Source of the DNA: Fusobacterium sp. JB019
GTDB lineage: Bacteria > Fusobacteriota > Fusobacteriia > Fusobacteriales > Fusobacteriaceae
Direction of reading: 5' to 3'
DNA: 64,000 nt
NCBI GenBank assembly: GCA_030673965.1
Contig: JAUTCN010000005.1
Coordinates: 53,344 to 117,343, forward strand
Of the stretch, positions 1 to 64,000 are shown piece after piece; position 1 is the first letter of the stretch; the number at the start of each line of letters is the position of its first letter. The translations under genes were made by a program, and so were the position numbers. Under the pieces are notes generated by a model that was given only the letters and a program-made list of their open reading frames with translations, was not told where the DNA came from and made no database searches.

Positions 1-1791
1 TCAGAAGCAATAAAGAAATTAATAGATTTAGCTCCTAAAATAGCAACGATTATTAGGGAGGAAAAAGAAGTTACTATTCCTATAGAAGAAGTCCAAGTTG
101 GAGATATAATAATAGTAAAACCTGGAGAAAAGATTCCAGTAGATGGAAAAATTATAAGTGGAAATACTTCTGTTGATGAGTCTATGATTACAGGAGAAAG
201 TATTCCGGTTGAAAAAAATATTGGGGATAATATAGTAGGTGCAAGTATTAATAAAAATGGATTTATAAAATATAGAGCAATAAAAATAGGAGAAGATACT
301 ACTCTTGCTCAAATAATAAAATTAGTCGAAAATGCTCAAGGTTCAAAAGCTCCTATAGCTAATTTAGCAGATGTTATAGCGGGATATTTTGTACCAACGG
401 TCATAGGGTTAGCCCTTTTATCAAGTTTAGCTTGGTATTTTATAGGAGGGGAAACAGTTAAGTTTTCTTTAACTATTTTTATATCAGTATTAGTTATAGC
501 TTGCCCTTGTGCTTTAGGACTAGCAACTCCAACAGCTATAATGGTAGGGACGGGGAAAGGTGCAGAAAATGGAGTTTTAATAAAAAGTGGAGTAGCTTTA
601 GAAAAAACTCATGAAGTTGAGATGGTAATTTTTGATAAAACAGGAACAATTACAGAAGGAAAACCTAGATTAACAGATATAATTAATTTAGGGAATTTAG
701 AAGAAAATAAATTATTACAATTAATAGCATCAGCTGAAAAAGGATCAGAACATCCTCTAGGAGAAGCTATTGTTAATGAAGCTATAGAAAGAGGAATAGA
801 ATTAAAAAAAGTGTCTTCTTTTGAAGCGATTCCAGGACATGGTATTGAAGTAAAAATAGAAGGTAAAAAGATATTAGCTGGAAATCTAAAACTTATGAAA
901 GATAAGAAAATTAAATTAAAAGATTTAAAAGAGGCGTCAGATAGATTAGCTATGGAAGGTAAAACTCCAATGTATATAGCTGTTGATAATGAAATTGCAG
1001 GAATAGTAGCAGTGGCAGATACAGTTAAAAAAAATAGTAGAAGAGCTATTGAAAAATTACATGAAATGGGAATTAAAGTAGCGATGATAACAGGAGATAA
1101 TAAGAAAACAGCAGAAGCCATAGGTAAGCAAGTAAATATAGATACAATTCTTGCTGAAGTTCTTCCGGAAGATAAATCAAAAGCAGTTAAAAAATTCCAA
1201 GGATATAATACAAAAGTTGCAATGGTAGGAGATGGAATAAATGATGCTCCAGCTTTAGCACAAGCAGATATAGGAATAGCAGTTGGGAGTGGAACAGATG
1301 TTGCTATTGAATCAGCAGATATTGTTCTTATGAAAAATGATTTAAGAGATGTTCCTACAGCTATTTTATTGAGCAAAAGTACTATAAAAAATATTAAACA
1401 AAATTTATTTTGGGCTTTTGCTTATAATACATTAGGTCTTCCTGTTGCTATGGGAGTTTTACATTTGTTTGGTGGGCCTTTGCTAAATCCAATGATAGCA
1501 GGAACGGCTATGAGTTTTAGCTCTGTATCTGTTGTAACTAATGCTCTTAGATTAAAAAGATTTAAAATAGAGGAGGATATTATGAGAAAAGAAGTTTTAA
1601 TAGAAGGGATGAGTTGTATGCATTGTGTAAAGCATGTGACAGATGCTTTAAATGAAGTTTCAGGAGTAACAGATGTTAAAGTTGATTTAGAAACAAAAAT
1701 AGCAGTTTTTAACGTTTTAGATAACATTAATGATGAAATTATAAAAAATACTATTGAATCAGCAGGGTATAAAGTTATTAAAATAAGTTAA
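1..1791 (+). CDS. copA: Cu(I)-translocating P1B-type ATPase, 5'-truncated by the window edge, with a C-terminal CopZ-like HMA domain
   Basis: Frame open from base 1 (SEAIKKL...PGEKIPVDG). [24 protein letters not shown] and YN...MSFSS motifs; C-terminal GMSCMHC. Confidence 0.95.
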
Positions 1792-1799
1792 TAAAAATA

Positions 1800-1829
1800 A
1801 ATTAAGGGGAAAATATTTTCCCCTTAATT
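1800..1829. terminator. Hairpin after copA (30-bp spacer-less palindrome)
   Basis: AATTAAGGGGAAAAT|ATTTTCCCCTTAATT just after the stop codon. Confidence 0.7.
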
Positions 1830-2023
1830 AAATAGTAAAGATATATGAGTTTGTTTGAGAAAAAATCCATAACACCTTGACACATATTATTATTCAAAAT
1901 ATCTATTAAATTTCCTTTTTTTTAATTTGCTTTTAATTAAAAAAATAAAAAAAAGCTTTACAAATTAAGAATTACGGGCTATAACCATAGTAGTGTTTTA
2001 GATAAAAAATAAGGAGGAGAGGT

Positions 2024-2317
2024 ATGACAAAAAAGGAATTTATAGCAGATATTGCTGAAAATGGAGCAATAGCAAAAAAAGATGCGGAAAAAGTGGTAAA
2101 TTTATTTTTAGATACAGTTTCAGATAACCTAGAAAAAGGAAATTCAGTTAGTTTTGTTGGTTGGGGTAAATGGGAAGTAGTAAAAAGAGAAGCAAGAGAA
2201 GTCAGAAATCCTCAAACAGGTAAAAAAATGAAAATAAAAGCAAAAAAAGTTGTTAAATTTAGAGTGGGAAAAACTTTAGAAGATAAAGTTGCTAAATCAA
2301 AAGCTAAAATAAAATAA
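2024..2317 (+). CDS. hup: HU DNA-binding protein
   Basis: MTKKEF...FVGWGKWEV...RNPQTGK...VKFRVGK; AGGAGG SD upstream. Confidence 0.95.
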   Translation: MTKKEFIADIAENGAIAKKDAEKVVNLFLDTVSDNLEKGNSVSFVGWGKWEVVKREAREVRNPQTGKKMKIKAKKVVKFRVGKTLEDKVAKSKAKIK

Positions 2318-2325
2318 AAAAGATG

Positions 2326-2356
2326 AAAATAGAGTGAAATTAATTCACTCTATTTT
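2326..2356. terminator. Bidirectional terminator between hup and tspO
   Basis: AAAATAGAGTGAA-attaa-TTCACTCTATTTT between convergent genes. Confidence 0.8.
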
Positions 2357-2369
2357 TTTATTTATAAAT

Positions 2370-2834
2370 TTAAGCGTTGAGTAAAACAATGTAATAATTT
2401 AAATATCCTGCAAAGCTTAACCAAATTATATATGGTAACTGTAAAACCCCTGCAAATTTATTTAGTTTAAAAAAATTGAATGTCATCCATATTACGCTTA
2501 GTAATAAGAACATATGTAAATAAAATCCTGGAATAATTAAATTGAATTTAAAAAATACAAATGGCCAAGCAAAGTTGGCTATTAATTGGATAAAAAAACT
2601 AGTTACTGCAAATTTATTTCTTCTTTTTTCAAGAATTAAATAAAATCCTATTCCCATAAAAGTATAAAGAAAAGTCCAGACCAATGGAAAAACAAAAGAA
2701 GGTGGAGCAAACTCAGGAAGAACAAGTTTCTCATATAATTCAACTGAATTTTGATTGAAAAATCCAGAAACCCCTCCAGATATAGCAGGGATTAAAAGAC
2801 AAAAAAGAAACTTAGGTAAATTGAATTTTTTCAT
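2370..2834 (-). CDS. tspO: TspO/MBR family membrane protein
   Basis: Y..L..P.FAPPS.VFPLVWT.LY and LQLPY..WL.FA.YLN signatures. Confidence 0.9.
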   Translation of the reverse strand: MKKFNLPKFLFCLLIPAISGGVSGFFNQNSVELYEKLVLPEFAPPSFVFPLVWTFLYTFMGIGFYLILEKRRNKFAVTSFFIQLIANFAWPFVFFKFNLIIPGFYLHMFLLLSVIWMTFNFFKLNKFAGVLQLPYIIWLSFAGYLNYYIVLLNA

Positions 2835-2922
2835 AAAAAGCCCCCTTAAATTAAAGTAATATAATTATATATATATTATACCCTAAAAAAATAAAATTAC
2901 AAAATTATCTGTTTTAGCTACT

Positions 2923-3531
2923 TTATGAATTTAAATTTTTTAAAATATTTGATATAGCAATAGATGCAACTCCTTCTAATGCAGCATTTATTTTATTATA
3001 ATCTTTAATATATTCATCTATTTCATAATGTTTGGTCTTTGAATTAAAAGTAGTAATGTTTTCAATGTCCTTAAAGACAATTTCATTATTATTGTCACTT
3101 ATTTTAGCTTCAATAACCATTATAGGTTTTAGTTTTTTCGAAAGTCCTTGTCTTTGTCCGAAACCGTATAGTCTAACAATAAATTTTATTTCAAATTCTG
3201 AATTATCAGAATTATTTATTCCTGCTTTTTTTAATTCTTTGTTTGCTGATTTTAAAACAATATTTTCTATATTAATATTATTTTCTATCATAACTTTAAT
3301 AAATTTTTCTTTTTTATTATCCATGCTATTTGCTAAAAAATCTCCAAGAAGACTATTTAATCCACCTTTTACACTACTTTGCATATCACTAAAAAACATA
3401 TTATCTTTAATTATTACTGTTTTAGACAATTTTAATGACCTTGATTGTTTAAAGCTATTTAATTTTCTATTAGCAGGAGAACAACTGAATAGTGTTAAAG
3501 TTAATATTAATAATATAAAATTCTTTTTCAT
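2923..3531 (-). CDS. Hypothetical lipoprotein
   Basis: Signal peptide with lipobox (MKKNFILLILTLTLFSC); AAGGAG SD; no family recognised. Confidence 0.7.
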   Translation of the reverse strand: MKKNFILLILTLTLFSCSPANRKLNSFKQSRSLKLSKTVIIKDNMFFSDMQSSVKGGLNSLLGDFLANSMDNKKEKFIKVMIENNINIENIVLKSANKELKKAGINNSDNSEFEIKFIVRLYGFGQRQGLSKKLKPIMVIEAKISDNNNEIVFKDIENITTFNSKTKHYEIDEYIKDYNKINAALEGVASIAISNILKNLNS

Positions 3532-3588
3532 TTTATTTGCTCCTTTTTATAAGTTTAATAATTTTTTATTTTAAAAGTGATTATGATT

Positions 3589-3627
3589 ATTTTAACACTG
3601 CAACTATATTTTAGTCAAAAAAAGTTA
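3589..3627 (-). promoter_or_regulatory. Sigma70-type promoter of the lipoprotein gene
   Basis: TTGACT (3618-3613), 18-nt spacer, TGt-TAAAAT (3594-3589). Confidence 0.55.
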
Positions 3628-3669
3628 TATTTAAAGTGAACTAATGTATAAACTTTTTTTAAAGAGAGA

Positions 3670-4527
3670 TTATTTTTTTTCAGCTATAAAAGTTGATATT
3701 AAAATTAAACTTCCTCCACATAGTTGAAAGATATTGATAGGTTCTTTTAGATAAAATATAGATATAAAAACTGCAAATATAGGAGTTATGTAACTTAAGA
3801 TTGCAACGCTTTGTCCAGGTATATTTTTAATGCAAGAAAAATAAATAAAAAAAGCAAATCCTGTATGTATAACTCCGATAACAATTAAATTTATTGATGA
3901 GATTATATCTAATCCTTTAAAATTAAAGTTTTCAAATATTAATAGATAAAATAGTAATATAATAATTGCAGAAAAAAATTGACCTAAAGTTTGTTCTAGA
4001 GAAAAAATATCTTCTAGAGATTTATTAATAATAATTACAACAGAATAACAAATAGCGGTTAGGAGGCCGTAGCAAATCCCTAAAGTGTGATTATATATAA
4101 TGCTACTACTAGAATCATTGCTATTGTAAAAAATTAAAATCATACCAAATATAGAAATTAGAATACAAATTATTTTTTTTATGTCAGGTTCTTCTTTCAA
4201 GAATAAAATAGATAAAAAAAGCATAAAGATAGGAGCACAATAACAAGCAATAGTTGCTATTGAAAGAGTTGTATATTTATATGCTTGAAATAAAAAAAGC
4301 CAATTTAATCCTAGTAAAAAGCCTGAAGAAATTATTTTTCTTTTGTTATATATAATTTGTGTTAGAAAAATTTTTTTATTTTTGATTAAAGCTATAAAAA
4401 CTAAAAATATAAATCCAATTATTGCTCTTATAAATGCTATTTTTCCAGAATCTAAATGTATTTTTTTTACAAAAACTCCAACAGTTGAAAATAATATGAG
4501 AATAAAAATAAATTTTAATTTATTCAT
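3670..4527 (-). CDS. EamA/DMT family transporter
   Basis: About 10 hydrophobic segments in two EamA repeats; paralog of 29860..30723. Confidence 0.9.
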   Translation of the reverse strand: MNKLKFIFILILFSTVGVFVKKIHLDSGKIAFIRAIIGFIFLVFIALIKNKKIFLTQIIYNKRKIISSGFLLGLNWLFLFQAYKYTTLSIATIACYCAPIFMLFLSILFLKEEPDIKKIICILISIFGMILIFYNSNDSSSSIIYNHTLGICYGLLTAICYSVVIIINKSLEDIFSLEQTLGQFFSAIIILLFYLLIFENFNFKGLDIISSINLIVIGVIHTGFAFFIYFSCIKNIPGQSVAILSYITPIFAVFISIFYLKEPINIFQLCGGSLILISTFIAEKK

Positions 4528-4558
4528 GAAATCTCCTTTATAAAAAAGATAAGAAAAA

Positions 4559-4578
4559 ATCTCGAGTTTCCTCGAGAT
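4559..4578 (-). terminator. Terminator after the carbon-nitrogen hydrolase gene
   Basis: ATCTCGAG-tttc-CTCGAGAT followed by a T tract on the minus strand. Confidence 0.65.
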
Positions 4579-4584
4579 ATTAAT

Positions 4585-6414
4585 CTATTCTTGAATTAGT
4601 TTAATGTAATAAGGGGTTCTTCTTGAAGAAATTAACTTTTCTTGATTGAACCACCATTTATTTTGCAAAGTTTCAAAAGTGAATATTAAAGTTTCTTCAT
4701 CTTTATTAGAAGCAATAATAGGTTGATCAAGTCCATATAAAGGATCTAGTGTATAAAGACTACTTCTTCCTTTATAATTTTTCTTTGTTCCTACAAAGTT
4801 AGAAATAATAGTGTAAGCTTGAGAACTTAAAGCGGTAGAATCCCATAAAGTCATAGCTCCTTTAGGATATTTTTTAGCTGAAACGATTTTATTTATTTCC
4901 ATATTGCTTCCGTATTGACCATACCAGGCTGAAGGGATAGCTATTATATCTGCTCTATTAATTGCTAAAACTCCTGATGCTTCGGGATACATGACATCTT
5001 CTCCAATTAAAATACCTACTTTTCCTAATTTTTCTGATTTGAAAACTGATAATTGATTTCCTTTAGTAGCCCATCTTTCATCTGTTTTACTTAAATGAGT
5101 TTTTTGATATGCACCGATTTTATTACCACTTTCATTAATGAAAATAGCACTGTTATATAACTTATCGTCTTGATTTTCTATTAATCCAAAAATTATACAA
5201 ATATTATTTTCTTTAGCTAAATTAGAAAAATAATTGAAGGAATTATCATTTGCTTTTTCTGAAAGTTTTTTTATTTCTTCCAATTTCAAATTATCTGTTG
5301 GTCCGATTAAAGATAATTCAGGTAAAACAATAAGATTTATATTGTCATTTTTCTTTTTAGCTTTTTTGATTAGGTTAGAAACTTTTATTTTATTATATTC
5401 TTTATCTCCTACTTTAGGTTCATATTGTAAAGAAGCTGCTATAACTTTATTTGAATTTATATTTTTAGTGTAATCCCAAGGAGAAAGATAAAGCATTAAA
5501 TCTTTATATAATTCAGGACGTCTTTTTTCTAGAGCTAATCTATTTTTATTATTATATTTTTTAGGGTCAATAGTTGCATAAATTATAGTAGATTCATCAA
5601 TATCTTCTTCCTTTGTCATTAAGATAGGAGCTTCATTTAATTTTTTACCTTCTGGTGTCCAAATAGCACTTCCTCCTATCATATGAAACCCATTTTCTGT
5701 GTTTGATCTGTTAGCACTAACTACATAAAACCCATTTTGTTCTGCTCTTGCAGGTAAAGCAGAAATTGCTTGGGCTGATGAATTGGTAGGGAAAGCAAGA
5801 ATATTAGCTCCTTGAATTCCTGCAAGGCGAGCACTTTCAAAATACGCGGAATCCATACAAATATTGATAGCTATTTTCCCTAAATTAGTTTCATAAACAG
5901 GAACTCCTAAATCTCCCCAAGCAGCCCAATGTTCTTCGCTTTCCCATTGGTGAGTTTTTCTATATTTTCCAATATATCCATTTGGTCCAACTAAGGCGGC
6001 AGAGTTATAATATAAATCTGTTGTTTTATCTATTTCTGGCATCCCAAAAATAATATAAGCATTGTATTTTTCGGTTAGCTTAGAAAATTTATCTGTGGTT
6101 TTACCAGGAAGAGAATCTACGAATGGTTTGATAGTAGATCTATTCTTATAGTAATAACCAGTTGTTGCCATTTCAGGAGCTACTACAAGTTTAGCTCCAT
6201 TTTTAAAAGCTGTTTCAGTAACTTTTAATAAAGCATTTACATTTTTATCGAGTTCATTTAGTTGAGGGTTAAATTGAATGCTGGCCACTTTAAATGAGTT
6301 TTTAATTTTTTTATTATTTTCTTTTTTCTTGAAGCATCCAGAAAAAATAGATAGAAGAGTACATAAGATAAGTAAACTGAAAATTTTATTTTTTTTAATC
6401 TTAAAGTAGGTCAT
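4585..6414 (-). CDS. Tandem-domain carbon-nitrogen hydrolase (nitrilase superfamily), predicted lipoprotein
   Basis: Domain 1 has the E-K-C triad (APEMATTGY, YRKTH, ICMDS). Domain 2 has LPELS, YQKTH and IGED. Lipobox SIFSGC. Start moved to ATG 6414, which has an AGGAGA SD. Confidence 0.85.
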   Translation of the reverse strand: MTYFKIKKNKIFSLLILCTLLSIFSGCFKKKENNKKIKNSFKVASIQFNPQLNELDKNVNALLKVTETAFKNGAKLVVAPEMATTGYYYKNRSTIKPFVDSLPGKTTDKFSKLTEKYNAYIIFGMPEIDKTTDLYYNSAALVGPNGYIGKYRKTHQWESEEHWAAWGDLGVPVYETNLGKIAINICMDSAYFESARLAGIQGANILAFPTNSSAQAISALPARAEQNGFYVVSANRSNTENGFHMIGGSAIWTPEGKKLNEAPILMTKEEDIDESTIIYATIDPKKYNNKNRLALEKRRPELYKDLMLYLSPWDYTKNINSNKVIAASLQYEPKVGDKEYNKIKVSNLIKKAKKKNDNINLIVLPELSLIGPTDNLKLEEIKKLSEKANDNSFNYFSNLAKENNICIIFGLIENQDDKLYNSAIFINESGNKIGAYQKTHLSKTDERWATKGNQLSVFKSEKLGKVGILIGEDVMYPEASGVLAINRADIIAIPSAWYGQYGSNMEINKIVSAKKYPKGAMTLWDSTALSSQAYTIISNFVGTKKNYKGRSSLYTLDPLYGLDQPIIASNKDEETLIFTFETLQNKWWFNQEKLISSRRTPYYIKLIQE

Positions 6415-6499
6415 ATAAATTCTCCTTTTATAGTTTTTAATTAACAATAAAGATGGATTTATATCCATCTTTATTGAGAGTATATATTTTTAAATTTGA

Positions 6500-7891
6500 T
6501 TAATCATTAACTGCTGTAATTATTTCTGCTTCTCCTTCTCTTAATTGATTCATTGGCATTTTATAAGAACCATATTTAAATTTGCAAGTTAATAGCATTA
6601 TAACTCCAATGGTAACAAGAACAGCTCCAACTGGGATTACACCCAAAGATACAGCAAAGACAGGAACCATAGTAACTATAAATAATTCAACTATAGATTG
6701 AAGAGTATATGCAGTTCCAAAATCACTTAATGTTCCACTTTTCATTTCAGGATCTACGATTCTTAAAAGAGTAACTCCAACTGCAACTACTCCAGTAATA
6801 TATCCAAAAATAAATATAGATCTTTCAAACCAGAAGTTTCTAAATAATCTTCTACCTACAAAGAAAACTAAAATACATGGCCAAGCAATACCAACTGCAA
6901 CAAGAACAAGGATAGGACCAATAAATTCTAATACAACTGATAATTTTATAGTAGCGATACCAAAAGCAACTAAATAATCAGTAACTCCACTGCCTGTTCT
7001 ATCAATTATTCTTTTATCTACATATGTTCCATAACCAGTTTTATTTAAAATAGCTTGAATAAAAACTCCAACAATCATAGTAACACACATTAAAGGAACT
7101 TCTACTTTAGGAAAATAAGGTTTATATCCATAATAAATAGCATAACCTATTCCAGTAGTCATAAGTATTAAACCAATATGCCAAGCTAAAGGATCCATGG
7201 CCATAGGATGAACTGTTTCATCTCCCATTGTTTGTCTTTTTTCTAAAGGGATCATTCCTGTTTTACATTCTTGAGGTAAAGCACCTATACTTTTAACTAA
7301 TCTTGTAGCGCCTTTTCTAGTAGCGTAGTTAATACAAATTATTCCACCAAAAATTCCACTTAAAAGACCTAAAGTAGCAAAAGTTTGACCTATTACAACT
7401 CCATCATTTCTACCAAGTAAGGTGTTAATAGTTCCTCCTATAGCAGCTGCATATCCGTGTCCGCCCATAAATCCTGCAGGAAGAAGAACTGCTATTTCAG
7501 AAAAGACATTTGGAAATAAGAAAATTACCAATGCACCACCTACTAAACAAGCTAATCCAAAACATAATATTTCACTAGACATATTTATTAAGAATGTGTC
7601 GCCTACTTTATGTACTGTTTCTTTTAAGCTAAACTTTTCTTGCTTACCTAAAAATATACCAGCAAATAAAACACAAACTAATAAATAAGGATAAGATCCT
7701 GTTTTACCACTGAATGGTAAAATGTTTAAAAATTGTGGACCTCCAAATAATCCTAGGAAACCGGCTACTAATGAAGAAGGAATATAATAATTTTGTAAAA
7801 ATTTTATTTTACTTCTCATGATTTGTGCAATAAATAAAAGACCTGACATAATACTGAAATCTAACAACATTGAATACGGCGTGAAATTCAT
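6500..7891 (-). CDS. Sodium:glutamate symporter (GltS/ESS) family transporter
   Basis: IPSSLVAG, GFMGGHGYAAA and GY.TG...G..LLRIVDP motifs; start moved to ATG 7891 (AAGGGGG SD). Confidence 0.8.
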   Translation of the reverse strand: MNFTPYSMLLDFSIMSGLLFIAQIMRSKIKFLQNYYIPSSLVAGFLGLFGGPQFLNILPFSGKTGSYPYLLVCVLFAGIFLGKQEKFSLKETVHKVGDTFLINMSSEILCFGLACLVGGALVIFLFPNVFSEIAVLLPAGFMGGHGYAAAIGGTINTLLGRNDGVVIGQTFATLGLLSGIFGGIICINYATRKGATRLVKSIGALPQECKTGMIPLEKRQTMGDETVHPMAMDPLAWHIGLILMTTGIGYAIYYGYKPYFPKVEVPLMCVTMIVGVFIQAILNKTGYGTYVDKRIIDRTGSGVTDYLVAFGIATIKLSVVLEFIGPILVLVAVGIAWPCILVFFVGRRLFRNFWFERSIFIFGYITGVVAVGVTLLRIVDPEMKSGTLSDFGTAYTLQSIVELFIVTMVPVFAVSLGVIPVGAVLVTIGVIMLLTCKFKYGSYKMPMNQLREGEAEIITAVND

Positions 7892-7976
7892 TTTTACCCC
7901 CTTGTTTTGTATAGTATAAACATCAAAAATATTAGATCTTAATATTATAGACAGAAGGAATATCAATATCTAATAT

Positions 7977-8009
7977 CTTGATAAAGCTAGAATTTCTAGC
8001 TTTATCAAG
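7977..8009. terminator. 16-bp inverted repeat between the alpha/beta-fold gene and the symporter gene
   Basis: CTTGATAAAGCTAGAA-t-TTCTAGCTTTATCAAG. The T-rich tail is on the + side, so it may be a stabilising or attenuating stem rather than a terminator for the minus-strand genes. Confidence 0.5.
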
Positions 8010-8028
8010 GTGATTTTATTTATTTTAA

Positions 8029-8955
8029 TTATTTAAGAAATTTAGCGAAGAAATTATCTAGATTATTCATTAATTCTAAGAATTTAGGATCTTCATCAAA
8101 CATCCATTCATTATGTTTTCCTTCAACAAAGTATAACTCTTTAGGTTCATTTGCAATTTTATATGCTTCATCAGCTTCTATTCTGTCATGAAGTTCATTG
8201 TATTTTCCATGTCCTACAAATATTCCACATTTAAGTCTTTTTAAAGCATCTTCTACATTAAATCTAAAGAAAGAATCTGCTATTGCTGTTGACATTGCTG
8301 TAGGGAATGATTCTCCAGCATCACCATCGGCTATTTTATCTACTCCACCATTTATTTTTTTAAGAGTGTTATCTACATAGAAATCTCCAGATTCAGTAAT
8401 ATTAGGATAAGCAACATAAGGATGTCTCATAACTAAGTCACCAGTAGTAGCTCTAGTCATTTTATCTTCTTCTAACATTTCAAGTGCTCTATGATATTTA
8501 TCATTTCCCATACCCATTCTCATCCAACGATCACCATCTACAAAAGAGTTAAGTGTAGCAACTACTTTAACAGTTGGTTCACGTCTAGCACATTCTATAC
8601 AAACAGCACCTCCAACTCCCCAACCGATTAATCCTATTTTATCTTTGTCAATTTCAGGTTGAGCTTTAGCAAAGTTGATAGCTGCACAAATATCTTCAAC
8701 TTCTCTTTCTAATGTAGTGTATTTCGCTATTCCTTCAGTTGGTTTAAATCCTCTATAATCAAACCCTATACAAATGTAACCTTTTTTTACTAAGTTTCTT
8801 GAGAATAGTTCAGGGTAAACTACTTTTATTCCTGTCCATCCTGAGTTAGCGATAACTACTGGTCTTTTTTCTCCTTCTTTGTAATCATCTGGATAATAGA
8901 TAGATCCTAAAACTTTGTCACCTTCACTGTAAAAAACTACGTCTTTTTGTTTCAT
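8029..8955 (-). CDS. Alpha/beta-hydrolase-fold protein lacking the serine nucleophile
   Basis: P.VIANSGWTG, FDYRGF, elbow GWGVGG, HGKYNELH, C-terminal GKHNEW. Confidence 0.8.
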   Translation of the reverse strand: MKQKDVVFYSEGDKVLGSIYYPDDYKEGEKRPVVIANSGWTGIKVVYPELFSRNLVKKGYICIGFDYRGFKPTEGIAKYTTLEREVEDICAAINFAKAQPEIDKDKIGLIGWGVGGAVCIECARREPTVKVVATLNSFVDGDRWMRMGMGNDKYHRALEMLEEDKMTRATTGDLVMRHPYVAYPNITESGDFYVDNTLKKINGGVDKIADGDAGESFPTAMSTAIADSFFRFNVEDALKRLKCGIFVGHGKYNELHDRIEADEAYKIANEPKELYFVEGKHNEWMFDEDPKFLELMNNLDNFFAKFLK

Positions 8956-9261
8956 TTACATCACTCCTTGTTTGAATTATTTTCATTTTTATATTTGGTT
9001 TCTTTTGATACATCTATTAAATCACAGCTAAAAGAATTTGTCAAACCTTTTTTTGATAAAAAAGTTTTTAAAAACTTTTTTATGCTTCTTTCTTTTCTTT
9101 TTTTGGGCAGTTACCTTGGGAAAATTTATAAAATAAATTTTAGAATATTTATTTATTTTATAGATTATGTTATGATAATTTTAGATAAAGGTTTAATTAA
9201 AAAAATTCCTTTTTATATTTGATTTCTTTTGATGATAAAAAATATAAAAAGGAGATTAATT

Positions 9262-10131
9262 ATGAAAGAAAAAAATAAGGATATTATAAAAAGATTATTA
9301 GAAGGAGCCTATGATCTTCATACTCATACAGAACCTTCTGCTTTTAATCGAGCTTTGGATGATTTTGATTTAGTTAAAGAAGCAAATGAATTTAAGATGG
9401 CAGGAGTTTTAATAAAGAGTCATTATGAACCTACTCAGTCAAGAGCAGCTTTAGTGAATTTAAAGAGTAACTTAAAAACAAAAGCTTACGGGGGAATAGT
9501 TTTAAATTGGCCAAATGGAGGATTAAATCCTTACGCAGTAGAAAATGCTTTGAAAACTGGAGCAGTTATAGTATGGATGCCCACAAGGGATTCTGAAAAT
9601 TGTTTAAAGTATGGGGATATGCCTGGAGATTTTTTTAAAAGACCAGGAATTTCAGTATTAGAAAAAAAAGGAAAATTAAAACAAGAAGTTTATGAGATAT
9701 TTAAAATAATGAAAAAATATAATGGATATTTAGCAACAGGACACTTAAGTGTCGAAGAATCTATTTTATTATGTGAAGAAGGAAGAAAATTAGGAGTTAA
9801 TATGATTCTTACTCATCCTGAATGGCAAAGAACGATGATTGATGGAGAAACTCAAAAATATTTATCTAGTTTAGGAGTTTTAATAGAAAAGAATTGGTTA
9901 AATATTGCAGAACAATCAGTAACAGCAAAGGAAATGGCAAATAATATTAGAAGTGCAGGATTTGAAAATGTATATCTTTCAACAGATAGAGGTCAAAATG
10001 GTTTTGAAACACCAGTTTATGGAATGATGAAATTTATAGAAGTTTTACTTGAAGAAGGATTTACAGAAGAAGAAATTAGAACAATGGTTCAAGAAGTTCC
10101 TAAATTAATTGTAAATAGAATATCAAAATAA
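9262..10131 (+). CDS. Metal-dependent amidohydrolase-fold protein (DUF6282-like)
   Basis: N-terminal DLHTH (HxH), KSH, ATGH, LTHP and STD.GQ metal-ligand pattern; start moved to ATG 9262 (AGGAGA SD). Confidence 0.75.
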   Translation: MKEKNKDIIKRLLEGAYDLHTHTEPSAFNRALDDFDLVKEANEFKMAGVLIKSHYEPTQSRAALVNLKSNLKTKAYGGIVLNWPNGGLNPYAVENALKTGAVIVWMPTRDSENCLKYGDMPGDFFKRPGISVLEKKGKLKQEVYEIFKIMKKYNGYLATGHLSVEESILLCEEGRKLGVNMILTHPEWQRTMIDGETQKYLSSLGVLIEKNWLNIAEQSVTAKEMANNIRSAGFENVYLSTDRGQNGFETPVYGMMKFIEVLLEEGFTEEEIRTMVQEVPKLIVNRISK

Positions 10132-10155
10132 AAAGTCGCTATTAAGCGACTTTTT
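10130..10155. terminator. Bidirectional terminator
   Basis: AAAAAGTCGCT-atta-AGCGACTTTTT between convergent genes. Confidence 0.8.
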
Positions 10156-11019
10156 TTATGCTTTAGATTCCCAAATGAATAAATCTAATTTATCTAAATC
10201 TTTTTCTAATTTTTCAATATTTTTAGTTGATTCAGGAATTGTTTGTTTAGCAAGTTCAGCAACTAATGTTTCAACAATTACCAAAGCTGGTAAATTTCCA
10301 AGAGGACTATGGACCGAATTTGTATCAATAACTATATCTGCAAATTTAGCGATTGGATTTAAAGTTGTATTTGTAACTAATATGATTGGTATTTTTCTTT
10401 TGTGACAAATTTCAGCTAATTTAACAGTTTTTTTAGTACATGGCCAAATAGAAAAAACAACTAAAGTTTCATTTTTTTCAATTCTTAGAGCTCGATCATA
10501 AAGATAACTGTCATCAGTACTGAGTTGTCTTACTTTAGGATAAAATCTATTGACAGAAGCTTCCATATATAAACTTACAGGTCTAGAAGATCTAAGTCCT
10601 AGCAGATTAATCCATTTAGAATTAATCATTAATTTTATAGAATTGTTTATTTCTTCAATATTCTTAGGGGTTATAAAATTTTCTATTGTGTGAATGGTTT
10701 CATAACAAGTGGTAGTTAGAGGATCAGATTCTTCTCCTTTAACAATATGTTTAAAATTTTCTTTTATACTTCCATAAGAAGACATGGTATTTTTTAGCGA
10801 ATATTCTAAAAAAGCATTTTTAAAATCATTATAAGATTCAAATTTAAGTAATTTCATAAATCTCATTACTGTTGTGGTAGCAACTCCTGCAGCTTCGGCA
10901 ACTTCAGATGCAGTCATCATTCCAATTTCTTTGTAATTTAGAACAATATAGTCACATAATAACTTTTGTTTTTTGGGTACGACATCTTTAATTTCCATAA
11001 TCTTTTCTATTATATCCAT
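10156..11019 (-). CDS. MurR/RpiR family transcriptional regulator
   Basis: N-terminal HTH (EVAEAAGVATTTVMRFMKLLKFESY..FK) plus SIS domain (GLRSS). Confidence 0.9.
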   Translation of the reverse strand: MDIIEKIMEIKDVVPKKQKLLCDYIVLNYKEIGMMTASEVAEAAGVATTTVMRFMKLLKFESYNDFKNAFLEYSLKNTMSSYGSIKENFKHIVKGEESDPLTTTCYETIHTIENFITPKNIEEINNSIKLMINSKWINLLGLRSSRPVSLYMEASVNRFYPKVRQLSTDDSYLYDRALRIEKNETLVVFSIWPCTKKTVKLAEICHKRKIPIILVTNTTLNPIAKFADIVIDTNSVHSPLGNLPALVIVETLVAELAKQTIPESTKNIEKLEKDLDKLDLFIWESKA

Positions 11020-11085
11020 GGTTATTTAAACATAAATTAATTATGTTATCCTCCTTTGTTATAAAATATTAAACTAATTAAAGCC

Positions 11086-11124
11086 ATTATAACATTGTAA
11101 TAATATTTTAGTCAAAAAAAGTTA
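11086..11124 (-). promoter_or_regulatory. Sigma70-type promoter of the rpiR-family gene
   Basis: TTGACT (11115-11110), 18-nt spacer, TGt-TATAAT (11091-11086). Confidence 0.6.
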
Positions 11125-11221
11125 AAATAAAATTATAAAAATAAATATTAGTTGATAACTTATAGCACGTATAGTATAATTTTTATTAGATGGTATAATT
11201 TTAGTATTACTAGGAGGAAAA

Positions 11222-11947
11222 ATGATAAATAAAAATTCTTCAGTTCCTTTGTATATACAGCTTGAAATCTTAATAAAAGATTATATAAAAACTAAAGAGA
11301 TAAATCAAGGAGAAATAATTCCCTCTGAGAATGAATTATCTAAAAAATATAAAATAAGTAGGATGACCGTAAAAAAAGCATTAGATAATTTAGAAATAAA
11401 GGGAATTGTAGAAAGAAAAAAAGGAATAGGAACGTTTGTAAAATTTGAAGAAAAAAAGATAGAACTACCATTAAATAAAATAAATGGATTTAGTGAGAAA
11501 GTTATATCTATGGGATTAACTCCTGAAAATGAAGTTTTAAAATTTGAAGAAAAACATCCAGAGTATAAAATTTCAAAGGCGTTAGATATTCAAGGTAAAG
11601 AAAAGGTTTGGTATATGGAACGACTTAGAAAAGTTGAAGGGGTAGCAGCAGTTTTTGAAAAAAGTTATATAAGAAAAAAAATATTGCCAAATTTAAAAAA
11701 GAAAGATTTATATAAATCTAAATTTAATTACATAGAATTAAAAGGTTTGGAAATAGAAAAAAGTGAAAGGGAAATAATTGCAAAAATTCCTGAAGATGAT
11801 ATTGCAAATATTTTAGAGCTAAAAAGGAACGAACCAGTATTAGTAGCTGAATCTGTAACATATTTAAAAAATGGAGAAATTTTAGAATATTCTGAAATTT
11901 TTTACAATCAAAGAAAGTATAAATTTAAGTTGATAGCAAGAACATAG
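11222..11947 (+). CDS. GntR family (HutC/UTRA subfamily) regulator
   Basis: PLYIQL...IPSENELSKKYKISRMTVKKAL...GIGTFV followed by a UTRA domain. Confidence 0.92.
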   Translation: MINKNSSVPLYIQLEILIKDYIKTKEINQGEIIPSENELSKKYKISRMTVKKALDNLEIKGIVERKKGIGTFVKFEEKKIELPLNKINGFSEKVISMGLTPENEVLKFEEKHPEYKISKALDIQGKEKVWYMERLRKVEGVAAVFEKSYIRKKILPNLKKKDLYKSKFNYIELKGLEIEKSEREIIAKIPEDDIANILELKRNEPVLVAESVTYLKNGEILEYSEIFYNQRKYKFKLIART

Positions 11948-11949
11948 AG

Positions 11950-11979
11950 ACCTCTTAGAGAACACTAAGAGGTTTTTTT
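11950..11979 (+). terminator. Terminator after gntR
   Basis: ACCTCTTAG-agaaca-CTAAGAGGT plus T tract. Confidence 0.75.
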
Positions 11980-12002
11980 ATACTCTAAAATCAAAAAAAT
12001 AG

Positions 12003-12031
12003 TTGACAAAAAATAATAAATGTTATATCAT
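12003..12031 (+). promoter_or_regulatory. Sigma70 promoter of the PTS-GH4 operon
   Basis: TTGACA, 17 nt, TATCAT. Confidence 0.75.
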
Positions 12032-12053
12032 CCTTGTATAGACAACTATACAA
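12032..12053. promoter_or_regulatory. Putative GntR/HutC operator (dre-like)
   Basis: Palindrome TTGTATAG-acaa-CTATACAA immediately after the -10 box; contains GTATAGACAACT. Confidence 0.65.
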
Positions 12054-12074
12054 ATAATAAAAAAGAGGTGGGAC

Positions 12075-13673
12075 ATGAAGAAAAGAGTAGGGGACTTTTT
12101 ACAAAAACTAGGAAAATCTCTAATGATGCCAATATCGATAATAGCAGCAGCAGGAATTTTTCTAGGATTAGCAGCAGCTTTACAAAATCCACATATTGTT
12201 GGAAATTTTGCGAATATTAAAATGATACAAATTGTAATAGGATTTATAAGAAAAGTATCAGGAAGTTTATTTGGAAATCTTCCAATATTATTTGCAATAT
12301 CTGTAGCAATTGGGCTTGCTAAAGATGAAAAACCAACAGCAGCTTTTTCTGCAGTAATAGGTTTTATAGTTATGAATGTTGGAATTAATTATGCACTTAA
12401 AATATCAGGAATAACTCCTGGAACTGTTAATGTACAGGCACTTGTAAATTCTGGAATGGGAAAAGAAGCGGCAATTATGTATAATTCTCAATTCGGATAT
12501 GAATTAGGAATATTTACTTATAGAACAAATGTATTTGGAGCAATTATATCAGCAATTATAACAAGTAAATTACATAATAAATATTATACTGTAAAATTAC
12601 CAGATGCTTTAAATTTTTTCGGTGGGAAAAGATTTGTACCAATTATAACAGTAATAGTAATGTCAGTAGTAGGAGTTGTAATGGCAAATGTTTGGCCATT
12701 TATAGGAAAAGGAATAATAGGAGTTGGGACAATAATTCAAAAGACAGGAATAATAGGAACTTTTATATTTGGTTTTACAGAAAGAATATTGATACCAACA
12801 GGACTTCATCATATATTAAATCAAACAGTTAGATTTACTCCAATAGGAGGAGTTTATAATATGGGAGGACATCAATTTGTAGGAGCATTATCTATATTCA
12901 ATGGAGCATTAGCAAATCCAGGAATGATACCAGATGAAATTGTAAAAAATGCAACTAGATTTTTATGTCAAGGAAAGATACCTGTTATGATGTTTGGACT
13001 TCCAGCTGCTGCAATGGCAATGCTAAGTTGTGCTAAGGATGAAAGTTCTAGAAAAAGAGCTAAAGGGCTTTTAATAGCAGGAGCATTAGCAAGTTTTGCA
13101 ACAGGAATTACAGAACCATTAGAATTTGCGTTTATATTTATATCTCCAATATTATTTTTATTTCATGCAGTGTTATTTGGGTTATCATTTATGCTTATGA
13201 ATTTATTTGGAGTAATGATAGGAAATGTTCAGGGAGGAGTAATTGATTTTCTAGTATTTGGTGTTTTAAGAGGGATGGATACTAATTGGATTTATACTCT
13301 GCTTTTAGGATTAATATATATCCCTGTTTATTATTTTGGCTTTAAATTTATAATAAATAAATATGATTTAGCAACTCCAGGAAGAGAAGAAGAAACTTTA
13401 AAAGAAAAAGAAGAAGAAATAAATATAAATGTAACTAGTGAAATAGAAAGTGAAATAATAGTTGGACTAGGTGGAAAAGAAAATATAAAAAATGTAGATA
13501 ATTGTTTTACAAGACTTAGAGTTGATTTAGAAGATATTTCAAAAGTAGATGAAATATTACTTAAAAAAACAGGTGCAGCAGGAATTTTTAAAATGGAAAA
13601 TCATGTTCAAGTAATATATGGACCAAAAGTAGAAAAAATAGCTTTAGATGTAAAAAGACTATTAATAAAATAA
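12075..13673 (+). CDS. PTS EIICB, glucose/maltose family (MalX-like)
   Basis: QKLGKSLMMP, RILIPTGLHH, GITEPLEF, and EIIB cysteine motif NCFTRLRV. Confidence 0.9.
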   Translation: MKKRVGDFLQKLGKSLMMPISIIAAAGIFLGLAAALQNPHIVGNFANIKMIQIVIGFIRKVSGSLFGNLPILFAISVAIGLAKDEKPTAAFSAVIGFIVMNVGINYALKISGITPGTVNVQALVNSGMGKEAAIMYNSQFGYELGIFTYRTNVFGAIISAIITSKLHNKYYTVKLPDALNFFGGKRFVPIITVIVMSVVGVVMANVWPFIGKGIIGVGTIIQKTGIIGTFIFGFTERILIPTGLHHILNQTVRFTPIGGVYNMGGHQFVGALSIFNGALANPGMIPDEIVKNATRFLCQGKIPVMMFGLPAAAMAMLSCAKDESSRKRAKGLLIAGALASFATGITEPLEFAFIFISPILFLFHAVLFGLSFMLMNLFGVMIGNVQGGVIDFLVFGVLRGMDTNWIYTLLLGLIYIPVYYFGFKFIINKYDLATPGREEETLKEKEEEININVTSEIESEIIVGLGGKENIKNVDNCFTRLRVDLEDISKVDEILLKKTGAAGIFKMENHVQVIYGPKVEKIALDVKRLLIK

Positions 13674-13707
13674 TATAAAAATTAATAAATATTTAGGAGG
13701 CATTAAA

Positions 13708-15036
13708 ATGGATAATAAAAAATTTACAGTTGCTATAGCAGGTGGAGGAAGTACTTGGACACCAGGATTATTAAAATCTTTATGTAAAAGAAAGGATACA
13801 TTTCCATTAAAAAGAGTAGTATTATATGATAACAATGAAGACAGACAAAGAACTATTGGAGAATTTGCAAAAATTTTATTTAAAGAAGAGTATCAAGGGG
13901 TAGAGTTTGAATATACAACATCTCCTGAGGTTGCTTTTAAAGATGTCGATTTTGTATTCTGTCAAATTAGAACAGGTGGATATAAAATGAGGGAATTAGA
14001 TGAAAAAATTCCATTAAGTCTTGGAGCAATAGGTCAAGAAACTTGTGGGGCAGGTGGTTTTGCTTATGGAATGAGATCAATTAGAGACATGATAGAACTT
14101 GTAAATTTTATAAGAAAACAATCTCCAAATGCATGGATATTAAATTATACTAATCCAGCAGCAATTGTTGCAGTAGCTTTAGAAAAACAATTTCCTAATG
14201 ATAAAAAAATATTAAATATTTGTGATCAACCTATAAATTTATTAAGATCTTACGGAAGATTACTTGAGATGAATTCTAGAGAATTTGAACCTGTATATTT
14301 TGGATTAAATCATTTTGGATGGTTTACTCATTTATATGATAAAACAGGAAAAGATTTAATACCTAGAATAAAAGAAATAACTTTAGAAAGAGGGTTTATA
14401 CCAGCTGATGCTGAGCAAAGAGATCAGTCTTGGTTAGATACTTATGCAATGGTAAGAGATATGGTTGTTGATTTCCCAGATTATTTACCTAATACTTATT
14501 TACAATACTATTATTATCCAAATTATAAGTGTAATAAATTAGATCCGAAATACACTAGAGCTAATGAAGTTATGGATGGAAGAGAAAAGAGAGTTTTTGA
14601 AGAATGTAGAGAAATAATAGAAAGAGGATCTATGGGGGACACTAATGTTGTTCATAATGATGCTCATGCAGATATGATTGTAGAAATAGGAGAATCAATT
14701 GCATTTAATGAAAATAGAATATATATAGTAATAGTTAAAAATAATGGTTTAATTTCAAATGTAGATGATAATGCAATGGTTGAAGTTGCAGCTACATTAG
14801 GATTTAATGGTCCAAGACCATTTGGAGTTGGAAAAGTAGGAACATTCTATAAAGGATTAATCGAACAGCAAAACGCATATGAACAATTAACTTCTGAAGC
14901 TTGGTTTGAAGGATCTTATGGTAAAGCATTGCAAGCACTAACAATAAACAGAACTATTGTAGATGCAAAAAAAGCAAGAAAAATATTAGACGCATTAATA
15001 GAAGCAAATAAAGATTACTGGCCAAAACTAAAATAG
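13708..15036 (+). CDS. GH4 6-phospho-alpha-glucosidase (MalH/GlvA-like)
   Basis: IAGGGSTWTP, GQETCGAGG, NYTNP, ICDQP, GLNHFGW. Confidence 0.9.
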   Translation: MDNKKFTVAIAGGGSTWTPGLLKSLCKRKDTFPLKRVVLYDNNEDRQRTIGEFAKILFKEEYQGVEFEYTTSPEVAFKDVDFVFCQIRTGGYKMRELDEKIPLSLGAIGQETCGAGGFAYGMRSIRDMIELVNFIRKQSPNAWILNYTNPAAIVAVALEKQFPNDKKILNICDQPINLLRSYGRLLEMNSREFEPVYFGLNHFGWFTHLYDKTGKDLIPRIKEITLERGFIPADAEQRDQSWLDTYAMVRDMVVDFPDYLPNTYLQYYYYPNYKCNKLDPKYTRANEVMDGREKRVFEECREIIERGSMGDTNVVHNDAHADMIVEIGESIAFNENRIYIVIVKNNGLISNVDDNAMVEVAATLGFNGPRPFGVGKVGTFYKGLIEQQNAYEQLTSEAWFEGSYGKALQALTINRTIVDAKKARKILDALIEANKDYWPKLK

Positions 15037-15042
15037 AAAATA

Positions 15043-15074
15043 AAAAAACCTTCAATTTATTTTGAAGGTTTTTT
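15043..15074. terminator. Bidirectional terminator
   Basis: AAAAAACCTTCAA...TTGAAGGTTTTTT between convergent genes. Confidence 0.8.
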
Positions 15075-15077
15075 TAT

Positions 15078-18000
15078 TTAAATATTTTTATATTGAAGGA
15101 GTTCTTCAGGAATTTGATTTTCTAATTTTAAAAATATTTTATGATTAAATTTAAATTTATTTTTATCTTTGGTGGGATGAGTAATTACTGAAGATATTTC
15201 ATCAACATGAATTTTTCCTAAATTAAAGTAAGAGGTATTACTGTATCCTAGATGAGGAAATTTAGCACAAATTAATAAATCATATCCATTTTTAATTAAA
15301 TTTATTTTTTCTTTAGCTTTTTCTTCAGTTGAAGATTCTTGGGTCATATAAACTATTCTTTTGAAATTATCGATATAATTATCATGAAAAGTTTCTTTGG
15401 CACTTACATTTATAATGCAATAAAATCTTTTTTGGATGTGGTCAATTCTTTCTCCTATGGAATTCATGTAACAATCATTTGCATTGGAGTTAAAAAGAAA
15501 TTCTCCTTTGTTTACTAGTTCAAATGGTTTCATTTTGTAGTTTGGGCGATTTGATAATTCATTAAATAATTCGATATGTTCTAGAAAAAGTAAATAAGCA
15601 TTTCTTTTTTTTAATTCATAAATTATTTCATCAGTAAGGGAAAGAGTTTTATTATATTTAAAAATATCAACAAAATTATTTCCTTTTTTAAAATAATCAC
15701 TATTAATAGCAGTTTTTTTACCATTTGTTTTTTTAGGAATTAAAGTTTTTATAAGAGTTTCATTAGAAGTTTTATTTCCTTTTAAAAGAGAAACATATTC
15801 TTTTAAAATTTTTTGATTATAACCTCTAAATGTAAATTGAGTAATAAGACCAAAAAATTTTTCAAGAAATTTATCATTTTTAGAGATATTGTATTTTTTC
15901 ACATAATAATCTATAAAAGGCTCATAAAAATTTTTACAAAGCAATTGTAAAAGATTTAATTCTTTAAAGTTAGGGTTTTTATATAGTTCGACAAGTGAAG
16001 GAATAATTTTAAATCTAAATAATTCATTTCTAAATTTTTCTTTTAGCTTTGATTCCACTTTAAAATTATTCGAAATAGATTTAATAATATTTTCCATAGC
16101 TTTTTCTTCAATATGAACATTTATAAAAGGAGATACTGTTTGGAATTTTTTATTAGCCTCTTTAAAAAGAATTCTTTTATCAGCAGTTGTATTTCCAGTT
16201 AAAACTTCAGCAATAGAGTAATTATTGTTGGAATTTCCAATAATATCAAAGACAGTAACGTATTTATGTGGATCTTGTGTTTTTCGAAGTCCTCTTCCTA
16301 ATTGTTGTAAATATATAATAGATGATGTTGTATTTCTAAGCATGAATATAACATTTATTTCAGGGATATCAATTCCTTCATTAAATTGGTTAACTACACA
16401 TATTAAATTAAGGTTATTGTTATCATTTTTAAGATTTTGTATATGAACTTCTGTTTCTTCTCTTGAAGAATGTTCGCTTGTAATCGCGATACTTTTAATT
16501 TTTAAATTATTTAATTCAGTAGATAATTTTTTAGCTTCTGAGATATTAGAACAAAAAACAATTCCTTTTAATTTTTTACCAAAATGTCCTTTTTCATTTA
16601 ATTGAAATTTCATAAAATTAGCTAGCTCATAATAATTAAATTTTTCATTTGCATCTAGTAATTTATTTTGGAGATTTAATCCGTAATAAGTAAAAGGACA
16701 TACTAATTGATGATTCATTGCATCAAGCAATCTAATTTCATAAGGTATTGTATATTCGAAAATCTTAAATAAAAATTTAGGATCCTTTGTTCTTTCTGGT
16801 GTAGCTGTAATTCCAAGTGTAAATTTAGGAGTAAAGTATTTAATGAGAGAATGATAATGAGTTTTTTCTCCAATTTTATGAGCTTCATCATATATTATAT
16901 AGTCGAAATAATCATTAGGATATTTTTTATAAAGATGATTATATGCTGTTTTATCAGTTGTGAAAATAAATTGACTACTTTTTATTTCGTTTGTATTTGA
17001 AGAATTTAATTCAATTAATTTGTTATCAGGAAAAACTTTTTTATAGGTTTCATAAGCTGATGAAAGAATTAAACGGTTGTGAACTAAAAATAAAACTTTT
17101 TTAGATTTTGTCTGTTTCACATCAAATGCAGAAAGATAAGTTTTACCAGTACCAGTTGCTGCGATAATTAATCCTTTATTAGAATATTCACGATAGTTTT
17201 CTAATTCAGATAATGCTTTTCTTTGCATATAGTTAGGTATAATTTTGTTTTTTAAATAAAGCGTAGAAATTTGTTTGTCTAGTTTCTTTTTTTCATAAAA
17301 TATTTTAGAATATTCTTCTATAAATTCTTTTTTTATAAATTTTGAACAAGGATCATTCCAAAGATTATTAAAAATATTATGATGCTCTTCAATAAGCGAA
17401 CCATTATTTTCAGTATTTATTTCAACAATCATTTCATGAGCTAGTCCAAAAGCTCGAGCAGAAATATTAGAACTTCCCACAAGAATTCGACTTTGATTCT
17501 TTTTTTCGCCAAAAAAAGTTTTTAAATGAAAGCCTTTACTATCAGAAGTAGGAGAATAAATTTTAGTTTGAAGAGGTAATTCTAAAAGCTTTTTTAAAGA
17601 TAGGGGATCACTTACCATTCCTTCTGTGGTAACAAGAATTCTACTACTTTTATCAAATTTTTCTAATTCTTTATAAATAAGAGAAAGTCCTGACCATACA
17701 ATATAGCTAACAGCTATATCAATTCTTTTTGAGGAATACAATAAATCTAAAATTTTATCTTTTATATTTTTAGTTTCAGTATTTATTATAAAGCTTGGGT
17801 TGTAAATAAAAGAATCTATTGATTTGTTAAATAAGGATTTTTCAACAGCTTGTTTATTAATTAGACTTTCTACAATTGGGATATCAGCTTCTGCCCAATC
17901 TAAATTTTTTAATTCTTTTAATGGCAACCATTTATAATCTAAATGCTCTTTTAATTTTAGACTTATAGAATTAAGTTCACATAGATATGAGTGCATGGTT

Positions 18001-18236
18001 ATAGAAAAAGTATCGTAGTTATGATTTATAGTTTTAAATAAAGGTCCAATTTTAACATTTAAATTTAACTCTTCTAAAAGTTCCCTTTTTAATGCATTTT
18101 TTTGACTTTCTCCAGGTTTTATTTTTCCACCTGGAAATTCCCATTTTTTAGCTAAAGGTCCTGAAGCTTTTCTTTGGGCACAAAAATATTTGTTTTTGTA
18201 TTTTAATATTGCTGCAACAACTTCTATATTTTTCAT
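15078..18236 (-). CDS. NUDIX (MutT/NudG-like) - PLD nuclease - SF2 DEAH helicase - DUF3427/SRA-like fusion; candidate SauUSI-type modification-dependent restriction enzyme
   Basis: Nudix box GKIKPGE-x7-RELLEEL; PLD FHLK...GSSN; Walker A ATGTGKT; DEAH; TATPER; FNEGIDIP; QQLGRGLR. All in one 1052-aa frame. Confidence 0.85.
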   Translation of the reverse strand: MKNIEVVAAILKYKNKYFCAQRKASGPLAKKWEFPGGKIKPGESQKNALKRELLEELNLNVKIGPLFKTINHNYDTFSITMHSYLCELNSISLKLKEHLDYKWLPLKELKNLDWAEADIPIVESLINKQAVEKSLFNKSIDSFIYNPSFIINTETKNIKDKILDLLYSSKRIDIAVSYIVWSGLSLIYKELEKFDKSSRILVTTEGMVSDPLSLKKLLELPLQTKIYSPTSDSKGFHLKTFFGEKKNQSRILVGSSNISARAFGLAHEMIVEINTENNGSLIEEHHNIFNNLWNDPCSKFIKKEFIEEYSKIFYEKKKLDKQISTLYLKNKIIPNYMQRKALSELENYREYSNKGLIIAATGTGKTYLSAFDVKQTKSKKVLFLVHNRLILSSAYETYKKVFPDNKLIELNSSNTNEIKSSQFIFTTDKTAYNHLYKKYPNDYFDYIIYDEAHKIGEKTHYHSLIKYFTPKFTLGITATPERTKDPKFLFKIFEYTIPYEIRLLDAMNHQLVCPFTYYGLNLQNKLLDANEKFNYYELANFMKFQLNEKGHFGKKLKGIVFCSNISEAKKLSTELNNLKIKSIAITSEHSSREETEVHIQNLKNDNNNLNLICVVNQFNEGIDIPEINVIFMLRNTTSSIIYLQQLGRGLRKTQDPHKYVTVFDIIGNSNNNYSIAEVLTGNTTADKRILFKEANKKFQTVSPFINVHIEEKAMENIIKSISNNFKVESKLKEKFRNELFRFKIIPSLVELYKNPNFKELNLLQLLCKNFYEPFIDYYVKKYNISKNDKFLEKFFGLITQFTFRGYNQKILKEYVSLLKGNKTSNETLIKTLIPKKTNGKKTAINSDYFKKGNNFVDIFKYNKTLSLTDEIIYELKKRNAYLLFLEHIELFNELSNRPNYKMKPFELVNKGEFLFNSNANDCYMNSIGERIDHIQKRFYCIINVSAKETFHDNYIDNFKRIVYMTQESSTEEKAKEKINLIKNGYDLLICAKFPHLGYSNTSYFNLGKIHVDEISSVITHPTKDKNKFKFNHKIFLKLENQIPEELLQYKNI

Positions 18237-18343
18237 AGTATTCTCCTAAATTTAATACAAGGTTATTAAAAATTATAAATATATTATACAATATTTTTTT
18301 ATAAAATACTTTTATTATATTGTTATAATAAGCATTAAAAAAG

Positions 18344-18367
18344 GCTCCTTATAATTTTATAAGGAGC
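18344..18367 (-). terminator. Terminator after pcp
   Basis: GCTCCTTATAA-tt-TTATAAGGAGC flanked by A and T tracts. Confidence 0.7.
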
Positions 18368-18374
18368 ACTTTTT

Positions 18375-19016
18375 TTAAAATTCTTTTCCGCCTGTTATTT
18401 TTATATCTTGATCATTTTCAATAATTCCTCTAATGGCAGCTTCTAGTCCTTTAACTATTAGATTAAGATCCATAGAAGGAGTATTAGGTTTATCTAAAAC
18501 TTGTTTTGGAATATAAGGAACATGTATAAATCCTCCTTTTTTAGTTACAGAATATTTATCTATATTGTATAATAATCCATACATAAGATGGTTACATACA
18601 AAAGTTCCAGCAGAATTAGATATAGAAGCAGGAATATTTTCATTTTTTATATATTCTACAATAGCTTTAATAGGAAGAGAGGAGAAATAGGCATTATCTC
18701 CATATTCATATATTTTACTATCAATAGGTTGATTTCCTTTATTGTCTTTAATTCTCGCATCATTTAAATTAATAGCTATTCTTTCTACAGTGATATCAAA
18801 TCTTCCTCCTGCTTGTCCAATGCAAAGAACAATTTCAGGTTTATATTTTTCAATTCCATCTAAAAGGACTTTTATGGACTCGTTAAAAATTGTTGGAATT
18901 TGTAACTTAAAAATTTCAGCTTCATTGATTCTTGAAGGAAGTAATTTAACTCCTTCCCAAGCAGGATTAATAGATTCTTTTTCAAAAGGATCAAATCCAG
19001 TAACTAATATTTTCAT
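18375..19016 (-). CDS. pcp: Pyroglutamyl-peptidase I
   Basis: KILVTGFDPF, GQAGGR..ITVER.AIN, AGTFVCNH, GFIHVPY. Confidence 0.95.
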   Translation of the reverse strand: MKILVTGFDPFEKESINPAWEGVKLLPSRINEAEIFKLQIPTIFNESIKVLLDGIEKYKPEIVLCIGQAGGRFDITVERIAINLNDARIKDNKGNQPIDSKIYEYGDNAYFSSLPIKAIVEYIKNENIPASISNSAGTFVCNHLMYGLLYNIDKYSVTKKGGFIHVPYIPKQVLDKPNTPSMDLNLIVKGLEAAIRGIIENDQDIKITGGKEF

Positions 19017-19084
19017 AACTGCCTCCTTTAATAAAAAATAAATATAATCATCAATTTAATTATACCTTAAAAATTTAAATAAAC

Positions 19085-19110
19085 AAAAAGTCGCATAATT
19101 GCGACTTTTT
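19085..19110 (-). terminator. Terminator after the regulator gene
   Basis: AAAAAGTCGCA-taat-TGCGACTTTTT. Confidence 0.75.
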
Positions 19111-20308
19111 AAAATGTTAAAATATATTTTTTTTGTGGTCTGCCTCTAGGGATTTTTTTAATAATATGTTGAGCGAGATTATTGCTTTCTAATTTTAATA
19201 AAATTCTTGCAGCAGTTCTTTCAGTTGTACTTAAGTAGTTAGCTAAATCTTTTATTGATAAAGCTTTATTTGCTTTAAATACTTCAATTAATCCAAGAGC
19301 TCTTTTCCCTGTTATATTAATTTCTTTTAATTTTTCAAAAATTAGTAAGTTATCTTCTTCATCTGCAATAAAAGTTTTTAGAGTAGTTATTTTGTTTTCT
19401 TCAACTAAACATAAAACATTTCCATCAGAGTCTATATTTTTTTGATAAGATTTTTCAGCATAAATCCTAGCTAAATTTATACTAGATCCACCTCCAAAAC
19501 CGATATTAATATCAAAAGAAGATAAATTTTTTAAAAGTTTTTCTATGTTATAACTATAGAAATCTTTTTTTAAAGTAAGTATTTCAAATTCTTTCTTTTT
19601 TGGTTCACTAATAATTCCATTAAAATTATTAGCTAAAATTTTTCTAACTTCTGTAATGTTTTTCTTCACTAAAATTTTAATTAATATTATTTCTTTTTTT
19701 TCTGAATTTTTTGCTTTTAAATCAATTATAACTGAATTTACAATATTTCTGATTGTGTTTTTAGATGGGAATAAAAATATATAAGGCATATTGATTTCTT
19801 CTAAAAATTTAAGCATATTACTTATTCTTGTTATAACTAAATTTACTTTTTTCCCCTGCTGAAGTTTTAAATAGTTTTTCTTTAAAATATCATATAATTC
19901 TACACTGCTGTAGTCAAGAGGACAAAAAATAGGTTCTTTTTCATTAGTAAAAGTATCTTCTAACCATTCTTTTTTATCTGAAGATGATATGAAATCAATG
20001 TATACTTTCGAAAAATCGATATTAGGATTGCTTTTTAATACATCAAATAAACACCGATATAATTCATATTTATCTATTTCAATATAGTAGACAGGCGTTA
20101 TTAATTTAGCATTAGTGGTTATAATTTCATATCCTATGGGGCCACTTGTTATAACAGCGTCATATTTATGAGCAACTTCTATATAAATATTTTTAAGTTG
20201 TTGCAAGTCATCATAAACTATATATTCTATTTTTTGTTCAATACCAATTAAAGCTTCTTTAACATAATTTTTTGAATTTTCAGGAGTCAATATAAGTAAT
20301 TTTAGCAT
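19109..20308 (-). CDS. Uncharacterised transcriptional regulator with C-terminal winged HTH
   Basis: C-terminal DLANYLSTTERTAARILLKLE...RGRPQKKY; divergent from the AbgT/M20 operon; start moved to ATG 20308 (AGGAGGT SD). Confidence 0.7.
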   Translation of the reverse strand: MLKLLILTPENSKNYVKEALIGIEQKIEYIVYDDLQQLKNIYIEVAHKYDAVITSGPIGYEIITTNAKLITPVYYIEIDKYELYRCLFDVLKSNPNIDFSKVYIDFISSSDKKEWLEDTFTNEKEPIFCPLDYSSVELYDILKKNYLKLQQGKKVNLVITRISNMLKFLEEINMPYIFLFPSKNTIRNIVNSVIIDLKAKNSEKKEIILIKILVKKNITEVRKILANNFNGIISEPKKKEFEILTLKKDFYSYNIEKLLKNLSSFDINIGFGGGSSINLARIYAEKSYQKNIDSDGNVLCLVEENKITTLKTFIADEEDNLLIFEKLKEINITGKRALGLIEVFKANKALSIKDLANYLSTTERTAARILLKLESNNLAQHIIKKIPRGRPQKKYILTF

Positions 20309-20438
20309 TCTATACCTCCTCAATATTTTTAATAAACGTTTTACTAAATTATATACTAAAAAAAGAAAATAGTCTACTGAATAAGTTTTAATTATTAGTA
20401 TAAAATCATATCTTTTTTTAAAACGAAAAATAAAAACA

Positions 20439-20467
20439 TTGACAAATAAGACTTAGTAATATATAAT
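20439..20467 (+). promoter_or_regulatory. Consensus sigma70 promoter of the abgT-M20 operon
   Basis: TTGACA, 17 nt, TATAAT. Confidence 0.8.
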
Positions 20468-20536
20468 CGTAGCATTAAAAACAAGATGTCTTTAAAAATG
20501 TCTTAAAAGATCAAAAAGTACAGGGAGGTTATAATT

Positions 20537-22048
20537 ATGGGAGTAACACTGAAAAAGAAGCATAGTTTTTTAGATTGGGTAGAAAAGACAGGGAATAGAA
20601 TTCCTCATCCTTTTATATTGTTTAGCATTTTAACACTTAGTGTAATTATTATTTCAGCTATTTGCAATGTAATTGGATTAGAAATATTAGATCCAGTTAG
20701 TGGAAAAATGATAGGAATTAAGAATTTACTTTCAAGTGAAGGAATTCTTTTTATTTTGAAAAATTTAATTAAAAACTTTACTGGATTTGCACCACTTGGT
20801 TTAGTTTTAGTTATGACTTTAGGTATTGGACTTGCTGAAAAAGTTGGCTTTGTATCTTCTCTTATGAGAAATACCATCTTAAATAGTTCTCCTAAAATTA
20901 TAACTTTTATGATTATGATGATAGGAATTTGTGGAAATATAGCGTCAGATGCTGCCATAGTTGTAATTCCAGTGATATCAGCATTTATATTTTTATCTTT
21001 AAATAAGCATCCATTAGCAGGGATTGCAATAGGTTATGCTGCAACAACAGCTGGTTTTAGTGCTAACTTAATAATTGCTGGAACAGATGCCTTATTATCA
21101 GGAATTTCAACAGAAGCAGTTCATATAGTTAATCCTAATATGTCTGTATCAGTAGTTTCTAACTGGTATTTTATGATAGTTTCTACTTTTTTATTAGCGA
21201 TTGTAGGTACTTTTGTTTCTGAAAAAATTATTGAGCCAAGATTAGGAGAATATAAAGGAAGTAAAAAAATAGAACAAGAAGAAGTAAGTCCTTTAGAAAA
21301 GAAAGGATTAAGAGTTGCAGGAATATTATCTCTTGCTTATATAGTTCTTATAGGAATAGCAGTTTATCCTAAAAATAGTTTTTTTAGAAATCCAGTAACT
21401 CATTCTTTATTAAGATCACCATTTTTAAAATCAATCATACCATTACTTTTAGTGTTATTTTTGATTTGTGGTATTTCTTATGGTGTTATTGTTGGGAAAA
21501 TTAAATCATCTGGAGATGTTCCAAGATATATGGGATTAGCTATAAAAGATATGTCTTCTTATATAGTTTTAGTATTTATGATTGGTCAATTTATAGCATT
21601 TTTTAAATGGAGCAATATGGGATATGTTATTGCTGTTGCAGGAGCAAATTTTTTAAAAAGTATGAATATTAGTGGAGTTCCTTTATTTATAGCTTTTATT
21701 CTTTTATCAGCATTTATAAATTTGTTTATAGGAAGTGGATCTGCAAAGTGGGCATTATTAGCTCCTATATTTATTCCGATGTTTTATTTCTTAGGATATA
21801 ATCCAGCATTAACACAAGTTTTGTATAGAGTTGGAGATTCTACAACAAATATTATATCGCCATTATTTCCTTATATGCCTATAATATTAGCTTTAGCTCA
21901 AGAATATGATGAAGAATCAGGAATGGGAACTATGATATCTTTAATGCTTCCTTATTCAATAGGAATGTTAATTATGTGGGTTATTTTAGCCATTGTTTGG
22001 TTTAGTTTAAATATTCCATTAGGACCAGGAGTAACAATGTTTATTTAG
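20537..22048 (+). CDS. AbgT family transporter
   Basis: VEKTGNRIPHPF, NFTGFAPLG, AGFSAN, GSAKWA, YRVGDSTTNIISP, GTMIS.MLPYS. Confidence 0.92.
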   Translation: MGVTLKKKHSFLDWVEKTGNRIPHPFILFSILTLSVIIISAICNVIGLEILDPVSGKMIGIKNLLSSEGILFILKNLIKNFTGFAPLGLVLVMTLGIGLAEKVGFVSSLMRNTILNSSPKIITFMIMMIGICGNIASDAAIVVIPVISAFIFLSLNKHPLAGIAIGYAATTAGFSANLIIAGTDALLSGISTEAVHIVNPNMSVSVVSNWYFMIVSTFLLAIVGTFVSEKIIEPRLGEYKGSKKIEQEEVSPLEKKGLRVAGILSLAYIVLIGIAVYPKNSFFRNPVTHSLLRSPFLKSIIPLLLVLFLICGISYGVIVGKIKSSGDVPRYMGLAIKDMSSYIVLVFMIGQFIAFFKWSNMGYVIAVAGANFLKSMNISGVPLFIAFILLSAFINLFIGSGSAKWALLAPIFIPMFYFLGYNPALTQVLYRVGDSTTNIISPLFPYMPIILALAQEYDEESGMGTMISLMLPYSIGMLIMWVILAIVWFSLNIPLGPGVTMFI

Positions 22049-22057
22049 GAGGGAATT

Positions 22058-23263
22058 ATGAAATTTTCTGAAATAGAAGAAGTGATAGATAGTTATATTG
22101 AAGAAGTAATTTGTTTTAGAAGAGATTTACATGAATATCCTGAGCTTGGAGGGAAAGAAAAAAGAACTCCTTTGAAAGTTTTGGAAGCCTTAAGAAGGTT
22201 ACCTTTAGAAATAAAAGAAAATGTTGGAGCGAACGGTATCGTAGCCAATTTATTTGGAAATGAAAAAACCGGAAATAAGAAAACTATACTTATTAGGGGA
22301 GATATGGATGCGTTGCCTATTCAAGAAGAAAATAATTTGACTTTTATTTCAAAAAATAAGGGAGTTATGCATGCTTGTGGCCATGATATGCATACTTCAA
22401 TGGTACTTGGAACGGCAATGGTTCTTTCAAAATTTAAAGACAAATTAAAAGGTAATGTTAAATTTATGTTTCAACCTGCAGAAGAATGCTCTCCAACTGG
22501 AGGAAGTAGAGGGATGATGGATGCAGGGCTGTTAATAAATCCTAGTGTTGATGAAGCTTATGCTTTGCACGTATATAATAGTCCTGTGGGAAGTATTTCT
22601 TTTAGACCTGGAGTCGCAAATGCAAAATCAGATGCAATTCAGATTCATATAAAGGGAAAAAGTAGTCATGGATCTATGCCATCTCAAGGTAGAGATGCTA
22701 TTGTAACAGCAGCTAATATTATTATGGCAATTCAAACTATAGTTAGTAGAAATTTAGAGTCAGGAGAAAATGCAGTTGTTACAATTGGAAAAATGTCAGG
22801 TGGAAATAGGTATAATGTGATAGCTGATTATGTTATACTAGAAGGGACAGTAAGAGTTTTTAGTGATGAATCAGCATTAATTATAAAAAAGAGATTACAC
22901 AAACTTGTTAATGATATTTGTTCTGCTTATGGATGTGAGGGTAAATTAATTTATAAAGATGGGTATGATTTTATGTATAATGATTTAGAACTTTCAAAAG
23001 AGGTTATAAATTCACTTACTCCATTAATAGGAAGGGAAAATATTGAAATACAAAAGACTCCTTCTCCAGGAGGAGAAGATTTTTCTTTTATAACTAAAAA
23101 AGTTCCTTCTGTATTTATGTGGATTGGAACAGAGTCAAACATTAATGAAGGAAAATGCATTCTTCATAATCCTAATTTTATAGCTGACGAGGCTACTTTA
23201 AAAGAAGGAATAAAAATTTTTACTAAAATAATATTAGATAGATTTAAAAATTTAGAAGATTAG
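22058..23263 (+). CDS. M20 family amidohydrolase
   Basis: RRDLHEYPEL, RGDMDALP, MHACGHD, FQPAEE, GEDF, H. Confidence 0.9.
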   Translation: MKFSEIEEVIDSYIEEVICFRRDLHEYPELGGKEKRTPLKVLEALRRLPLEIKENVGANGIVANLFGNEKTGNKKTILIRGDMDALPIQEENNLTFISKNKGVMHACGHDMHTSMVLGTAMVLSKFKDKLKGNVKFMFQPAEECSPTGGSRGMMDAGLLINPSVDEAYALHVYNSPVGSISFRPGVANAKSDAIQIHIKGKSSHGSMPSQGRDAIVTAANIIMAIQTIVSRNLESGENAVVTIGKMSGGNRYNVIADYVILEGTVRVFSDESALIIKKRLHKLVNDICSAYGCEGKLIYKDGYDFMYNDLELSKEVINSLTPLIGRENIEIQKTPSPGGEDFSFITKKVPSVFMWIGTESNINEGKCILHNPNFIADEATLKEGIKIFTKIILDRFKNLED

Positions 23264-23275
23264 AGGAGAATTTAT

Positions 23276-24409
23276 ATGGATGATTTTTATATTAAAGTAA
23301 GAAGTGATTTGCATAAAATTCCAGAAATTGCATTTAGTGAACACAAAACAGCTGCATATATTAGAAATTTTTTAGATGAATTAAATATTGAATATATTGA
23401 AATAGGAACTAGTACCCTTGCTGTTTTTAAAGGAAAAAAAGATATTTGGGTAGGGTTTAGAGGAGATATAGATGCTCTTCCAATTACAGAATTAGGAGAT
23501 AAAGAATATAAGTCTCAGTATAAGGGAATGATGCATGCTTGTGGTCATGATGGACATACTACAAATTTACTTTATACAGCAAAATGGTTACAAGAACAAA
23601 TTAAGAATGGAAAAACTTTGAATAAATCAATAATGTTAATATTTCAAGCAGCAGAAGAAGGAAGAGGAGGAGCTCAAGTAGTAGCTCAGTCAGAATTCTT
23701 TCAGTCTAAAAAATTTGAAGGATTATTTGCATTACACGTTGCTCCTGATATAGATCAAGGGAAAATTGGTTGTATTTGTGGACCAATATCTTTTCAGAAT
23801 ATAAATTTCGATATAAGAATTATAGGAAAGGGAACTCATGGAGCTCAGCCTCATAAGGGGATAGATTCAATATATATTGGAGCTAAATTAATAGAAGCTT
23901 ATCAATTATTAGTTGCAAGAGAAATAGATCCAATAGAGCCAATGGTTTTAACAATTGGAAGTTTTAAAGCAGGAGAAGTTAGAAATGTTATTCCTGAAAA
24001 AGTTGAAATTTTAGGAACAATTAGATTTGCTAATACAGGATTAATAGATTTTTTAGAAAAAAGAGTTAAAGAAATAAATGCTGGTTTTGAAAAAGCTTAT
24101 GGAATAAAAATAGAGATGATGTTTAAGGCTTTTTATCCACCTGTAATTAATGAAAAAAAATTCTTTGATATTTTAAAAGAAATAATTCCAAAAGAAAAAT
24201 TTGTAGATAATTCTAGATTAACAGGTTCAGAAGATTTTTCTTTCTATCTTCAAGAGGGGAATAAGGGATTATTATTTTTATTAGGAATAAAGACAGAAAA
24301 ATTTAATTCTGCTTTACATACACCAACATTTGATATGGATCCAAGAGCTTTGAAATTAGGTTTTAAAATATTTAAAGAAATAATGTTAAAGTTAGAGGTC
24401 TTTAAGTAA
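23276..24409 (+). CDS. M20 family amidohydrolase
   Basis: RSDLHKIPE, RGDIDALP, MHACGHD, FQAAEEG, SEDF, LHTP. Confidence 0.9.
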   Translation: MDDFYIKVRSDLHKIPEIAFSEHKTAAYIRNFLDELNIEYIEIGTSTLAVFKGKKDIWVGFRGDIDALPITELGDKEYKSQYKGMMHACGHDGHTTNLLYTAKWLQEQIKNGKTLNKSIMLIFQAAEEGRGGAQVVAQSEFFQSKKFEGLFALHVAPDIDQGKIGCICGPISFQNINFDIRIIGKGTHGAQPHKGIDSIYIGAKLIEAYQLLVAREIDPIEPMVLTIGSFKAGEVRNVIPEKVEILGTIRFANTGLIDFLEKRVKEINAGFEKAYGIKIEMMFKAFYPPVINEKKFFDILKEIIPKEKFVDNSRLTGSEDFSFYLQEGNKGLLFLLGIKTEKFNSALHTPTFDMDPRALKLGFKIFKEIMLKLEVFK

Positions 24410-24417
24410 AAAGAGAG

Positions 24418-24439
24418 ACAAGATACTTAAGTATCTTGT
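24418..24439 (+). terminator. Terminator (22-bp spacer-less palindrome)
   Basis: ACAAGATACTT|AAGTATCTTGT plus T tract. Confidence 0.75.
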
Positions 24440-24504
24440 TTTTTTTGTGAAAAAAATAAGGAATGGTGGTATAATTTTTATGTGATATATTAAGGAGGTA
24501 TTTT

Positions 24505-25119
24505 ATGAAAAAGATAATTTATGTATATATTTTAAATGCTATGGCAGATTGGGAATTAGGTTATGTTATGTCAGCTGTAAGTATGGAGATAAATGATGAA
24601 TATTGTATAAAAACTGTGGCATGTAATAAGAATACTATTACTACTTTGGGAGGATTTAAAATTATTCCAGATTGTTCAGTAGAAGAAATTGATGAAAGTA
24701 ATATGAAAGCTCTTCTTATTCCTGGTGGAGATACTTGGGGAAATCCAGAGCACGAAGAGATACTATCAAGGGTTAGAGGGTATTTAGAAAAAGGTATTTT
24801 AGTTGGTGCTATTTGTGGCGCAACTCTTTCTTTAGCTAATTTAGGAATATTGAATGAATATTTACATACAAGCAATTCTAAAGAATATTTAAAACTTTTT
24901 TCAAAAAAATATACAGGAGAAGAACTTTATAAAGATAAATTAGCCGTAAGAGACAGAAATTTAGTTACAGGAAGTTCAGCTGGTTCTCTATTGTGGGCAA
25001 AAGAAATTTTACAATATTTAAATGTTTTTTCAAATGAAATAATAGAAGCTTGGTATAATTATTATTTAACAGGAGATCCTAAGTACTATTTAGAAATGTT
25101 AGCTCTATCAAATAATTAA
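24505..25119 (+). CDS. DJ-1/PfpI family protein
   Basis: ADWELG, LLIPGG..W, GAICGA (Cys nucleophile). Confidence 0.88.
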   Translation: MKKIIYVYILNAMADWELGYVMSAVSMEINDEYCIKTVACNKNTITTLGGFKIIPDCSVEEIDESNMKALLIPGGDTWGNPEHEEILSRVRGYLEKGILVGAICGATLSLANLGILNEYLHTSNSKEYLKLFSKKYTGEELYKDKLAVRDRNLVTGSSAGSLLWAKEILQYLNVFSNEIIEAWYNYYLTGDPKYYLEMLALSNN

Positions 25120-25126
25120 AAAAGGG

Positions 25127-25173
25127 ACACCTGCTATTACTAAATCTTGGAGTGAAAGAGTAATAGCAGGTGT
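25127..25173. repeat. 15-bp perfect inverted repeat with a 17-nt loop between convergent genes
   Basis: ACACCTGCTATTACT ... AGTAATAGCAGGTGT. Confidence 0.8.
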
Positions 25174-25190
25174 TTAACGTAAAAGTGAAG

Positions 25191-26495
25191 TTATCTAAAT
25201 TGAGGAAGATAATCAATATTCTTCCGAATGATCTCATCTAAAAGATCTTTTGCTACACTACTTTCAACTAAAGGATGAATTAGCATAGCTTGAAGTGCGC
25301 TACCATAATCTCCATGAACACCAGCTTCAACAACTAAAGTTTCATATTCGTTTACAACTTGAATTAAACCTTTAACTTTAGATGGAAGAGGGGAACAAGT
25401 AAATGGATGAGCACCAGCCTTATCAACATAACAAGTTCTTTCAATTGCTGATTCATTAGGTAAGCAACTGACAGTACCGTTGTTTTTTATATTTACATAA
25501 TGAATTGTTCCTTTATCATTATAAATTGCATTTATCAAATCGCAAGCAGCTTCAGAATAATATTGTCCTCCTCTTTCTTCTAACTGCTTAGGTTTTTCTT
25601 TTAATTCAGGATTTTTATATAGTTCAAATAATTCTTTTTCAACTTTTTTTACTACTTCTCCTCTAGTACCAATTGTTTTAGCACTTTCCATTTCTTCTTT
25701 TAACATAATATTAGTTAAATAATAATATCTATGATAAGGGCAAGGAATCATATGAAGAGATTCTAATAACTCTTTTCCCCAATTAATATCAGGAATATTT
25801 TTAGCAGAATATCCTTTACCAGAAATTAAAGCTTTAATAACATCGTCTATTCTACTTTCTCCATTTGAAATAACATCTTTTGCCCAAACTAAATGATTCA
25901 AACCTACTAAATCCATTTTTATTTTATCCATAGGAGTTTCAAGAGCTTCACTACAGAGTCTTTCCATTAAAATAGGAACATTGCAAAGTCCAATACATTT
26001 TACATTAGTGTATTTATTTACAGTTTCAGTTATAATTCCACTTGGATTTGTAAAGTTAATAAGCCAAGCTTTAGGAGATAATTCTTCAATATCTTTACAG
26101 ATATCAAGGATTATAGGAATAGTTCGAAGAGCTTTTGCAAGTCCTCCTGCTCCAGTGGTTTCTTGTCCAATGCAATTATATTTTAAAGGTATTTTTTCAT
26201 CTCTAATTCTAGCATCAAGTAATCCAACTCTAAACTGGGTTGTAACAAAGTCAGCACCTTTAATGGCTTTTTTTCTATTTAGAGTTAAGTGAATATTTAT
26301 ATTTATATTAGCTTTTTCAATCATTCTTTTAGCTAAATTACCAACTATATTTAATTTTTCTTTTCCTTCTTCAATATCAACTAAATATAAATCTTTAATT
26401 GGAAGTTCTTTATATCTATTTATAAATCCTTCAATAATTTCAGGGGTATAGCTACTACCTCCTCCTATTATTGCAATTTTTAATTCTTTTTTCAT
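25191..26495 (-). CDS. GH4 6-phospho-beta-glucosidase (ChbF/LicH-like)
   Basis: IIGGGSSYTPE, GQETTGAGG, NFTNPSG, GLCNVP, GLNH, ERGGQYYS. Confidence 0.9.
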   Translation of the reverse strand: MKKELKIAIIGGGSSYTPEIIEGFINRYKELPIKDLYLVDIEEGKEKLNIVGNLAKRMIEKANININIHLTLNRKKAIKGADFVTTQFRVGLLDARIRDEKIPLKYNCIGQETTGAGGLAKALRTIPIILDICKDIEELSPKAWLINFTNPSGIITETVNKYTNVKCIGLCNVPILMERLCSEALETPMDKIKMDLVGLNHLVWAKDVISNGESRIDDVIKALISGKGYSAKNIPDINWGKELLESLHMIPCPYHRYYYLTNIMLKEEMESAKTIGTRGEVVKKVEKELFELYKNPELKEKPKQLEERGGQYYSEAACDLINAIYNDKGTIHYVNIKNNGTVSCLPNESAIERTCYVDKAGAHPFTCSPLPSKVKGLIQVVNEYETLVVEAGVHGDYGSALQAMLIHPLVESSVAKDLLDEIIRKNIDYLPQFR

Positions 26496-26510
26496 AATAT
26501 CACCTCATGA

Positions 26511-27836
26511 TTATTTAAGTTCAGGGAAATATCCTTTGTTAGCAACAATTAAAGCATCTAAAACTTCCTTAGCTTTAGAAACAGAAGGAACAGTTTTATT
26601 TAATGAAAGAGCTTTTAATGCTTTATCGTAAGATCCTTCTAAAGCTGCTTCTACAGTTAATTTTTCATAGGTATTTTGGTTAATCATAAGTGCTCTATAA
26701 AATTGAGGTATTTTTCTATAAGTATTTACGCATGCTCCTTTTGCATCAATAGTACCAAAAGTTTCAATAACAATATCGTCGTCCATATTTGTAAATGCTT
26801 TATTATTAACGACATTTACCATAAATCTTTTAGGAGTATCAGTTGCAATTGCAACTGCTTGATCAACAATAAAATCTCCATGAGCATCTAAATTATGGTC
26901 AAATCCTTTAATAGTTCCAGCTTTAATAACTTTATAGCATTCTTCAAATACTTTTTTTCTTCTACCATCCATAACTTCGTTGGCTCTAGTATAATCAGCA
27001 TGTTCTTTTTCTTTTTCAGCCATAGAATCAGGGAAATAATAATATTGTAAATAAGTTAAAGGAATATATTCAGGGAACATCTTAACTCCTTTAGCAATAT
27101 TTTCAAATGTTTTAATCCAACTTTCATCAAGATGTCCAAAATCAACTAATTTTAATTTATATCCAGATAAAAGAATATCTCTTAATTTAGGAAGAAGTTC
27201 TTCTCCTTCTTTATTTTTAATAGAAGTGAACCAACCAAAATGATTTAAACCAAAGTATTCGAAAATTAAATCTTCTTCTTTGTATCCAAGGGTAGCAGCC
27301 ATTGTCATTTGCTGAACTATAGGCATATCACATATAAATAAAGATTTAGATTCAGGAACTTCTCTTCTGATAGCTTCAGCTAAAATAGGAAGAGGATTAG
27401 AATAATTTATTATCCAAGCATCTTTAGCATATTTTATAGCATCTTTAGTTATTTCAATCATAGGTTTAATGCTTCTCATAGCAAAAGCAAAACCTCCAGG
27501 ACCACAAGTTTCTTGTCCTACTAGTCCACAATTTATAGATACTTTTTCATCTTGTTCTCTCATTTCAAGACCACCAGTTCTAATTTGAGTAAAAATAAAG
27601 TCAACTCCTTTAAAAGCTTTTTTTCTAGAAGTTGTCCATTTTACATCTGCTGGAAATTTCTCATCTCTAAATAATATTTCTAAATATTCACCCATAACAT
27701 CTAATTTTTCTTCATCAATATCTTGTAATATAATTTCTTTAATAGGCATTTTATCATATGCATTCATAATACTTCTAACAATTCCAGGAGTATAACTGCT
27801 GGCACCCCCAACTATAGCAATTGAATATTTTTTCAT
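26511..27836 (-). CDS. GH4 6-phospho-alpha-glucosidase family
   Basis: GQETCGPGG, NYSNP, ICDMP, GLNHFGW, YTRANEVMDGR. Confidence 0.88.
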   Translation of the reverse strand: MKKYSIAIVGGASSYTPGIVRSIMNAYDKMPIKEIILQDIDEEKLDVMGEYLEILFRDEKFPADVKWTTSRKKAFKGVDFIFTQIRTGGLEMREQDEKVSINCGLVGQETCGPGGFAFAMRSIKPMIEITKDAIKYAKDAWIINYSNPLPILAEAIRREVPESKSLFICDMPIVQQMTMAATLGYKEEDLIFEYFGLNHFGWFTSIKNKEGEELLPKLRDILLSGYKLKLVDFGHLDESWIKTFENIAKGVKMFPEYIPLTYLQYYYFPDSMAEKEKEHADYTRANEVMDGRRKKVFEECYKVIKAGTIKGFDHNLDAHGDFIVDQAVAIATDTPKRFMVNVVNNKAFTNMDDDIVIETFGTIDAKGACVNTYRKIPQFYRALMINQNTYEKLTVEAALEGSYDKALKALSLNKTVPSVSKAKEVLDALIVANKGYFPELK

Positions 27837-27869
27837 ATTTTTTCCTCCTTACAAACTTTTAAATGGATG

Positions 27870-27925
27870 GGTGGTGTATACCACTCTTGTAAGTAAAATA
27901 TATCATAGTTTTAAAAAAATTTCAA
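27870..27925 (-). promoter_or_regulatory. Promoter and dre-like operator of the GH4 pair
   Basis: TTGAAA (27925-27920), 17 nt, TGa-TATATT (27902-27897), then AGTGGTATACACCACC (27885-27870). Confidence 0.6.
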
Positions 27926-27951
27926 ATATTTTTTTATTTAAAAAAAAATTA

Positions 27952-27997
27952 TTGATAAATTTCACAAGCTGTGTTATAGTAACTACTACAGTAGTTA
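27952..27997 (+). promoter_or_regulatory. Promoter and palindromic operator upstream of azlC
   Basis: TTGATA, 17 nt, TATAGT, overlapped by TAACTACT-ac-AGTAGTTA (27980-27997). Confidence 0.6.
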
Positions 27998-28018
27998 ACA
28001 AAAAATATTGGAGGGAAT

Positions 28019-28723
28019 ATGGAAAGTTTAAAAAAATGTAATTTTCGTGATGCTATAACAGATGGGACACCAATAGTTATAGGATTTATACCTATTGCAA
28101 TGGCATTTGGAATTTTATGTAAGTCAGCAAATCTAAGTTTAGCTGAAAGCGTGAGTTTTTCATTGTTTGTTTTTGCAGGAGCTAGTCAGTTTATAGCTGT
28201 AAATTTATTAATAGCAGGAGCTAGTATGGGGGAAATATTATTAACAACTTTACTTGTTAATATGAGGCATGTATTGTTTTCAGCATCTATTTCTCCCAAA
28301 ATTAGTTTAGAAATGAAAAACAAGATACCGTTTATAGCTTTTGGCCTAACAGATGAAACATTTTCAGTAGCTTCTTTAAAAAATAAAGAGTTAACAAGTA
28401 AATATATGTTAGTTTTAGAAGGGATGGCTTATTCTTCTTTTATAATAGGAACTTTTTTAGGATATGTATTAGGAGGAATTTTACCAAAAATAGTACAAAC
28501 TAGTATGGGGATAGCTTTATATTCATTATTTGTAGCTATATTAATTCCAGCTTTAAAAAAATCGAATAAAATATTAATTTTAGTTTTATTATCAGGGATT
28601 ATGAATACTGTTTTAACTAAAGTAATTCATCTTGCTCAAGGTTGGAGTATAGTAGTGACTATATTATTTGTTTCATTTTTAGGCTTAGTTATTTCTTCAT
28701 CAAAGGAGGAGATAAATGAATAA
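28019..28723 (+). CDS. azlC: AzlC family amino-acid exporter
   Basis: PIVIGFIPIAMAFG, VFAGASQF, LVNMRH, LTDETF. Confidence 0.9.
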   Translation: MESLKKCNFRDAITDGTPIVIGFIPIAMAFGILCKSANLSLAESVSFSLFVFAGASQFIAVNLLIAGASMGEILLTTLLVNMRHVLFSASISPKISLEMKNKIPFIAFGLTDETFSVASLKNKELTSKYMLVLEGMAYSSFIIGTFLGYVLGGILPKIVQTSMGIALYSLFVAILIPALKKSNKILILVLLSGIMNTVLTKVIHLAQGWSIVVTILFVSFLGLVISSSKEEINE

Positions 28724-29024
28724 GATATATGTTTTGATTTTAGGAATGTTTGTGGTAACATATTTACCTAGGCTATTACCTTTTTTATTGGTCTCAGGAA
28801 AAAGATTACCAAAACAATTAGAAGAATTTTTAGGGTATATTCCTTATACAGCTTTAGGTGCTCTTATTGTTCCTGGTTTTTTAGATGCTATACCAAATCA
28901 TGAAATAGTTTCAATAGCAGGAATAATTATAGCTTGTGTACTTTCTTTTATAAAAGATGGAATTGTTATTCCTGTGCTCGGGTCAATAGGAATTTGTATG
29001 CTATTATTAAGTCTAGGATTATAA
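28716..29024 (+). CDS. azlD: AzlD family protein
   Basis: VTYLPRLLPF, YIPYTALGAL; overlaps the azlC stop. Confidence 0.85.
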   Translation: MNKIYVLILGMFVVTYLPRLLPFLLVSGKRLPKQLEEFLGYIPYTALGALIVPGFLDAIPNHEIVSIAGIIIACVLSFIKDGIVIPVLGSIGICMLLLSLGL

Positions 29025-29041
29025 TTATAGGAGAATGATTT

Positions 29042-29845
29042 ATGGACGAAAATTTAAAATTATTAGAAGATATGAAAAAATTAGGTTTAAATCAATATGA
29101 GGCAAAAGCTTATACAAAGTTGTTGGAAAATTTTCCTTTGAATGGATATAGCTTGAGTAAAACTTCAGGAGTTCCTAGATCTAAAATATATGAAGTTTTA
29201 GATAATTTGCTAAAAAAGCAATTAGTATTTAGTAAAAAAATAGAATCAGGGCTAGTTTATTTCCCTTTAGAGCCAAAATTATTCATAAGTAAAATAAAAA
29301 AAAATTATGAGTCTGTATTAAAAAATGTAGAAGAAAAAACAAATGAACTTTATTTGAAAAATATAGTTCACTATGATACTAAAATTCTTTCTGGTAGAAA
29401 AGAAATATTTAGTTTTCTAAATTTAATAATTGGATTAGCTGAAGAAAGGATAGACGTTTCAATTTGGGATGAAGAATTTTTACAATTATCAGATAGTTTA
29501 ATAGAAGCAGAAAAAAGAGGGATTATTGTAAAGGGAATTTATTTTGGATATAATAATAAATTAAAAAATGTATTGACTCATAGAAGGCTTAAAACTTATC
29601 TTAGTGAAAAAGAAGAGAGAAATATTGTTGTGATTATTGATAGAAAAGAAGCTATTACTGGGATAGTTTCAAGGGGAGAGGCTAGTCAAGTTTCTTGGAC
29701 AAATGATCCAGGAATTATAGATATAACAAGTGACTATATAGTTCATGATTTAATGGTGAATTCATATTCAAACTCTTTATCAGAAAAGCAAAGGAAAGAA
29801 TACGAAGACGCTATGGATGAAGTAAGAAAAGAATATTTCGAATAA
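29042..29845 (+). CDS. TrmB family transcriptional regulator
   Basis: LGLNQYEAKAY..LL, LSKTSGVPRSKIYEVL..L. Confidence 0.88.
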   Translation: MDENLKLLEDMKKLGLNQYEAKAYTKLLENFPLNGYSLSKTSGVPRSKIYEVLDNLLKKQLVFSKKIESGLVYFPLEPKLFISKIKKNYESVLKNVEEKTNELYLKNIVHYDTKILSGRKEIFSFLNLIIGLAEERIDVSIWDEEFLQLSDSLIEAEKRGIIVKGIYFGYNNKLKNVLTHRRLKTYLSEKEERNIVVIIDRKEAITGIVSRGEASQVSWTNDPGIIDITSDYIVHDLMVNSYSNSLSEKQRKEYEDAMDEVRKEYFE

Positions 29846-29859
29846 AATAGGGGGAGAGA

Positions 29860-30723
29860 ATGGATAAATTAAAAGTAATGGGGGCGATGCTAACCTTTTC
29901 AACCATAGGAATATTTATAAAAAATATAGATTTATCTTCAAGTGAGATTGCTTTTTCAAGAGGGATAATAGGGAGTGTTTTTTTATTGATAACGAGTTAT
30001 ATATTAAAGACAAATGTATCAGTAACATCAATAAAGGGAAATTTAAAATTATTAGTTTTTTCAGGAATTGCAATGGGATTAAATTGGATGTTTTTATTTG
30101 AAGCTTACAAATATACTACAATTTCAATAGCTACAATTTCTTATTATTTTGCGCCTATTTTTGTAATGATTGCATCTCCTTTGCTTCTTAAGGAAAAAAT
30201 TAGTTTAAAAAAAGTTATATGTATATGTTTAGCTATGATTGGGATGTTGATGATTGTAGGGACTAATAAATCTTCAAGTGGAAATGTGGAATATAATCAT
30301 CTTTTAGGAATATTTTATGGGATTTTAGCAGCTGTTTTTTATGCAAGTGTAATTATTTCAAATAAGTTTATTATAAATATTTCCCCTGGAGATAGAACAA
30401 TAGTTCAGTTGTTTGTAGCTGCAATTATGCTAATCCCTTATATATTATTAACAACTGGATTTAATTTTGGGTCACTTCATGGAATATCTTTATATAGTTT
30501 ATTATTTTTAGGAATAATTCATACAGGATTAGCATATACTATTTATTTTTCAGCAATAAAAAATTTAAAAGGGCAAACTTTAGCAATATTAAGTTATATA
30601 GATCCTATATTTGCAGTTTTAATTTCAACTTTATTTTTAAAAGAAAGTTTAGGAATTTTTCAAATTATAGGAGCAGTATTAATATTAGGATCAACTTTTA
30701 TAAGTGAAATAAATGACAAATAA
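29860..30723 (+). CDS. EamA/DMT family transporter
   Basis: Two EamA repeats; paralog of 3670..4527. Confidence 0.9.
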   Translation: MDKLKVMGAMLTFSTIGIFIKNIDLSSSEIAFSRGIIGSVFLLITSYILKTNVSVTSIKGNLKLLVFSGIAMGLNWMFLFEAYKYTTISIATISYYFAPIFVMIASPLLLKEKISLKKVICICLAMIGMLMIVGTNKSSSGNVEYNHLLGIFYGILAAVFYASVIISNKFIINISPGDRTIVQLFVAAIMLIPYILLTTGFNFGSLHGISLYSLLFLGIIHTGLAYTIYFSAIKNLKGQTLAILSYIDPIFAVLISTLFLKESLGIFQIIGAVLILGSTFISEINDK

Positions 30724-30790
30724 AGGAAACCCTTTATTTTTAGGTATTTCTATGATAAAATTAGATATAAATATACTTGGAGGAAAGTTA

Positions 30791-31333
30791 ATGTCGTTAA
30801 AGTTAAAGAGAGGTTTTTTAGATTTTTTTATTTTATTTTTTGTTAGTATTGTTTCAGTTGGAGGAATGTTATTTTTTAGAAATTCAAATATGGAAACTTT
30901 GGTTTACTCTGTAGGAGCAGGAATATCTTTTATTGGATTTATAGGGTATGTGATAGTTTTAATGAAATTAGATTTTAAATCTAAAAATTTAGTATTTTAT
31001 TCTCTGGCAGGAATTGCTTTATTTTTATCAACTTTAGGATTATGTGTAGTTTTAGTTGAAAATAAACCTATTATTGAAATGTTAATATCGAAGATTGTGT
31101 ATGTATTTGTTATTGGTGCTATGATAATACTTGGGAGTAAGGTTCCTTCTAAGAAAAATATTAATATTTTAGCTATAATTTCAAGTGCTTTTGTTTTGAG
31201 CAGTTTCGCAGCTCAAAGAATTTTGAAGGAGAATAATGCGGCTGAGTTTATAATGTTAGGAATAGCAGTTATTTGTATTTTTGCAACTGACATAGCTATA
31301 ATTATGAAAAGTTATATTAATGGAGAAAAATAA
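30791..31333 (+). CDS. Hypothetical membrane protein
   Basis: About 6 hydrophobic segments; start moved to ATG 30791 (GGAGG SD). Confidence 0.6.
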   Translation: MSLKLKRGFLDFFILFFVSIVSVGGMLFFRNSNMETLVYSVGAGISFIGFIGYVIVLMKLDFKSKNLVFYSLAGIALFLSTLGLCVVLVENKPIIEMLISKIVYVFVIGAMIILGSKVPSKKNINILAIISSAFVLSSFAAQRILKENNAAEFIMLGIAVICIFATDIAIIMKSYINGEK

Positions 31334-31335
31334 TT

Positions 31336-32226
31336 ATGAGATTTTTAAGTTTTTTATCTAATTATAGAACTCCCTTTGGAGATACTTTTTGGAATTTAAT
31401 TACTAGACTAGGAGAAGGGACAACTATAATAATTATATTGTGTATTATTTATTGGTGTGTTAATAAAAAGCTAGGAAAAATATTAGGGTACATATTTTTT
31501 ATGTCATCTTTTTTAGTTCAAGGAATAAAGTTAGGTTTTGGAACAGCTAGACCTTGGGTAATTGATCCTAGTTTTAAAGCGGTTGATTTTGCTTTGAAAA
31601 AAGCTACAGGCTATTCCTTTCCAAGTGGACATGTTCAAAGTTCAACTTCTATATTTGCTGGATTAGCTTTTTATTTTAGAAGTAGATTTTTAAAAATAGT
31701 ATTAATTTTAGTACCATTGCTGGTTTGTTTTTCAAGAATGTATTTAGGGGTTCATACTCCAAAAGATGTAATTTTTGCTTTTGCTTTGACAGCTGCCATT
31801 GCCTTTGTAACTATAAAGTATACAAAGAAATATAGTAGATACCAAAGAATAGAGTTAATGATGATATCTGTTTTTTTAGGAATAATATTATTGGGTTATA
31901 CTTTTATTCTGTATAGTAAGAAAACAGTAGAGGTTAAATATTTGATAGATTCTTCTAAAGTTATAGGGGCTGGATTTGGATTTGTTTTAGGAAATTATTT
32001 AGAAGGTAATTTTGTTAAATTCAGAGTTAGAACTATAAGGATATGGGAACAAGGGTTTAAAATATTGCTTGGATTAATAGGAGTGGGATTATTAGATAAA
32101 TCATTTAAATTATTTAGTGATTTATTAGGTTTTGATGCTTTAATTATTTATGGATTAAAATATTTTATTTTAATGATTTGGATAATATGTTTATGGCCTA
32201 TGATTTTCAAAAGAATTTTAAAATAA
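31336..32226 (+). CDS. PAP2 family membrane phosphatase
   Basis: K......RP, SFPSGH, SRMYLGVH. Confidence 0.88.
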   Translation: MRFLSFLSNYRTPFGDTFWNLITRLGEGTTIIIILCIIYWCVNKKLGKILGYIFFMSSFLVQGIKLGFGTARPWVIDPSFKAVDFALKKATGYSFPSGHVQSSTSIFAGLAFYFRSRFLKIVLILVPLLVCFSRMYLGVHTPKDVIFAFALTAAIAFVTIKYTKKYSRYQRIELMMISVFLGIILLGYTFILYSKKTVEVKYLIDSSKVIGAGFGFVLGNYLEGNFVKFRVRTIRIWEQGFKILLGLIGVGLLDKSFKLFSDLLGFDALIIYGLKYFILMIWIICLWPMIFKRILK

Positions 32227-32259
32227 AAAAAAGACAGAGATTAATCTCTGTCTTTTTTT
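32226..32259. terminator. Bidirectional terminator (34-bp spacer-less palindrome)
   Basis: AAAAAAAGACAGAGATT|AATCTCTGTCTTTTTTT. Confidence 0.85.
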
Positions 32260-32265
32260 ATTTGC

Positions 32266-32898
32266 CTATTTATTTTTAATACAAAGATCTTTAAACATTG
32301 GTAATGTTAAGCACCAATCACAAAAAGCACCCCAATCTTCTTTTAATTTATGATGCCTTCTTTGATTATAAATACTTTTTAATTGAAGATAATTAGTTGT
32401 TACTCTCATAGTTTGCTCTAAACCAAGAGGAGCATTTGAAATAATTTTCATAAATACTTTATATTTATCATATGTGTTTTCTTTGATAGTTATTTCATTT
32501 TTATCTTCAGGGAAAGAATTATAGATATCTACCCATTTTTGAAGATTTTCAATAACAACGTCATCAACATATTTATTACAAGTTTTATTTAAATCCATTC
32601 TTGTAATTCTATGCATTTTTGAAGTTGAACTTACAATATCTGCAAAATGATATCTTTGGAATTGTGGAGTCCAGTAATTAGGATAAGTAATATCAAATTG
32701 TACTGTAATTCCTTTTAAGAAACAATCATGTCCACTTCCAGGGATAGCATTACCTAAATGTTTTATTCTCTTAATTTCTTTTTCAGATAGTTCATCAATA
32801 TCGTCATAACATGGGATTTCTCCGCTAATCATAGGGTATCCGCTAGCTTTTGCGCTTTCTTCTAAACCATAAACGTTTACATTAAATATTTTTAGCAT
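32266..32898 (-). CDS. Conserved hypothetical protein, divergent ThyX-like family
   Basis: GSGHDCFL..I.VQFDIT.P.YW..QFQRYHF...VSSTSKMH and TNY.QLKSIY.QRRHHKL..W..FC.W...LP resemble a phage/Clostridia family with ThyX-like motif spacing. Confidence 0.55.
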   Translation of the reverse strand: MLKIFNVNVYGLEESAKASGYPMISGEIPCYDDIDELSEKEIKRIKHLGNAIPGSGHDCFLKGITVQFDITYPNYWTPQFQRYHFADIVSSTSKMHRITRMDLNKTCNKYVDDVVIENLQKWVDIYNSFPEDKNEITIKENTYDKYKVFMKIISNAPLGLEQTMRVTTNYLQLKSIYNQRRHHKLKEDWGAFCDWCLTLPMFKDLCIKNK

Positions 32899-33102
32899 TG
32901 GTTATGTACCTCCTTAAAATATGCTTCTTTTCATTATAAAATATAAATTAAAAACAGTCAAATAAAAATATTCAATATTAGTATTAGAAAGTATTAAAAA
33001 GTTATGGTATAATAGATGAAGGTTATGAATTATAATGCGTTTAGAAATAAAAATTTTATAATTTTGTTATGAAATAAAAGATTTAAGGGGGAAATATAAA
33101 GA

Positions 33103-34050
33103 ATGAAAAATAATAGAGTGTGTGAAATATTGGGAATAAAATATCCTATAATTCAAGGAGCTATGGCTTGGATAGCTGATGGAACTTTAGCTGGAGGAGT
33201 ATCTAAAGCAGGAGGACTAGGGATTATTGCTGGTGGTGGAATGCCTTTAGATATTTTAAGAAAAGAAATAAAGACAGCAAAAGAAATAGCAGGAGATAAA
33301 CCTTTTGGTGTAAATTTAATGTTAATGATGGAAAATGTAGAAAAGCAAATAGATATATGTATCGAAGAAGGTGTGAAAGTTGTAACAACTGGAGCTGGAA
33401 ATCCTGGAGTATATATGGAAAAATTAAAAGCAGCAAATATAAAAGTAATCCCAGTAGTTGCTTCAGTAGCTCTTGCTAAAAGAATGGCAAGAATTGGAGC
33501 AGATGCAGTTATTGCAGAAGGACTTGAAGCAGGGGGACATATTGGAGAAATAACTACAATGGCTCTGACTCCTCAGGTAGTTGAGGCAGTAGAGATTCCT
33601 GTTATATTAGCTGGTGGAATTGGTGGAGGGAAACAATTCTTAGCAGCATATGCTCTTGGAGCAGAAGGGGTACAAGTAGGAACTAAATTTTTAGTAGCTG
33701 AAGAGTGTAATGTTCATGATAATTACAAACAAGCAATTATAAAAGCTAAAGATAGATCGACAGTTGCAACAGGAACTTTTACAGGTCATCCAGTTAGAGT
33801 AATTGAAAATAAATTAGCTAAAGAAATGTTGAGTTTAGAAAAAGCAGGAGCTCCTATAGAAGAAATGGAAAAATTAGGTGTTGGAAGATTAAAACTTGCA
33901 GCAGTTGATGGAGATGTTAAAGAAGGAAGTGTTATGGCTGGTCAAGTAGCATCTATGGTTAAAAAAAGAGAAACAGCTTTAGATATAATTTTAGGTTTAA
34001 TGAATGATTTAGAAATTGAAAAAGAAAGATTAATGAATTATTTAGGATAA
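33103..34050 (+). CDS. fabK: Enoyl-ACP reductase II
   Basis: [40 protein letters not shown]. Confidence 0.93.
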
Positions 34051-34079
34051 AAAGTACTAAAAATTAAATAAAAAACATA

Positions 34080-34110
34080 AAAAAGAAATAATTTTATATT
34101 ATTTCTTTTT
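34080..34110 (+). terminator. Terminator after fabK
   Basis: AAAAAGAAATAAT-tttat-ATTATTTCTTTTT. Confidence 0.6.
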
Positions 34111-34317
34111 TTGTTGTTGTTGAAATTAAAATGTTGAAATAACAAAACTTAAATATGATAATTAAATGGTTGAATAACACATTTAAAAAGTATTTTTGGG
34201 TATACATTGTTTAAATTTGTTTTTATAAATAGTATTTTTGCCAAGAAAAGTTGAAAAAAACGTAAAAATATATTATAATTCTGTTATGTGTACATAAAAT
34301 AACTAGGAGGGTGAAAA

Positions 34318-35856
34318 ATGAAACAGAAAAAGGGTATGTTTAACAGATTTCTTGACGGAGTCGAAGTTGTAGGTAATAAATTACCTCATCCAATGACAAT
34401 TTTTGTTATGTTATCATTAATTGTTGTAGTTGTATCGGCTATTTGTGCTAAAGCAGGAGTTTCAGTAGATTATACTGGAATAAATAGAAAAACTTTTGAA
34501 ATAGGTGCAATTCATTTAAAAGCAAAATCATTGCTTAGTCCAGAAGGAATAAGATATGCATTTAATAGTATGACTAAAAACTTTACAAGTTTTGCTCCTT
34601 TAGGAACAGTATTAGTTGCAATTATAGGGGTTGGAGTAGCAGATGGAAGTGGATTAATACACGCTTGTTTAAGAAAGTTAGTTTTATCGACTTCACCAAA
34701 GCTATTAACAGCAGTTTTAGTTTTTGCAGGGATAATGTCAAATATAGCTTCTGATGCAGGATATGTAGTTTTAGTTCCACTTGGAGCTGTAATATTTATG
34801 TCAGTTGGAAGACATCCATTAGCAGGAATTGCTGCAGCATTTGCAGGAGTTTCAGGAGGATTCTCAGCTAACTTATTAATAGGAACTCTTGATCCACTAT
34901 TAGGAGGGATATCAACAGAGGCTGCTAGAATATTTATTCCGGATTATGTAGTTTTACCAACAGCGAACTGGTACTTCATGGTAGTTTCAACTTTCTTAAT
35001 TACTTTTATAGGTACTTATATTACAGAAAAAATTGTTGAACCAAGACTTGGGGAATATAAAGGAGCGCATAAGGAAGAATTAGGAGAAGTTGGAGATTTA
35101 GAGAAAAAAGGATTAAAACATGCAGGAATATCTTTAGTAATTTATTTAATAATTGTTTTAGCATTAACAGTTCCACAAAATGCAATATTTAGAGAAAATG
35201 GTAGTATTGTTAATTTTATGAGAAATGGTTTATTACCTGGAATTATGTTCTTCTTCATGATACCTGGATATTTTTATGGTAGAGCAGTTGGAACAATAAA
35301 ATCAGATAAAGATCTAGTTAAATTAATAGGAAAAGCATTGAGTGGAATGGGTGGATATATGGCCTTAGTATTTGCTGCTGCTCAATTTATAAAATATTTT
35401 TCTTATACAAACTTAGGAACAATAGTTGCAGTTAAAGGGGCAGATGTTCTTGAAGCAATAGGATTTACAGGTTTCCCATTAATTGTAGGTTTTGTAATAG
35501 TTTCAGCTTTCTTGAATTTATTTATGGGTTCTGCATCAGCTAAATGGGCTATTATGGCACCTGTATTTATTCCAATGTTTATGAAATTAGGATTTACTCC
35601 TGAATTTACTCAAGCAATGTACAGAATAGGAGATTCGTCAACTAATATAATTTCTCCTTTAATGTCATATTTTGCATTTATAGTTGCTTATGCTCAAAAA
35701 TATGATGAAGATAGTGGAATAGGAACTTTAATATCAACAATGTTACCTTATTCTTTATGTTTCTTATTTGCTTGGTTAGCATTATTAATGATTTGGTATT
35801 TCGCAGGATTACCAATTGGACCTGGAGTATCAACTACTATGCAAATGGTATTATAA
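34318..35856 (+). CDS. AbgT family transporter
   Basis: GNKLPHP, NFTSFAPLG, GGFSAN, SASAKWA, YRIGDSSTNIISP. Confidence 0.92.
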   Translation: MKQKKGMFNRFLDGVEVVGNKLPHPMTIFVMLSLIVVVVSAICAKAGVSVDYTGINRKTFEIGAIHLKAKSLLSPEGIRYAFNSMTKNFTSFAPLGTVLVAIIGVGVADGSGLIHACLRKLVLSTSPKLLTAVLVFAGIMSNIASDAGYVVLVPLGAVIFMSVGRHPLAGIAAAFAGVSGGFSANLLIGTLDPLLGGISTEAARIFIPDYVVLPTANWYFMVVSTFLITFIGTYITEKIVEPRLGEYKGAHKEELGEVGDLEKKGLKHAGISLVIYLIIVLALTVPQNAIFRENGSIVNFMRNGLLPGIMFFFMIPGYFYGRAVGTIKSDKDLVKLIGKALSGMGGYMALVFAAAQFIKYFSYTNLGTIVAVKGADVLEAIGFTGFPLIVGFVIVSAFLNLFMGSASAKWAIMAPVFIPMFMKLGFTPEFTQAMYRIGDSSTNIISPLMSYFAFIVAYAQKYDEDSGIGTLISTMLPYSLCFLFAWLALLMIWYFAGLPIGPGVSTTMQMVL

Positions 35857-35881
35857 GAATATAATAAGGAGAGTAGAATAA

Positions 35882-37267
35882 ATGGATATACAAAATGAAG
35901 TTTTAAAATACAAAGATGAAGTAATAAAATCATTACAAGAATCTATTAGAATAAAAAGTGTGGAAGAAGAATCAAAACCAGGAATGCCATTTGGTGAAGG
36001 ACCTGCAAAGGCGTTGAATCATTTTTTAGAAGTTGCAAAAAAATTAGGATTTGAAACAGAAAATTTTGATAATTACGTTGGTCATATTGAGTTTGGTCAA
36101 GGAGAAGAATCTATAGGAATATTAGGTCATGTAGATGTTGTTCCTGAAGGGACTGGTTGGGATTACCCTGCTTATTCAGGCGAGATTGTAAATAATAAAA
36201 TGTATGGAAGAGGAACTTTAGATGATAAAGGACCACTAATGATAGCTCTTTACGCAATGAAAACTTTAAAAGATTTGGGAGTACCAATGAAAAGAAAAGT
36301 TAGAATGATAGTTGGTGCTAATGAAGAAACTAATTGGGGATGTATGAAGCATTATTTTGGTAAATTAAATATGCCTCAACCAGTTATGTCTTTTACTCCT
36401 GATAGTACTTTTCCAGTAACATTTGCTGAAAAAGGTATAATGAGAGGACTTATTAAGATTAAGACAGACTCTAAAGATATTAAATTAGAAGGAGGAAAAG
36501 TATATAATGCTGTTCCTGAAAAAGCAATATTAAGCTTACCAATTTCTTATAAAGAAGAAATTGAAAAAAAATTAGTAGATTATAATGCAGGAAAAGAATA
36601 TAAAATAGAAAGTAAAGTTGAAAAGGATAAAGTGGTATTAACTTCTTTTGGAAAATCTGCTCATGCAGCTCATCCAGAATCAGGATATAATTCATTATCT
36701 TCATTGATGAATTTTATTGATTTATTAAATATTGAAATTTCAGGATTAAAAGAAATGGGAAAATATTTTGCTGAAAATGTAAAAATGGAATATAACGGAA
36801 AATCTGCAGGACTTTTTTATGAGGATGAACCATCTGGAGAAATTACGATGAATTATGGAAAAGCTTTTGTAGAGGATGGGTACGTTGTTGTATCTGTAGA
36901 TACTAGATATCCTGTTACAATTGATTATAATGAGTTGAAAACTAAATTATTAAAATTATTAGAAAAATATAATATGGAATTTGTACCTTTAAAAGAAGAA
37001 GGACCTCTTTATGTTGCTAAAGATAATTTTTTAGTGAAAACACTAACAGATATTTATCAAGAAGTTACAGGAGATCCTGATGGAGAACCTCGTTCTACAG
37101 GAGGAGGAACTTATGCTAAAGCAGTTAAGAATTGTGTCGCATTTGGAGCTTTATTGAAAGGAACTACTGACACAATGCATCAAAAAAATGAATGTATAGA
37201 TTTATCTACTATAGATACTTTATTAAAAATTTATATAGAAGCAATTTATAGATTAGCTAATGGATAA
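35882..37267 (+). CDS. pepV: M20 dipeptidase PepV
   Basis: LGHVDVVP, YGRGTLDDKGP, GANEET, GGGTYAK, HQKNE. Confidence 0.9.
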   Translation: MDIQNEVLKYKDEVIKSLQESIRIKSVEEESKPGMPFGEGPAKALNHFLEVAKKLGFETENFDNYVGHIEFGQGEESIGILGHVDVVPEGTGWDYPAYSGEIVNNKMYGRGTLDDKGPLMIALYAMKTLKDLGVPMKRKVRMIVGANEETNWGCMKHYFGKLNMPQPVMSFTPDSTFPVTFAEKGIMRGLIKIKTDSKDIKLEGGKVYNAVPEKAILSLPISYKEEIEKKLVDYNAGKEYKIESKVEKDKVVLTSFGKSAHAAHPESGYNSLSSLMNFIDLLNIEISGLKEMGKYFAENVKMEYNGKSAGLFYEDEPSGEITMNYGKAFVEDGYVVVSVDTRYPVTIDYNELKTKLLKLLEKYNMEFVPLKEEGPLYVAKDNFLVKTLTDIYQEVTGDPDGEPRSTGGGTYAKAVKNCVAFGALLKGTTDTMHQKNECIDLSTIDTLLKIYIEAIYRLANG

Positions 37268-37295
37268 AAACCCTACATGTTATATATAGTATAAA

Positions 37296-37326
37296 AAAAA
37301 GAGTGGATTACCCTTCCACTCTTTTT
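37296..37326. terminator. Bidirectional terminator between pepV and mnmA
   Basis: AAAAAGAGTGGA-ttaccct-TCCACTCTTTTT. Confidence 0.8.
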
Positions 37327-37351
37327 ACTATTATATGTAATTAATAAATTA

Positions 37352-38416
37352 TTACTCTTTTATAAATCCACTTGCAATAACTTCATAAGAGTCATCATAT
37401 AAAACAACTCCTTGACCAGGTGTAACTGCTCTAACTTGATCTTCTGTAAATATAACCTTTATTTCATTTTCGTTTAAAACTTCTATTTTACATGGGTGGA
37501 ATTTATCTCTAGATCTAGTTTTTGCTTTACAAATCATTCCATTTAAATCATTTAAAGAATTAACTTTTAAAAGGTTGATATCGTCTGCAATAAGAGATGA
37601 TTTGAATAATTCTTCATTACTTCCAAGAATAACTTCATTTTTAGTTCCATCTAATTTTAAAACATAATATGGAGAAGGAGCAGCGATTCCTAATCCTTTT
37701 CTTTGACCTATAGTATAAAAAGCAAGTCCTTTATGTTTTCCTAATATATTTCCTTTTGTATCAACAAAATTTCCAGGCTTAACAATCTTTCCTTTAGTTT
37801 TTTCAATTAAAAATTCTTTTAATTTTCCATCTTCCACAAAGCAAATTTCTTGAGAATCTTTTTTAGAATAAACTCTTACTCCTAAATCTTTTCCTAATTG
37901 TCTAACTTCTTCTTTGCTTATATTTCCAAGGGGAAATATAATATGTTTTAATTTTTCTTTTGACACTTGAGAAAGAAAATAAGCTTGATCTTTTTTTAAG
38001 TCTTCTCCAATCTTTAAAGAGCCATCACTGATATTACTATAGTGACCAGTAGCCATAAAATCAGCACCTTTTTCTAGACAGAAATCAATTAATGCTCCCA
38101 TTTTAATATATTTATTACAAACCATACAAGGATTTGGAGTTCTTCCATTATTATATTCTTGAACAAAATAGTCTACAACTTTATTTGAAAATTCTTCACT
38201 GATATCAAAAATATAGTGTTTAATTCCTAAGTCATCACAAACTTTTTTAGCATCAGCATCAATATCATTTTCAGTAGTCTTCATAGTGACTCCAAAAATA
38301 TTGAATCCTTTTTTCTTTAGAAGATATGCAGTTACAGAACTGTCAACACCTCCACTCATAGCTACAGCAATAGTAGCATTTTTATTTACATTTATATTTT
38401 CTAATATATTTTTCAT
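37352..38416 (-). CDS. mnmA: tRNA 2-thiouridine(34) synthase
   Basis: AMSGGVDSSV, TPNPC..CN..IK, ATGHY, KDQ.YFL, SQEICF, YTIGQRKGLG, TPGQ. Confidence 0.97.
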   Translation of the reverse strand: MKNILENINVNKNATIAVAMSGGVDSSVTAYLLKKKGFNIFGVTMKTTENDIDADAKKVCDDLGIKHYIFDISEEFSNKVVDYFVQEYNNGRTPNPCMVCNKYIKMGALIDFCLEKGADFMATGHYSNISDGSLKIGEDLKKDQAYFLSQVSKEKLKHIIFPLGNISKEEVRQLGKDLGVRVYSKKDSQEICFVEDGKLKEFLIEKTKGKIVKPGNFVDTKGNILGKHKGLAFYTIGQRKGLGIAAPSPYYVLKLDGTKNEVILGSNEELFKSSLIADDINLLKVNSLNDLNGMICKAKTRSRDKFHPCKIEVLNENEIKVIFTEDQVRAVTPGQGVVLYDDSYEVIASGFIKE

Positions 38417-38433
38417 AACCTACCCTCTATTCA

Positions 38434-39048
38434 TTATTTAAATAAAATATATCCTAGAGATACTATTCCAAAAGTAAGAATAATAAAACTAGAAATCTTA
38501 GACAATTTAATAAGAAGTTCATCATTAATAAATCTTTTAAAATAAGTTATTATTTGTACAGTTAAAAACCAAGAAAGAGATCCACTACTTCCAATTCCAA
38601 GAGCAAGTAAAAAATAATTATCTGAATCTCCAACTACACTTAAAAGAGTATAGATGAAAATTATAGTAACAATACCTGCAACATTAAGAAGAGAAAGTAT
38701 TAAACCATAGAAGAAATTTTGAATATAACCATAGTTATAGTCATAATTAGCTGGTTTTTTAATAATAACATCAGTATTTAATTTTTTGATTCCTAGGGCT
38801 ATAAGACAAATTCCAACTAATCCTTTAAAGAAAATTTCATGCTTTAAAATAAATACTTCAGCTTGATTGATAAAGAAAAATGCAAGTAGTCCATAAATGA
38901 CATCTGAAGCAACCATTCCCATCGCTGTAGTATATCCTTCTTTTTTACCTCCTATTAAAGTTTTTTCCATACAATAAAAACCAACAGGACCAAAGGGAAG
39001 AGATAGAATTATACCAGTTATAACACCTTTAAAAAAAGTAATGTTCAC
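38434..39048 (-). CDS. LysE family translocator
   Basis: G..LSLPFGPV, G.....GMVASD..Y; GTG start. Confidence 0.8.
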   Translation of the reverse strand: MNITFFKGVITGIILSLPFGPVGFYCMEKTLIGGKKEGYTTAMGMVASDVIYGLLAFFFINQAEVFILKHEIFFKGLVGICLIALGIKKLNTDVIIKKPANYDYNYGYIQNFFYGLILSLLNVAGIVTIIFIYTLLSVVGDSDNYFLLALGIGSSGSLSWFLTVQIITYFKRFINDELLIKLSKISSFIILTFGIVSLGYILFK

Positions 39049-39074
39049 TATTCCACATCCTTAAATTTATAAAG

Positions 39075-39422
39075 TTATAATTTATTTCCACACTTATGAC
39101 AATAAGTATCCTGAGGATTAACTCTAGCTCCGCAGTGATTACATACAGAGCCATTATTAACTATTCCTTCAATATCGTCATAAGAAACATTTTTAGTTTT
39201 TAAAATATTTTTAATTGATTCATTTTTGAGTTTATAAATACTATTACATTTAGTACAAACAATAAAATATTTTTTTGAAAATTTAAATAACGGTATAAAA
39301 AATAAAGAAAAAGAATTAGCCCTTTCAATTAATTTAGCATTCTCATTAATACAATTAACACATTTAAATTTAATATTTTCAATTATATTTTCTTTGCTTC
39401 CAAATCCCATAAGGAAAAACAT
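39075..39422 (-). CDS. Double zinc-ribbon protein
   Basis: CxxC pairs (CVNC, CTKC, CNHC, CHKC); F.LFFIP.F; start moved to ATG 39422. Confidence 0.8.
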   Translation of the reverse strand: MFFLMGFGSKENIIENIKFKCVNCINENAKLIERANSFSLFFIPLFKFSKKYFIVCTKCNSIYKLKNESIKNILKTKNVSYDDIEGIVNNGSVCNHCGARVNPQDTYCHKCGNKL

Positions 39423-39446
39423 AAGCCCCTCCAAGTAAACTTTAAA

Positions 39447-41252
39447 TTAATTGTTATTTAATTTTAATACAGAAACGAATGCCTCTTGAGGTATTTCAAC
39501 ATTTCCTATTTGTTTCATTCTTTTCTTACCTGCTTTTTGTTTTTCAAGCAGTTTTTTCTTTCTTGTTATATCCCCACCATAACATTTAGCAAGGACATTT
39601 TTTCTATAAGCTTTAATAGTTTCTCTAGCTATAATTTTAGCTCCAAGAGCAGCTTGGATAGGTATTTCAAACTGTTGTCTTGGAATAACTTCTTTTAATC
39701 TTTCACAAATAGCTCTTCCTTTTGTAACAGCATTATCTTTATGTGCTATGAATGAGAAAGCATCAACAATTTCTCCAGAAACTAGAATATCAACTTTTAC
39801 AAGTTCTCCAGCTCTGTATTCAATTAATTCATATTCAAAAGAAGCATAACCTTTAGTTTTAGATTTTAATTTATCATAGAAATCTAAAACAATTTCAGCA
39901 AGAGGTAGTTCATAAGTAATCATGGCTCTTGTTTCATCAATAAAATTCATCCCAACATATATTCCACGTTTTTCTTGGCAAAGTTCCATAACTCCTCCAA
40001 CAAAATCTTTAGGAACAATTATATTTCCTTTGATAAAAGGTTCTTCTATTATGAATTTTCCTTTTCCTGCTTCTGGAAACTCGCAAGGATTATCAATTAT
40101 ATAAGTTGGTTCTCCTTCTTTTGTTATTCTATATTCAACAGATGGTGATGTTGATATTAAATCAATATTGTATTCTCTTCTAAGTCTCTCAACTATAATT
40201 TCCATATGTAAAAGACCTAAGAATCCACATCTAAATCCAAATCCTAAAGCTAAAGAAGTTTCAGGAACAAAATTTAAAGAGGCATCATTTAATTGTAATT
40301 TTTCTAAAGATTCTCTTAAATCTCCGTAGTCATCAGTTGATAAAGGATATATTCCTGCAAAAACCATAGATTGAGCTGGTCTAAATCCTTGAAGTGGTTC
40401 AGAACAAGGTCTTTTAGCATGAGTTATAGTATCTCCAACTCTGGAATCTTTGATAGCTTTTAATCCAGTGATAATATACCCAACAGAACCACTTGAAAGT
40501 TCACCAGTAGATTTCATTGTAGGAGAGAATATTCCACATTCAAGAACTTCAATTTCTTTTCCTGTAGACCAAATTCTAATTTTATCTCCCTTTTTAATAG
40601 TTCCATCTTCTATTTTTATATAAGTTAATACTCCTCTATAGTCATCAAATTTTGAATCAAAGATAAGAGCTTTTAAAGGAGCGTCCTCATCATATTCAGG
40701 AGCTGGAATTCTTTCAACAATGGCTTCTAAAAGTTCTGGAATTCCAAGATTTATTTTAGCAGAAGCAAGGACTGCATCATCAGCTGGAAGCCCAATAATA
40801 TCTTCTATCTCAGCTTTAACTCTTTCAGGTTCTGCTGCTGGTAAATCTATTTTATTAATAACAGGTATAATTTCAAGATCATTTTCTAAAGCTAAATATA
40901 CATTTGCTAAAGTTTGAGCTTCTACACCTTGGGCAGCATCAACTACCAGAAGAGCTCCCTCACAGGCAGATAAAGATCTAGAAACTTCATAAATGAAGTC
41001 AACATGACCAGGAGTATCTATAAGGTTTAATTCATATTCATTTCCATCTTTAGCCTTATAGTATAATGTAACTGCTTGTGCTTTTATTGTAATACCTTTT
41101 TCTCTTTCTAGATCCATAGAATCTAAAAGCTGAGATTTCATGTCTCTTTCACTAACAGCGTGAGTACATTCCATAAGTCTATCAGCTATAGTAGATTTTC
41201 CATGATCTATATGAGCGATTATCGAAAAGTTTCTTTTAAATTTTTGTAACAC
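39447..41252 (-). CDS. lepA: Translation elongation factor 4
   Basis: [42 protein letters not shown]; GTG start at 41252 with GGAGG SD. Confidence 0.98.
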
Positions 41253-41327
41253 TTGAACCTCCAAAAATAAATAATATCGTATATATTATTATAGAAGAAA
41301 ATAGTAAAAAAAGCAATAAATACTTAA

Positions 41328-42557
41328 TTAAAAGGCCCAATTACCTTCAATAAATATATTTTCTTTTTTATTGTTTTTATCTCTTCCAATAATATTTAAA
41401 TCTTCTGTTCCAAACATGAAATCAACATGTGTTAAAGAATCATTAACACCGTTTTTTTCCATAGCAGCAGAATCCATAGTGTCTCCCCCTTTAATACAGC
41501 TAGGGTAGGCTTGCCCAATTGCTAAATGACAAGATGCATTTTCATCAAATAAAGTATTAAAAAATAAAATATTTGAATTTGAAATAGGAGAATTAAATGG
41601 TACAAGAGCAATTTCTCCTAAATATTTAGAACCTTCGTCAGTATTAATAAGATTTTTTAAAGCTTCTTTTCCTTTAGCTGCTTTAAAATCAATGATTCTT
41701 CCATCTTTAAATGTAAGTGAGAAATTTTCAATTAAAGTTCCTCCATAGTTAAGTGGTTTAGATGCATAAACAATACCATTAACTCCATATTTATGAGGAA
41801 GAGAAAAAACTTCTTCAGTTGGAATATTGGCAACAAATTCGATATTATTTTTTGTAATATCTTTTCCAGATGCCCAAATATGATTTTTAGGCATTTTAAC
41901 TTTTAAATTAGTACCTAAAGAATTTGTGATTATAAGTTCTTCAAATTGTTTATTATTTAAATAATCCATTTTTTCTTTTAAATTATTTAAATGATCTTTC
42001 CAAGTTTTTATAGGATCAGGAGTATCTGCTTTTACAGAATAAATAATTGCATCCCATAATTTTTGTACAGCTTTTTCATCATCACAGTCTTTAAATATTT
42101 TTTTTGCCCAAGCAACAGTTGGTACAGATAAAATATTCCATTGTATTTCATTTCCCATAACTTTATCATAATAAGGTTTAAACTTAATGTTTCTAGTTTT
42201 TTGAGAAATAGCAATTTTTTCAGGATCGATTCCCTTTAAAAGTTCAGGATCATTTGCAGCAATACTTAAGAAAGCAGCTCCTTTATTTGCATAAAACATA
42301 AGAGATTCTAATTGCCATTCAGGCATAGATTCAAATAAAGATTTGTTTTTGTGAGTGAAATCCATTTTTTTACAGAAATCATCAGACCAATGAACAATAA
42401 CTTCACTAGCTCCTATTTTATAAGCTTCTTCTACTAATTTTCTAGTGAAATCAGCAGTTTCAACAGGAGACATAATTACTAAACATTGATTTTGTTGTAA
42501 ATTAATTCCAATTTTTAAAGCAAGTTCAACATAGTTTTCTAAAAATTTTTTATCCAA
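41328..42557 (-). CDS. M29 aminopeptidase (AmpS/PepS)
   Basis: NIPTEEVF, LGEIALVP, TLFDENASCHLAIG, NDSLTHVDFM; TTG start at 42557 with GGAGG SD. Confidence 0.92.
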   Translation of the reverse strand: MDKKFLENYVELALKIGINLQQNQCLVIMSPVETADFTRKLVEEAYKIGASEVIVHWSDDFCKKMDFTHKNKSLFESMPEWQLESLMFYANKGAAFLSIAANDPELLKGIDPEKIAISQKTRNIKFKPYYDKVMGNEIQWNILSVPTVAWAKKIFKDCDDEKAVQKLWDAIIYSVKADTPDPIKTWKDHLNNLKEKMDYLNNKQFEELIITNSLGTNLKVKMPKNHIWASGKDITKNNIEFVANIPTEEVFSLPHKYGVNGIVYASKPLNYGGTLIENFSLTFKDGRIIDFKAAKGKEALKNLINTDEGSKYLGEIALVPFNSPISNSNILFFNTLFDENASCHLAIGQAYPSCIKGGDTMDSAAMEKNGVNDSLTHVDFMFGTEDLNIIGRDKNNKKENIFIEGNWAF

Positions 42558-42737
42558 TTTAATTACCTCCAAAAAGTAAATTATAATTCTTATAGTAATT
42601 TTATCACAAAAAACCTTAAAATAACATAAGTTACTGAACAAAATTTTATTTTAATGAAATTTATTGTAATAGTACAATTTTTCTCCTTAATCTTGATAAG
42701 ATTAATAAATTATGTTATAGTTTATTTGTTGTGTAAT

Positions 42738-42810
42738 ACTACTAGGGGAGCGAGAGCTGAGAATTACCCTTAATTACCTGTTCTAGATAATGCTAGCGGA
42801 GGGAAGTGGT
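42738..42810 (+). ncRNA. TPP riboswitch aptamer
   Basis: ACTACT-AGGGGAGC...GCTGAGA...ACCC...ACCTG..CTAGATAATGCTAGCG.AGGGA-AGTGGT; P1 pairs; upstream of tenA. Confidence 0.93.
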
Positions 42811-42820
42811 GAAGTTTTAT

Positions 42821-42871
42821 ATCATTTTCTTATTTATACGTTGAGTATATATTTTAGGGAATGATTTTTTT
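42821..42871 (+). terminator. Riboswitch expression-platform terminator
   Basis: ATCATTTTCT pairs with AGGGAATGAT (G-U allowed), followed by a T tract before the tenA SD. Confidence 0.55.
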
Positions 42872-42887
42872 ATTTTAGGAGGAAATA

Positions 42888-43544
42888 ATGCTTTTTACTG
42901 ACGAATTATATTCTCATGTTGAAAAAATATGGGAAAGTTACTATGAACATCCATTTGTAGATGAGCTTGGAAGTGGAAAATTAGATAAAGAAAAGTTCAA
43001 ACATTATATGATACAAGATTACTTATACTTATTGGATTATGCAAAAGTATTTTCTCTAGGTGCTATAAAAAGTGAAGATGAAGAAACGATGGCTAAATTT
43101 TCTAGTTTGGCTGAGGGGACTCTTCATACTGAAATGGCTACTCATAGAAAATATATGGAGAGATTAGGGATAACTAAAAAAGAGGTGGAAAATGCGAAAC
43201 CAGCTCTAGCTAATTTATCATATACTCATTATATGTTAGCTGTTTCTTATGCTGGTGGAATAATTGAAATAGCAGTATCTGTTTTAGCTTGTCTTTGGAG
43301 TTATGAATGTATAGGAAGACATCTTTATAAAAAGTATGGAATAAAAGATAATTTTTATGCTGAATGGATAGAATCATATATTTCAGAAGAGTATCATGAG
43401 TTAACAATTTGGTTGCTTGAATTAGTTAATAAATATGCTGAAGGAATAAATGAAAAGAAAAAAGAGAAATTAATTGATATATTTGTTAATACAAGTAGAT
43501 TTGAATATATATTTTGGGATATGGCCTATAATATAGAAAATTAG
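42888..43544 (+). CDS. tenA: Thiaminase II / aminopyrimidine aminohydrolase
   Basis: HPFV, Y.IQDYLYL, catalytic Cys in LACLWSY, W..SY, E..FWDMAY; TPP riboswitch upstream. Confidence 0.93.
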   Translation: MLFTDELYSHVEKIWESYYEHPFVDELGSGKLDKEKFKHYMIQDYLYLLDYAKVFSLGAIKSEDEETMAKFSSLAEGTLHTEMATHRKYMERLGITKKEVENAKPALANLSYTHYMLAVSYAGGIIEIAVSVLACLWSYECIGRHLYKKYGIKDNFYAEWIESYISEEYHELTIWLLELVNKYAEGINEKKKEKLIDIFVNTSRFEYIFWDMAYNIEN

Positions 43545-43554
43545 GAGAGAAAAA

Positions 43555-44259
43555 ATGAAAGTTTTAGAATTAGATAAAGTATCCTTTGCATATGAAGGAG
43601 AAGAAGAGCTTATTAAAGAAATATCCTTTTCATTAAATAAAAATGAATTTTTATCAATTGTTGGAAGTAGTGGTTGTGGAAAATCTACTATAATAAAAAT
43701 TATAGGTGGAATAGAAAAACAAAAAAGTGGAAAAATAAAAAGTTTGAAAACAGCTTATATGCCTCAAAGAGATTTACTTTTGCCTTGGAGAACAGTAATA
43801 GATAATATACTTCTTCCTATAGAGTTGAACAAAAAATCTATAAATGAAGGAAGAAAAAAAGGAAAATTTTATTTAAAGAAACTTCATTTAGAAGAGTATA
43901 CAGATAAATTACCTCAAGATCTTTCTGGTGGAATGAGACAAAGAGTTTCTTTTATAAGAACTCTTTTAACAGAAGCTGATATATTGTTATTAGATGAACC
44001 TTTTAGTGCTTTAGATGCTATAACCAAAGGAAAATTACAAAAATGGTTGTTGGAAACTTTAAAAGAATTTAATAAAAGTGTTATTTTTATAACCCATGAT
44101 ATAAATGAAGCTTTATATTTATCGGATAGAATATTAGTTTGTCGAAATAGACCTTTAGATTCTTTTGTTGAATATAAATTACCAAAAGAAAAAGATGAAG
44201 AGTTTATAATAGAAACTAAGAAAAAAATATTATTAAATATAGGGGGGGAAGAAAAATGA
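43555..44259 (+). CDS. ABC ATPase (ThiZ-like)
   Basis: GSSGCGKST, LSGGMRQR, LLDEPF, ITHD. Confidence 0.9.
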   Translation: MKVLELDKVSFAYEGEEELIKEISFSLNKNEFLSIVGSSGCGKSTIIKIIGGIEKQKSGKIKSLKTAYMPQRDLLLPWRTVIDNILLPIELNKKSINEGRKKGKFYLKKLHLEEYTDKLPQDLSGGMRQRVSFIRTLLTEADILLLDEPFSALDAITKGKLQKWLLETLKEFNKSVIFITHDINEALYLSDRILVCRNRPLDSFVEYKLPKEKDEEFIIETKKKILLNIGGEEK

Positions 44260-44996
44260 AAAAACCTTCATTAGCTTTTTATTCTTCTGGTATATTATTT
44301 ATAATATGGGAAATTTTTGCAAGAATTTTAAATTTAAAATTTGTTTTACCTTGGCCAACAGCAATTTTAAAAAGAATGTGGGAATTAAGAGGGCCATTAT
44401 TTAAATATCATATGTTTGCAACTTTAAAGATAGCTATAGTGTCTATTATTCTATCTTTTGCATTAGGGATATTTTTAGCAGTGATTATGGATAAAAGCAA
44501 AAAAGTGGAAGAAGCAATATATCCAATAATAGTAACAACTCAAACTATACCAACTCCAGCTATAGCTCCAATTTTTATTCTTTGGTTTGGATATAGTATT
44601 TGGAGTAAAGTTTTGGTAGCTGTATTGATTGCTTTTTTTCCAGTTACAATTAATTTACATGATGGATTAAAATCAACAAAAAAAGATTATATAGAACTTT
44701 TTAAAAGTATGCATGCTAGTCAGTGGGATATATTTTGGAAATTGAAAGTGCCATCTACAATTCCATACTTCTTTTCATCTCTTAAAATGGCAGTTCCTTT
44801 GGTTTTAATAGGGGCAGCAATAGGAGAATGGTTAGGAGCAACTGCGGGACTAGGATACTTTAGTAAAAGAATGATGACACAACTAGATGGAGCAGGAGTT
44901 TTTGCACCAATAGTTTTGATTTCGGTGATAGCTGTACTTTTTGTTAACTTAATTTCTTTTTTAGAAAAGAAATTCTTAAAATGGAGGGGAAACTAA
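44256..44996 (+). CDS. ABC permease (ThiX-like)
   Basis: SsuC/TauC-type permease: QTIP..AIAP..ILWFG, GAAIGEW.GA..GLG. Confidence 0.9.
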   Translation: MKKPSLAFYSSGILFIIWEIFARILNLKFVLPWPTAILKRMWELRGPLFKYHMFATLKIAIVSIILSFALGIFLAVIMDKSKKVEEAIYPIIVTTQTIPTPAIAPIFILWFGYSIWSKVLVAVLIAFFPVTINLHDGLKSTKKDYIELFKSMHASQWDIFWKLKVPSTIPYFFSSLKMAVPLVLIGAAIGEWLGATAGLGYFSKRMMTQLDGAGVFAPIVLISVIAVLFVNLISFLEKKFLKWRGN

Positions 44997-45992
44997 ATGA
45001 AGTTTAAAAATTTATTAGTTATTTTATTGGTGATTATATTTGCTGCTTGTGGGAAAAAATTAAATGATAAGAATGTAGAGAAAAAATATGAAACTGTAGA
45101 TTTAGTTTTGGATTGGTATCCTACATCTTCCAGTACTCCTATATATGTTGCTTTGGAAAAAGGGTATTATGAAGAAGAGGGAATAAAATTAAATATTCAC
45201 ATGCCATCAGGAGTTTCAGATTCTTTAGCATTAGTTGCAGCTAAAAAAGCAGATTTAGGTTATTATTATATTCATCGTACAATAATGTCAATTGTAAATG
45301 ATGATATTCCAGTTAAAGCTATTGCAGCTACATTACAAGGATCAGTTAGTACAGTTATGTCTTTAAAAGAAAGTAATATAAAACGTCCAAAAGATTTAGA
45401 AGGTAAGACTTTAGGTTATTGCGGAGGACCTTTATCAGAAAAAATGATAGATGCTATGATGAAGGCAGATGGTGGAGATCCAAGTAAAGTTAAATTAGTT
45501 GATGTTGGTTTTGAACTATTATCTTCTTTAATAACAAAAAAAGTAGATGCTACTTTAGGAGGACTTGTAACTCATGAGGTTCCTCTTATGGAAGAAAAAG
45601 GTTATGAAGTAAATTACTTTTTTCCAAAAGATTTTGGAGTTCCTGAATATCCAGAAACATTAATTATTGCAAATAACGATTTAATAAAAGAAAGAGGGGA
45701 AGTTTACAGTAAATTTTTAAAAGCTACAAGAAGGGGTTTTGAAGATGTGAAAGCTAATCCTGAAGAAGCTGTTCAAATACTTTTAGCTAATCAAGCTAAA
45801 GATCAGTTTCCTTTAAATGAAAATGTAGAAAGAGTAGCTACAAAGAGATATATTCCAATTATGGAGAAATTTGGACCATTTTTAACTATAAATAAAGATG
45901 TTTTTCAAAAAAATGTAGATTGGTTATATGAAAAAGGATTTATAAAAAGAAAAGAAAATCCTGAAAAATTATATAAAAACTTGATTAATTAA
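44997..45992 (+). CDS. ABC substrate-binding lipoprotein, NMT1/THI5 (ThiY-like), divergent copy
   Basis: Lipobox FAAC; LDWYPTSSST, P.DLEGKT.GY, FGVP.Y. Confidence 0.88.
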   Translation: MKFKNLLVILLVIIFAACGKKLNDKNVEKKYETVDLVLDWYPTSSSTPIYVALEKGYYEEEGIKLNIHMPSGVSDSLALVAAKKADLGYYYIHRTIMSIVNDDIPVKAIAATLQGSVSTVMSLKESNIKRPKDLEGKTLGYCGGPLSEKMIDAMMKADGGDPSKVKLVDVGFELLSSLITKKVDATLGGLVTHEVPLMEEKGYEVNYFFPKDFGVPEYPETLIIANNDLIKERGEVYSKFLKATRRGFEDVKANPEEAVQILLANQAKDQFPLNENVERVATKRYIPIMEKFGPFLTINKDVFQKNVDWLYEKGFIKRKENPEKLYKNLIN

Positions 45993-46028
45993 TAAAAAAA
46001 TAATAAAATAAAGAAAGGAAGAGAAAAA

Positions 46029-47024
46029 GTGAAGAAGATTAAGTTATTAGTGTTATGTATGTTAGTTTTTATCATGGGATGTGGAAGCAAGAAAGTTGAG
46101 GAAAAAAAATTAACTGATGTTTCTATAGTTTTAGATTGGTATCCAAATGCTATTCATAGTTTATTTTATGTTGCTATGGAAAAAGGTTATTTTAAGGAAG
46201 AAGGAATTAATTTAGAAATAAAATATCCAGCAAATGTTTCAGATCCAATAGCTTTGCCAGCAGCAGGAAAAGCAGATTTAGGATTATTTTATCCTCAACA
46301 AATGATAATGGCGAAGTCTCAAGAGGATATTCCAGTTATTTCAATTGGAGCCTTAACTCAAGGTCCTTTAAATGTAGTTGTATCTCCTAAAGAAAATGGG
46401 ATTACAAGACCTAGAGATCTAGAAGGAAAAACAATAGGATATTCTGATGGACCATTAACAGAGGATATGTTAAAAACAATGGTAGCTGAAGATGGGGGAG
46501 ATATTTCTAAAGTTAAAGTTTTAGATGTAGGCTTTGATTTATTATCTTCAATGATAACAAAAAGAGTTGATGCTACTTTAGGATGTTTTGTAAATCATGA
46601 GGTTCCAGTTATGAAAGAAAAAGGAGTAGATGTAAATTATTTCTATCCAACAGACTTTGGTGTACCTTATTATAACGAGTTATTAATAGTTGCAAATTCT
46701 AAAAAAGTTAAGGAAAATAAAGAATTGTACTTAGGATTCTTAAGAGCTTGTGAGAAAGGATTTAGAGATGTCAAAAACAATCCTGAGGAAGCTTTAGATA
46801 TACTTTTAGCTAATCAAGAAGCGGATCAATTCCCTTTAACTAGAGGAATTGAAAAGCAAAGTTTACAAATCTTACTTCCAATTATGGAAAAGGAAGATGC
46901 TCCTTTCTTAGACCAGAAAGAAAAAGTATGGCAAGAAAATATAGATTGGCTATATGATAAAAAAATAATTAATAAAAAAATGGAAGCTAAAGACATATTT
47001 ATAAATTTATATAAAGAAATGTAA
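46029..47024 (+). CDS. ABC substrate-binding lipoprotein, NMT1/THI5 (ThiY-like)
   Basis: Lipobox IMGC; LDWYPNAIH, NHE, FGVPYY.EL; GTG start. Confidence 0.9.
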   Translation: MKKIKLLVLCMLVFIMGCGSKKVEEKKLTDVSIVLDWYPNAIHSLFYVAMEKGYFKEEGINLEIKYPANVSDPIALPAAGKADLGLFYPQQMIMAKSQEDIPVISIGALTQGPLNVVVSPKENGITRPRDLEGKTIGYSDGPLTEDMLKTMVAEDGGDISKVKVLDVGFDLLSSMITKRVDATLGCFVNHEVPVMKEKGVDVNYFYPTDFGVPYYNELLIVANSKKVKENKELYLGFLRACEKGFRDVKNNPEEALDILLANQEADQFPLTRGIEKQSLQILLPIMEKEDAPFLDQKEKVWQENIDWLYDKKIINKKMEAKDIFINLYKEM

Positions 47025-47049
47025 AAAAGCTTTAATTAAGAAAAGGAAA

Positions 47050-47541
47050 GTGATGCTTGTGGAACAAAAATTATATCAGAATGAAGAAATATTAGAAACT
47101 TACTTAGGAACACCTGAAAAATATGAATGGTACAAACGTGCTTTTGCTAAATATGAAGTGAATGGTGTTGAAAAAATTGCTTGGAATTGGTCTTGGTATT
47201 CATTTTTCTTTAGTTATGTATATTTAGTTTATAGAAAATGCTATGTTGAAGCTATATTATTATGGATATTCCAAACTATTGTTGCTTGTACATTAGGAAT
47301 AGCAGGAATAGTAATAATGATTTTATGTGGAGGTTTTTTACCATATCTTGTTTATAAAAGATATAAGAAAACTGCAATGGAAGTAGATCAAATTGATGGA
47401 GATTATCAAAAAAAATTAGAAACTATGAAAGAATTAGGAGGGGTGAATAAACTAGCAAGAAATATAATGATAGGTTTATTTGTTCTGTCTATTTTAAGTG
47501 TTTTAGGTTTAGCAGCTTTTGCAGTAGCAGCAGCTTTATAA
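47050..47541 (+). CDS. DUF2628-like membrane protein
   Basis: WNWSWYSFFF...YL.YRK.Y pattern and terminal GGV. Confidence 0.7.
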   Translation: MMLVEQKLYQNEEILETYLGTPEKYEWYKRAFAKYEVNGVEKIAWNWSWYSFFFSYVYLVYRKCYVEAILLWIFQTIVACTLGIAGIVIMILCGGFLPYLVYKRYKKTAMEVDQIDGDYQKKLETMKELGGVNKLARNIMIGLFVLSILSVLGLAAFAVAAAL

Positions 47542-47554
47542 CTTAATAAAGATT

Positions 47555-47584
47555 ATACTGATATATTCTAGAATGTATCAGTAT
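47555..47584 (+). terminator. Terminator of the thi operon
   Basis: ATACTGATATATTCT|AGAATGTATCAGTAT (one G-T pair) plus T tract. Confidence 0.75.
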
Positions 47585-47671
47585 TTTTTTTATTAATATA
47601 AAAATTGCTAAATTAGAAAATATCTAGTATAATAAGAATAAAGATTAGGGAAATAGTTAGGAGGCTTTTTT

Positions 47672-48778
47672 ATGAAAATTGGTATACCTAAAGAAAAGAA
47701 GAACAACGAAAATAGAGTTGGCTTAACCGATGCAGGAGTGGGGCAACTAGTTCTTGATGGTAATGAAGTCTATGTTCAAAAAGGAGCAGGATTGGGAGTT
47801 GGAGTGTCTGATGAAGATTATATTTCTAGTGGGGCAGTTTTAGTTGAAACAACAGAAGAAATATTTGAAAAAGCAGAACTAATTATAAAAGTAGAAAGAC
47901 CTTTAGAATGTGAGAGAAAATTATTAAAACCTCACCATATATTGTATGGTTATTTGCATTTAGCAGCTGATAAAGAGTCAACAGAAGAATTAGTTGAGTC
48001 AGGAGCAACATGCATAGGTTATGAAACTATTGTTTTACCTGATGGATCAATTCCTTTATTATCTCCAATGTCAGAGGTTGCAGGGAAAATGGCAGTTCAA
48101 GTTGGAGGATTTTATTTACAGAAAACAAAGGGTGGAAAAGGAATTGTTCTAGGAGGAGTTCCTGGAGTTGAAAGAGGTAGAGTTGTAGTTTTAGGAGCAG
48201 GAGCAGCGGGGCAAAGCGCGATAAAAACAGCTGTTGGTCTAGGGGCAGAAGTTATAGCTATTGATATAAATACAAATAAATTAAGATATTTAGACGATGT
48301 TTATAAATCACAAGTTACAACACTATATTCAACTCCTAGAAATATAGAAGAAGCAGTAGCTTCAGCAGATTTATTGATTGGGACAGTGTTAATACCTGGA
48401 GGGAAAACTCCTCGTTTAGTAACGAAAAAGTATATTAATAGTATGGGTAAGGGAAGTGTTATTGTTGATGTAGCAATAGATCAAGGAGGATGTTTTGAAA
48501 CTTCTAAAGTAACTTCTCATGAAAAACCAATTTATTGTGTAAATGGAGTATTACATTATTGTGTAAGTAATATGGCAGGTGCTTATCCGATAACATCTAC
48601 ATTATCTCTTGAAAATGCATCTTTAAAATATGCAAGGGCAATAGCTAATTATGGATTAAAGGCGGCATGTGGAAAACATCCAGAATTAGTTAGGGGTATA
48701 AATATAATGAATCAAAGAGTGACGTGTAGAAAAGTAGCGGATAGTTTAGAAATGGACTATGTTGGAGTAGGATTTTAG
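47672..48778 (+). CDS. ald: Alanine dehydrogenase family protein with altered KVKEP motif
   Basis: IGIPKE.KNNENRV, YLHLAA, PMSEVAG, GAGAAG, DVAIDQGG; motif reads KVERP. Confidence 0.85.
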   Translation: MKIGIPKEKKNNENRVGLTDAGVGQLVLDGNEVYVQKGAGLGVGVSDEDYISSGAVLVETTEEIFEKAELIIKVERPLECERKLLKPHHILYGYLHLAADKESTEELVESGATCIGYETIVLPDGSIPLLSPMSEVAGKMAVQVGGFYLQKTKGGKGIVLGGVPGVERGRVVVLGAGAAGQSAIKTAVGLGAEVIAIDINTNKLRYLDDVYKSQVTTLYSTPRNIEEAVASADLLIGTVLIPGGKTPRLVTKKYINSMGKGSVIVDVAIDQGGCFETSKVTSHEKPIYCVNGVLHYCVSNMAGAYPITSTLSLENASLKYARAIANYGLKAACGKHPELVRGINIMNQRVTCRKVADSLEMDYVGVGF

Positions 48779-48800
48779 GAAATTAAAAGTAGGGGGGATT

Positions 48801-49082
48801 ATGGTAAAGAAAGATTTTATTCAATTATATTCTGAGGTTAATGATGTTAAAGATTTAAAATGTGCAAAGGAAGATGTTGAAAGATTTTTAAATACTTTAA
48901 AGATTGCCTTAACTAAGGATAAAGAACTTGTATTTAGAAACTTTGGATCTTTTGAAGTTAGGAAAACAAAAGAAAGAGATGTTGTTGATCCTAAGGATTC
49001 AAATAATATTATAAAAGCAAAACCTAGAAAATATGTAAAATTTAAAATCAGTAGAAAAATAGAAGATGAATTAGCTGATTAA
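48801..49082 (+). CDS. HU/IHF family DNA-binding protein (divergent, Fusobacterium-type)
   Basis: K.F...Y, FRNFGSFEV, R...DP, VKFK. Confidence 0.8.
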   Translation: MVKKDFIQLYSEVNDVKDLKCAKEDVERFLNTLKIALTKDKELVFRNFGSFEVRKTKERDVVDPKDSNNIIKAKPRKYVKFKISRKIEDELAD

Positions 49083-49088
49083 AAATGT

Positions 49089-49124
49089 AAAAAGAGGATT
49101 GAATATATATTCAATCCTCTTTTT
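49089..49124. terminator. Terminator-like hairpin forming the centre of the giant palindrome
   Basis: AAAAAGAGGATTGAATAT|ATATTCAATCCTCTTTTT, 6 nt after the HU stop codon. Confidence 0.75.
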
Positions 49125-49130
49125 ACATTT

Positions 49131-49412
49131 TTAATCAGCTAATTCATCTTCTATTTTTCTACTGATTTTAAATTTTACATATTTTCTAGGTTTTGCTTTT
49201 ATAATATTATTTGAATCCTTAGGATCAACAACATCTCTTTCTTTTGTTTTCCTAACTTCAAAAGATCCAAAGTTTCTAAATACAAGTTCTTTATCCTTAG
49301 TTAAGGCAATCTTTAAAGTATTTAAAAATCTTTCAACATCTTCCTTTGCACATTTTAAATCTTTAACATCATTAACCTCAGAATATAATTGAATAAAATC
49401 TTTCTTTACCAT
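49131..49412 (-). CDS. HU/IHF family protein (mirror copy)
   Basis: Identical translation to 48801..49082. Confidence 0.8.
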   Translation of the reverse strand: MVKKDFIQLYSEVNDVKDLKCAKEDVERFLNTLKIALTKDKELVFRNFGSFEVRKTKERDVVDPKDSNNIIKAKPRKYVKFKISRKIEDELAD

Positions 49413-49434
49413 AATCCCCCCTACTTTTAATTTC

Positions 49435-50541
49435 CTAAAATCCTACTCCAACATAGTCCATTTCTAAACTATCCGCTACTTTTCTACACGTCACTCTTTG
49501 ATTCATTATATTTATACCCCTAACTAATTCTGGATGTTTTCCACATGCCGCCTTTAATCCATAATTAGCTATTGCCCTTGCATATTTTAAAGATGCATTT
49601 TCAAGAGATAATGTAGATGTTATCGGATAAGCACCTGCCATATTACTTACACAATAATGTAATACTCCATTTACACAATAAATTGGTTTTTCATGAGAAG
49701 TTACTTTAGAAGTTTCAAAACATCCTCCTTGATCTATTGCTACATCAACAATAACACTTCCCTTACCCATACTATTAATATACTTTTTCGTTACTAAACG
49801 AGGAGTTTTCCCTCCAGGTATTAACACTGTCCCAATCAATAAATCTGCTGAAGCTACTGCTTCTTCTATATTTCTAGGAGTTGAATATAGTGTTGTAACT
49901 TGTGATTTATAAACATCGTCTAAATATCTTAATTTATTTGTATTTATATCAATAGCTATAACTTCTGCCCCTAGACCAACAGCTGTTTTTATCGCGCTTT
50001 GCCCCGCTGCTCCTGCTCCTAAAACTACAACTCTACCTCTTTCAACTCCAGGAACTCCTCCTAGAACAATTCCTTTTCCACCCTTTGTTTTCTGTAAATA
50101 AAATCCTCCAACTTGAACTGCCATTTTCCCTGCAACCTCTGACATTGGAGATAATAAAGGAATTGATCCATCAGGTAAAACAATAGTTTCATAACCTATG
50201 CATGTTGCTCCTGACTCAACTAATTCTTCTGTTGACTCTTTATCAGCTGCTAAATGCAAATAACCATACAATATATGGTGAGGTTTTAATAATTTTCTCT
50301 CACATTCTAAAGGTCTTTCTACTTTTATAATTAGTTCTGCTTTTTCAAATATTTCTTCTGTTGTTTCAACTAAAACTGCCCCACTAGAAATATAATCTTC
50401 ATCAGACACTCCAACTCCCAATCCTGCTCCTTTTTGAACATAGACTTCATTACCATCAAGAACTAGTTGCCCCACTCCTGCATCGGTTAAGCCAACTCTA
50501 TTTTCGTTGTTCTTCTTTTCTTTAGGTATACCAATTTTCAT
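49435..50541 (-). CDS. ald: Alanine dehydrogenase family protein (mirror copy)
   Basis: Identical translation to 47672..48778. Confidence 0.85.
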   Translation of the reverse strand: MKIGIPKEKKNNENRVGLTDAGVGQLVLDGNEVYVQKGAGLGVGVSDEDYISSGAVLVETTEEIFEKAELIIKVERPLECERKLLKPHHILYGYLHLAADKESTEELVESGATCIGYETIVLPDGSIPLLSPMSEVAGKMAVQVGGFYLQKTKGGKGIVLGGVPGVERGRVVVLGAGAAGQSAIKTAVGLGAEVIAIDINTNKLRYLDDVYKSQVTTLYSTPRNIEEAVASADLLIGTVLIPGGKTPRLVTKKYINSMGKGSVIVDVAIDQGGCFETSKVTSHEKPIYCVNGVLHYCVSNMAGAYPITSTLSLENASLKYARAIANYGLKAACGKHPELVRGINIMNQRVTCRKVADSLEMDYVGVGF

Positions 50542-50671
50542 AAAAAAGCCTCCTAACTATTTCCCTAATCTTTATTCTTATTATACTAGATATTTTCTAA
50601 TTTAGCAATTTTTATATTAATAAAAAAAATACTGATACATTCTAGAATATATCAGTATAATCTTTATTAAG

Positions 50672-51163
50672 TTATAAAGCTGCTGCTACTGCAAAAGCTG
50701 CTAAACCTAAAACACTTAAAATAGACAGAACAAATAAACCTATCATTATATTTCTTGCTAGTTTATTCACCCCTCCTAATTCTTTCATAGTTTCTAATTT
50801 TTTTTGATAATCTCCATCAATTTGATCTACTTCCATTGCAGTTTTCTTATATCTTTTATAAACAAGATATGGTAAAAAACCTCCACATAAAATCATTATT
50901 ACTATTCCTGCTATTCCTAATGTACAAGCAACAATAGTTTGGAATATCCATAATAATATAGCTTCAACATAGCATTTTCTATAAACTAAATATACATAAC
51001 TAAAGAAAAATGAATACCAAGACCAATTCCAAGCAATTTTTTCAACACCATTCACTTCATATTTAGCAAAAGCACGTTTGTACCATTCATATTTTTCAGG
51101 TGTTCCTAAGTAAGTTTCTAATATTTCTTCATTCTGATATAATTTTTGTTCCACAAGCATCAC
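50672..51163 (-). CDS. DUF2628-like membrane protein (mirror copy)
   Basis: Identical translation to 47050..47541. Confidence 0.7.
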   Translation of the reverse strand: MMLVEQKLYQNEEILETYLGTPEKYEWYKRAFAKYEVNGVEKIAWNWSWYSFFFSYVYLVYRKCYVEAILLWIFQTIVACTLGIAGIVIMILCGGFLPYLVYKRYKKTAMEVDQIDGDYQKKLETMKELGGVNKLARNIMIGLFVLSILSVLGLAAFAVAAAL

Positions 51164-51188
51164 TTTCCTTTTCTTAATTAAAGCTTTT

Positions 51189-52184
51189 TTACATTTCTTT
51201 ATATAAATTTATAAATATGTCTTTAGCTTCCATTTTTTTATTAATTATTTTTTTATCATATAGCCAATCTATATTTTCTTGCCATACTTTTTCTTTCTGG
51301 TCTAAGAAAGGAGCATCTTCCTTTTCCATAATTGGAAGTAAGATTTGTAAACTTTGCTTTTCAATTCCTCTAGTTAAAGGGAATTGATCCGCTTCTTGAT
51401 TAGCTAAAAGTATATCTAAAGCTTCCTCAGGATTGTTTTTGACATCTCTAAATCCTTTCTCACAAGCTCTTAAGAATCCTAAGTACAATTCTTTATTTTC
51501 CTTAACTTTTTTAGAATTTGCAACTATTAATAACTCGTTATAATAAGGTACACCAAAGTCTGTTGGATAGAAATAATTTACATCTACTCCTTTTTCTTTC
51601 ATAACTGGAACCTCATGATTTACAAAACATCCTAAAGTAGCATCAACTCTTTTTGTTATCATTGAAGATAATAAATCAAAGCCTACATCTAAAACTTTAA
51701 CTTTAGAAATATCTCCCCCATCTTCAGCTACCATTGTTTTTAACATATCCTCTGTTAATGGTCCATCAGAATATCCTATTGTTTTTCCTTCTAGATCTCT
51801 AGGTCTTGTAATCCCATTTTCTTTAGGAGATACAACTACATTTAAAGGACCTTGAGTTAAGGCTCCAATTGAAATAACTGGAATATCCTCTTGAGACTTC
51901 GCCATTATCATTTGTTGAGGATAAAATAATCCTAAATCTGCTTTTCCTGCTGCTGGCAAAGCTATTGGATCTGAAACATTTGCTGGATATTTTATTTCTA
52001 AATTAATTCCTTCTTCCTTAAAATAACCTTTTTCCATAGCAACATAAAATAAACTATGAATAGCATTTGGATACCAATCTAAAACTATAGAAACATCAGT
52101 TAATTTTTTTTCCTCAACTTTCTTGCTTCCACATCCCATGATAAAAACTAACATACATAACACTAATAACTTAATCTTCTTCAC
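51189..52184 (-). CDS. ThiY-like binding protein (mirror copy)
   Basis: Identical translation to 46029..47024. Confidence 0.88.
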   Translation of the reverse strand: MKKIKLLVLCMLVFIMGCGSKKVEEKKLTDVSIVLDWYPNAIHSLFYVAMEKGYFKEEGINLEIKYPANVSDPIALPAAGKADLGLFYPQQMIMAKSQEDIPVISIGALTQGPLNVVVSPKENGITRPRDLEGKTIGYSDGPLTEDMLKTMVAEDGGDISKVKVLDVGFDLLSSMITKRVDATLGCFVNHEVPVMKEKGVDVNYFYPTDFGVPYYNELLIVANSKKVKENKELYLGFLRACEKGFRDVKNNPEEALDILLANQEADQFPLTRGIEKQSLQILLPIMEKEDAPFLDQKEKVWQENIDWLYDKKIINKKMEAKDIFINLYKEM

Positions 52185-52220
52185 TTTTTCTCTTCCTTTC
52201 TTTATTTTATTATTTTTTTA

Positions 52221-53216
52221 TTAATTAATCAAGTTTTTATATAATTTTTCAGGATTTTCTTTTCTTTTTATAAATCCTTTTTCATATAACCAATCTACAT
52301 TTTTTTGAAAAACATCTTTATTTATAGTTAAAAATGGTCCAAATTTCTCCATAATTGGAATATATCTCTTTGTAGCTACTCTTTCTACATTTTCATTTAA
52401 AGGAAACTGATCTTTAGCTTGATTAGCTAAAAGTATTTGAACAGCTTCTTCAGGATTAGCTTTCACATCTTCAAAACCCCTTCTTGTAGCTTTTAAAAAT
52501 TTACTGTAAACTTCCCCTCTTTCTTTTATTAAATCGTTATTTGCAATAATTAATGTTTCTGGATATTCAGGAACTCCAAAATCTTTTGGAAAAAAGTAAT
52601 TTACTTCATAACCTTTTTCTTCCATAAGAGGAACCTCATGAGTTACAAGTCCTCCTAAAGTAGCATCTACTTTTTTTGTTATTAAAGAAGATAATAGTTC
52701 AAAACCAACATCAACTAATTTAACTTTACTTGGATCTCCACCATCTGCCTTCATCATAGCATCTATCATTTTTTCTGATAAAGGTCCTCCGCAATAACCT
52801 AAAGTCTTACCTTCTAAATCTTTTGGACGTTTTATATTACTTTCTTTTAAAGACATAACTGTACTAACTGATCCTTGTAATGTAGCTGCAATAGCTTTAA
52901 CTGGAATATCATCATTTACAATTGACATTATTGTACGATGAATATAATAATAACCTAAATCTGCTTTTTTAGCTGCAACTAATGCTAAAGAATCTGAAAC
53001 TCCTGATGGCATGTGAATATTTAATTTTATTCCCTCTTCTTCATAATACCCTTTTTCCAAAGCAACATATATAGGAGTACTGGAAGATGTAGGATACCAA
53101 TCCAAAACTAAATCTACAGTTTCATATTTTTTCTCTACATTCTTATCATTTAATTTTTTCCCACAAGCAGCAAATATAATCACCAATAAAATAACTAATA
53201 AATTTTTAAACTTCAT
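52221..53216 (-). CDS. ThiY-like binding protein, divergent (mirror copy)
   Basis: Identical translation to 44997..45992. Confidence 0.88.
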   Translation of the reverse strand: MKFKNLLVILLVIIFAACGKKLNDKNVEKKYETVDLVLDWYPTSSSTPIYVALEKGYYEEEGIKLNIHMPSGVSDSLALVAAKKADLGYYYIHRTIMSIVNDDIPVKAIAATLQGSVSTVMSLKESNIKRPKDLEGKTLGYCGGPLSEKMIDAMMKADGGDPSKVKLVDVGFELLSSLITKKVDATLGGLVTHEVPLMEEKGYEVNYFFPKDFGVPEYPETLIIANNDLIKERGEVYSKFLKATRRGFEDVKANPEEAVQILLANQAKDQFPLNENVERVATKRYIPIMEKFGPFLTINKDVFQKNVDWLYEKGFIKRKENPEKLYKNLIN

Positions 53217-53957
53217 TTAGTTTCCCCTCCATTTTAAGAATTTCTTTTCTAAAAAAGAAATTAAGTTAACAAAAAGTACAGCTATCACCGAAATCAAAAC
53301 TATTGGTGCAAAAACTCCTGCTCCATCTAGTTGTGTCATCATTCTTTTACTAAAGTATCCTAGTCCCGCAGTTGCTCCTAACCATTCTCCTATTGCTGCC
53401 CCTATTAAAACCAAAGGAACTGCCATTTTAAGAGATGAAAAGAAGTATGGAATTGTAGATGGCACTTTCAATTTCCAAAATATATCCCACTGACTAGCAT
53501 GCATACTTTTAAAAAGTTCTATATAATCTTTTTTTGTTGATTTTAATCCATCATGTAAATTAATTGTAACTGGAAAAAAAGCAATCAATACAGCTACCAA
53601 AACTTTACTCCAAATACTATATCCAAACCAAAGAATAAAAATTGGAGCTATAGCTGGAGTTGGTATAGTTTGAGTTGTTACTATTATTGGATATATTGCT
53701 TCTTCCACTTTTTTGCTTTTATCCATAATCACTGCTAAAAATATCCCTAATGCAAAAGATAGAATAATAGACACTATAGCTATCTTTAAAGTTGCAAACA
53801 TATGATATTTAAATAATGGCCCTCTTAATTCCCACATTCTTTTTAAAATTGCTGTTGGCCAAGGTAAAACAAATTTTAAATTTAAAATTCTTGCAAAAAT
53901 TTCCCATATTATAAATAATATACCAGAAGAATAAAAAGCTAATGAAGGTTTTTTCAT
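53217..53957 (-). CDS. ABC permease (mirror copy)
   Basis: Identical translation to 44256..44996. Confidence 0.88.
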   Translation of the reverse strand: MKKPSLAFYSSGILFIIWEIFARILNLKFVLPWPTAILKRMWELRGPLFKYHMFATLKIAIVSIILSFALGIFLAVIMDKSKKVEEAIYPIIVTTQTIPTPAIAPIFILWFGYSIWSKVLVAVLIAFFPVTINLHDGLKSTKKDYIELFKSMHASQWDIFWKLKVPSTIPYFFSSLKMAVPLVLIGAAIGEWLGATAGLGYFSKRMMTQLDGAGVFAPIVLISVIAVLFVNLISFLEKKFLKWRGN

Positions 53958-54658
53958 TTTTCTTCCCCCCCTATATTTAATAATATTTTTTTCTTAGTTT
54001 CTATTATAAACTCTTCATCTTTTTCTTTTGGTAATTTATATTCAACAAAAGAATCTAAAGGTCTATTTCGACAAACTAATATTCTATCCGATAAATATAA
54101 AGCTTCATTTATATCATGGGTTATAAAAATAACACTTTTATTAAATTCTTTTAAAGTTTCCAACAACCATTTTTGTAATTTTCCTTTGGTTATAGCATCT
54201 AAAGCACTAAAAGGTTCATCTAATAACAATATATCAGCTTCTGTTAAAAGAGTTCTTATAAAAGAAACTCTTTGTCTCATTCCACCAGAAAGATCTTGAG
54301 GTAATTTATCTGTATACTCTTCTAAATGAAGTTTCTTTAAATAAAATTTTCCTTTTTTTCTTCCTTCATTTATAGATTTTTTGTTCAACTCTATAGGAAG
54401 AAGTATATTATCTATTACTGTTCTCCAAGGCAAAAGTAAATCTCTTTGAGGCATATAAGCTGTTTTCAAACTTTTTATTTTTCCACTTTTTTGTTTTTCT
54501 ATTCCACCTATAATTTTTATTATAGTAGATTTTCCACAACCACTACTTCCAACAATTGATAAAAATTCATTTTTATTTAATGAAAAGGATATTTCTTTAA
54601 TAAGCTCTTCTTCTCCTTCATATGCAAAGGATACTTTATCTAATTCTAAAACTTTCAT
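53954..54658 (-). CDS. ABC ATPase (mirror copy)
   Basis: Identical translation to 43555..44259. Confidence 0.88.
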   Translation of the reverse strand: MKVLELDKVSFAYEGEEELIKEISFSLNKNEFLSIVGSSGCGKSTIIKIIGGIEKQKSGKIKSLKTAYMPQRDLLLPWRTVIDNILLPIELNKKSINEGRKKGKFYLKKLHLEEYTDKLPQDLSGGMRQRVSFIRTLLTEADILLLDEPFSALDAITKGKLQKWLLETLKEFNKSVIFITHDINEALYLSDRILVCRNRPLDSFVEYKLPKEKDEEFIIETKKKILLNIGGEEK

Positions 54659-54668
54659 TTTTTCTCTC

Positions 54669-55325
54669 CTAATTTTCTATATTATAGGCCATATCCCAAA
54701 ATATATATTCAAATCTACTTGTATTAACAAATATATCAATTAATTTCTCTTTTTTCTTTTCATTTATTCCTTCAGCATATTTATTAACTAATTCAAGCAA
54801 CCAAATTGTTAACTCATGATACTCTTCTGAAATATATGATTCTATCCATTCAGCATAAAAATTATCTTTTATTCCATACTTTTTATAAAGATGTCTTCCT
54901 ATACATTCATAACTCCAAAGACAAGCTAAAACAGATACTGCTATTTCAATTATTCCACCAGCATAAGAAACAGCTAACATATAATGAGTATATGATAAAT
55001 TAGCTAGAGCTGGTTTCGCATTTTCCACCTCTTTTTTAGTTATCCCTAATCTCTCCATATATTTTCTATGAGTAGCCATTTCAGTATGAAGAGTCCCCTC
55101 AGCCAAACTAGAAAATTTAGCCATCGTTTCTTCATCTTCACTTTTTATAGCACCTAGAGAAAATACTTTTGCATAATCCAATAAGTATAAGTAATCTTGT
55201 ATCATATAATGTTTGAACTTTTCTTTATCTAATTTTCCACTTCCAAGCTCATCTACAAATGGATGTTCATAGTAACTTTCCCATATTTTTTCAACATGAG
55301 AATATAATTCGTCAGTAAAAAGCAT
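54669..55325 (-). CDS. tenA: TenA (mirror copy)
   Basis: Identical translation to 42888..43544. Confidence 0.9.
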   Translation of the reverse strand: MLFTDELYSHVEKIWESYYEHPFVDELGSGKLDKEKFKHYMIQDYLYLLDYAKVFSLGAIKSEDEETMAKFSSLAEGTLHTEMATHRKYMERLGITKKEVENAKPALANLSYTHYMLAVSYAGGIIEIAVSVLACLWSYECIGRHLYKKYGIKDNFYAEWIESYISEEYHELTIWLLELVNKYAEGINEKKKEKLIDIFVNTSRFEYIFWDMAYNIEN

Positions 55326-55402
55326 TATTTCCTCCTAAAATAAAAAAATCATTCCCTAAAATATATACTCAACGTATAAATAAGAAAATGATATAAAACT
55401 TC

Positions 55403-55475
55403 ACCACTTCCCTCCGCTAGCATTATCTAGAACAGGTAATTAAGGGTAATTCTCAGCTCTCGCTCCCCTAGTAGT
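55403..55475 (-). ncRNA. TPP riboswitch (mirror copy)
   Basis: Reverse complement of 42738..42810. Confidence 0.9.
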
Positions 55476-55655
55476 ATTACACAACAAATAAACTATAACA
55501 TAATTTATTAATCTTATCAAGATTAAGGAGAAAAATTGTACTATTACAATAAATTTCATTAAAATAAAATTTTGTTCAGTAACTTATGTTATTTTAAGGT
55601 TTTTTGTGATAAAATTACTATAAGAATTATAATTTACTTTTTGGAGGTAATTAAA

Positions 55656-56885
55656 TTGGATAAAAAATTTTTAGAAAACTATGTTGAACTTGCTTTAAAA
55701 ATTGGAATTAATTTACAACAAAATCAATGTTTAGTAATTATGTCTCCTGTTGAAACTGCTGATTTCACTAGAAAATTAGTAGAAGAAGCTTATAAAATAG
55801 GAGCTAGTGAAGTTATTGTTCATTGGTCTGATGATTTCTGTAAAAAAATGGATTTCACTCACAAAAACAAATCTTTATTTGAATCTATGCCTGAATGGCA
55901 ATTAGAATCTCTTATGTTTTATGCAAATAAAGGAGCTGCTTTCTTAAGTATTGCTGCAAATGATCCTGAACTTTTAAAGGGAATCGATCCTGAAAAAATT
56001 GCTATTTCTCAAAAAACTAGAAACATTAAGTTTAAACCTTATTATGATAAAGTTATGGGAAATGAAATACAATGGAATATTTTATCTGTACCAACTGTTG
56101 CTTGGGCAAAAAAAATATTTAAAGACTGTGATGATGAAAAAGCTGTACAAAAATTATGGGATGCAATTATTTATTCTGTAAAAGCAGATACTCCTGATCC
56201 TATAAAAACTTGGAAAGATCATTTAAATAATTTAAAAGAAAAAATGGATTATTTAAATAATAAACAATTTGAAGAACTTATAATCACAAATTCTTTAGGT
56301 ACTAATTTAAAAGTTAAAATGCCTAAAAATCATATTTGGGCATCTGGAAAAGATATTACAAAAAATAATATCGAATTTGTTGCCAATATTCCAACTGAAG
56401 AAGTTTTTTCTCTTCCTCATAAATATGGAGTTAATGGTATTGTTTATGCATCTAAACCACTTAACTATGGAGGAACTTTAATTGAAAATTTCTCACTTAC
56501 ATTTAAAGATGGAAGAATCATTGATTTTAAAGCAGCTAAAGGAAAAGAAGCTTTAAAAAATCTTATTAATACTGACGAAGGTTCTAAATATTTAGGAGAA
56601 ATTGCTCTTGTACCATTTAATTCTCCTATTTCAAATTCAAATATTTTATTTTTTAATACTTTATTTGATGAAAATGCATCTTGTCATTTAGCAATTGGGC
56701 AAGCCTACCCTAGCTGTATTAAAGGGGGAGACACTATGGATTCTGCTGCTATGGAAAAAAACGGTGTTAATGATTCTTTAACACATGTTGATTTCATGTT
56801 TGGAACAGAAGATTTAAATATTATTGGAAGAGATAAAAACAATAAAAAAGAAAATATATTTATTGAAGGTAATTGGGCCTTTTAA
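55656..56885 (+). CDS. M29 aminopeptidase (mirror copy)
   Basis: Identical translation to 41328..42557. Confidence 0.9.
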   Translation: MDKKFLENYVELALKIGINLQQNQCLVIMSPVETADFTRKLVEEAYKIGASEVIVHWSDDFCKKMDFTHKNKSLFESMPEWQLESLMFYANKGAAFLSIAANDPELLKGIDPEKIAISQKTRNIKFKPYYDKVMGNEIQWNILSVPTVAWAKKIFKDCDDEKAVQKLWDAIIYSVKADTPDPIKTWKDHLNNLKEKMDYLNNKQFEELIITNSLGTNLKVKMPKNHIWASGKDITKNNIEFVANIPTEEVFSLPHKYGVNGIVYASKPLNYGGTLIENFSLTFKDGRIIDFKAAKGKEALKNLINTDEGSKYLGEIALVPFNSPISNSNILFFNTLFDENASCHLAIGQAYPSCIKGGDTMDSAAMEKNGVNDSLTHVDFMFGTEDLNIIGRDKNNKKENIFIEGNWAF

Positions 56886-56960
56886 TTAAGTATTTATTGC
56901 TTTTTTTACTATTTTCTTCTATAATAATATATACGATATTATTTATTTTTGGAGGTTCAA

Positions 56961-58766
56961 GTGTTACAAAAATTTAAAAGAAACTTTTCGATAATCGCTC
57001 ATATAGATCATGGAAAATCTACTATAGCTGATAGACTTATGGAATGTACTCACGCTGTTAGTGAAAGAGACATGAAATCTCAGCTTTTAGATTCTATGGA
57101 TCTAGAAAGAGAAAAAGGTATTACAATAAAAGCACAAGCAGTTACATTATACTATAAGGCTAAAGATGGAAATGAATATGAATTAAACCTTATAGATACT
57201 CCTGGTCATGTTGACTTCATTTATGAAGTTTCTAGATCTTTATCTGCCTGTGAGGGAGCTCTTCTGGTAGTTGATGCTGCCCAAGGTGTAGAAGCTCAAA
57301 CTTTAGCAAATGTATATTTAGCTTTAGAAAATGATCTTGAAATTATACCTGTTATTAATAAAATAGATTTACCAGCAGCAGAACCTGAAAGAGTTAAAGC
57401 TGAGATAGAAGATATTATTGGGCTTCCAGCTGATGATGCAGTCCTTGCTTCTGCTAAAATAAATCTTGGAATTCCAGAACTTTTAGAAGCCATTGTTGAA
57501 AGAATTCCAGCTCCTGAATATGATGAGGACGCTCCTTTAAAAGCTCTTATCTTTGATTCAAAATTTGATGACTATAGAGGAGTATTAACTTATATAAAAA
57601 TAGAAGATGGAACTATTAAAAAGGGAGATAAAATTAGAATTTGGTCTACAGGAAAAGAAATTGAAGTTCTTGAATGTGGAATATTCTCTCCTACAATGAA
57701 ATCTACTGGTGAACTTTCAAGTGGTTCTGTTGGGTATATTATCACTGGATTAAAAGCTATCAAAGATTCCAGAGTTGGAGATACTATAACTCATGCTAAA
57801 AGACCTTGTTCTGAACCACTTCAAGGATTTAGACCAGCTCAATCTATGGTTTTTGCAGGAATATATCCTTTATCAACTGATGACTACGGAGATTTAAGAG
57901 AATCTTTAGAAAAATTACAATTAAATGATGCCTCTTTAAATTTTGTTCCTGAAACTTCTTTAGCTTTAGGATTTGGATTTAGATGTGGATTCTTAGGTCT
58001 TTTACATATGGAAATTATAGTTGAGAGACTTAGAAGAGAATACAATATTGATTTAATATCAACATCACCATCTGTTGAATATAGAATAACAAAAGAAGGA
58101 GAACCAACTTATATAATTGATAATCCTTGCGAGTTTCCAGAAGCAGGAAAAGGAAAATTCATAATAGAAGAACCTTTTATCAAAGGAAATATAATTGTTC
58201 CTAAAGATTTTGTTGGAGGAGTTATGGAACTTTGCCAAGAAAAACGTGGAATATATGTTGGGATGAATTTTATTGATGAAACAAGAGCCATGATTACTTA
58301 TGAACTACCTCTTGCTGAAATTGTTTTAGATTTCTATGATAAATTAAAATCTAAAACTAAAGGTTATGCTTCTTTTGAATATGAATTAATTGAATACAGA
58401 GCTGGAGAACTTGTAAAAGTTGATATTCTAGTTTCTGGAGAAATTGTTGATGCTTTCTCATTCATAGCACATAAAGATAATGCTGTTACAAAAGGAAGAG
58501 CTATTTGTGAAAGATTAAAAGAAGTTATTCCAAGACAACAGTTTGAAATACCTATCCAAGCTGCTCTTGGAGCTAAAATTATAGCTAGAGAAACTATTAA
58601 AGCTTATAGAAAAAATGTCCTTGCTAAATGTTATGGTGGGGATATAACAAGAAAGAAAAAACTGCTTGAAAAACAAAAAGCAGGTAAGAAAAGAATGAAA
58701 CAAATAGGAAATGTTGAAATACCTCAAGAGGCATTCGTTTCTGTATTAAAATTAAATAACAATTAA
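56961..58766 (+). CDS. lepA: EF-4 (mirror copy)
   Basis: Identical translation to 39447..41252. Confidence 0.95.
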
Positions 58767-58790
58767 TTTAAAGTTTACTTGGAGGGGCTT

Positions 58791-59138
58791 ATGTTTTTCC
58801 TTATGGGATTTGGAAGCAAAGAAAATATAATTGAAAATATTAAATTTAAATGTGTTAATTGTATTAATGAGAATGCTAAATTAATTGAAAGGGCTAATTC
58901 TTTTTCTTTATTTTTTATACCGTTATTTAAATTTTCAAAAAAATATTTTATTGTTTGTACTAAATGTAATAGTATTTATAAACTCAAAAATGAATCAATT
59001 AAAAATATTTTAAAAACTAAAAATGTTTCTTATGACGATATTGAAGGAATAGTTAATAATGGCTCTGTATGTAATCACTGCGGAGCTAGAGTTAATCCTC
59101 AGGATACTTATTGTCATAAGTGTGGAAATAAATTATAA
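58791..59138 (+). CDS. Double zinc-ribbon protein (mirror copy)
   Basis: Identical translation to 39075..39422. Confidence 0.8.
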   Translation: MFFLMGFGSKENIIENIKFKCVNCINENAKLIERANSFSLFFIPLFKFSKKYFIVCTKCNSIYKLKNESIKNILKTKNVSYDDIEGIVNNGSVCNHCGARVNPQDTYCHKCGNKL

Positions 59139-59164
59139 CTTTATAAATTTAAGGATGTGGAATA

Positions 59165-59779
59165 GTGAACATTACTTTTTTTAAAGGTGTTATAACTGGT
59201 ATAATTCTATCTCTTCCCTTTGGTCCTGTTGGTTTTTATTGTATGGAAAAAACTTTAATAGGAGGTAAAAAAGAAGGATATACTACAGCGATGGGAATGG
59301 TTGCTTCAGATGTCATTTATGGACTACTTGCATTTTTCTTTATCAATCAAGCTGAAGTATTTATTTTAAAGCATGAAATTTTCTTTAAAGGATTAGTTGG
59401 AATTTGTCTTATAGCCCTAGGAATCAAAAAATTAAATACTGATGTTATTATTAAAAAACCAGCTAATTATGACTATAACTATGGTTATATTCAAAATTTC
59501 TTCTATGGTTTAATACTTTCTCTTCTTAATGTTGCAGGTATTGTTACTATAATTTTCATCTATACTCTTTTAAGTGTAGTTGGAGATTCAGATAATTATT
59601 TTTTACTTGCTCTTGGAATTGGAAGTAGTGGATCTCTTTCTTGGTTTTTAACTGTACAAATAATAACTTATTTTAAAAGATTTATTAATGATGAACTTCT
59701 TATTAAATTGTCTAAGATTTCTAGTTTTATTATTCTTACTTTTGGAATAGTATCTCTAGGATATATTTTATTTAAATAA
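59165..59779 (+). CDS. LysE family translocator (mirror copy)
   Basis: Identical translation to 38434..39048. Confidence 0.8.
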   Translation: MNITFFKGVITGIILSLPFGPVGFYCMEKTLIGGKKEGYTTAMGMVASDVIYGLLAFFFINQAEVFILKHEIFFKGLVGICLIALGIKKLNTDVIIKKPANYDYNYGYIQNFFYGLILSLLNVAGIVTIIFIYTLLSVVGDSDNYFLLALGIGSSGSLSWFLTVQIITYFKRFINDELLIKLSKISSFIILTFGIVSLGYILFK

Positions 59780-59796
59780 TGAATAGAGGGTAGGTT

Positions 59797-60861
59797 ATGA
59801 AAAATATATTAGAAAATATAAATGTAAATAAAAATGCTACTATTGCTGTAGCTATGAGTGGAGGTGTTGACAGTTCTGTAACTGCATATCTTCTAAAGAA
59901 AAAAGGATTCAATATTTTTGGAGTCACTATGAAGACTACTGAAAATGATATTGATGCTGATGCTAAAAAAGTTTGTGATGACTTAGGAATTAAACACTAT
60001 ATTTTTGATATCAGTGAAGAATTTTCAAATAAAGTTGTAGACTATTTTGTTCAAGAATATAATAATGGAAGAACTCCAAATCCTTGTATGGTTTGTAATA
60101 AATATATTAAAATGGGAGCATTAATTGATTTCTGTCTAGAAAAAGGTGCTGATTTTATGGCTACTGGTCACTATAGTAATATCAGTGATGGCTCTTTAAA
60201 GATTGGAGAAGACTTAAAAAAAGATCAAGCTTATTTTCTTTCTCAAGTGTCAAAAGAAAAATTAAAACATATTATATTTCCCCTTGGAAATATAAGCAAA
60301 GAAGAAGTTAGACAATTAGGAAAAGATTTAGGAGTAAGAGTTTATTCTAAAAAAGATTCTCAAGAAATTTGCTTTGTGGAAGATGGAAAATTAAAAGAAT
60401 TTTTAATTGAAAAAACTAAAGGAAAGATTGTTAAGCCTGGAAATTTTGTTGATACAAAAGGAAATATATTAGGAAAACATAAAGGACTTGCTTTTTATAC
60501 TATAGGTCAAAGAAAAGGATTAGGAATCGCTGCTCCTTCTCCATATTATGTTTTAAAATTAGATGGAACTAAAAATGAAGTTATTCTTGGAAGTAATGAA
60601 GAATTATTCAAATCATCTCTTATTGCAGACGATATCAACCTTTTAAAAGTTAATTCTTTAAATGATTTAAATGGAATGATTTGTAAAGCAAAAACTAGAT
60701 CTAGAGATAAATTCCACCCATGTAAAATAGAAGTTTTAAACGAAAATGAAATAAAGGTTATATTTACAGAAGATCAAGTTAGAGCAGTTACACCTGGTCA
60801 AGGAGTTGTTTTATATGATGACTCTTATGAAGTTATTGCAAGTGGATTTATAAAAGAGTAA
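59797..60861 (+). CDS. mnmA: MnmA (mirror copy)
   Basis: Identical translation to 37352..38416. Confidence 0.95.
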   Translation: MKNILENINVNKNATIAVAMSGGVDSSVTAYLLKKKGFNIFGVTMKTTENDIDADAKKVCDDLGIKHYIFDISEEFSNKVVDYFVQEYNNGRTPNPCMVCNKYIKMGALIDFCLEKGADFMATGHYSNISDGSLKIGEDLKKDQAYFLSQVSKEKLKHIIFPLGNISKEEVRQLGKDLGVRVYSKKDSQEICFVEDGKLKEFLIEKTKGKIVKPGNFVDTKGNILGKHKGLAFYTIGQRKGLGIAAPSPYYVLKLDGTKNEVILGSNEELFKSSLIADDINLLKVNSLNDLNGMICKAKTRSRDKFHPCKIEVLNENEIKVIFTEDQVRAVTPGQGVVLYDDSYEVIASGFIKE

Positions 60862-60945
60862 TAATTTATTAATTACATATAATAGTAAAAAGAGTGGAAG
60901 GGTAATCCACTCTTTTTTTTATACTATATATAACATGTAGGGTTT

Positions 60946-62331
60946 TTATCCATTAGCTAATCTATAAATTGCTTCTATATAAATTTTTAATAAAGTATCT
61001 ATAGTAGATAAATCTATACATTCATTTTTTTGATGCATTGTGTCAGTAGTTCCTTTCAATAAAGCTCCAAATGCGACACAATTCTTAACTGCTTTAGCAT
61101 AAGTTCCTCCTCCTGTAGAACGAGGTTCTCCATCAGGATCTCCTGTAACTTCTTGATAAATATCTGTTAGTGTTTTCACTAAAAAATTATCTTTAGCAAC
61201 ATAAAGAGGTCCTTCTTCTTTTAAAGGTACAAATTCCATATTATATTTTTCTAATAATTTTAATAATTTAGTTTTCAACTCATTATAATCAATTGTAACA
61301 GGATATCTAGTATCTACAGATACAACAACGTACCCATCCTCTACAAAAGCTTTTCCATAATTCATCGTAATTTCTCCAGATGGTTCATCCTCATAAAAAA
61401 GTCCTGCAGATTTTCCGTTATATTCCATTTTTACATTTTCAGCAAAATATTTTCCCATTTCTTTTAATCCTGAAATTTCAATATTTAATAAATCAATAAA
61501 ATTCATCAATGAAGATAATGAATTATATCCTGATTCTGGATGAGCTGCATGAGCAGATTTTCCAAAAGAAGTTAATACCACTTTATCCTTTTCAACTTTA
61601 CTTTCTATTTTATATTCTTTTCCTGCATTATAATCTACTAATTTTTTTTCAATTTCTTCTTTATAAGAAATTGGTAAGCTTAATATTGCTTTTTCAGGAA
61701 CAGCATTATATACTTTTCCTCCTTCTAATTTAATATCTTTAGAGTCTGTCTTAATCTTAATAAGTCCTCTCATTATACCTTTTTCAGCAAATGTTACTGG
61801 AAAAGTACTATCAGGAGTAAAAGACATAACTGGTTGAGGCATATTTAATTTACCAAAATAATGCTTCATACATCCCCAATTAGTTTCTTCATTAGCACCA
61901 ACTATCATTCTAACTTTTCTTTTCATTGGTACTCCCAAATCTTTTAAAGTTTTCATTGCGTAAAGAGCTATCATTAGTGGTCCTTTATCATCTAAAGTTC
62001 CTCTTCCATACATTTTATTATTTACAATCTCGCCTGAATAAGCAGGGTAATCCCAACCAGTCCCTTCAGGAACAACATCTACATGACCTAATATTCCTAT
62101 AGATTCTTCTCCTTGACCAAACTCAATATGACCAACGTAATTATCAAAATTTTCTGTTTCAAATCCTAATTTTTTTGCAACTTCTAAAAAATGATTCAAC
62201 GCCTTTGCAGGTCCTTCACCAAATGGCATTCCTGGTTTTGATTCTTCTTCCACACTTTTTATTCTAATAGATTCTTGTAATGATTTTATTACTTCATCTT
62301 TGTATTTTAAAACTTCATTTTGTATATCCAT
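60946..62331 (-). CDS. pepV: PepV (mirror copy)
   Basis: Identical translation to 35882..37267. Confidence 0.88.
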   Translation of the reverse strand: MDIQNEVLKYKDEVIKSLQESIRIKSVEEESKPGMPFGEGPAKALNHFLEVAKKLGFETENFDNYVGHIEFGQGEESIGILGHVDVVPEGTGWDYPAYSGEIVNNKMYGRGTLDDKGPLMIALYAMKTLKDLGVPMKRKVRMIVGANEETNWGCMKHYFGKLNMPQPVMSFTPDSTFPVTFAEKGIMRGLIKIKTDSKDIKLEGGKVYNAVPEKAILSLPISYKEEIEKKLVDYNAGKEYKIESKVEKDKVVLTSFGKSAHAAHPESGYNSLSSLMNFIDLLNIEISGLKEMGKYFAENVKMEYNGKSAGLFYEDEPSGEITMNYGKAFVEDGYVVVSVDTRYPVTIDYNELKTKLLKLLEKYNMEFVPLKEEGPLYVAKDNFLVKTLTDIYQEVTGDPDGEPRSTGGGTYAKAVKNCVAFGALLKGTTDTMHQKNECIDLSTIDTLLKIYIEAIYRLANG

Positions 62332-62356
62332 TTATTCTACTCTCCTTATTATATTC

Positions 62357-63895
62357 TTATAATACCATTTGCATAGTAGTTGATACTCCAGGTCCAATTG
62401 GTAATCCTGCGAAATACCAAATCATTAATAATGCTAACCAAGCAAATAAGAAACATAAAGAATAAGGTAACATTGTTGATATTAAAGTTCCTATTCCACT
62501 ATCTTCATCATATTTTTGAGCATAAGCAACTATAAATGCAAAATATGACATTAAAGGAGAAATTATATTAGTTGACGAATCTCCTATTCTGTACATTGCT
62601 TGAGTAAATTCAGGAGTAAATCCTAATTTCATAAACATTGGAATAAATACAGGTGCCATAATAGCCCATTTAGCTGATGCAGAACCCATAAATAAATTCA
62701 AGAAAGCTGAAACTATTACAAAACCTACAATTAATGGGAAACCTGTAAATCCTATTGCTTCAAGAACATCTGCCCCTTTAACTGCAACTATTGTTCCTAA
62801 GTTTGTATAAGAAAAATATTTTATAAATTGAGCAGCAGCAAATACTAAGGCCATATATCCACCCATTCCACTCAATGCTTTTCCTATTAATTTAACTAGA
62901 TCTTTATCTGATTTTATTGTTCCAACTGCTCTACCATAAAAATATCCAGGTATCATGAAGAAGAACATAATTCCAGGTAATAAACCATTTCTCATAAAAT
63001 TAACAATACTACCATTTTCTCTAAATATTGCATTTTGTGGAACTGTTAATGCTAAAACAATTATTAAATAAATTACTAAAGATATTCCTGCATGTTTTAA
63101 TCCTTTTTTCTCTAAATCTCCAACTTCTCCTAATTCTTCCTTATGCGCTCCTTTATATTCCCCAAGTCTTGGTTCAACAATTTTTTCTGTAATATAAGTA
63201 CCTATAAAAGTAATTAAGAAAGTTGAAACTACCATGAAGTACCAGTTCGCTGTTGGTAAAACTACATAATCCGGAATAAATATTCTAGCAGCCTCTGTTG
63301 ATATCCCTCCTAATAGTGGATCAAGAGTTCCTATTAATAAGTTAGCTGAGAATCCTCCTGAAACTCCTGCAAATGCTGCAGCAATTCCTGCTAATGGATG
63401 TCTTCCAACTGACATAAATATTACAGCTCCAAGTGGAACTAAAACTACATATCCTGCATCAGAAGCTATATTTGACATTATCCCTGCAAAAACTAAAACT
63501 GCTGTTAATAGCTTTGGTGAAGTCGATAAAACTAACTTTCTTAAACAAGCGTGTATTAATCCACTTCCATCTGCTACTCCAACCCCTATAATTGCAACTA
63601 ATACTGTTCCTAAAGGAGCAAAACTTGTAAAGTTTTTAGTCATACTATTAAATGCATATCTTATTCCTTCTGGACTAAGCAATGATTTTGCTTTTAAATG
63701 AATTGCACCTATTTCAAAAGTTTTTCTATTTATTCCAGTATAATCTACTGAAACTCCTGCTTTAGCACAAATAGCCGATACAACTACAACAATTAATGAT
63801 AACATAACAAAAATTGTCATTGGATGAGGTAATTTATTACCTACAACTTCGACTCCGTCAAGAAATCTGTTAAACATACCCTTTTTCTGTTTCAT
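62357..63895 (-). CDS. AbgT family transporter (mirror copy)
   Basis: Identical translation to 34318..35856. Confidence 0.9.
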   Translation of the reverse strand: MKQKKGMFNRFLDGVEVVGNKLPHPMTIFVMLSLIVVVVSAICAKAGVSVDYTGINRKTFEIGAIHLKAKSLLSPEGIRYAFNSMTKNFTSFAPLGTVLVAIIGVGVADGSGLIHACLRKLVLSTSPKLLTAVLVFAGIMSNIASDAGYVVLVPLGAVIFMSVGRHPLAGIAAAFAGVSGGFSANLLIGTLDPLLGGISTEAARIFIPDYVVLPTANWYFMVVSTFLITFIGTYITEKIVEPRLGEYKGAHKEELGEVGDLEKKGLKHAGISLVIYLIIVLALTVPQNAIFRENGSIVNFMRNGLLPGIMFFFMIPGYFYGRAVGTIKSDKDLVKLIGKALSGMGGYMALVFAAAQFIKYFSYTNLGTIVAVKGADVLEAIGFTGFPLIVGFVIVSAFLNLFMGSASAKWAIMAPVFIPMFMKLGFTPEFTQAMYRIGDSSTNIISPLMSYFAFIVAYAQKYDEDSGIGTLISTMLPYSLCFLFAWLALLMIWYFAGLPIGPGVSTTMQMVL

Positions 63896-64000
63896 TTTTC
63901 ACCCTCCTAGTTATTTTATGTACACATAACAGAATTATAATATATTTTTACGTTTTTTTCAACTTTTCTTGGCAAAAATACTATTTATAAAAACAAATTT

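What the first reader, a model, noticed from the sequence alone, without database searches (positions are those of the whole stretch)
34213..64000. At least 29.8-kb perfect palindrome folding at a terminator hairpin
Seen: the whole right part of the window is self-complementary about 49106|49107 with no spacer. All ORFs are mirrored with identical proteins, including normally single-copy lepA and mnmA, and the symmetry runs to the window edge. I did not compare every base. The axis is the loop of the hairpin after the HU gene. Established: long spacer-less palindromes are unstable in bacteria. Such patterns arise from fold-back reads (nanopore, MDA), self-complementary assembly-graph edges, read-through of covalently closed hairpin telomeres, or inversion-duplications seeded at short palindromes. 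Inference: an artefact is most likely. A hairpin-ended linear replicon or real inverted amplification would be remarkable for this lineage. No protelomerase is visible in the window.
Basis: partly seen in the sequence, partly recalled or inferred. Interest (0 to 1): 0.7.

Follow-up and report, generated by a model that had tools for sequence, protein, structure and literature searches.

The report
Mirror-image contig made by mis-assembly
The 29.8-kb perfect palindrome is really in the sequence, but it is almost certainly an assembly or library artefact: the contig turns back on itself at a natural 34-bp terminator hairpin, whereas the real chromosome continues into a glutamine synthetase gene.

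Summary
Window 34213..64000 is an exact reverse-complement palindrome about 49106|49107, with 14,894 bp per arm and 0 mismatches. Its left limit is only the mirror of the window's right edge.

The axis is the centre of a natural, perfect 34-bp palindrome (49090..49123). This is the terminator hairpin after an HU gene in ordinary chromosomal DNA of a marine Fusobacterium-like bacterium.

Five independent contigs of the same species (97.3–99.9% identical) match the window up to exactly 49123. They then continue into a convergent type III glutamine synthetase gene (glnN), and a sister lineage has the same layout. That sequence is absent from the window.

One metagenome run carries the identical strain. 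In it, and in seven other runs, the hairpin's outer flank is the glnN side. The HU arm is never at double depth.

No k-mer of 35 bases or fewer can tell the fold from the real junction, and k=31 contigs stop inside the hairpin.

No telomere resolvase, phage or plasmid genes are present.

Verdict: the fold is not a real genome feature (about 93%). A real, very recent inverted duplication in the source strain alone cannot be excluded without that assembly's raw reads (about 5%).

The parts
34213..49089 (+). Left arm: genuine chromosomal sequence (abgT, pepV-like dipeptidase, mnmA, LysE-family transporter, zinc-ribbon protein, lepA, M29 peptidase, tenA, ABC transporter with two NMT1/SsuA-like binding proteins, ald, HU). 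Its left limit is only the mirror of the window edge.
   Evidence: Gene calls and family matches. Collinear with independent contigs L081-L090 at 97.3-100% identity, and with L092/L093 at 87-91%.
48801..49082 (+). HU/IHF-family DNA-binding protein gene (93 aa), the last real gene before the axis.
   Evidence: NCBIfam IHF/HU matches. Pfam Bac_DNA_binding on the identical protein in other contigs. Relatives are named 'HU family DNA-binding protein', Fusobacterium sp. IOR10 / MFO224.
49090..49123 (.). Natural perfect 34-bp spacer-less palindrome AAAAGAGGATTGAATATATATTCAATCCTCTTTT. It is probably a two-way intrinsic terminator between the convergent HU and glnN genes, and it is the pivot of the fold.
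   Evidence: Present unchanged in L082, L085, L090 and L091. L089 has one stem mismatch and L093 has an asymmetric loop. RNA fold energy is -20.3 kcal/mol. Terminator-like on both strands. Unique in the window.
49124..64000 (-). Artefactual part: the reverse complement of 34213..49089, placed where the real genome has AATATAAAGTTTTATTTTATTC... leading into glnN, asnA and a sigma-54 activator.
   Evidence: 0 mismatches to the left arm. All read-through contigs stop matching the window at 49123. The glnN-side sequence is absent from the window. Loose ends sit at 49123 and 49090 in eight runs.
32226..32259 (.). Internal control: a second perfect 34-bp palindrome (AAAAAAAGACAGAGATTAATCTCTGTCTTTTTTT) between another convergent gene pair. 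The window's assembly passes it normally.
   Evidence: Palindrome scan. k=31 Logan contigs of X1, X3 and X4 stop at 32255, and the 34-bp core is a separate unitig at about 2x depth, the same behaviour as at 49119.

Best explanation
The palindrome is a product of sequencing or assembly, not of the organism.

The real chromosome reads: ald, HU, a 34-bp perfect palindromic terminator (49090..49123), then the convergent genes glnN (type III glutamine synthetase), asnA and a sigma-54 activator.

The 34-bp hairpin is its own reverse complement. Any process that relies on 35 bases or fewer of identity can therefore enter it from the HU side and leave on the reverse complement of the HU side. In a de Bruijn graph this is a 'self-mirror' edge. 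The contig then runs back along the strand it came from, which gives an exact mirror with no spacer.

The sub-mechanism is inferred, not shown:
- About 60%: a graph-level mis-join in a multi-k short-read assembler. The low-k stages of SPAdes (k = 21, 33) or MEGAHIT (k = 21, 29) permit it. It may have been favoured because the forward path is ambiguous here: the terminator and its glnN-side flank occur a second time in the genome (locus 'b').
- About 30%: fold-back (snap-back) chimeric molecules made in vitro at the hairpin, by whole-genome amplification or long-read library preparation, and then assembled faithfully.

Shown here: the exact mirror, the natural hairpin, the true continuation in other assemblies, and single-copy arm depth in a sample with the same strain. 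Inferred: which step of the source pipeline made the fold.
For: (1) The mirror is exact: 14,894 bp per arm with 0 mismatches.
(2) The pivot is a natural 34-bp perfect palindrome found unchanged in other assemblies.
(3) L082 (ENA), L085 (NCBI MAG GCA_030673935.1, 99.89% identical), L089 (Logan) and L090+L091 (JGI) all align to the window up to exactly 49123, then continue AATATAAAGTTTTATTTT... into a 705-aa GSIII gene. The sister lineage L093 has the same HU-terminator-glnN layout.
(4) That continuation is absent from the whole window.
(5) In eight runs the only flanks of the perfect hairpin are HU and the glnN side. In X8 the glnN flank runs 235 nt. X4 holds a contig 100% identical to the window over 8,218 bp (L081).
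(6) Depth of the HU arm against the flank of a second locus ('b'): X1 121/131, X3 9.7/9.8, X4 78/116, X5 about 350/429, X6 15.5/13.3, X8 19/21.4. It is never 2x.
(7) By arithmetic on the coordinates, a fold-specific word must span 49089 to 49124, so k must be at least 36. Every k-mer of 35 or fewer in the fold also exists in the true genome.
(8) k=31 contigs break inside this hairpin (L081, L083, L084, L086-L088) and read through only where a strain has an imperfect hairpin (L089). They behave the same way at the control palindrome.
(9) Published descriptions exist of self-mirror edges and palindromic unitigs that SPAdes and MEGAHIT output whole, and of unsafe unitigs at coverage gaps (PMC9528984); of exactly mirrored contigs removed as artefacts from single-cell assemblies (10.1101/2023.06.06.543983); and of palindromic long reads after amplification (10.1101/173872).
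Against: The raw reads of the window's own assembly were not available. All runs served were k=31 contigs, and no 31-mer can tell the fold from the true junction.

The same assembly passed another perfect 34-bp palindrome correctly (32226..32259). So the palindrome alone does not force a fold, and an extra local cause has to be assumed, such as a coverage gap, the 'b' repeat or chimeric reads.

The depth comparison assumes that locus 'b' is single-copy. It also uses other samples, one with the identical strain, rather than the source library itself.
Confidence: 0.93

Rival explanations
1. A real, very recent inverted chromosome duplication in the source strain only. A double-strand break on the glnN side was resected, the 3' strand folded back at the 34-bp palindrome and primed synthesis, and replication of the hairpin-capped end gave a head-to-head duplication of the HU arm.
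For: The fold is centred exactly on a pre-existing palindrome, as in the E. coli rearrangement described by Darmon et al. (PMC3315005). Large inverted repeats do exist in a few bacterial chromosomes (PMC5345009). Zero divergence fits a very young event. The source reads were not examined.
Against: The same strain in X4 (100% identical over 8.2 kb) has the glnN-side flank on the perfect hairpin and no doubling of arm depth. All other assemblies have the normal junction. In E. coli such duplications were seen only without SbcCD and RecA. The natural large inverted repeats have spacers of 1-8.8 kb and 2x read depth. A spacer-less palindrome of 29.8 kb or more that duplicates lepA and mnmA would be expected to be unstable (PMC3315005 and PMC4245961; general knowledge).
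Confidence: 0.05
2. A covalently closed hairpin telomere of a linear replicon (as in Borrelia, phage N15 or the Agrobacterium linear chromosome), read around its tip.
For: Reading through a hairpin telomere would give a spacer-less perfect palindrome. Several assemblies, including the 569-kb contig of isolate MFO224, end at or in this hairpin.
Against: Five contigs of the same species and one of a sister lineage read straight through the hairpin into housekeeping genes, so the site is internal. The contig ends are explained by k=31 and the palindrome: the same break occurs at the internal control palindrome. No telomere resolvase, phage or plasmid gene was found among the non-shadow ORFs of 100 aa or more in the window. 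There is no similarity to plasmids or phages.
Confidence: 0.01

Closest known systems
Palindromic ('hairpin') contigs from self-mirror edges in de Bruijn graph assemblers (Rahman & Medvedev 2022, PMC9528984); mirrored contigs filtered out of single-cell assemblies (10.1101/2023.06.06.543983)
   Same: The second half mirrors the first exactly. The pivot is a short exact palindrome longer than k. Assemblers differ in whether they stop in the palindrome (here the Logan k=31 contigs stop) or push through it.
   Different: The published cases concern true palindromes being split, or small mirrored contigs. Here a false mirror of 29.8 kb or more sits inside a contig that is probably 204,898 bp long, and the assembler used is unknown.
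Inverted chimeric (palindromic) molecules from multiple displacement amplification or long-read libraries (Pacasus, 10.1101/173872; PMC9984789)
   Same: They give fold-back sequences with no spacer, made by template switching or snap-back priming.
   Different: Those chimeras arise at many positions and are usually a minority of reads. Whether the source DNA was amplified or long-read sequenced is unknown.
Palindrome-induced inverted chromosome duplication in E. coli sbcCD recA mutants (Darmon et al. 2010, PMC3315005)
   Same: A head-to-head duplication centred on a pre-existing palindrome.
   Different: There it was a 246-bp interrupted palindrome in a mutant background, proven by Southern blots and hairpin-capped fragments. 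Here a same-strain sample shows the normal junction and 1x depth.
Large inverted repeats at the replication terminus of Lactobacillus delbrueckii ssp. bulgaricus (El Kafsi et al. 2017, PMC5345009)
   Same: Arms of tens of kilobases in a circular bacterial chromosome.
   Different: Those have a unique centre of 1-8.8 kb, lie at the terminus and include dif, show 2x read depth, are conserved among strains and carry decaying genes. None of this is seen here.

Membership tests
Assembly or library fold-back artefact | The two arms are exact mirrors with no divergence | tested here: met
   0 mismatches in 14,894 pairs.
Assembly or library fold-back artefact | The pivot is a short natural palindrome, and the fold contains no word of assembler size that is absent from the true genome | tested here: met
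   A 34-bp perfect palindrome at 49090..49123 is present in other assemblies. Fold-specific words need k of 36 or more (coordinate arithmetic). k=31 contigs break there.
Assembly or library fold-back artefact | Independent data continue into unique sequence beyond the pivot | tested here: met
   L082, L085, L089, L090, L091 and L093 go on into glnN. The same flank appears as loose ends in eight runs.
Assembly or library fold-back artefact | The arms are at single-copy depth | tested here: met
   Depth of the HU arm against the locus-b flank is 0.67-1.17 in X1, X3, X4, X5, X6 and X8. X4 holds the identical strain. These are not the source library itself.
Assembly or library fold-back artefact | The source library has no reads, or only rare chimeric reads, spanning the fold | not testable with these tools
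   Only k=31 contigs were served, and no raw or long-read run could be listed.
Hairpin telomere of a linear replicon | The site is a physical end of the replicon | tested here: not met
   Contigs read through it into glnN, asnA and a sigma-54 activator.
Hairpin telomere of a linear replicon | A telomere resolvase (ResT/TelN/TelA type) is encoded | tested here: not met
   None among the non-shadow ORFs of 100 aa or more in the window. The rest of the genome was not available.
Palindrome-seeded inverted chromosome duplication | Centred on a pre-existing palindrome | tested here: met
   The axis is the centre of the natural 34-bp palindrome.
Palindrome-seeded inverted chromosome duplication | Duplicated arms at 2x copy number, and loss or displacement of the sequence beyond the palindrome | tested here: not met
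   Depth is 1x and the glnN flank is attached to the perfect hairpin in the same-strain sample X4 and in seven other runs. The source reads were not tested.
Palindrome-seeded inverted chromosome duplication | A second (distal) junction | not testable with these tools
   The mirror runs off the window edge at 64000.
Terminus-region large inverted repeats (L. bulgaricus type) | A unique central region between the repeats (1-8.8 kb) | tested here: not met
   The spacer is 0 bp, against PMC5345009.
Terminus-region large inverted repeats (L. bulgaricus type) | Located at the replication terminus and including dif | not tested
   No dif model was available for this lineage. GC skew in the window follows gene strand, and its peak at the axis is produced by the mirror itself.

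The most novel reading that the evidence does not exclude
The source strain alone carries a real, newly formed, spacer-less inverted duplication of at least 29.8 kb, possibly 2 x 102 kb if the whole 204,898-bp contig is mirrored. It would have been made by fold-back priming at a 34-bp terminator palindrome in a wild marine Fusobacterium-like bacterium.
Probability: 0.04. Interest if true: 0.75.

Novelty: not a real feature. Interest (0 to 1): 0.07.

Why it matters
As biology it does not matter: the genome is ordinary here. It matters for data quality. The deposited contig duplicates at least 14.9 kb of genes in reverse, including the normally single-copy lepA and mnmA. This inflates genome size and duplication or contamination estimates. 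It hides the true HU-glnN adjacency. It also creates a false GC-skew turning point at the axis that could be mistaken for a replication origin or terminus. The case also shows that perfect terminator palindromes a little longer than the usual k values are places where assemblers either break or fold.

Tried and rejected
I worked from the loose ends on the window instead.
2. I repeated it on 31000-32760. The zero depth to the right of 32298 there is probably the same filter removing the contig, so I do not treat it as evidence.
3. The lepA exact look-ups failed because my ORF used an upstream TTG start, giving 605 aa against 601 aa in relatives.
4. Searches for Nanopore or PacBio runs returned nothing, so no molecule-level test of the fold was possible.
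5. k-mer word shares cannot tell the fold from the real junction, because no 31-mer is fold-specific. I rejected them as evidence either way.
6. The plasmid and phage searches gave only an lepA match to a chromosome-sized Fusobacterium record filed among the plasmids.
7. The hairpin-telomere reading was considered because many contigs, including a 569-kb isolate contig, end at this hairpin. It was rejected because other contigs read through, and because the same breaks occur at an internal control palindrome.
8. The origin of the third flank 'b' (...TATGGGGATATTAGCAAATTAAGAGATTAA) could not be traced. It is absent from the window and from all 98 loci fetched at that point.
Full report
**Observation**

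A base-by-base test shows that window 34213..64000 is an exact reverse-complement palindrome about 49106|49107. Each arm is 14,894 bp, and there are no mismatches and no spacer. Shifting the axis by one to six bases gives about 10,000 mismatches. The mirror reaches base 64000. The stated start, 34213, is therefore just the reflection of the window's right edge, and the true extent is unknown. The axis lies in the TATATA centre of a hairpin directly after a 93-aa HU-family gene at 48801..49082.

**What the DNA is**

The arm carries ordinary chromosomal genes:
- an AbgT-family transporter and a PepV-like dipeptidase
- mnmA, a LysE-family transporter, a zinc-ribbon protein, lepA and an M29 peptidase
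- tenA, and an ABC transporter with two NMT1/SsuA-like binding proteins
- alanine dehydrogenase and HU

The 34 kb to the left are also ordinary: a P-type ATPase, transporters, a PTS, three GH4 glycosidases, M20 peptidases, regulators and FabK. None of the non-shadow ORFs of 100 aa or more is a telomere resolvase, phage or plasmid gene. GC content is about 28%.

Identical or near-identical proteins are labelled Fusobacterium sp. (IOR10, MFO224 and MAGs). The window's own proteins sit on an NCBI contig of 204,898 bp. The arm has no similarity to plasmids or phages, apart from lepA matching a chromosome-sized Fusobacterium record.

**What really follows the HU gene**

Contigs that encode exactly the same HU protein were fetched, and a metagenome scan for the HU end plus the hairpin was run. 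Five contigs from at least four other samples or assemblies read through the hairpin:
- L082 (ENA)
- L085 (NCBI MAG GCA_030673935.1)
- L089 (Logan)
- L090 and L091 (both JGI 3300019764)

All five read: HU stop, AAATGTA, AAAAGAGGATTGAATATATATTCAATCCTCTTTT, AATATAAAGTTTTATTTTATTC... This leads into a convergent 705-aa type III glutamine synthetase (glnN). In L082 it is followed by asnA and a sigma-54 activator.

By BLAST these contigs are 97.3-99.9% identical to the window. Every one of them stops matching at exactly 49123, the last base of the 34-bp perfect palindrome 49090..49123. A sister lineage about 87% identical (L093) has the same HU-terminator-glnN layout, with an asymmetric loop in the hairpin. 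The glnN-side sequence is nowhere in the window.

The natural element is therefore a 34-bp palindrome. As RNA it folds at -20.3 kcal/mol and looks terminator-like on both strands. The window departs from the real genome at 49124.

**Read-level evidence**

Only Logan k=31 contigs were available. Laid on the axis, contigs of eight runs (X1-X6, X8, X10) never follow the fold. HU-side contigs stop at 49119 or 49103-49107. The loose ends show the glnN-side flank: AATATAAAGTT after 49123, and its mirror before 49090. In X8 this flank runs for 235 nt.

A third flank, 'b' (...TATGGGGATATTAGCAAATTAAGAGATTAA), is joined to ATTAAAAATGTA, then the hairpin with one mismatch, then the same glnN-side flank. 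From where the contigs end, the mismatch is in the loop at about 49104, and the two loci share sequence beyond the hairpin. This is inference. So the perfect hairpin has just two kinds of neighbour, HU and the glnN side. The economical arrangement is HU-hairpin-glnN. The alternative needs two giant palindromes, HU-hairpin-HU' and glnN'-hairpin-glnN.

Depth of the HU arm against the 'b' flank:

| Run | HU arm | 'b' flank |
|---|---|---|
| X1 | 121 | 131 |
| X3 | 9.7 | 9.8 |
| X4 | 78 | 116 |
| X5 | about 350 | 429 |
| X6 | 15.5 | 13.3 |
| X8 | 19 | 21.4 |

The arm is never at 2x. X4's contig L081 is 100% identical to the window over 8,218 bp, so this includes the same strain.

**Why contigs break or fold here**

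A word that is specific to the fold must span from 49089 or earlier to 49124 or later, so it needs at least 36 bases. Every k-mer of 35 or fewer in the fold also occurs in the true genome on one strand or the other (arithmetic on the coordinates). This explains three things:
- the k-mer index reports 100% of words in many runs without supporting the fold;
- k=31 contigs stop inside the hairpin (L081, L083, L084, L086-L088);
- the one Logan contig that reads through (L089) comes from a strain with a stem mismatch.

An internal control confirms this. A second perfect 34-bp palindrome lies at 32226..32259, between another convergent gene pair. There the k=31 contigs of X1, X3 and X4 stop 4 bp before its end, and the core appears as a 34-bp unitig at about 2x depth. 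The window reads through it normally.

**Mechanism**

Rahman and Medvedev (PMC9528984) describe self-mirror edges and palindromic unitigs. SPAdes and MEGAHIT output them whole, while ABySS and sometimes minia split them, and unitigs become unsafe where coverage is imperfect. Exactly mirrored contigs have been seen and discarded as artefacts in single-cell assemblies (10.1101/2023.06.06.543983). Whole-genome amplification and long-read libraries also create palindromic molecules (10.1101/173872 and PMC9984789).

My preferred reading (inference) is a graph-level fold at a low-k stage of a multi-k assembler. It may have been helped by the fact that the forward path is a two-copy repeat (locus 'b'), which the control palindrome lacks. 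Fold-back chimeric molecules are the second option. Either way the fold is not part of the genome.

**Rivals**

*Real inverted duplication seeded by the palindrome.* This is known in E. coli, but only without SbcCD and RecA, and it was proven there by Southern blots (PMC3315005). The natural large inverted repeats of L. bulgaricus have spacers of 1-8.8 kb, lie at the terminus, and show 2x depth (PMC5345009). None of this fits here. However, the source library itself was not examined, so I leave about 5% for a strain-private event.

*Hairpin telomere.* This is contradicted by the read-through contigs and by the absence of a resolvase in the window (about 1%).

**Verdict**

The palindrome is not a real feature. 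Its practical importance is as an error in a public record: genes are duplicated, the glnN adjacency is lost, and a false GC-skew peak appears at the axis.

Noticed in passing
window 32226..32259: A second perfect 34-bp spacer-less palindrome (AAAAAAAGACAGAGATTAATCTCTGTCTTTTTTT) lies between the convergent genes 31336..32226(+) and 32266..32898(-). Further perfect palindromes of 30 bp (1800..1829) and 28 bp (9056..9083) are present. Long perfect palindromic terminators seem to be a habit of this genome, and they break k=31 assemblies.
   Followed up: yes
outside the window; seen as loose ends at window 49078 (before) and 49135 (behind): A second genomic locus 'b' (a gene ending ...YGDISKLRD*, DNA ...TATGGGGATATTAGCAAATTAAGAGATTAA) is followed by the same ATTAAAAATGTA and the hairpin with one loop mismatch. 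It is then followed by at least 11 nt of the same glnN-side flank, and perhaps about 235 nt judging from the 2x depth of that flank in X8. It is present at about 1x in seven of the eight runs laid (X1-X6, X8; not seen in X10). It is a duplicated terminator module of unknown extent.
   Followed up: partly
L092 (GCA_044987705.1, JBJDSC010000002.1, 569,293 bp), locus end: The 569-kb contig of isolate Fusobacterium sp. MFO224 ends 3 bp after the HU stop codon, so that isolate assembly also breaks at this terminator. Its last bases (GATTAGCAG) differ from the window (GATTAAAAATG).
   Followed up: partly
window 15078..18236 (-): A 1,052-aa protein has an N-terminal NUDIX domain, a PLD-like nuclease domain and a ResIII/DEAD helicase. 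It matches PADLOC type IV methyl-directed restriction enzyme models (E = 4e-86), and its NUDIX part matches candidate PDC-S07. The neighbouring 404-aa ORF (19109..20323) has no family match.
   Followed up: partly
whole arm, e.g. window 34213..44212: Nearly the same strain (0.95-0.99 of 31-mers) turns up in sponge, algae, mollusc, wastewater, bioreactor and marine sediment metagenomes from several unrelated studies. Oyster and landfill runs hold about two-thirds of the words over 10 kb, and 0.8-1.0 over the 1-kb axis stretch. This is an unusually wide spread for one strain, and cross-contamination was not examined.
   Followed up: no
window 20537..24409 and 34318..37267; 13708..15036, 25191..26495, 26511..27836: There are paralogous gene sets: two AbgT-family transporters, each followed by M20-family peptidase genes, and three family-4 glycoside hydrolases.
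   Followed up: no
window 48001..50000: Cumulative GC skew peaks exactly at the axis. This is a by-product of the mirror and could be misread as a replication origin or terminus.
   Followed up: yes
window 39447..41264 (-): The mechanical ORF for lepA starts at an upstream TTG (605 aa), while relatives are annotated at 601 aa. The exact 605-aa sequence is not in the protein collection.
   Followed up: partly
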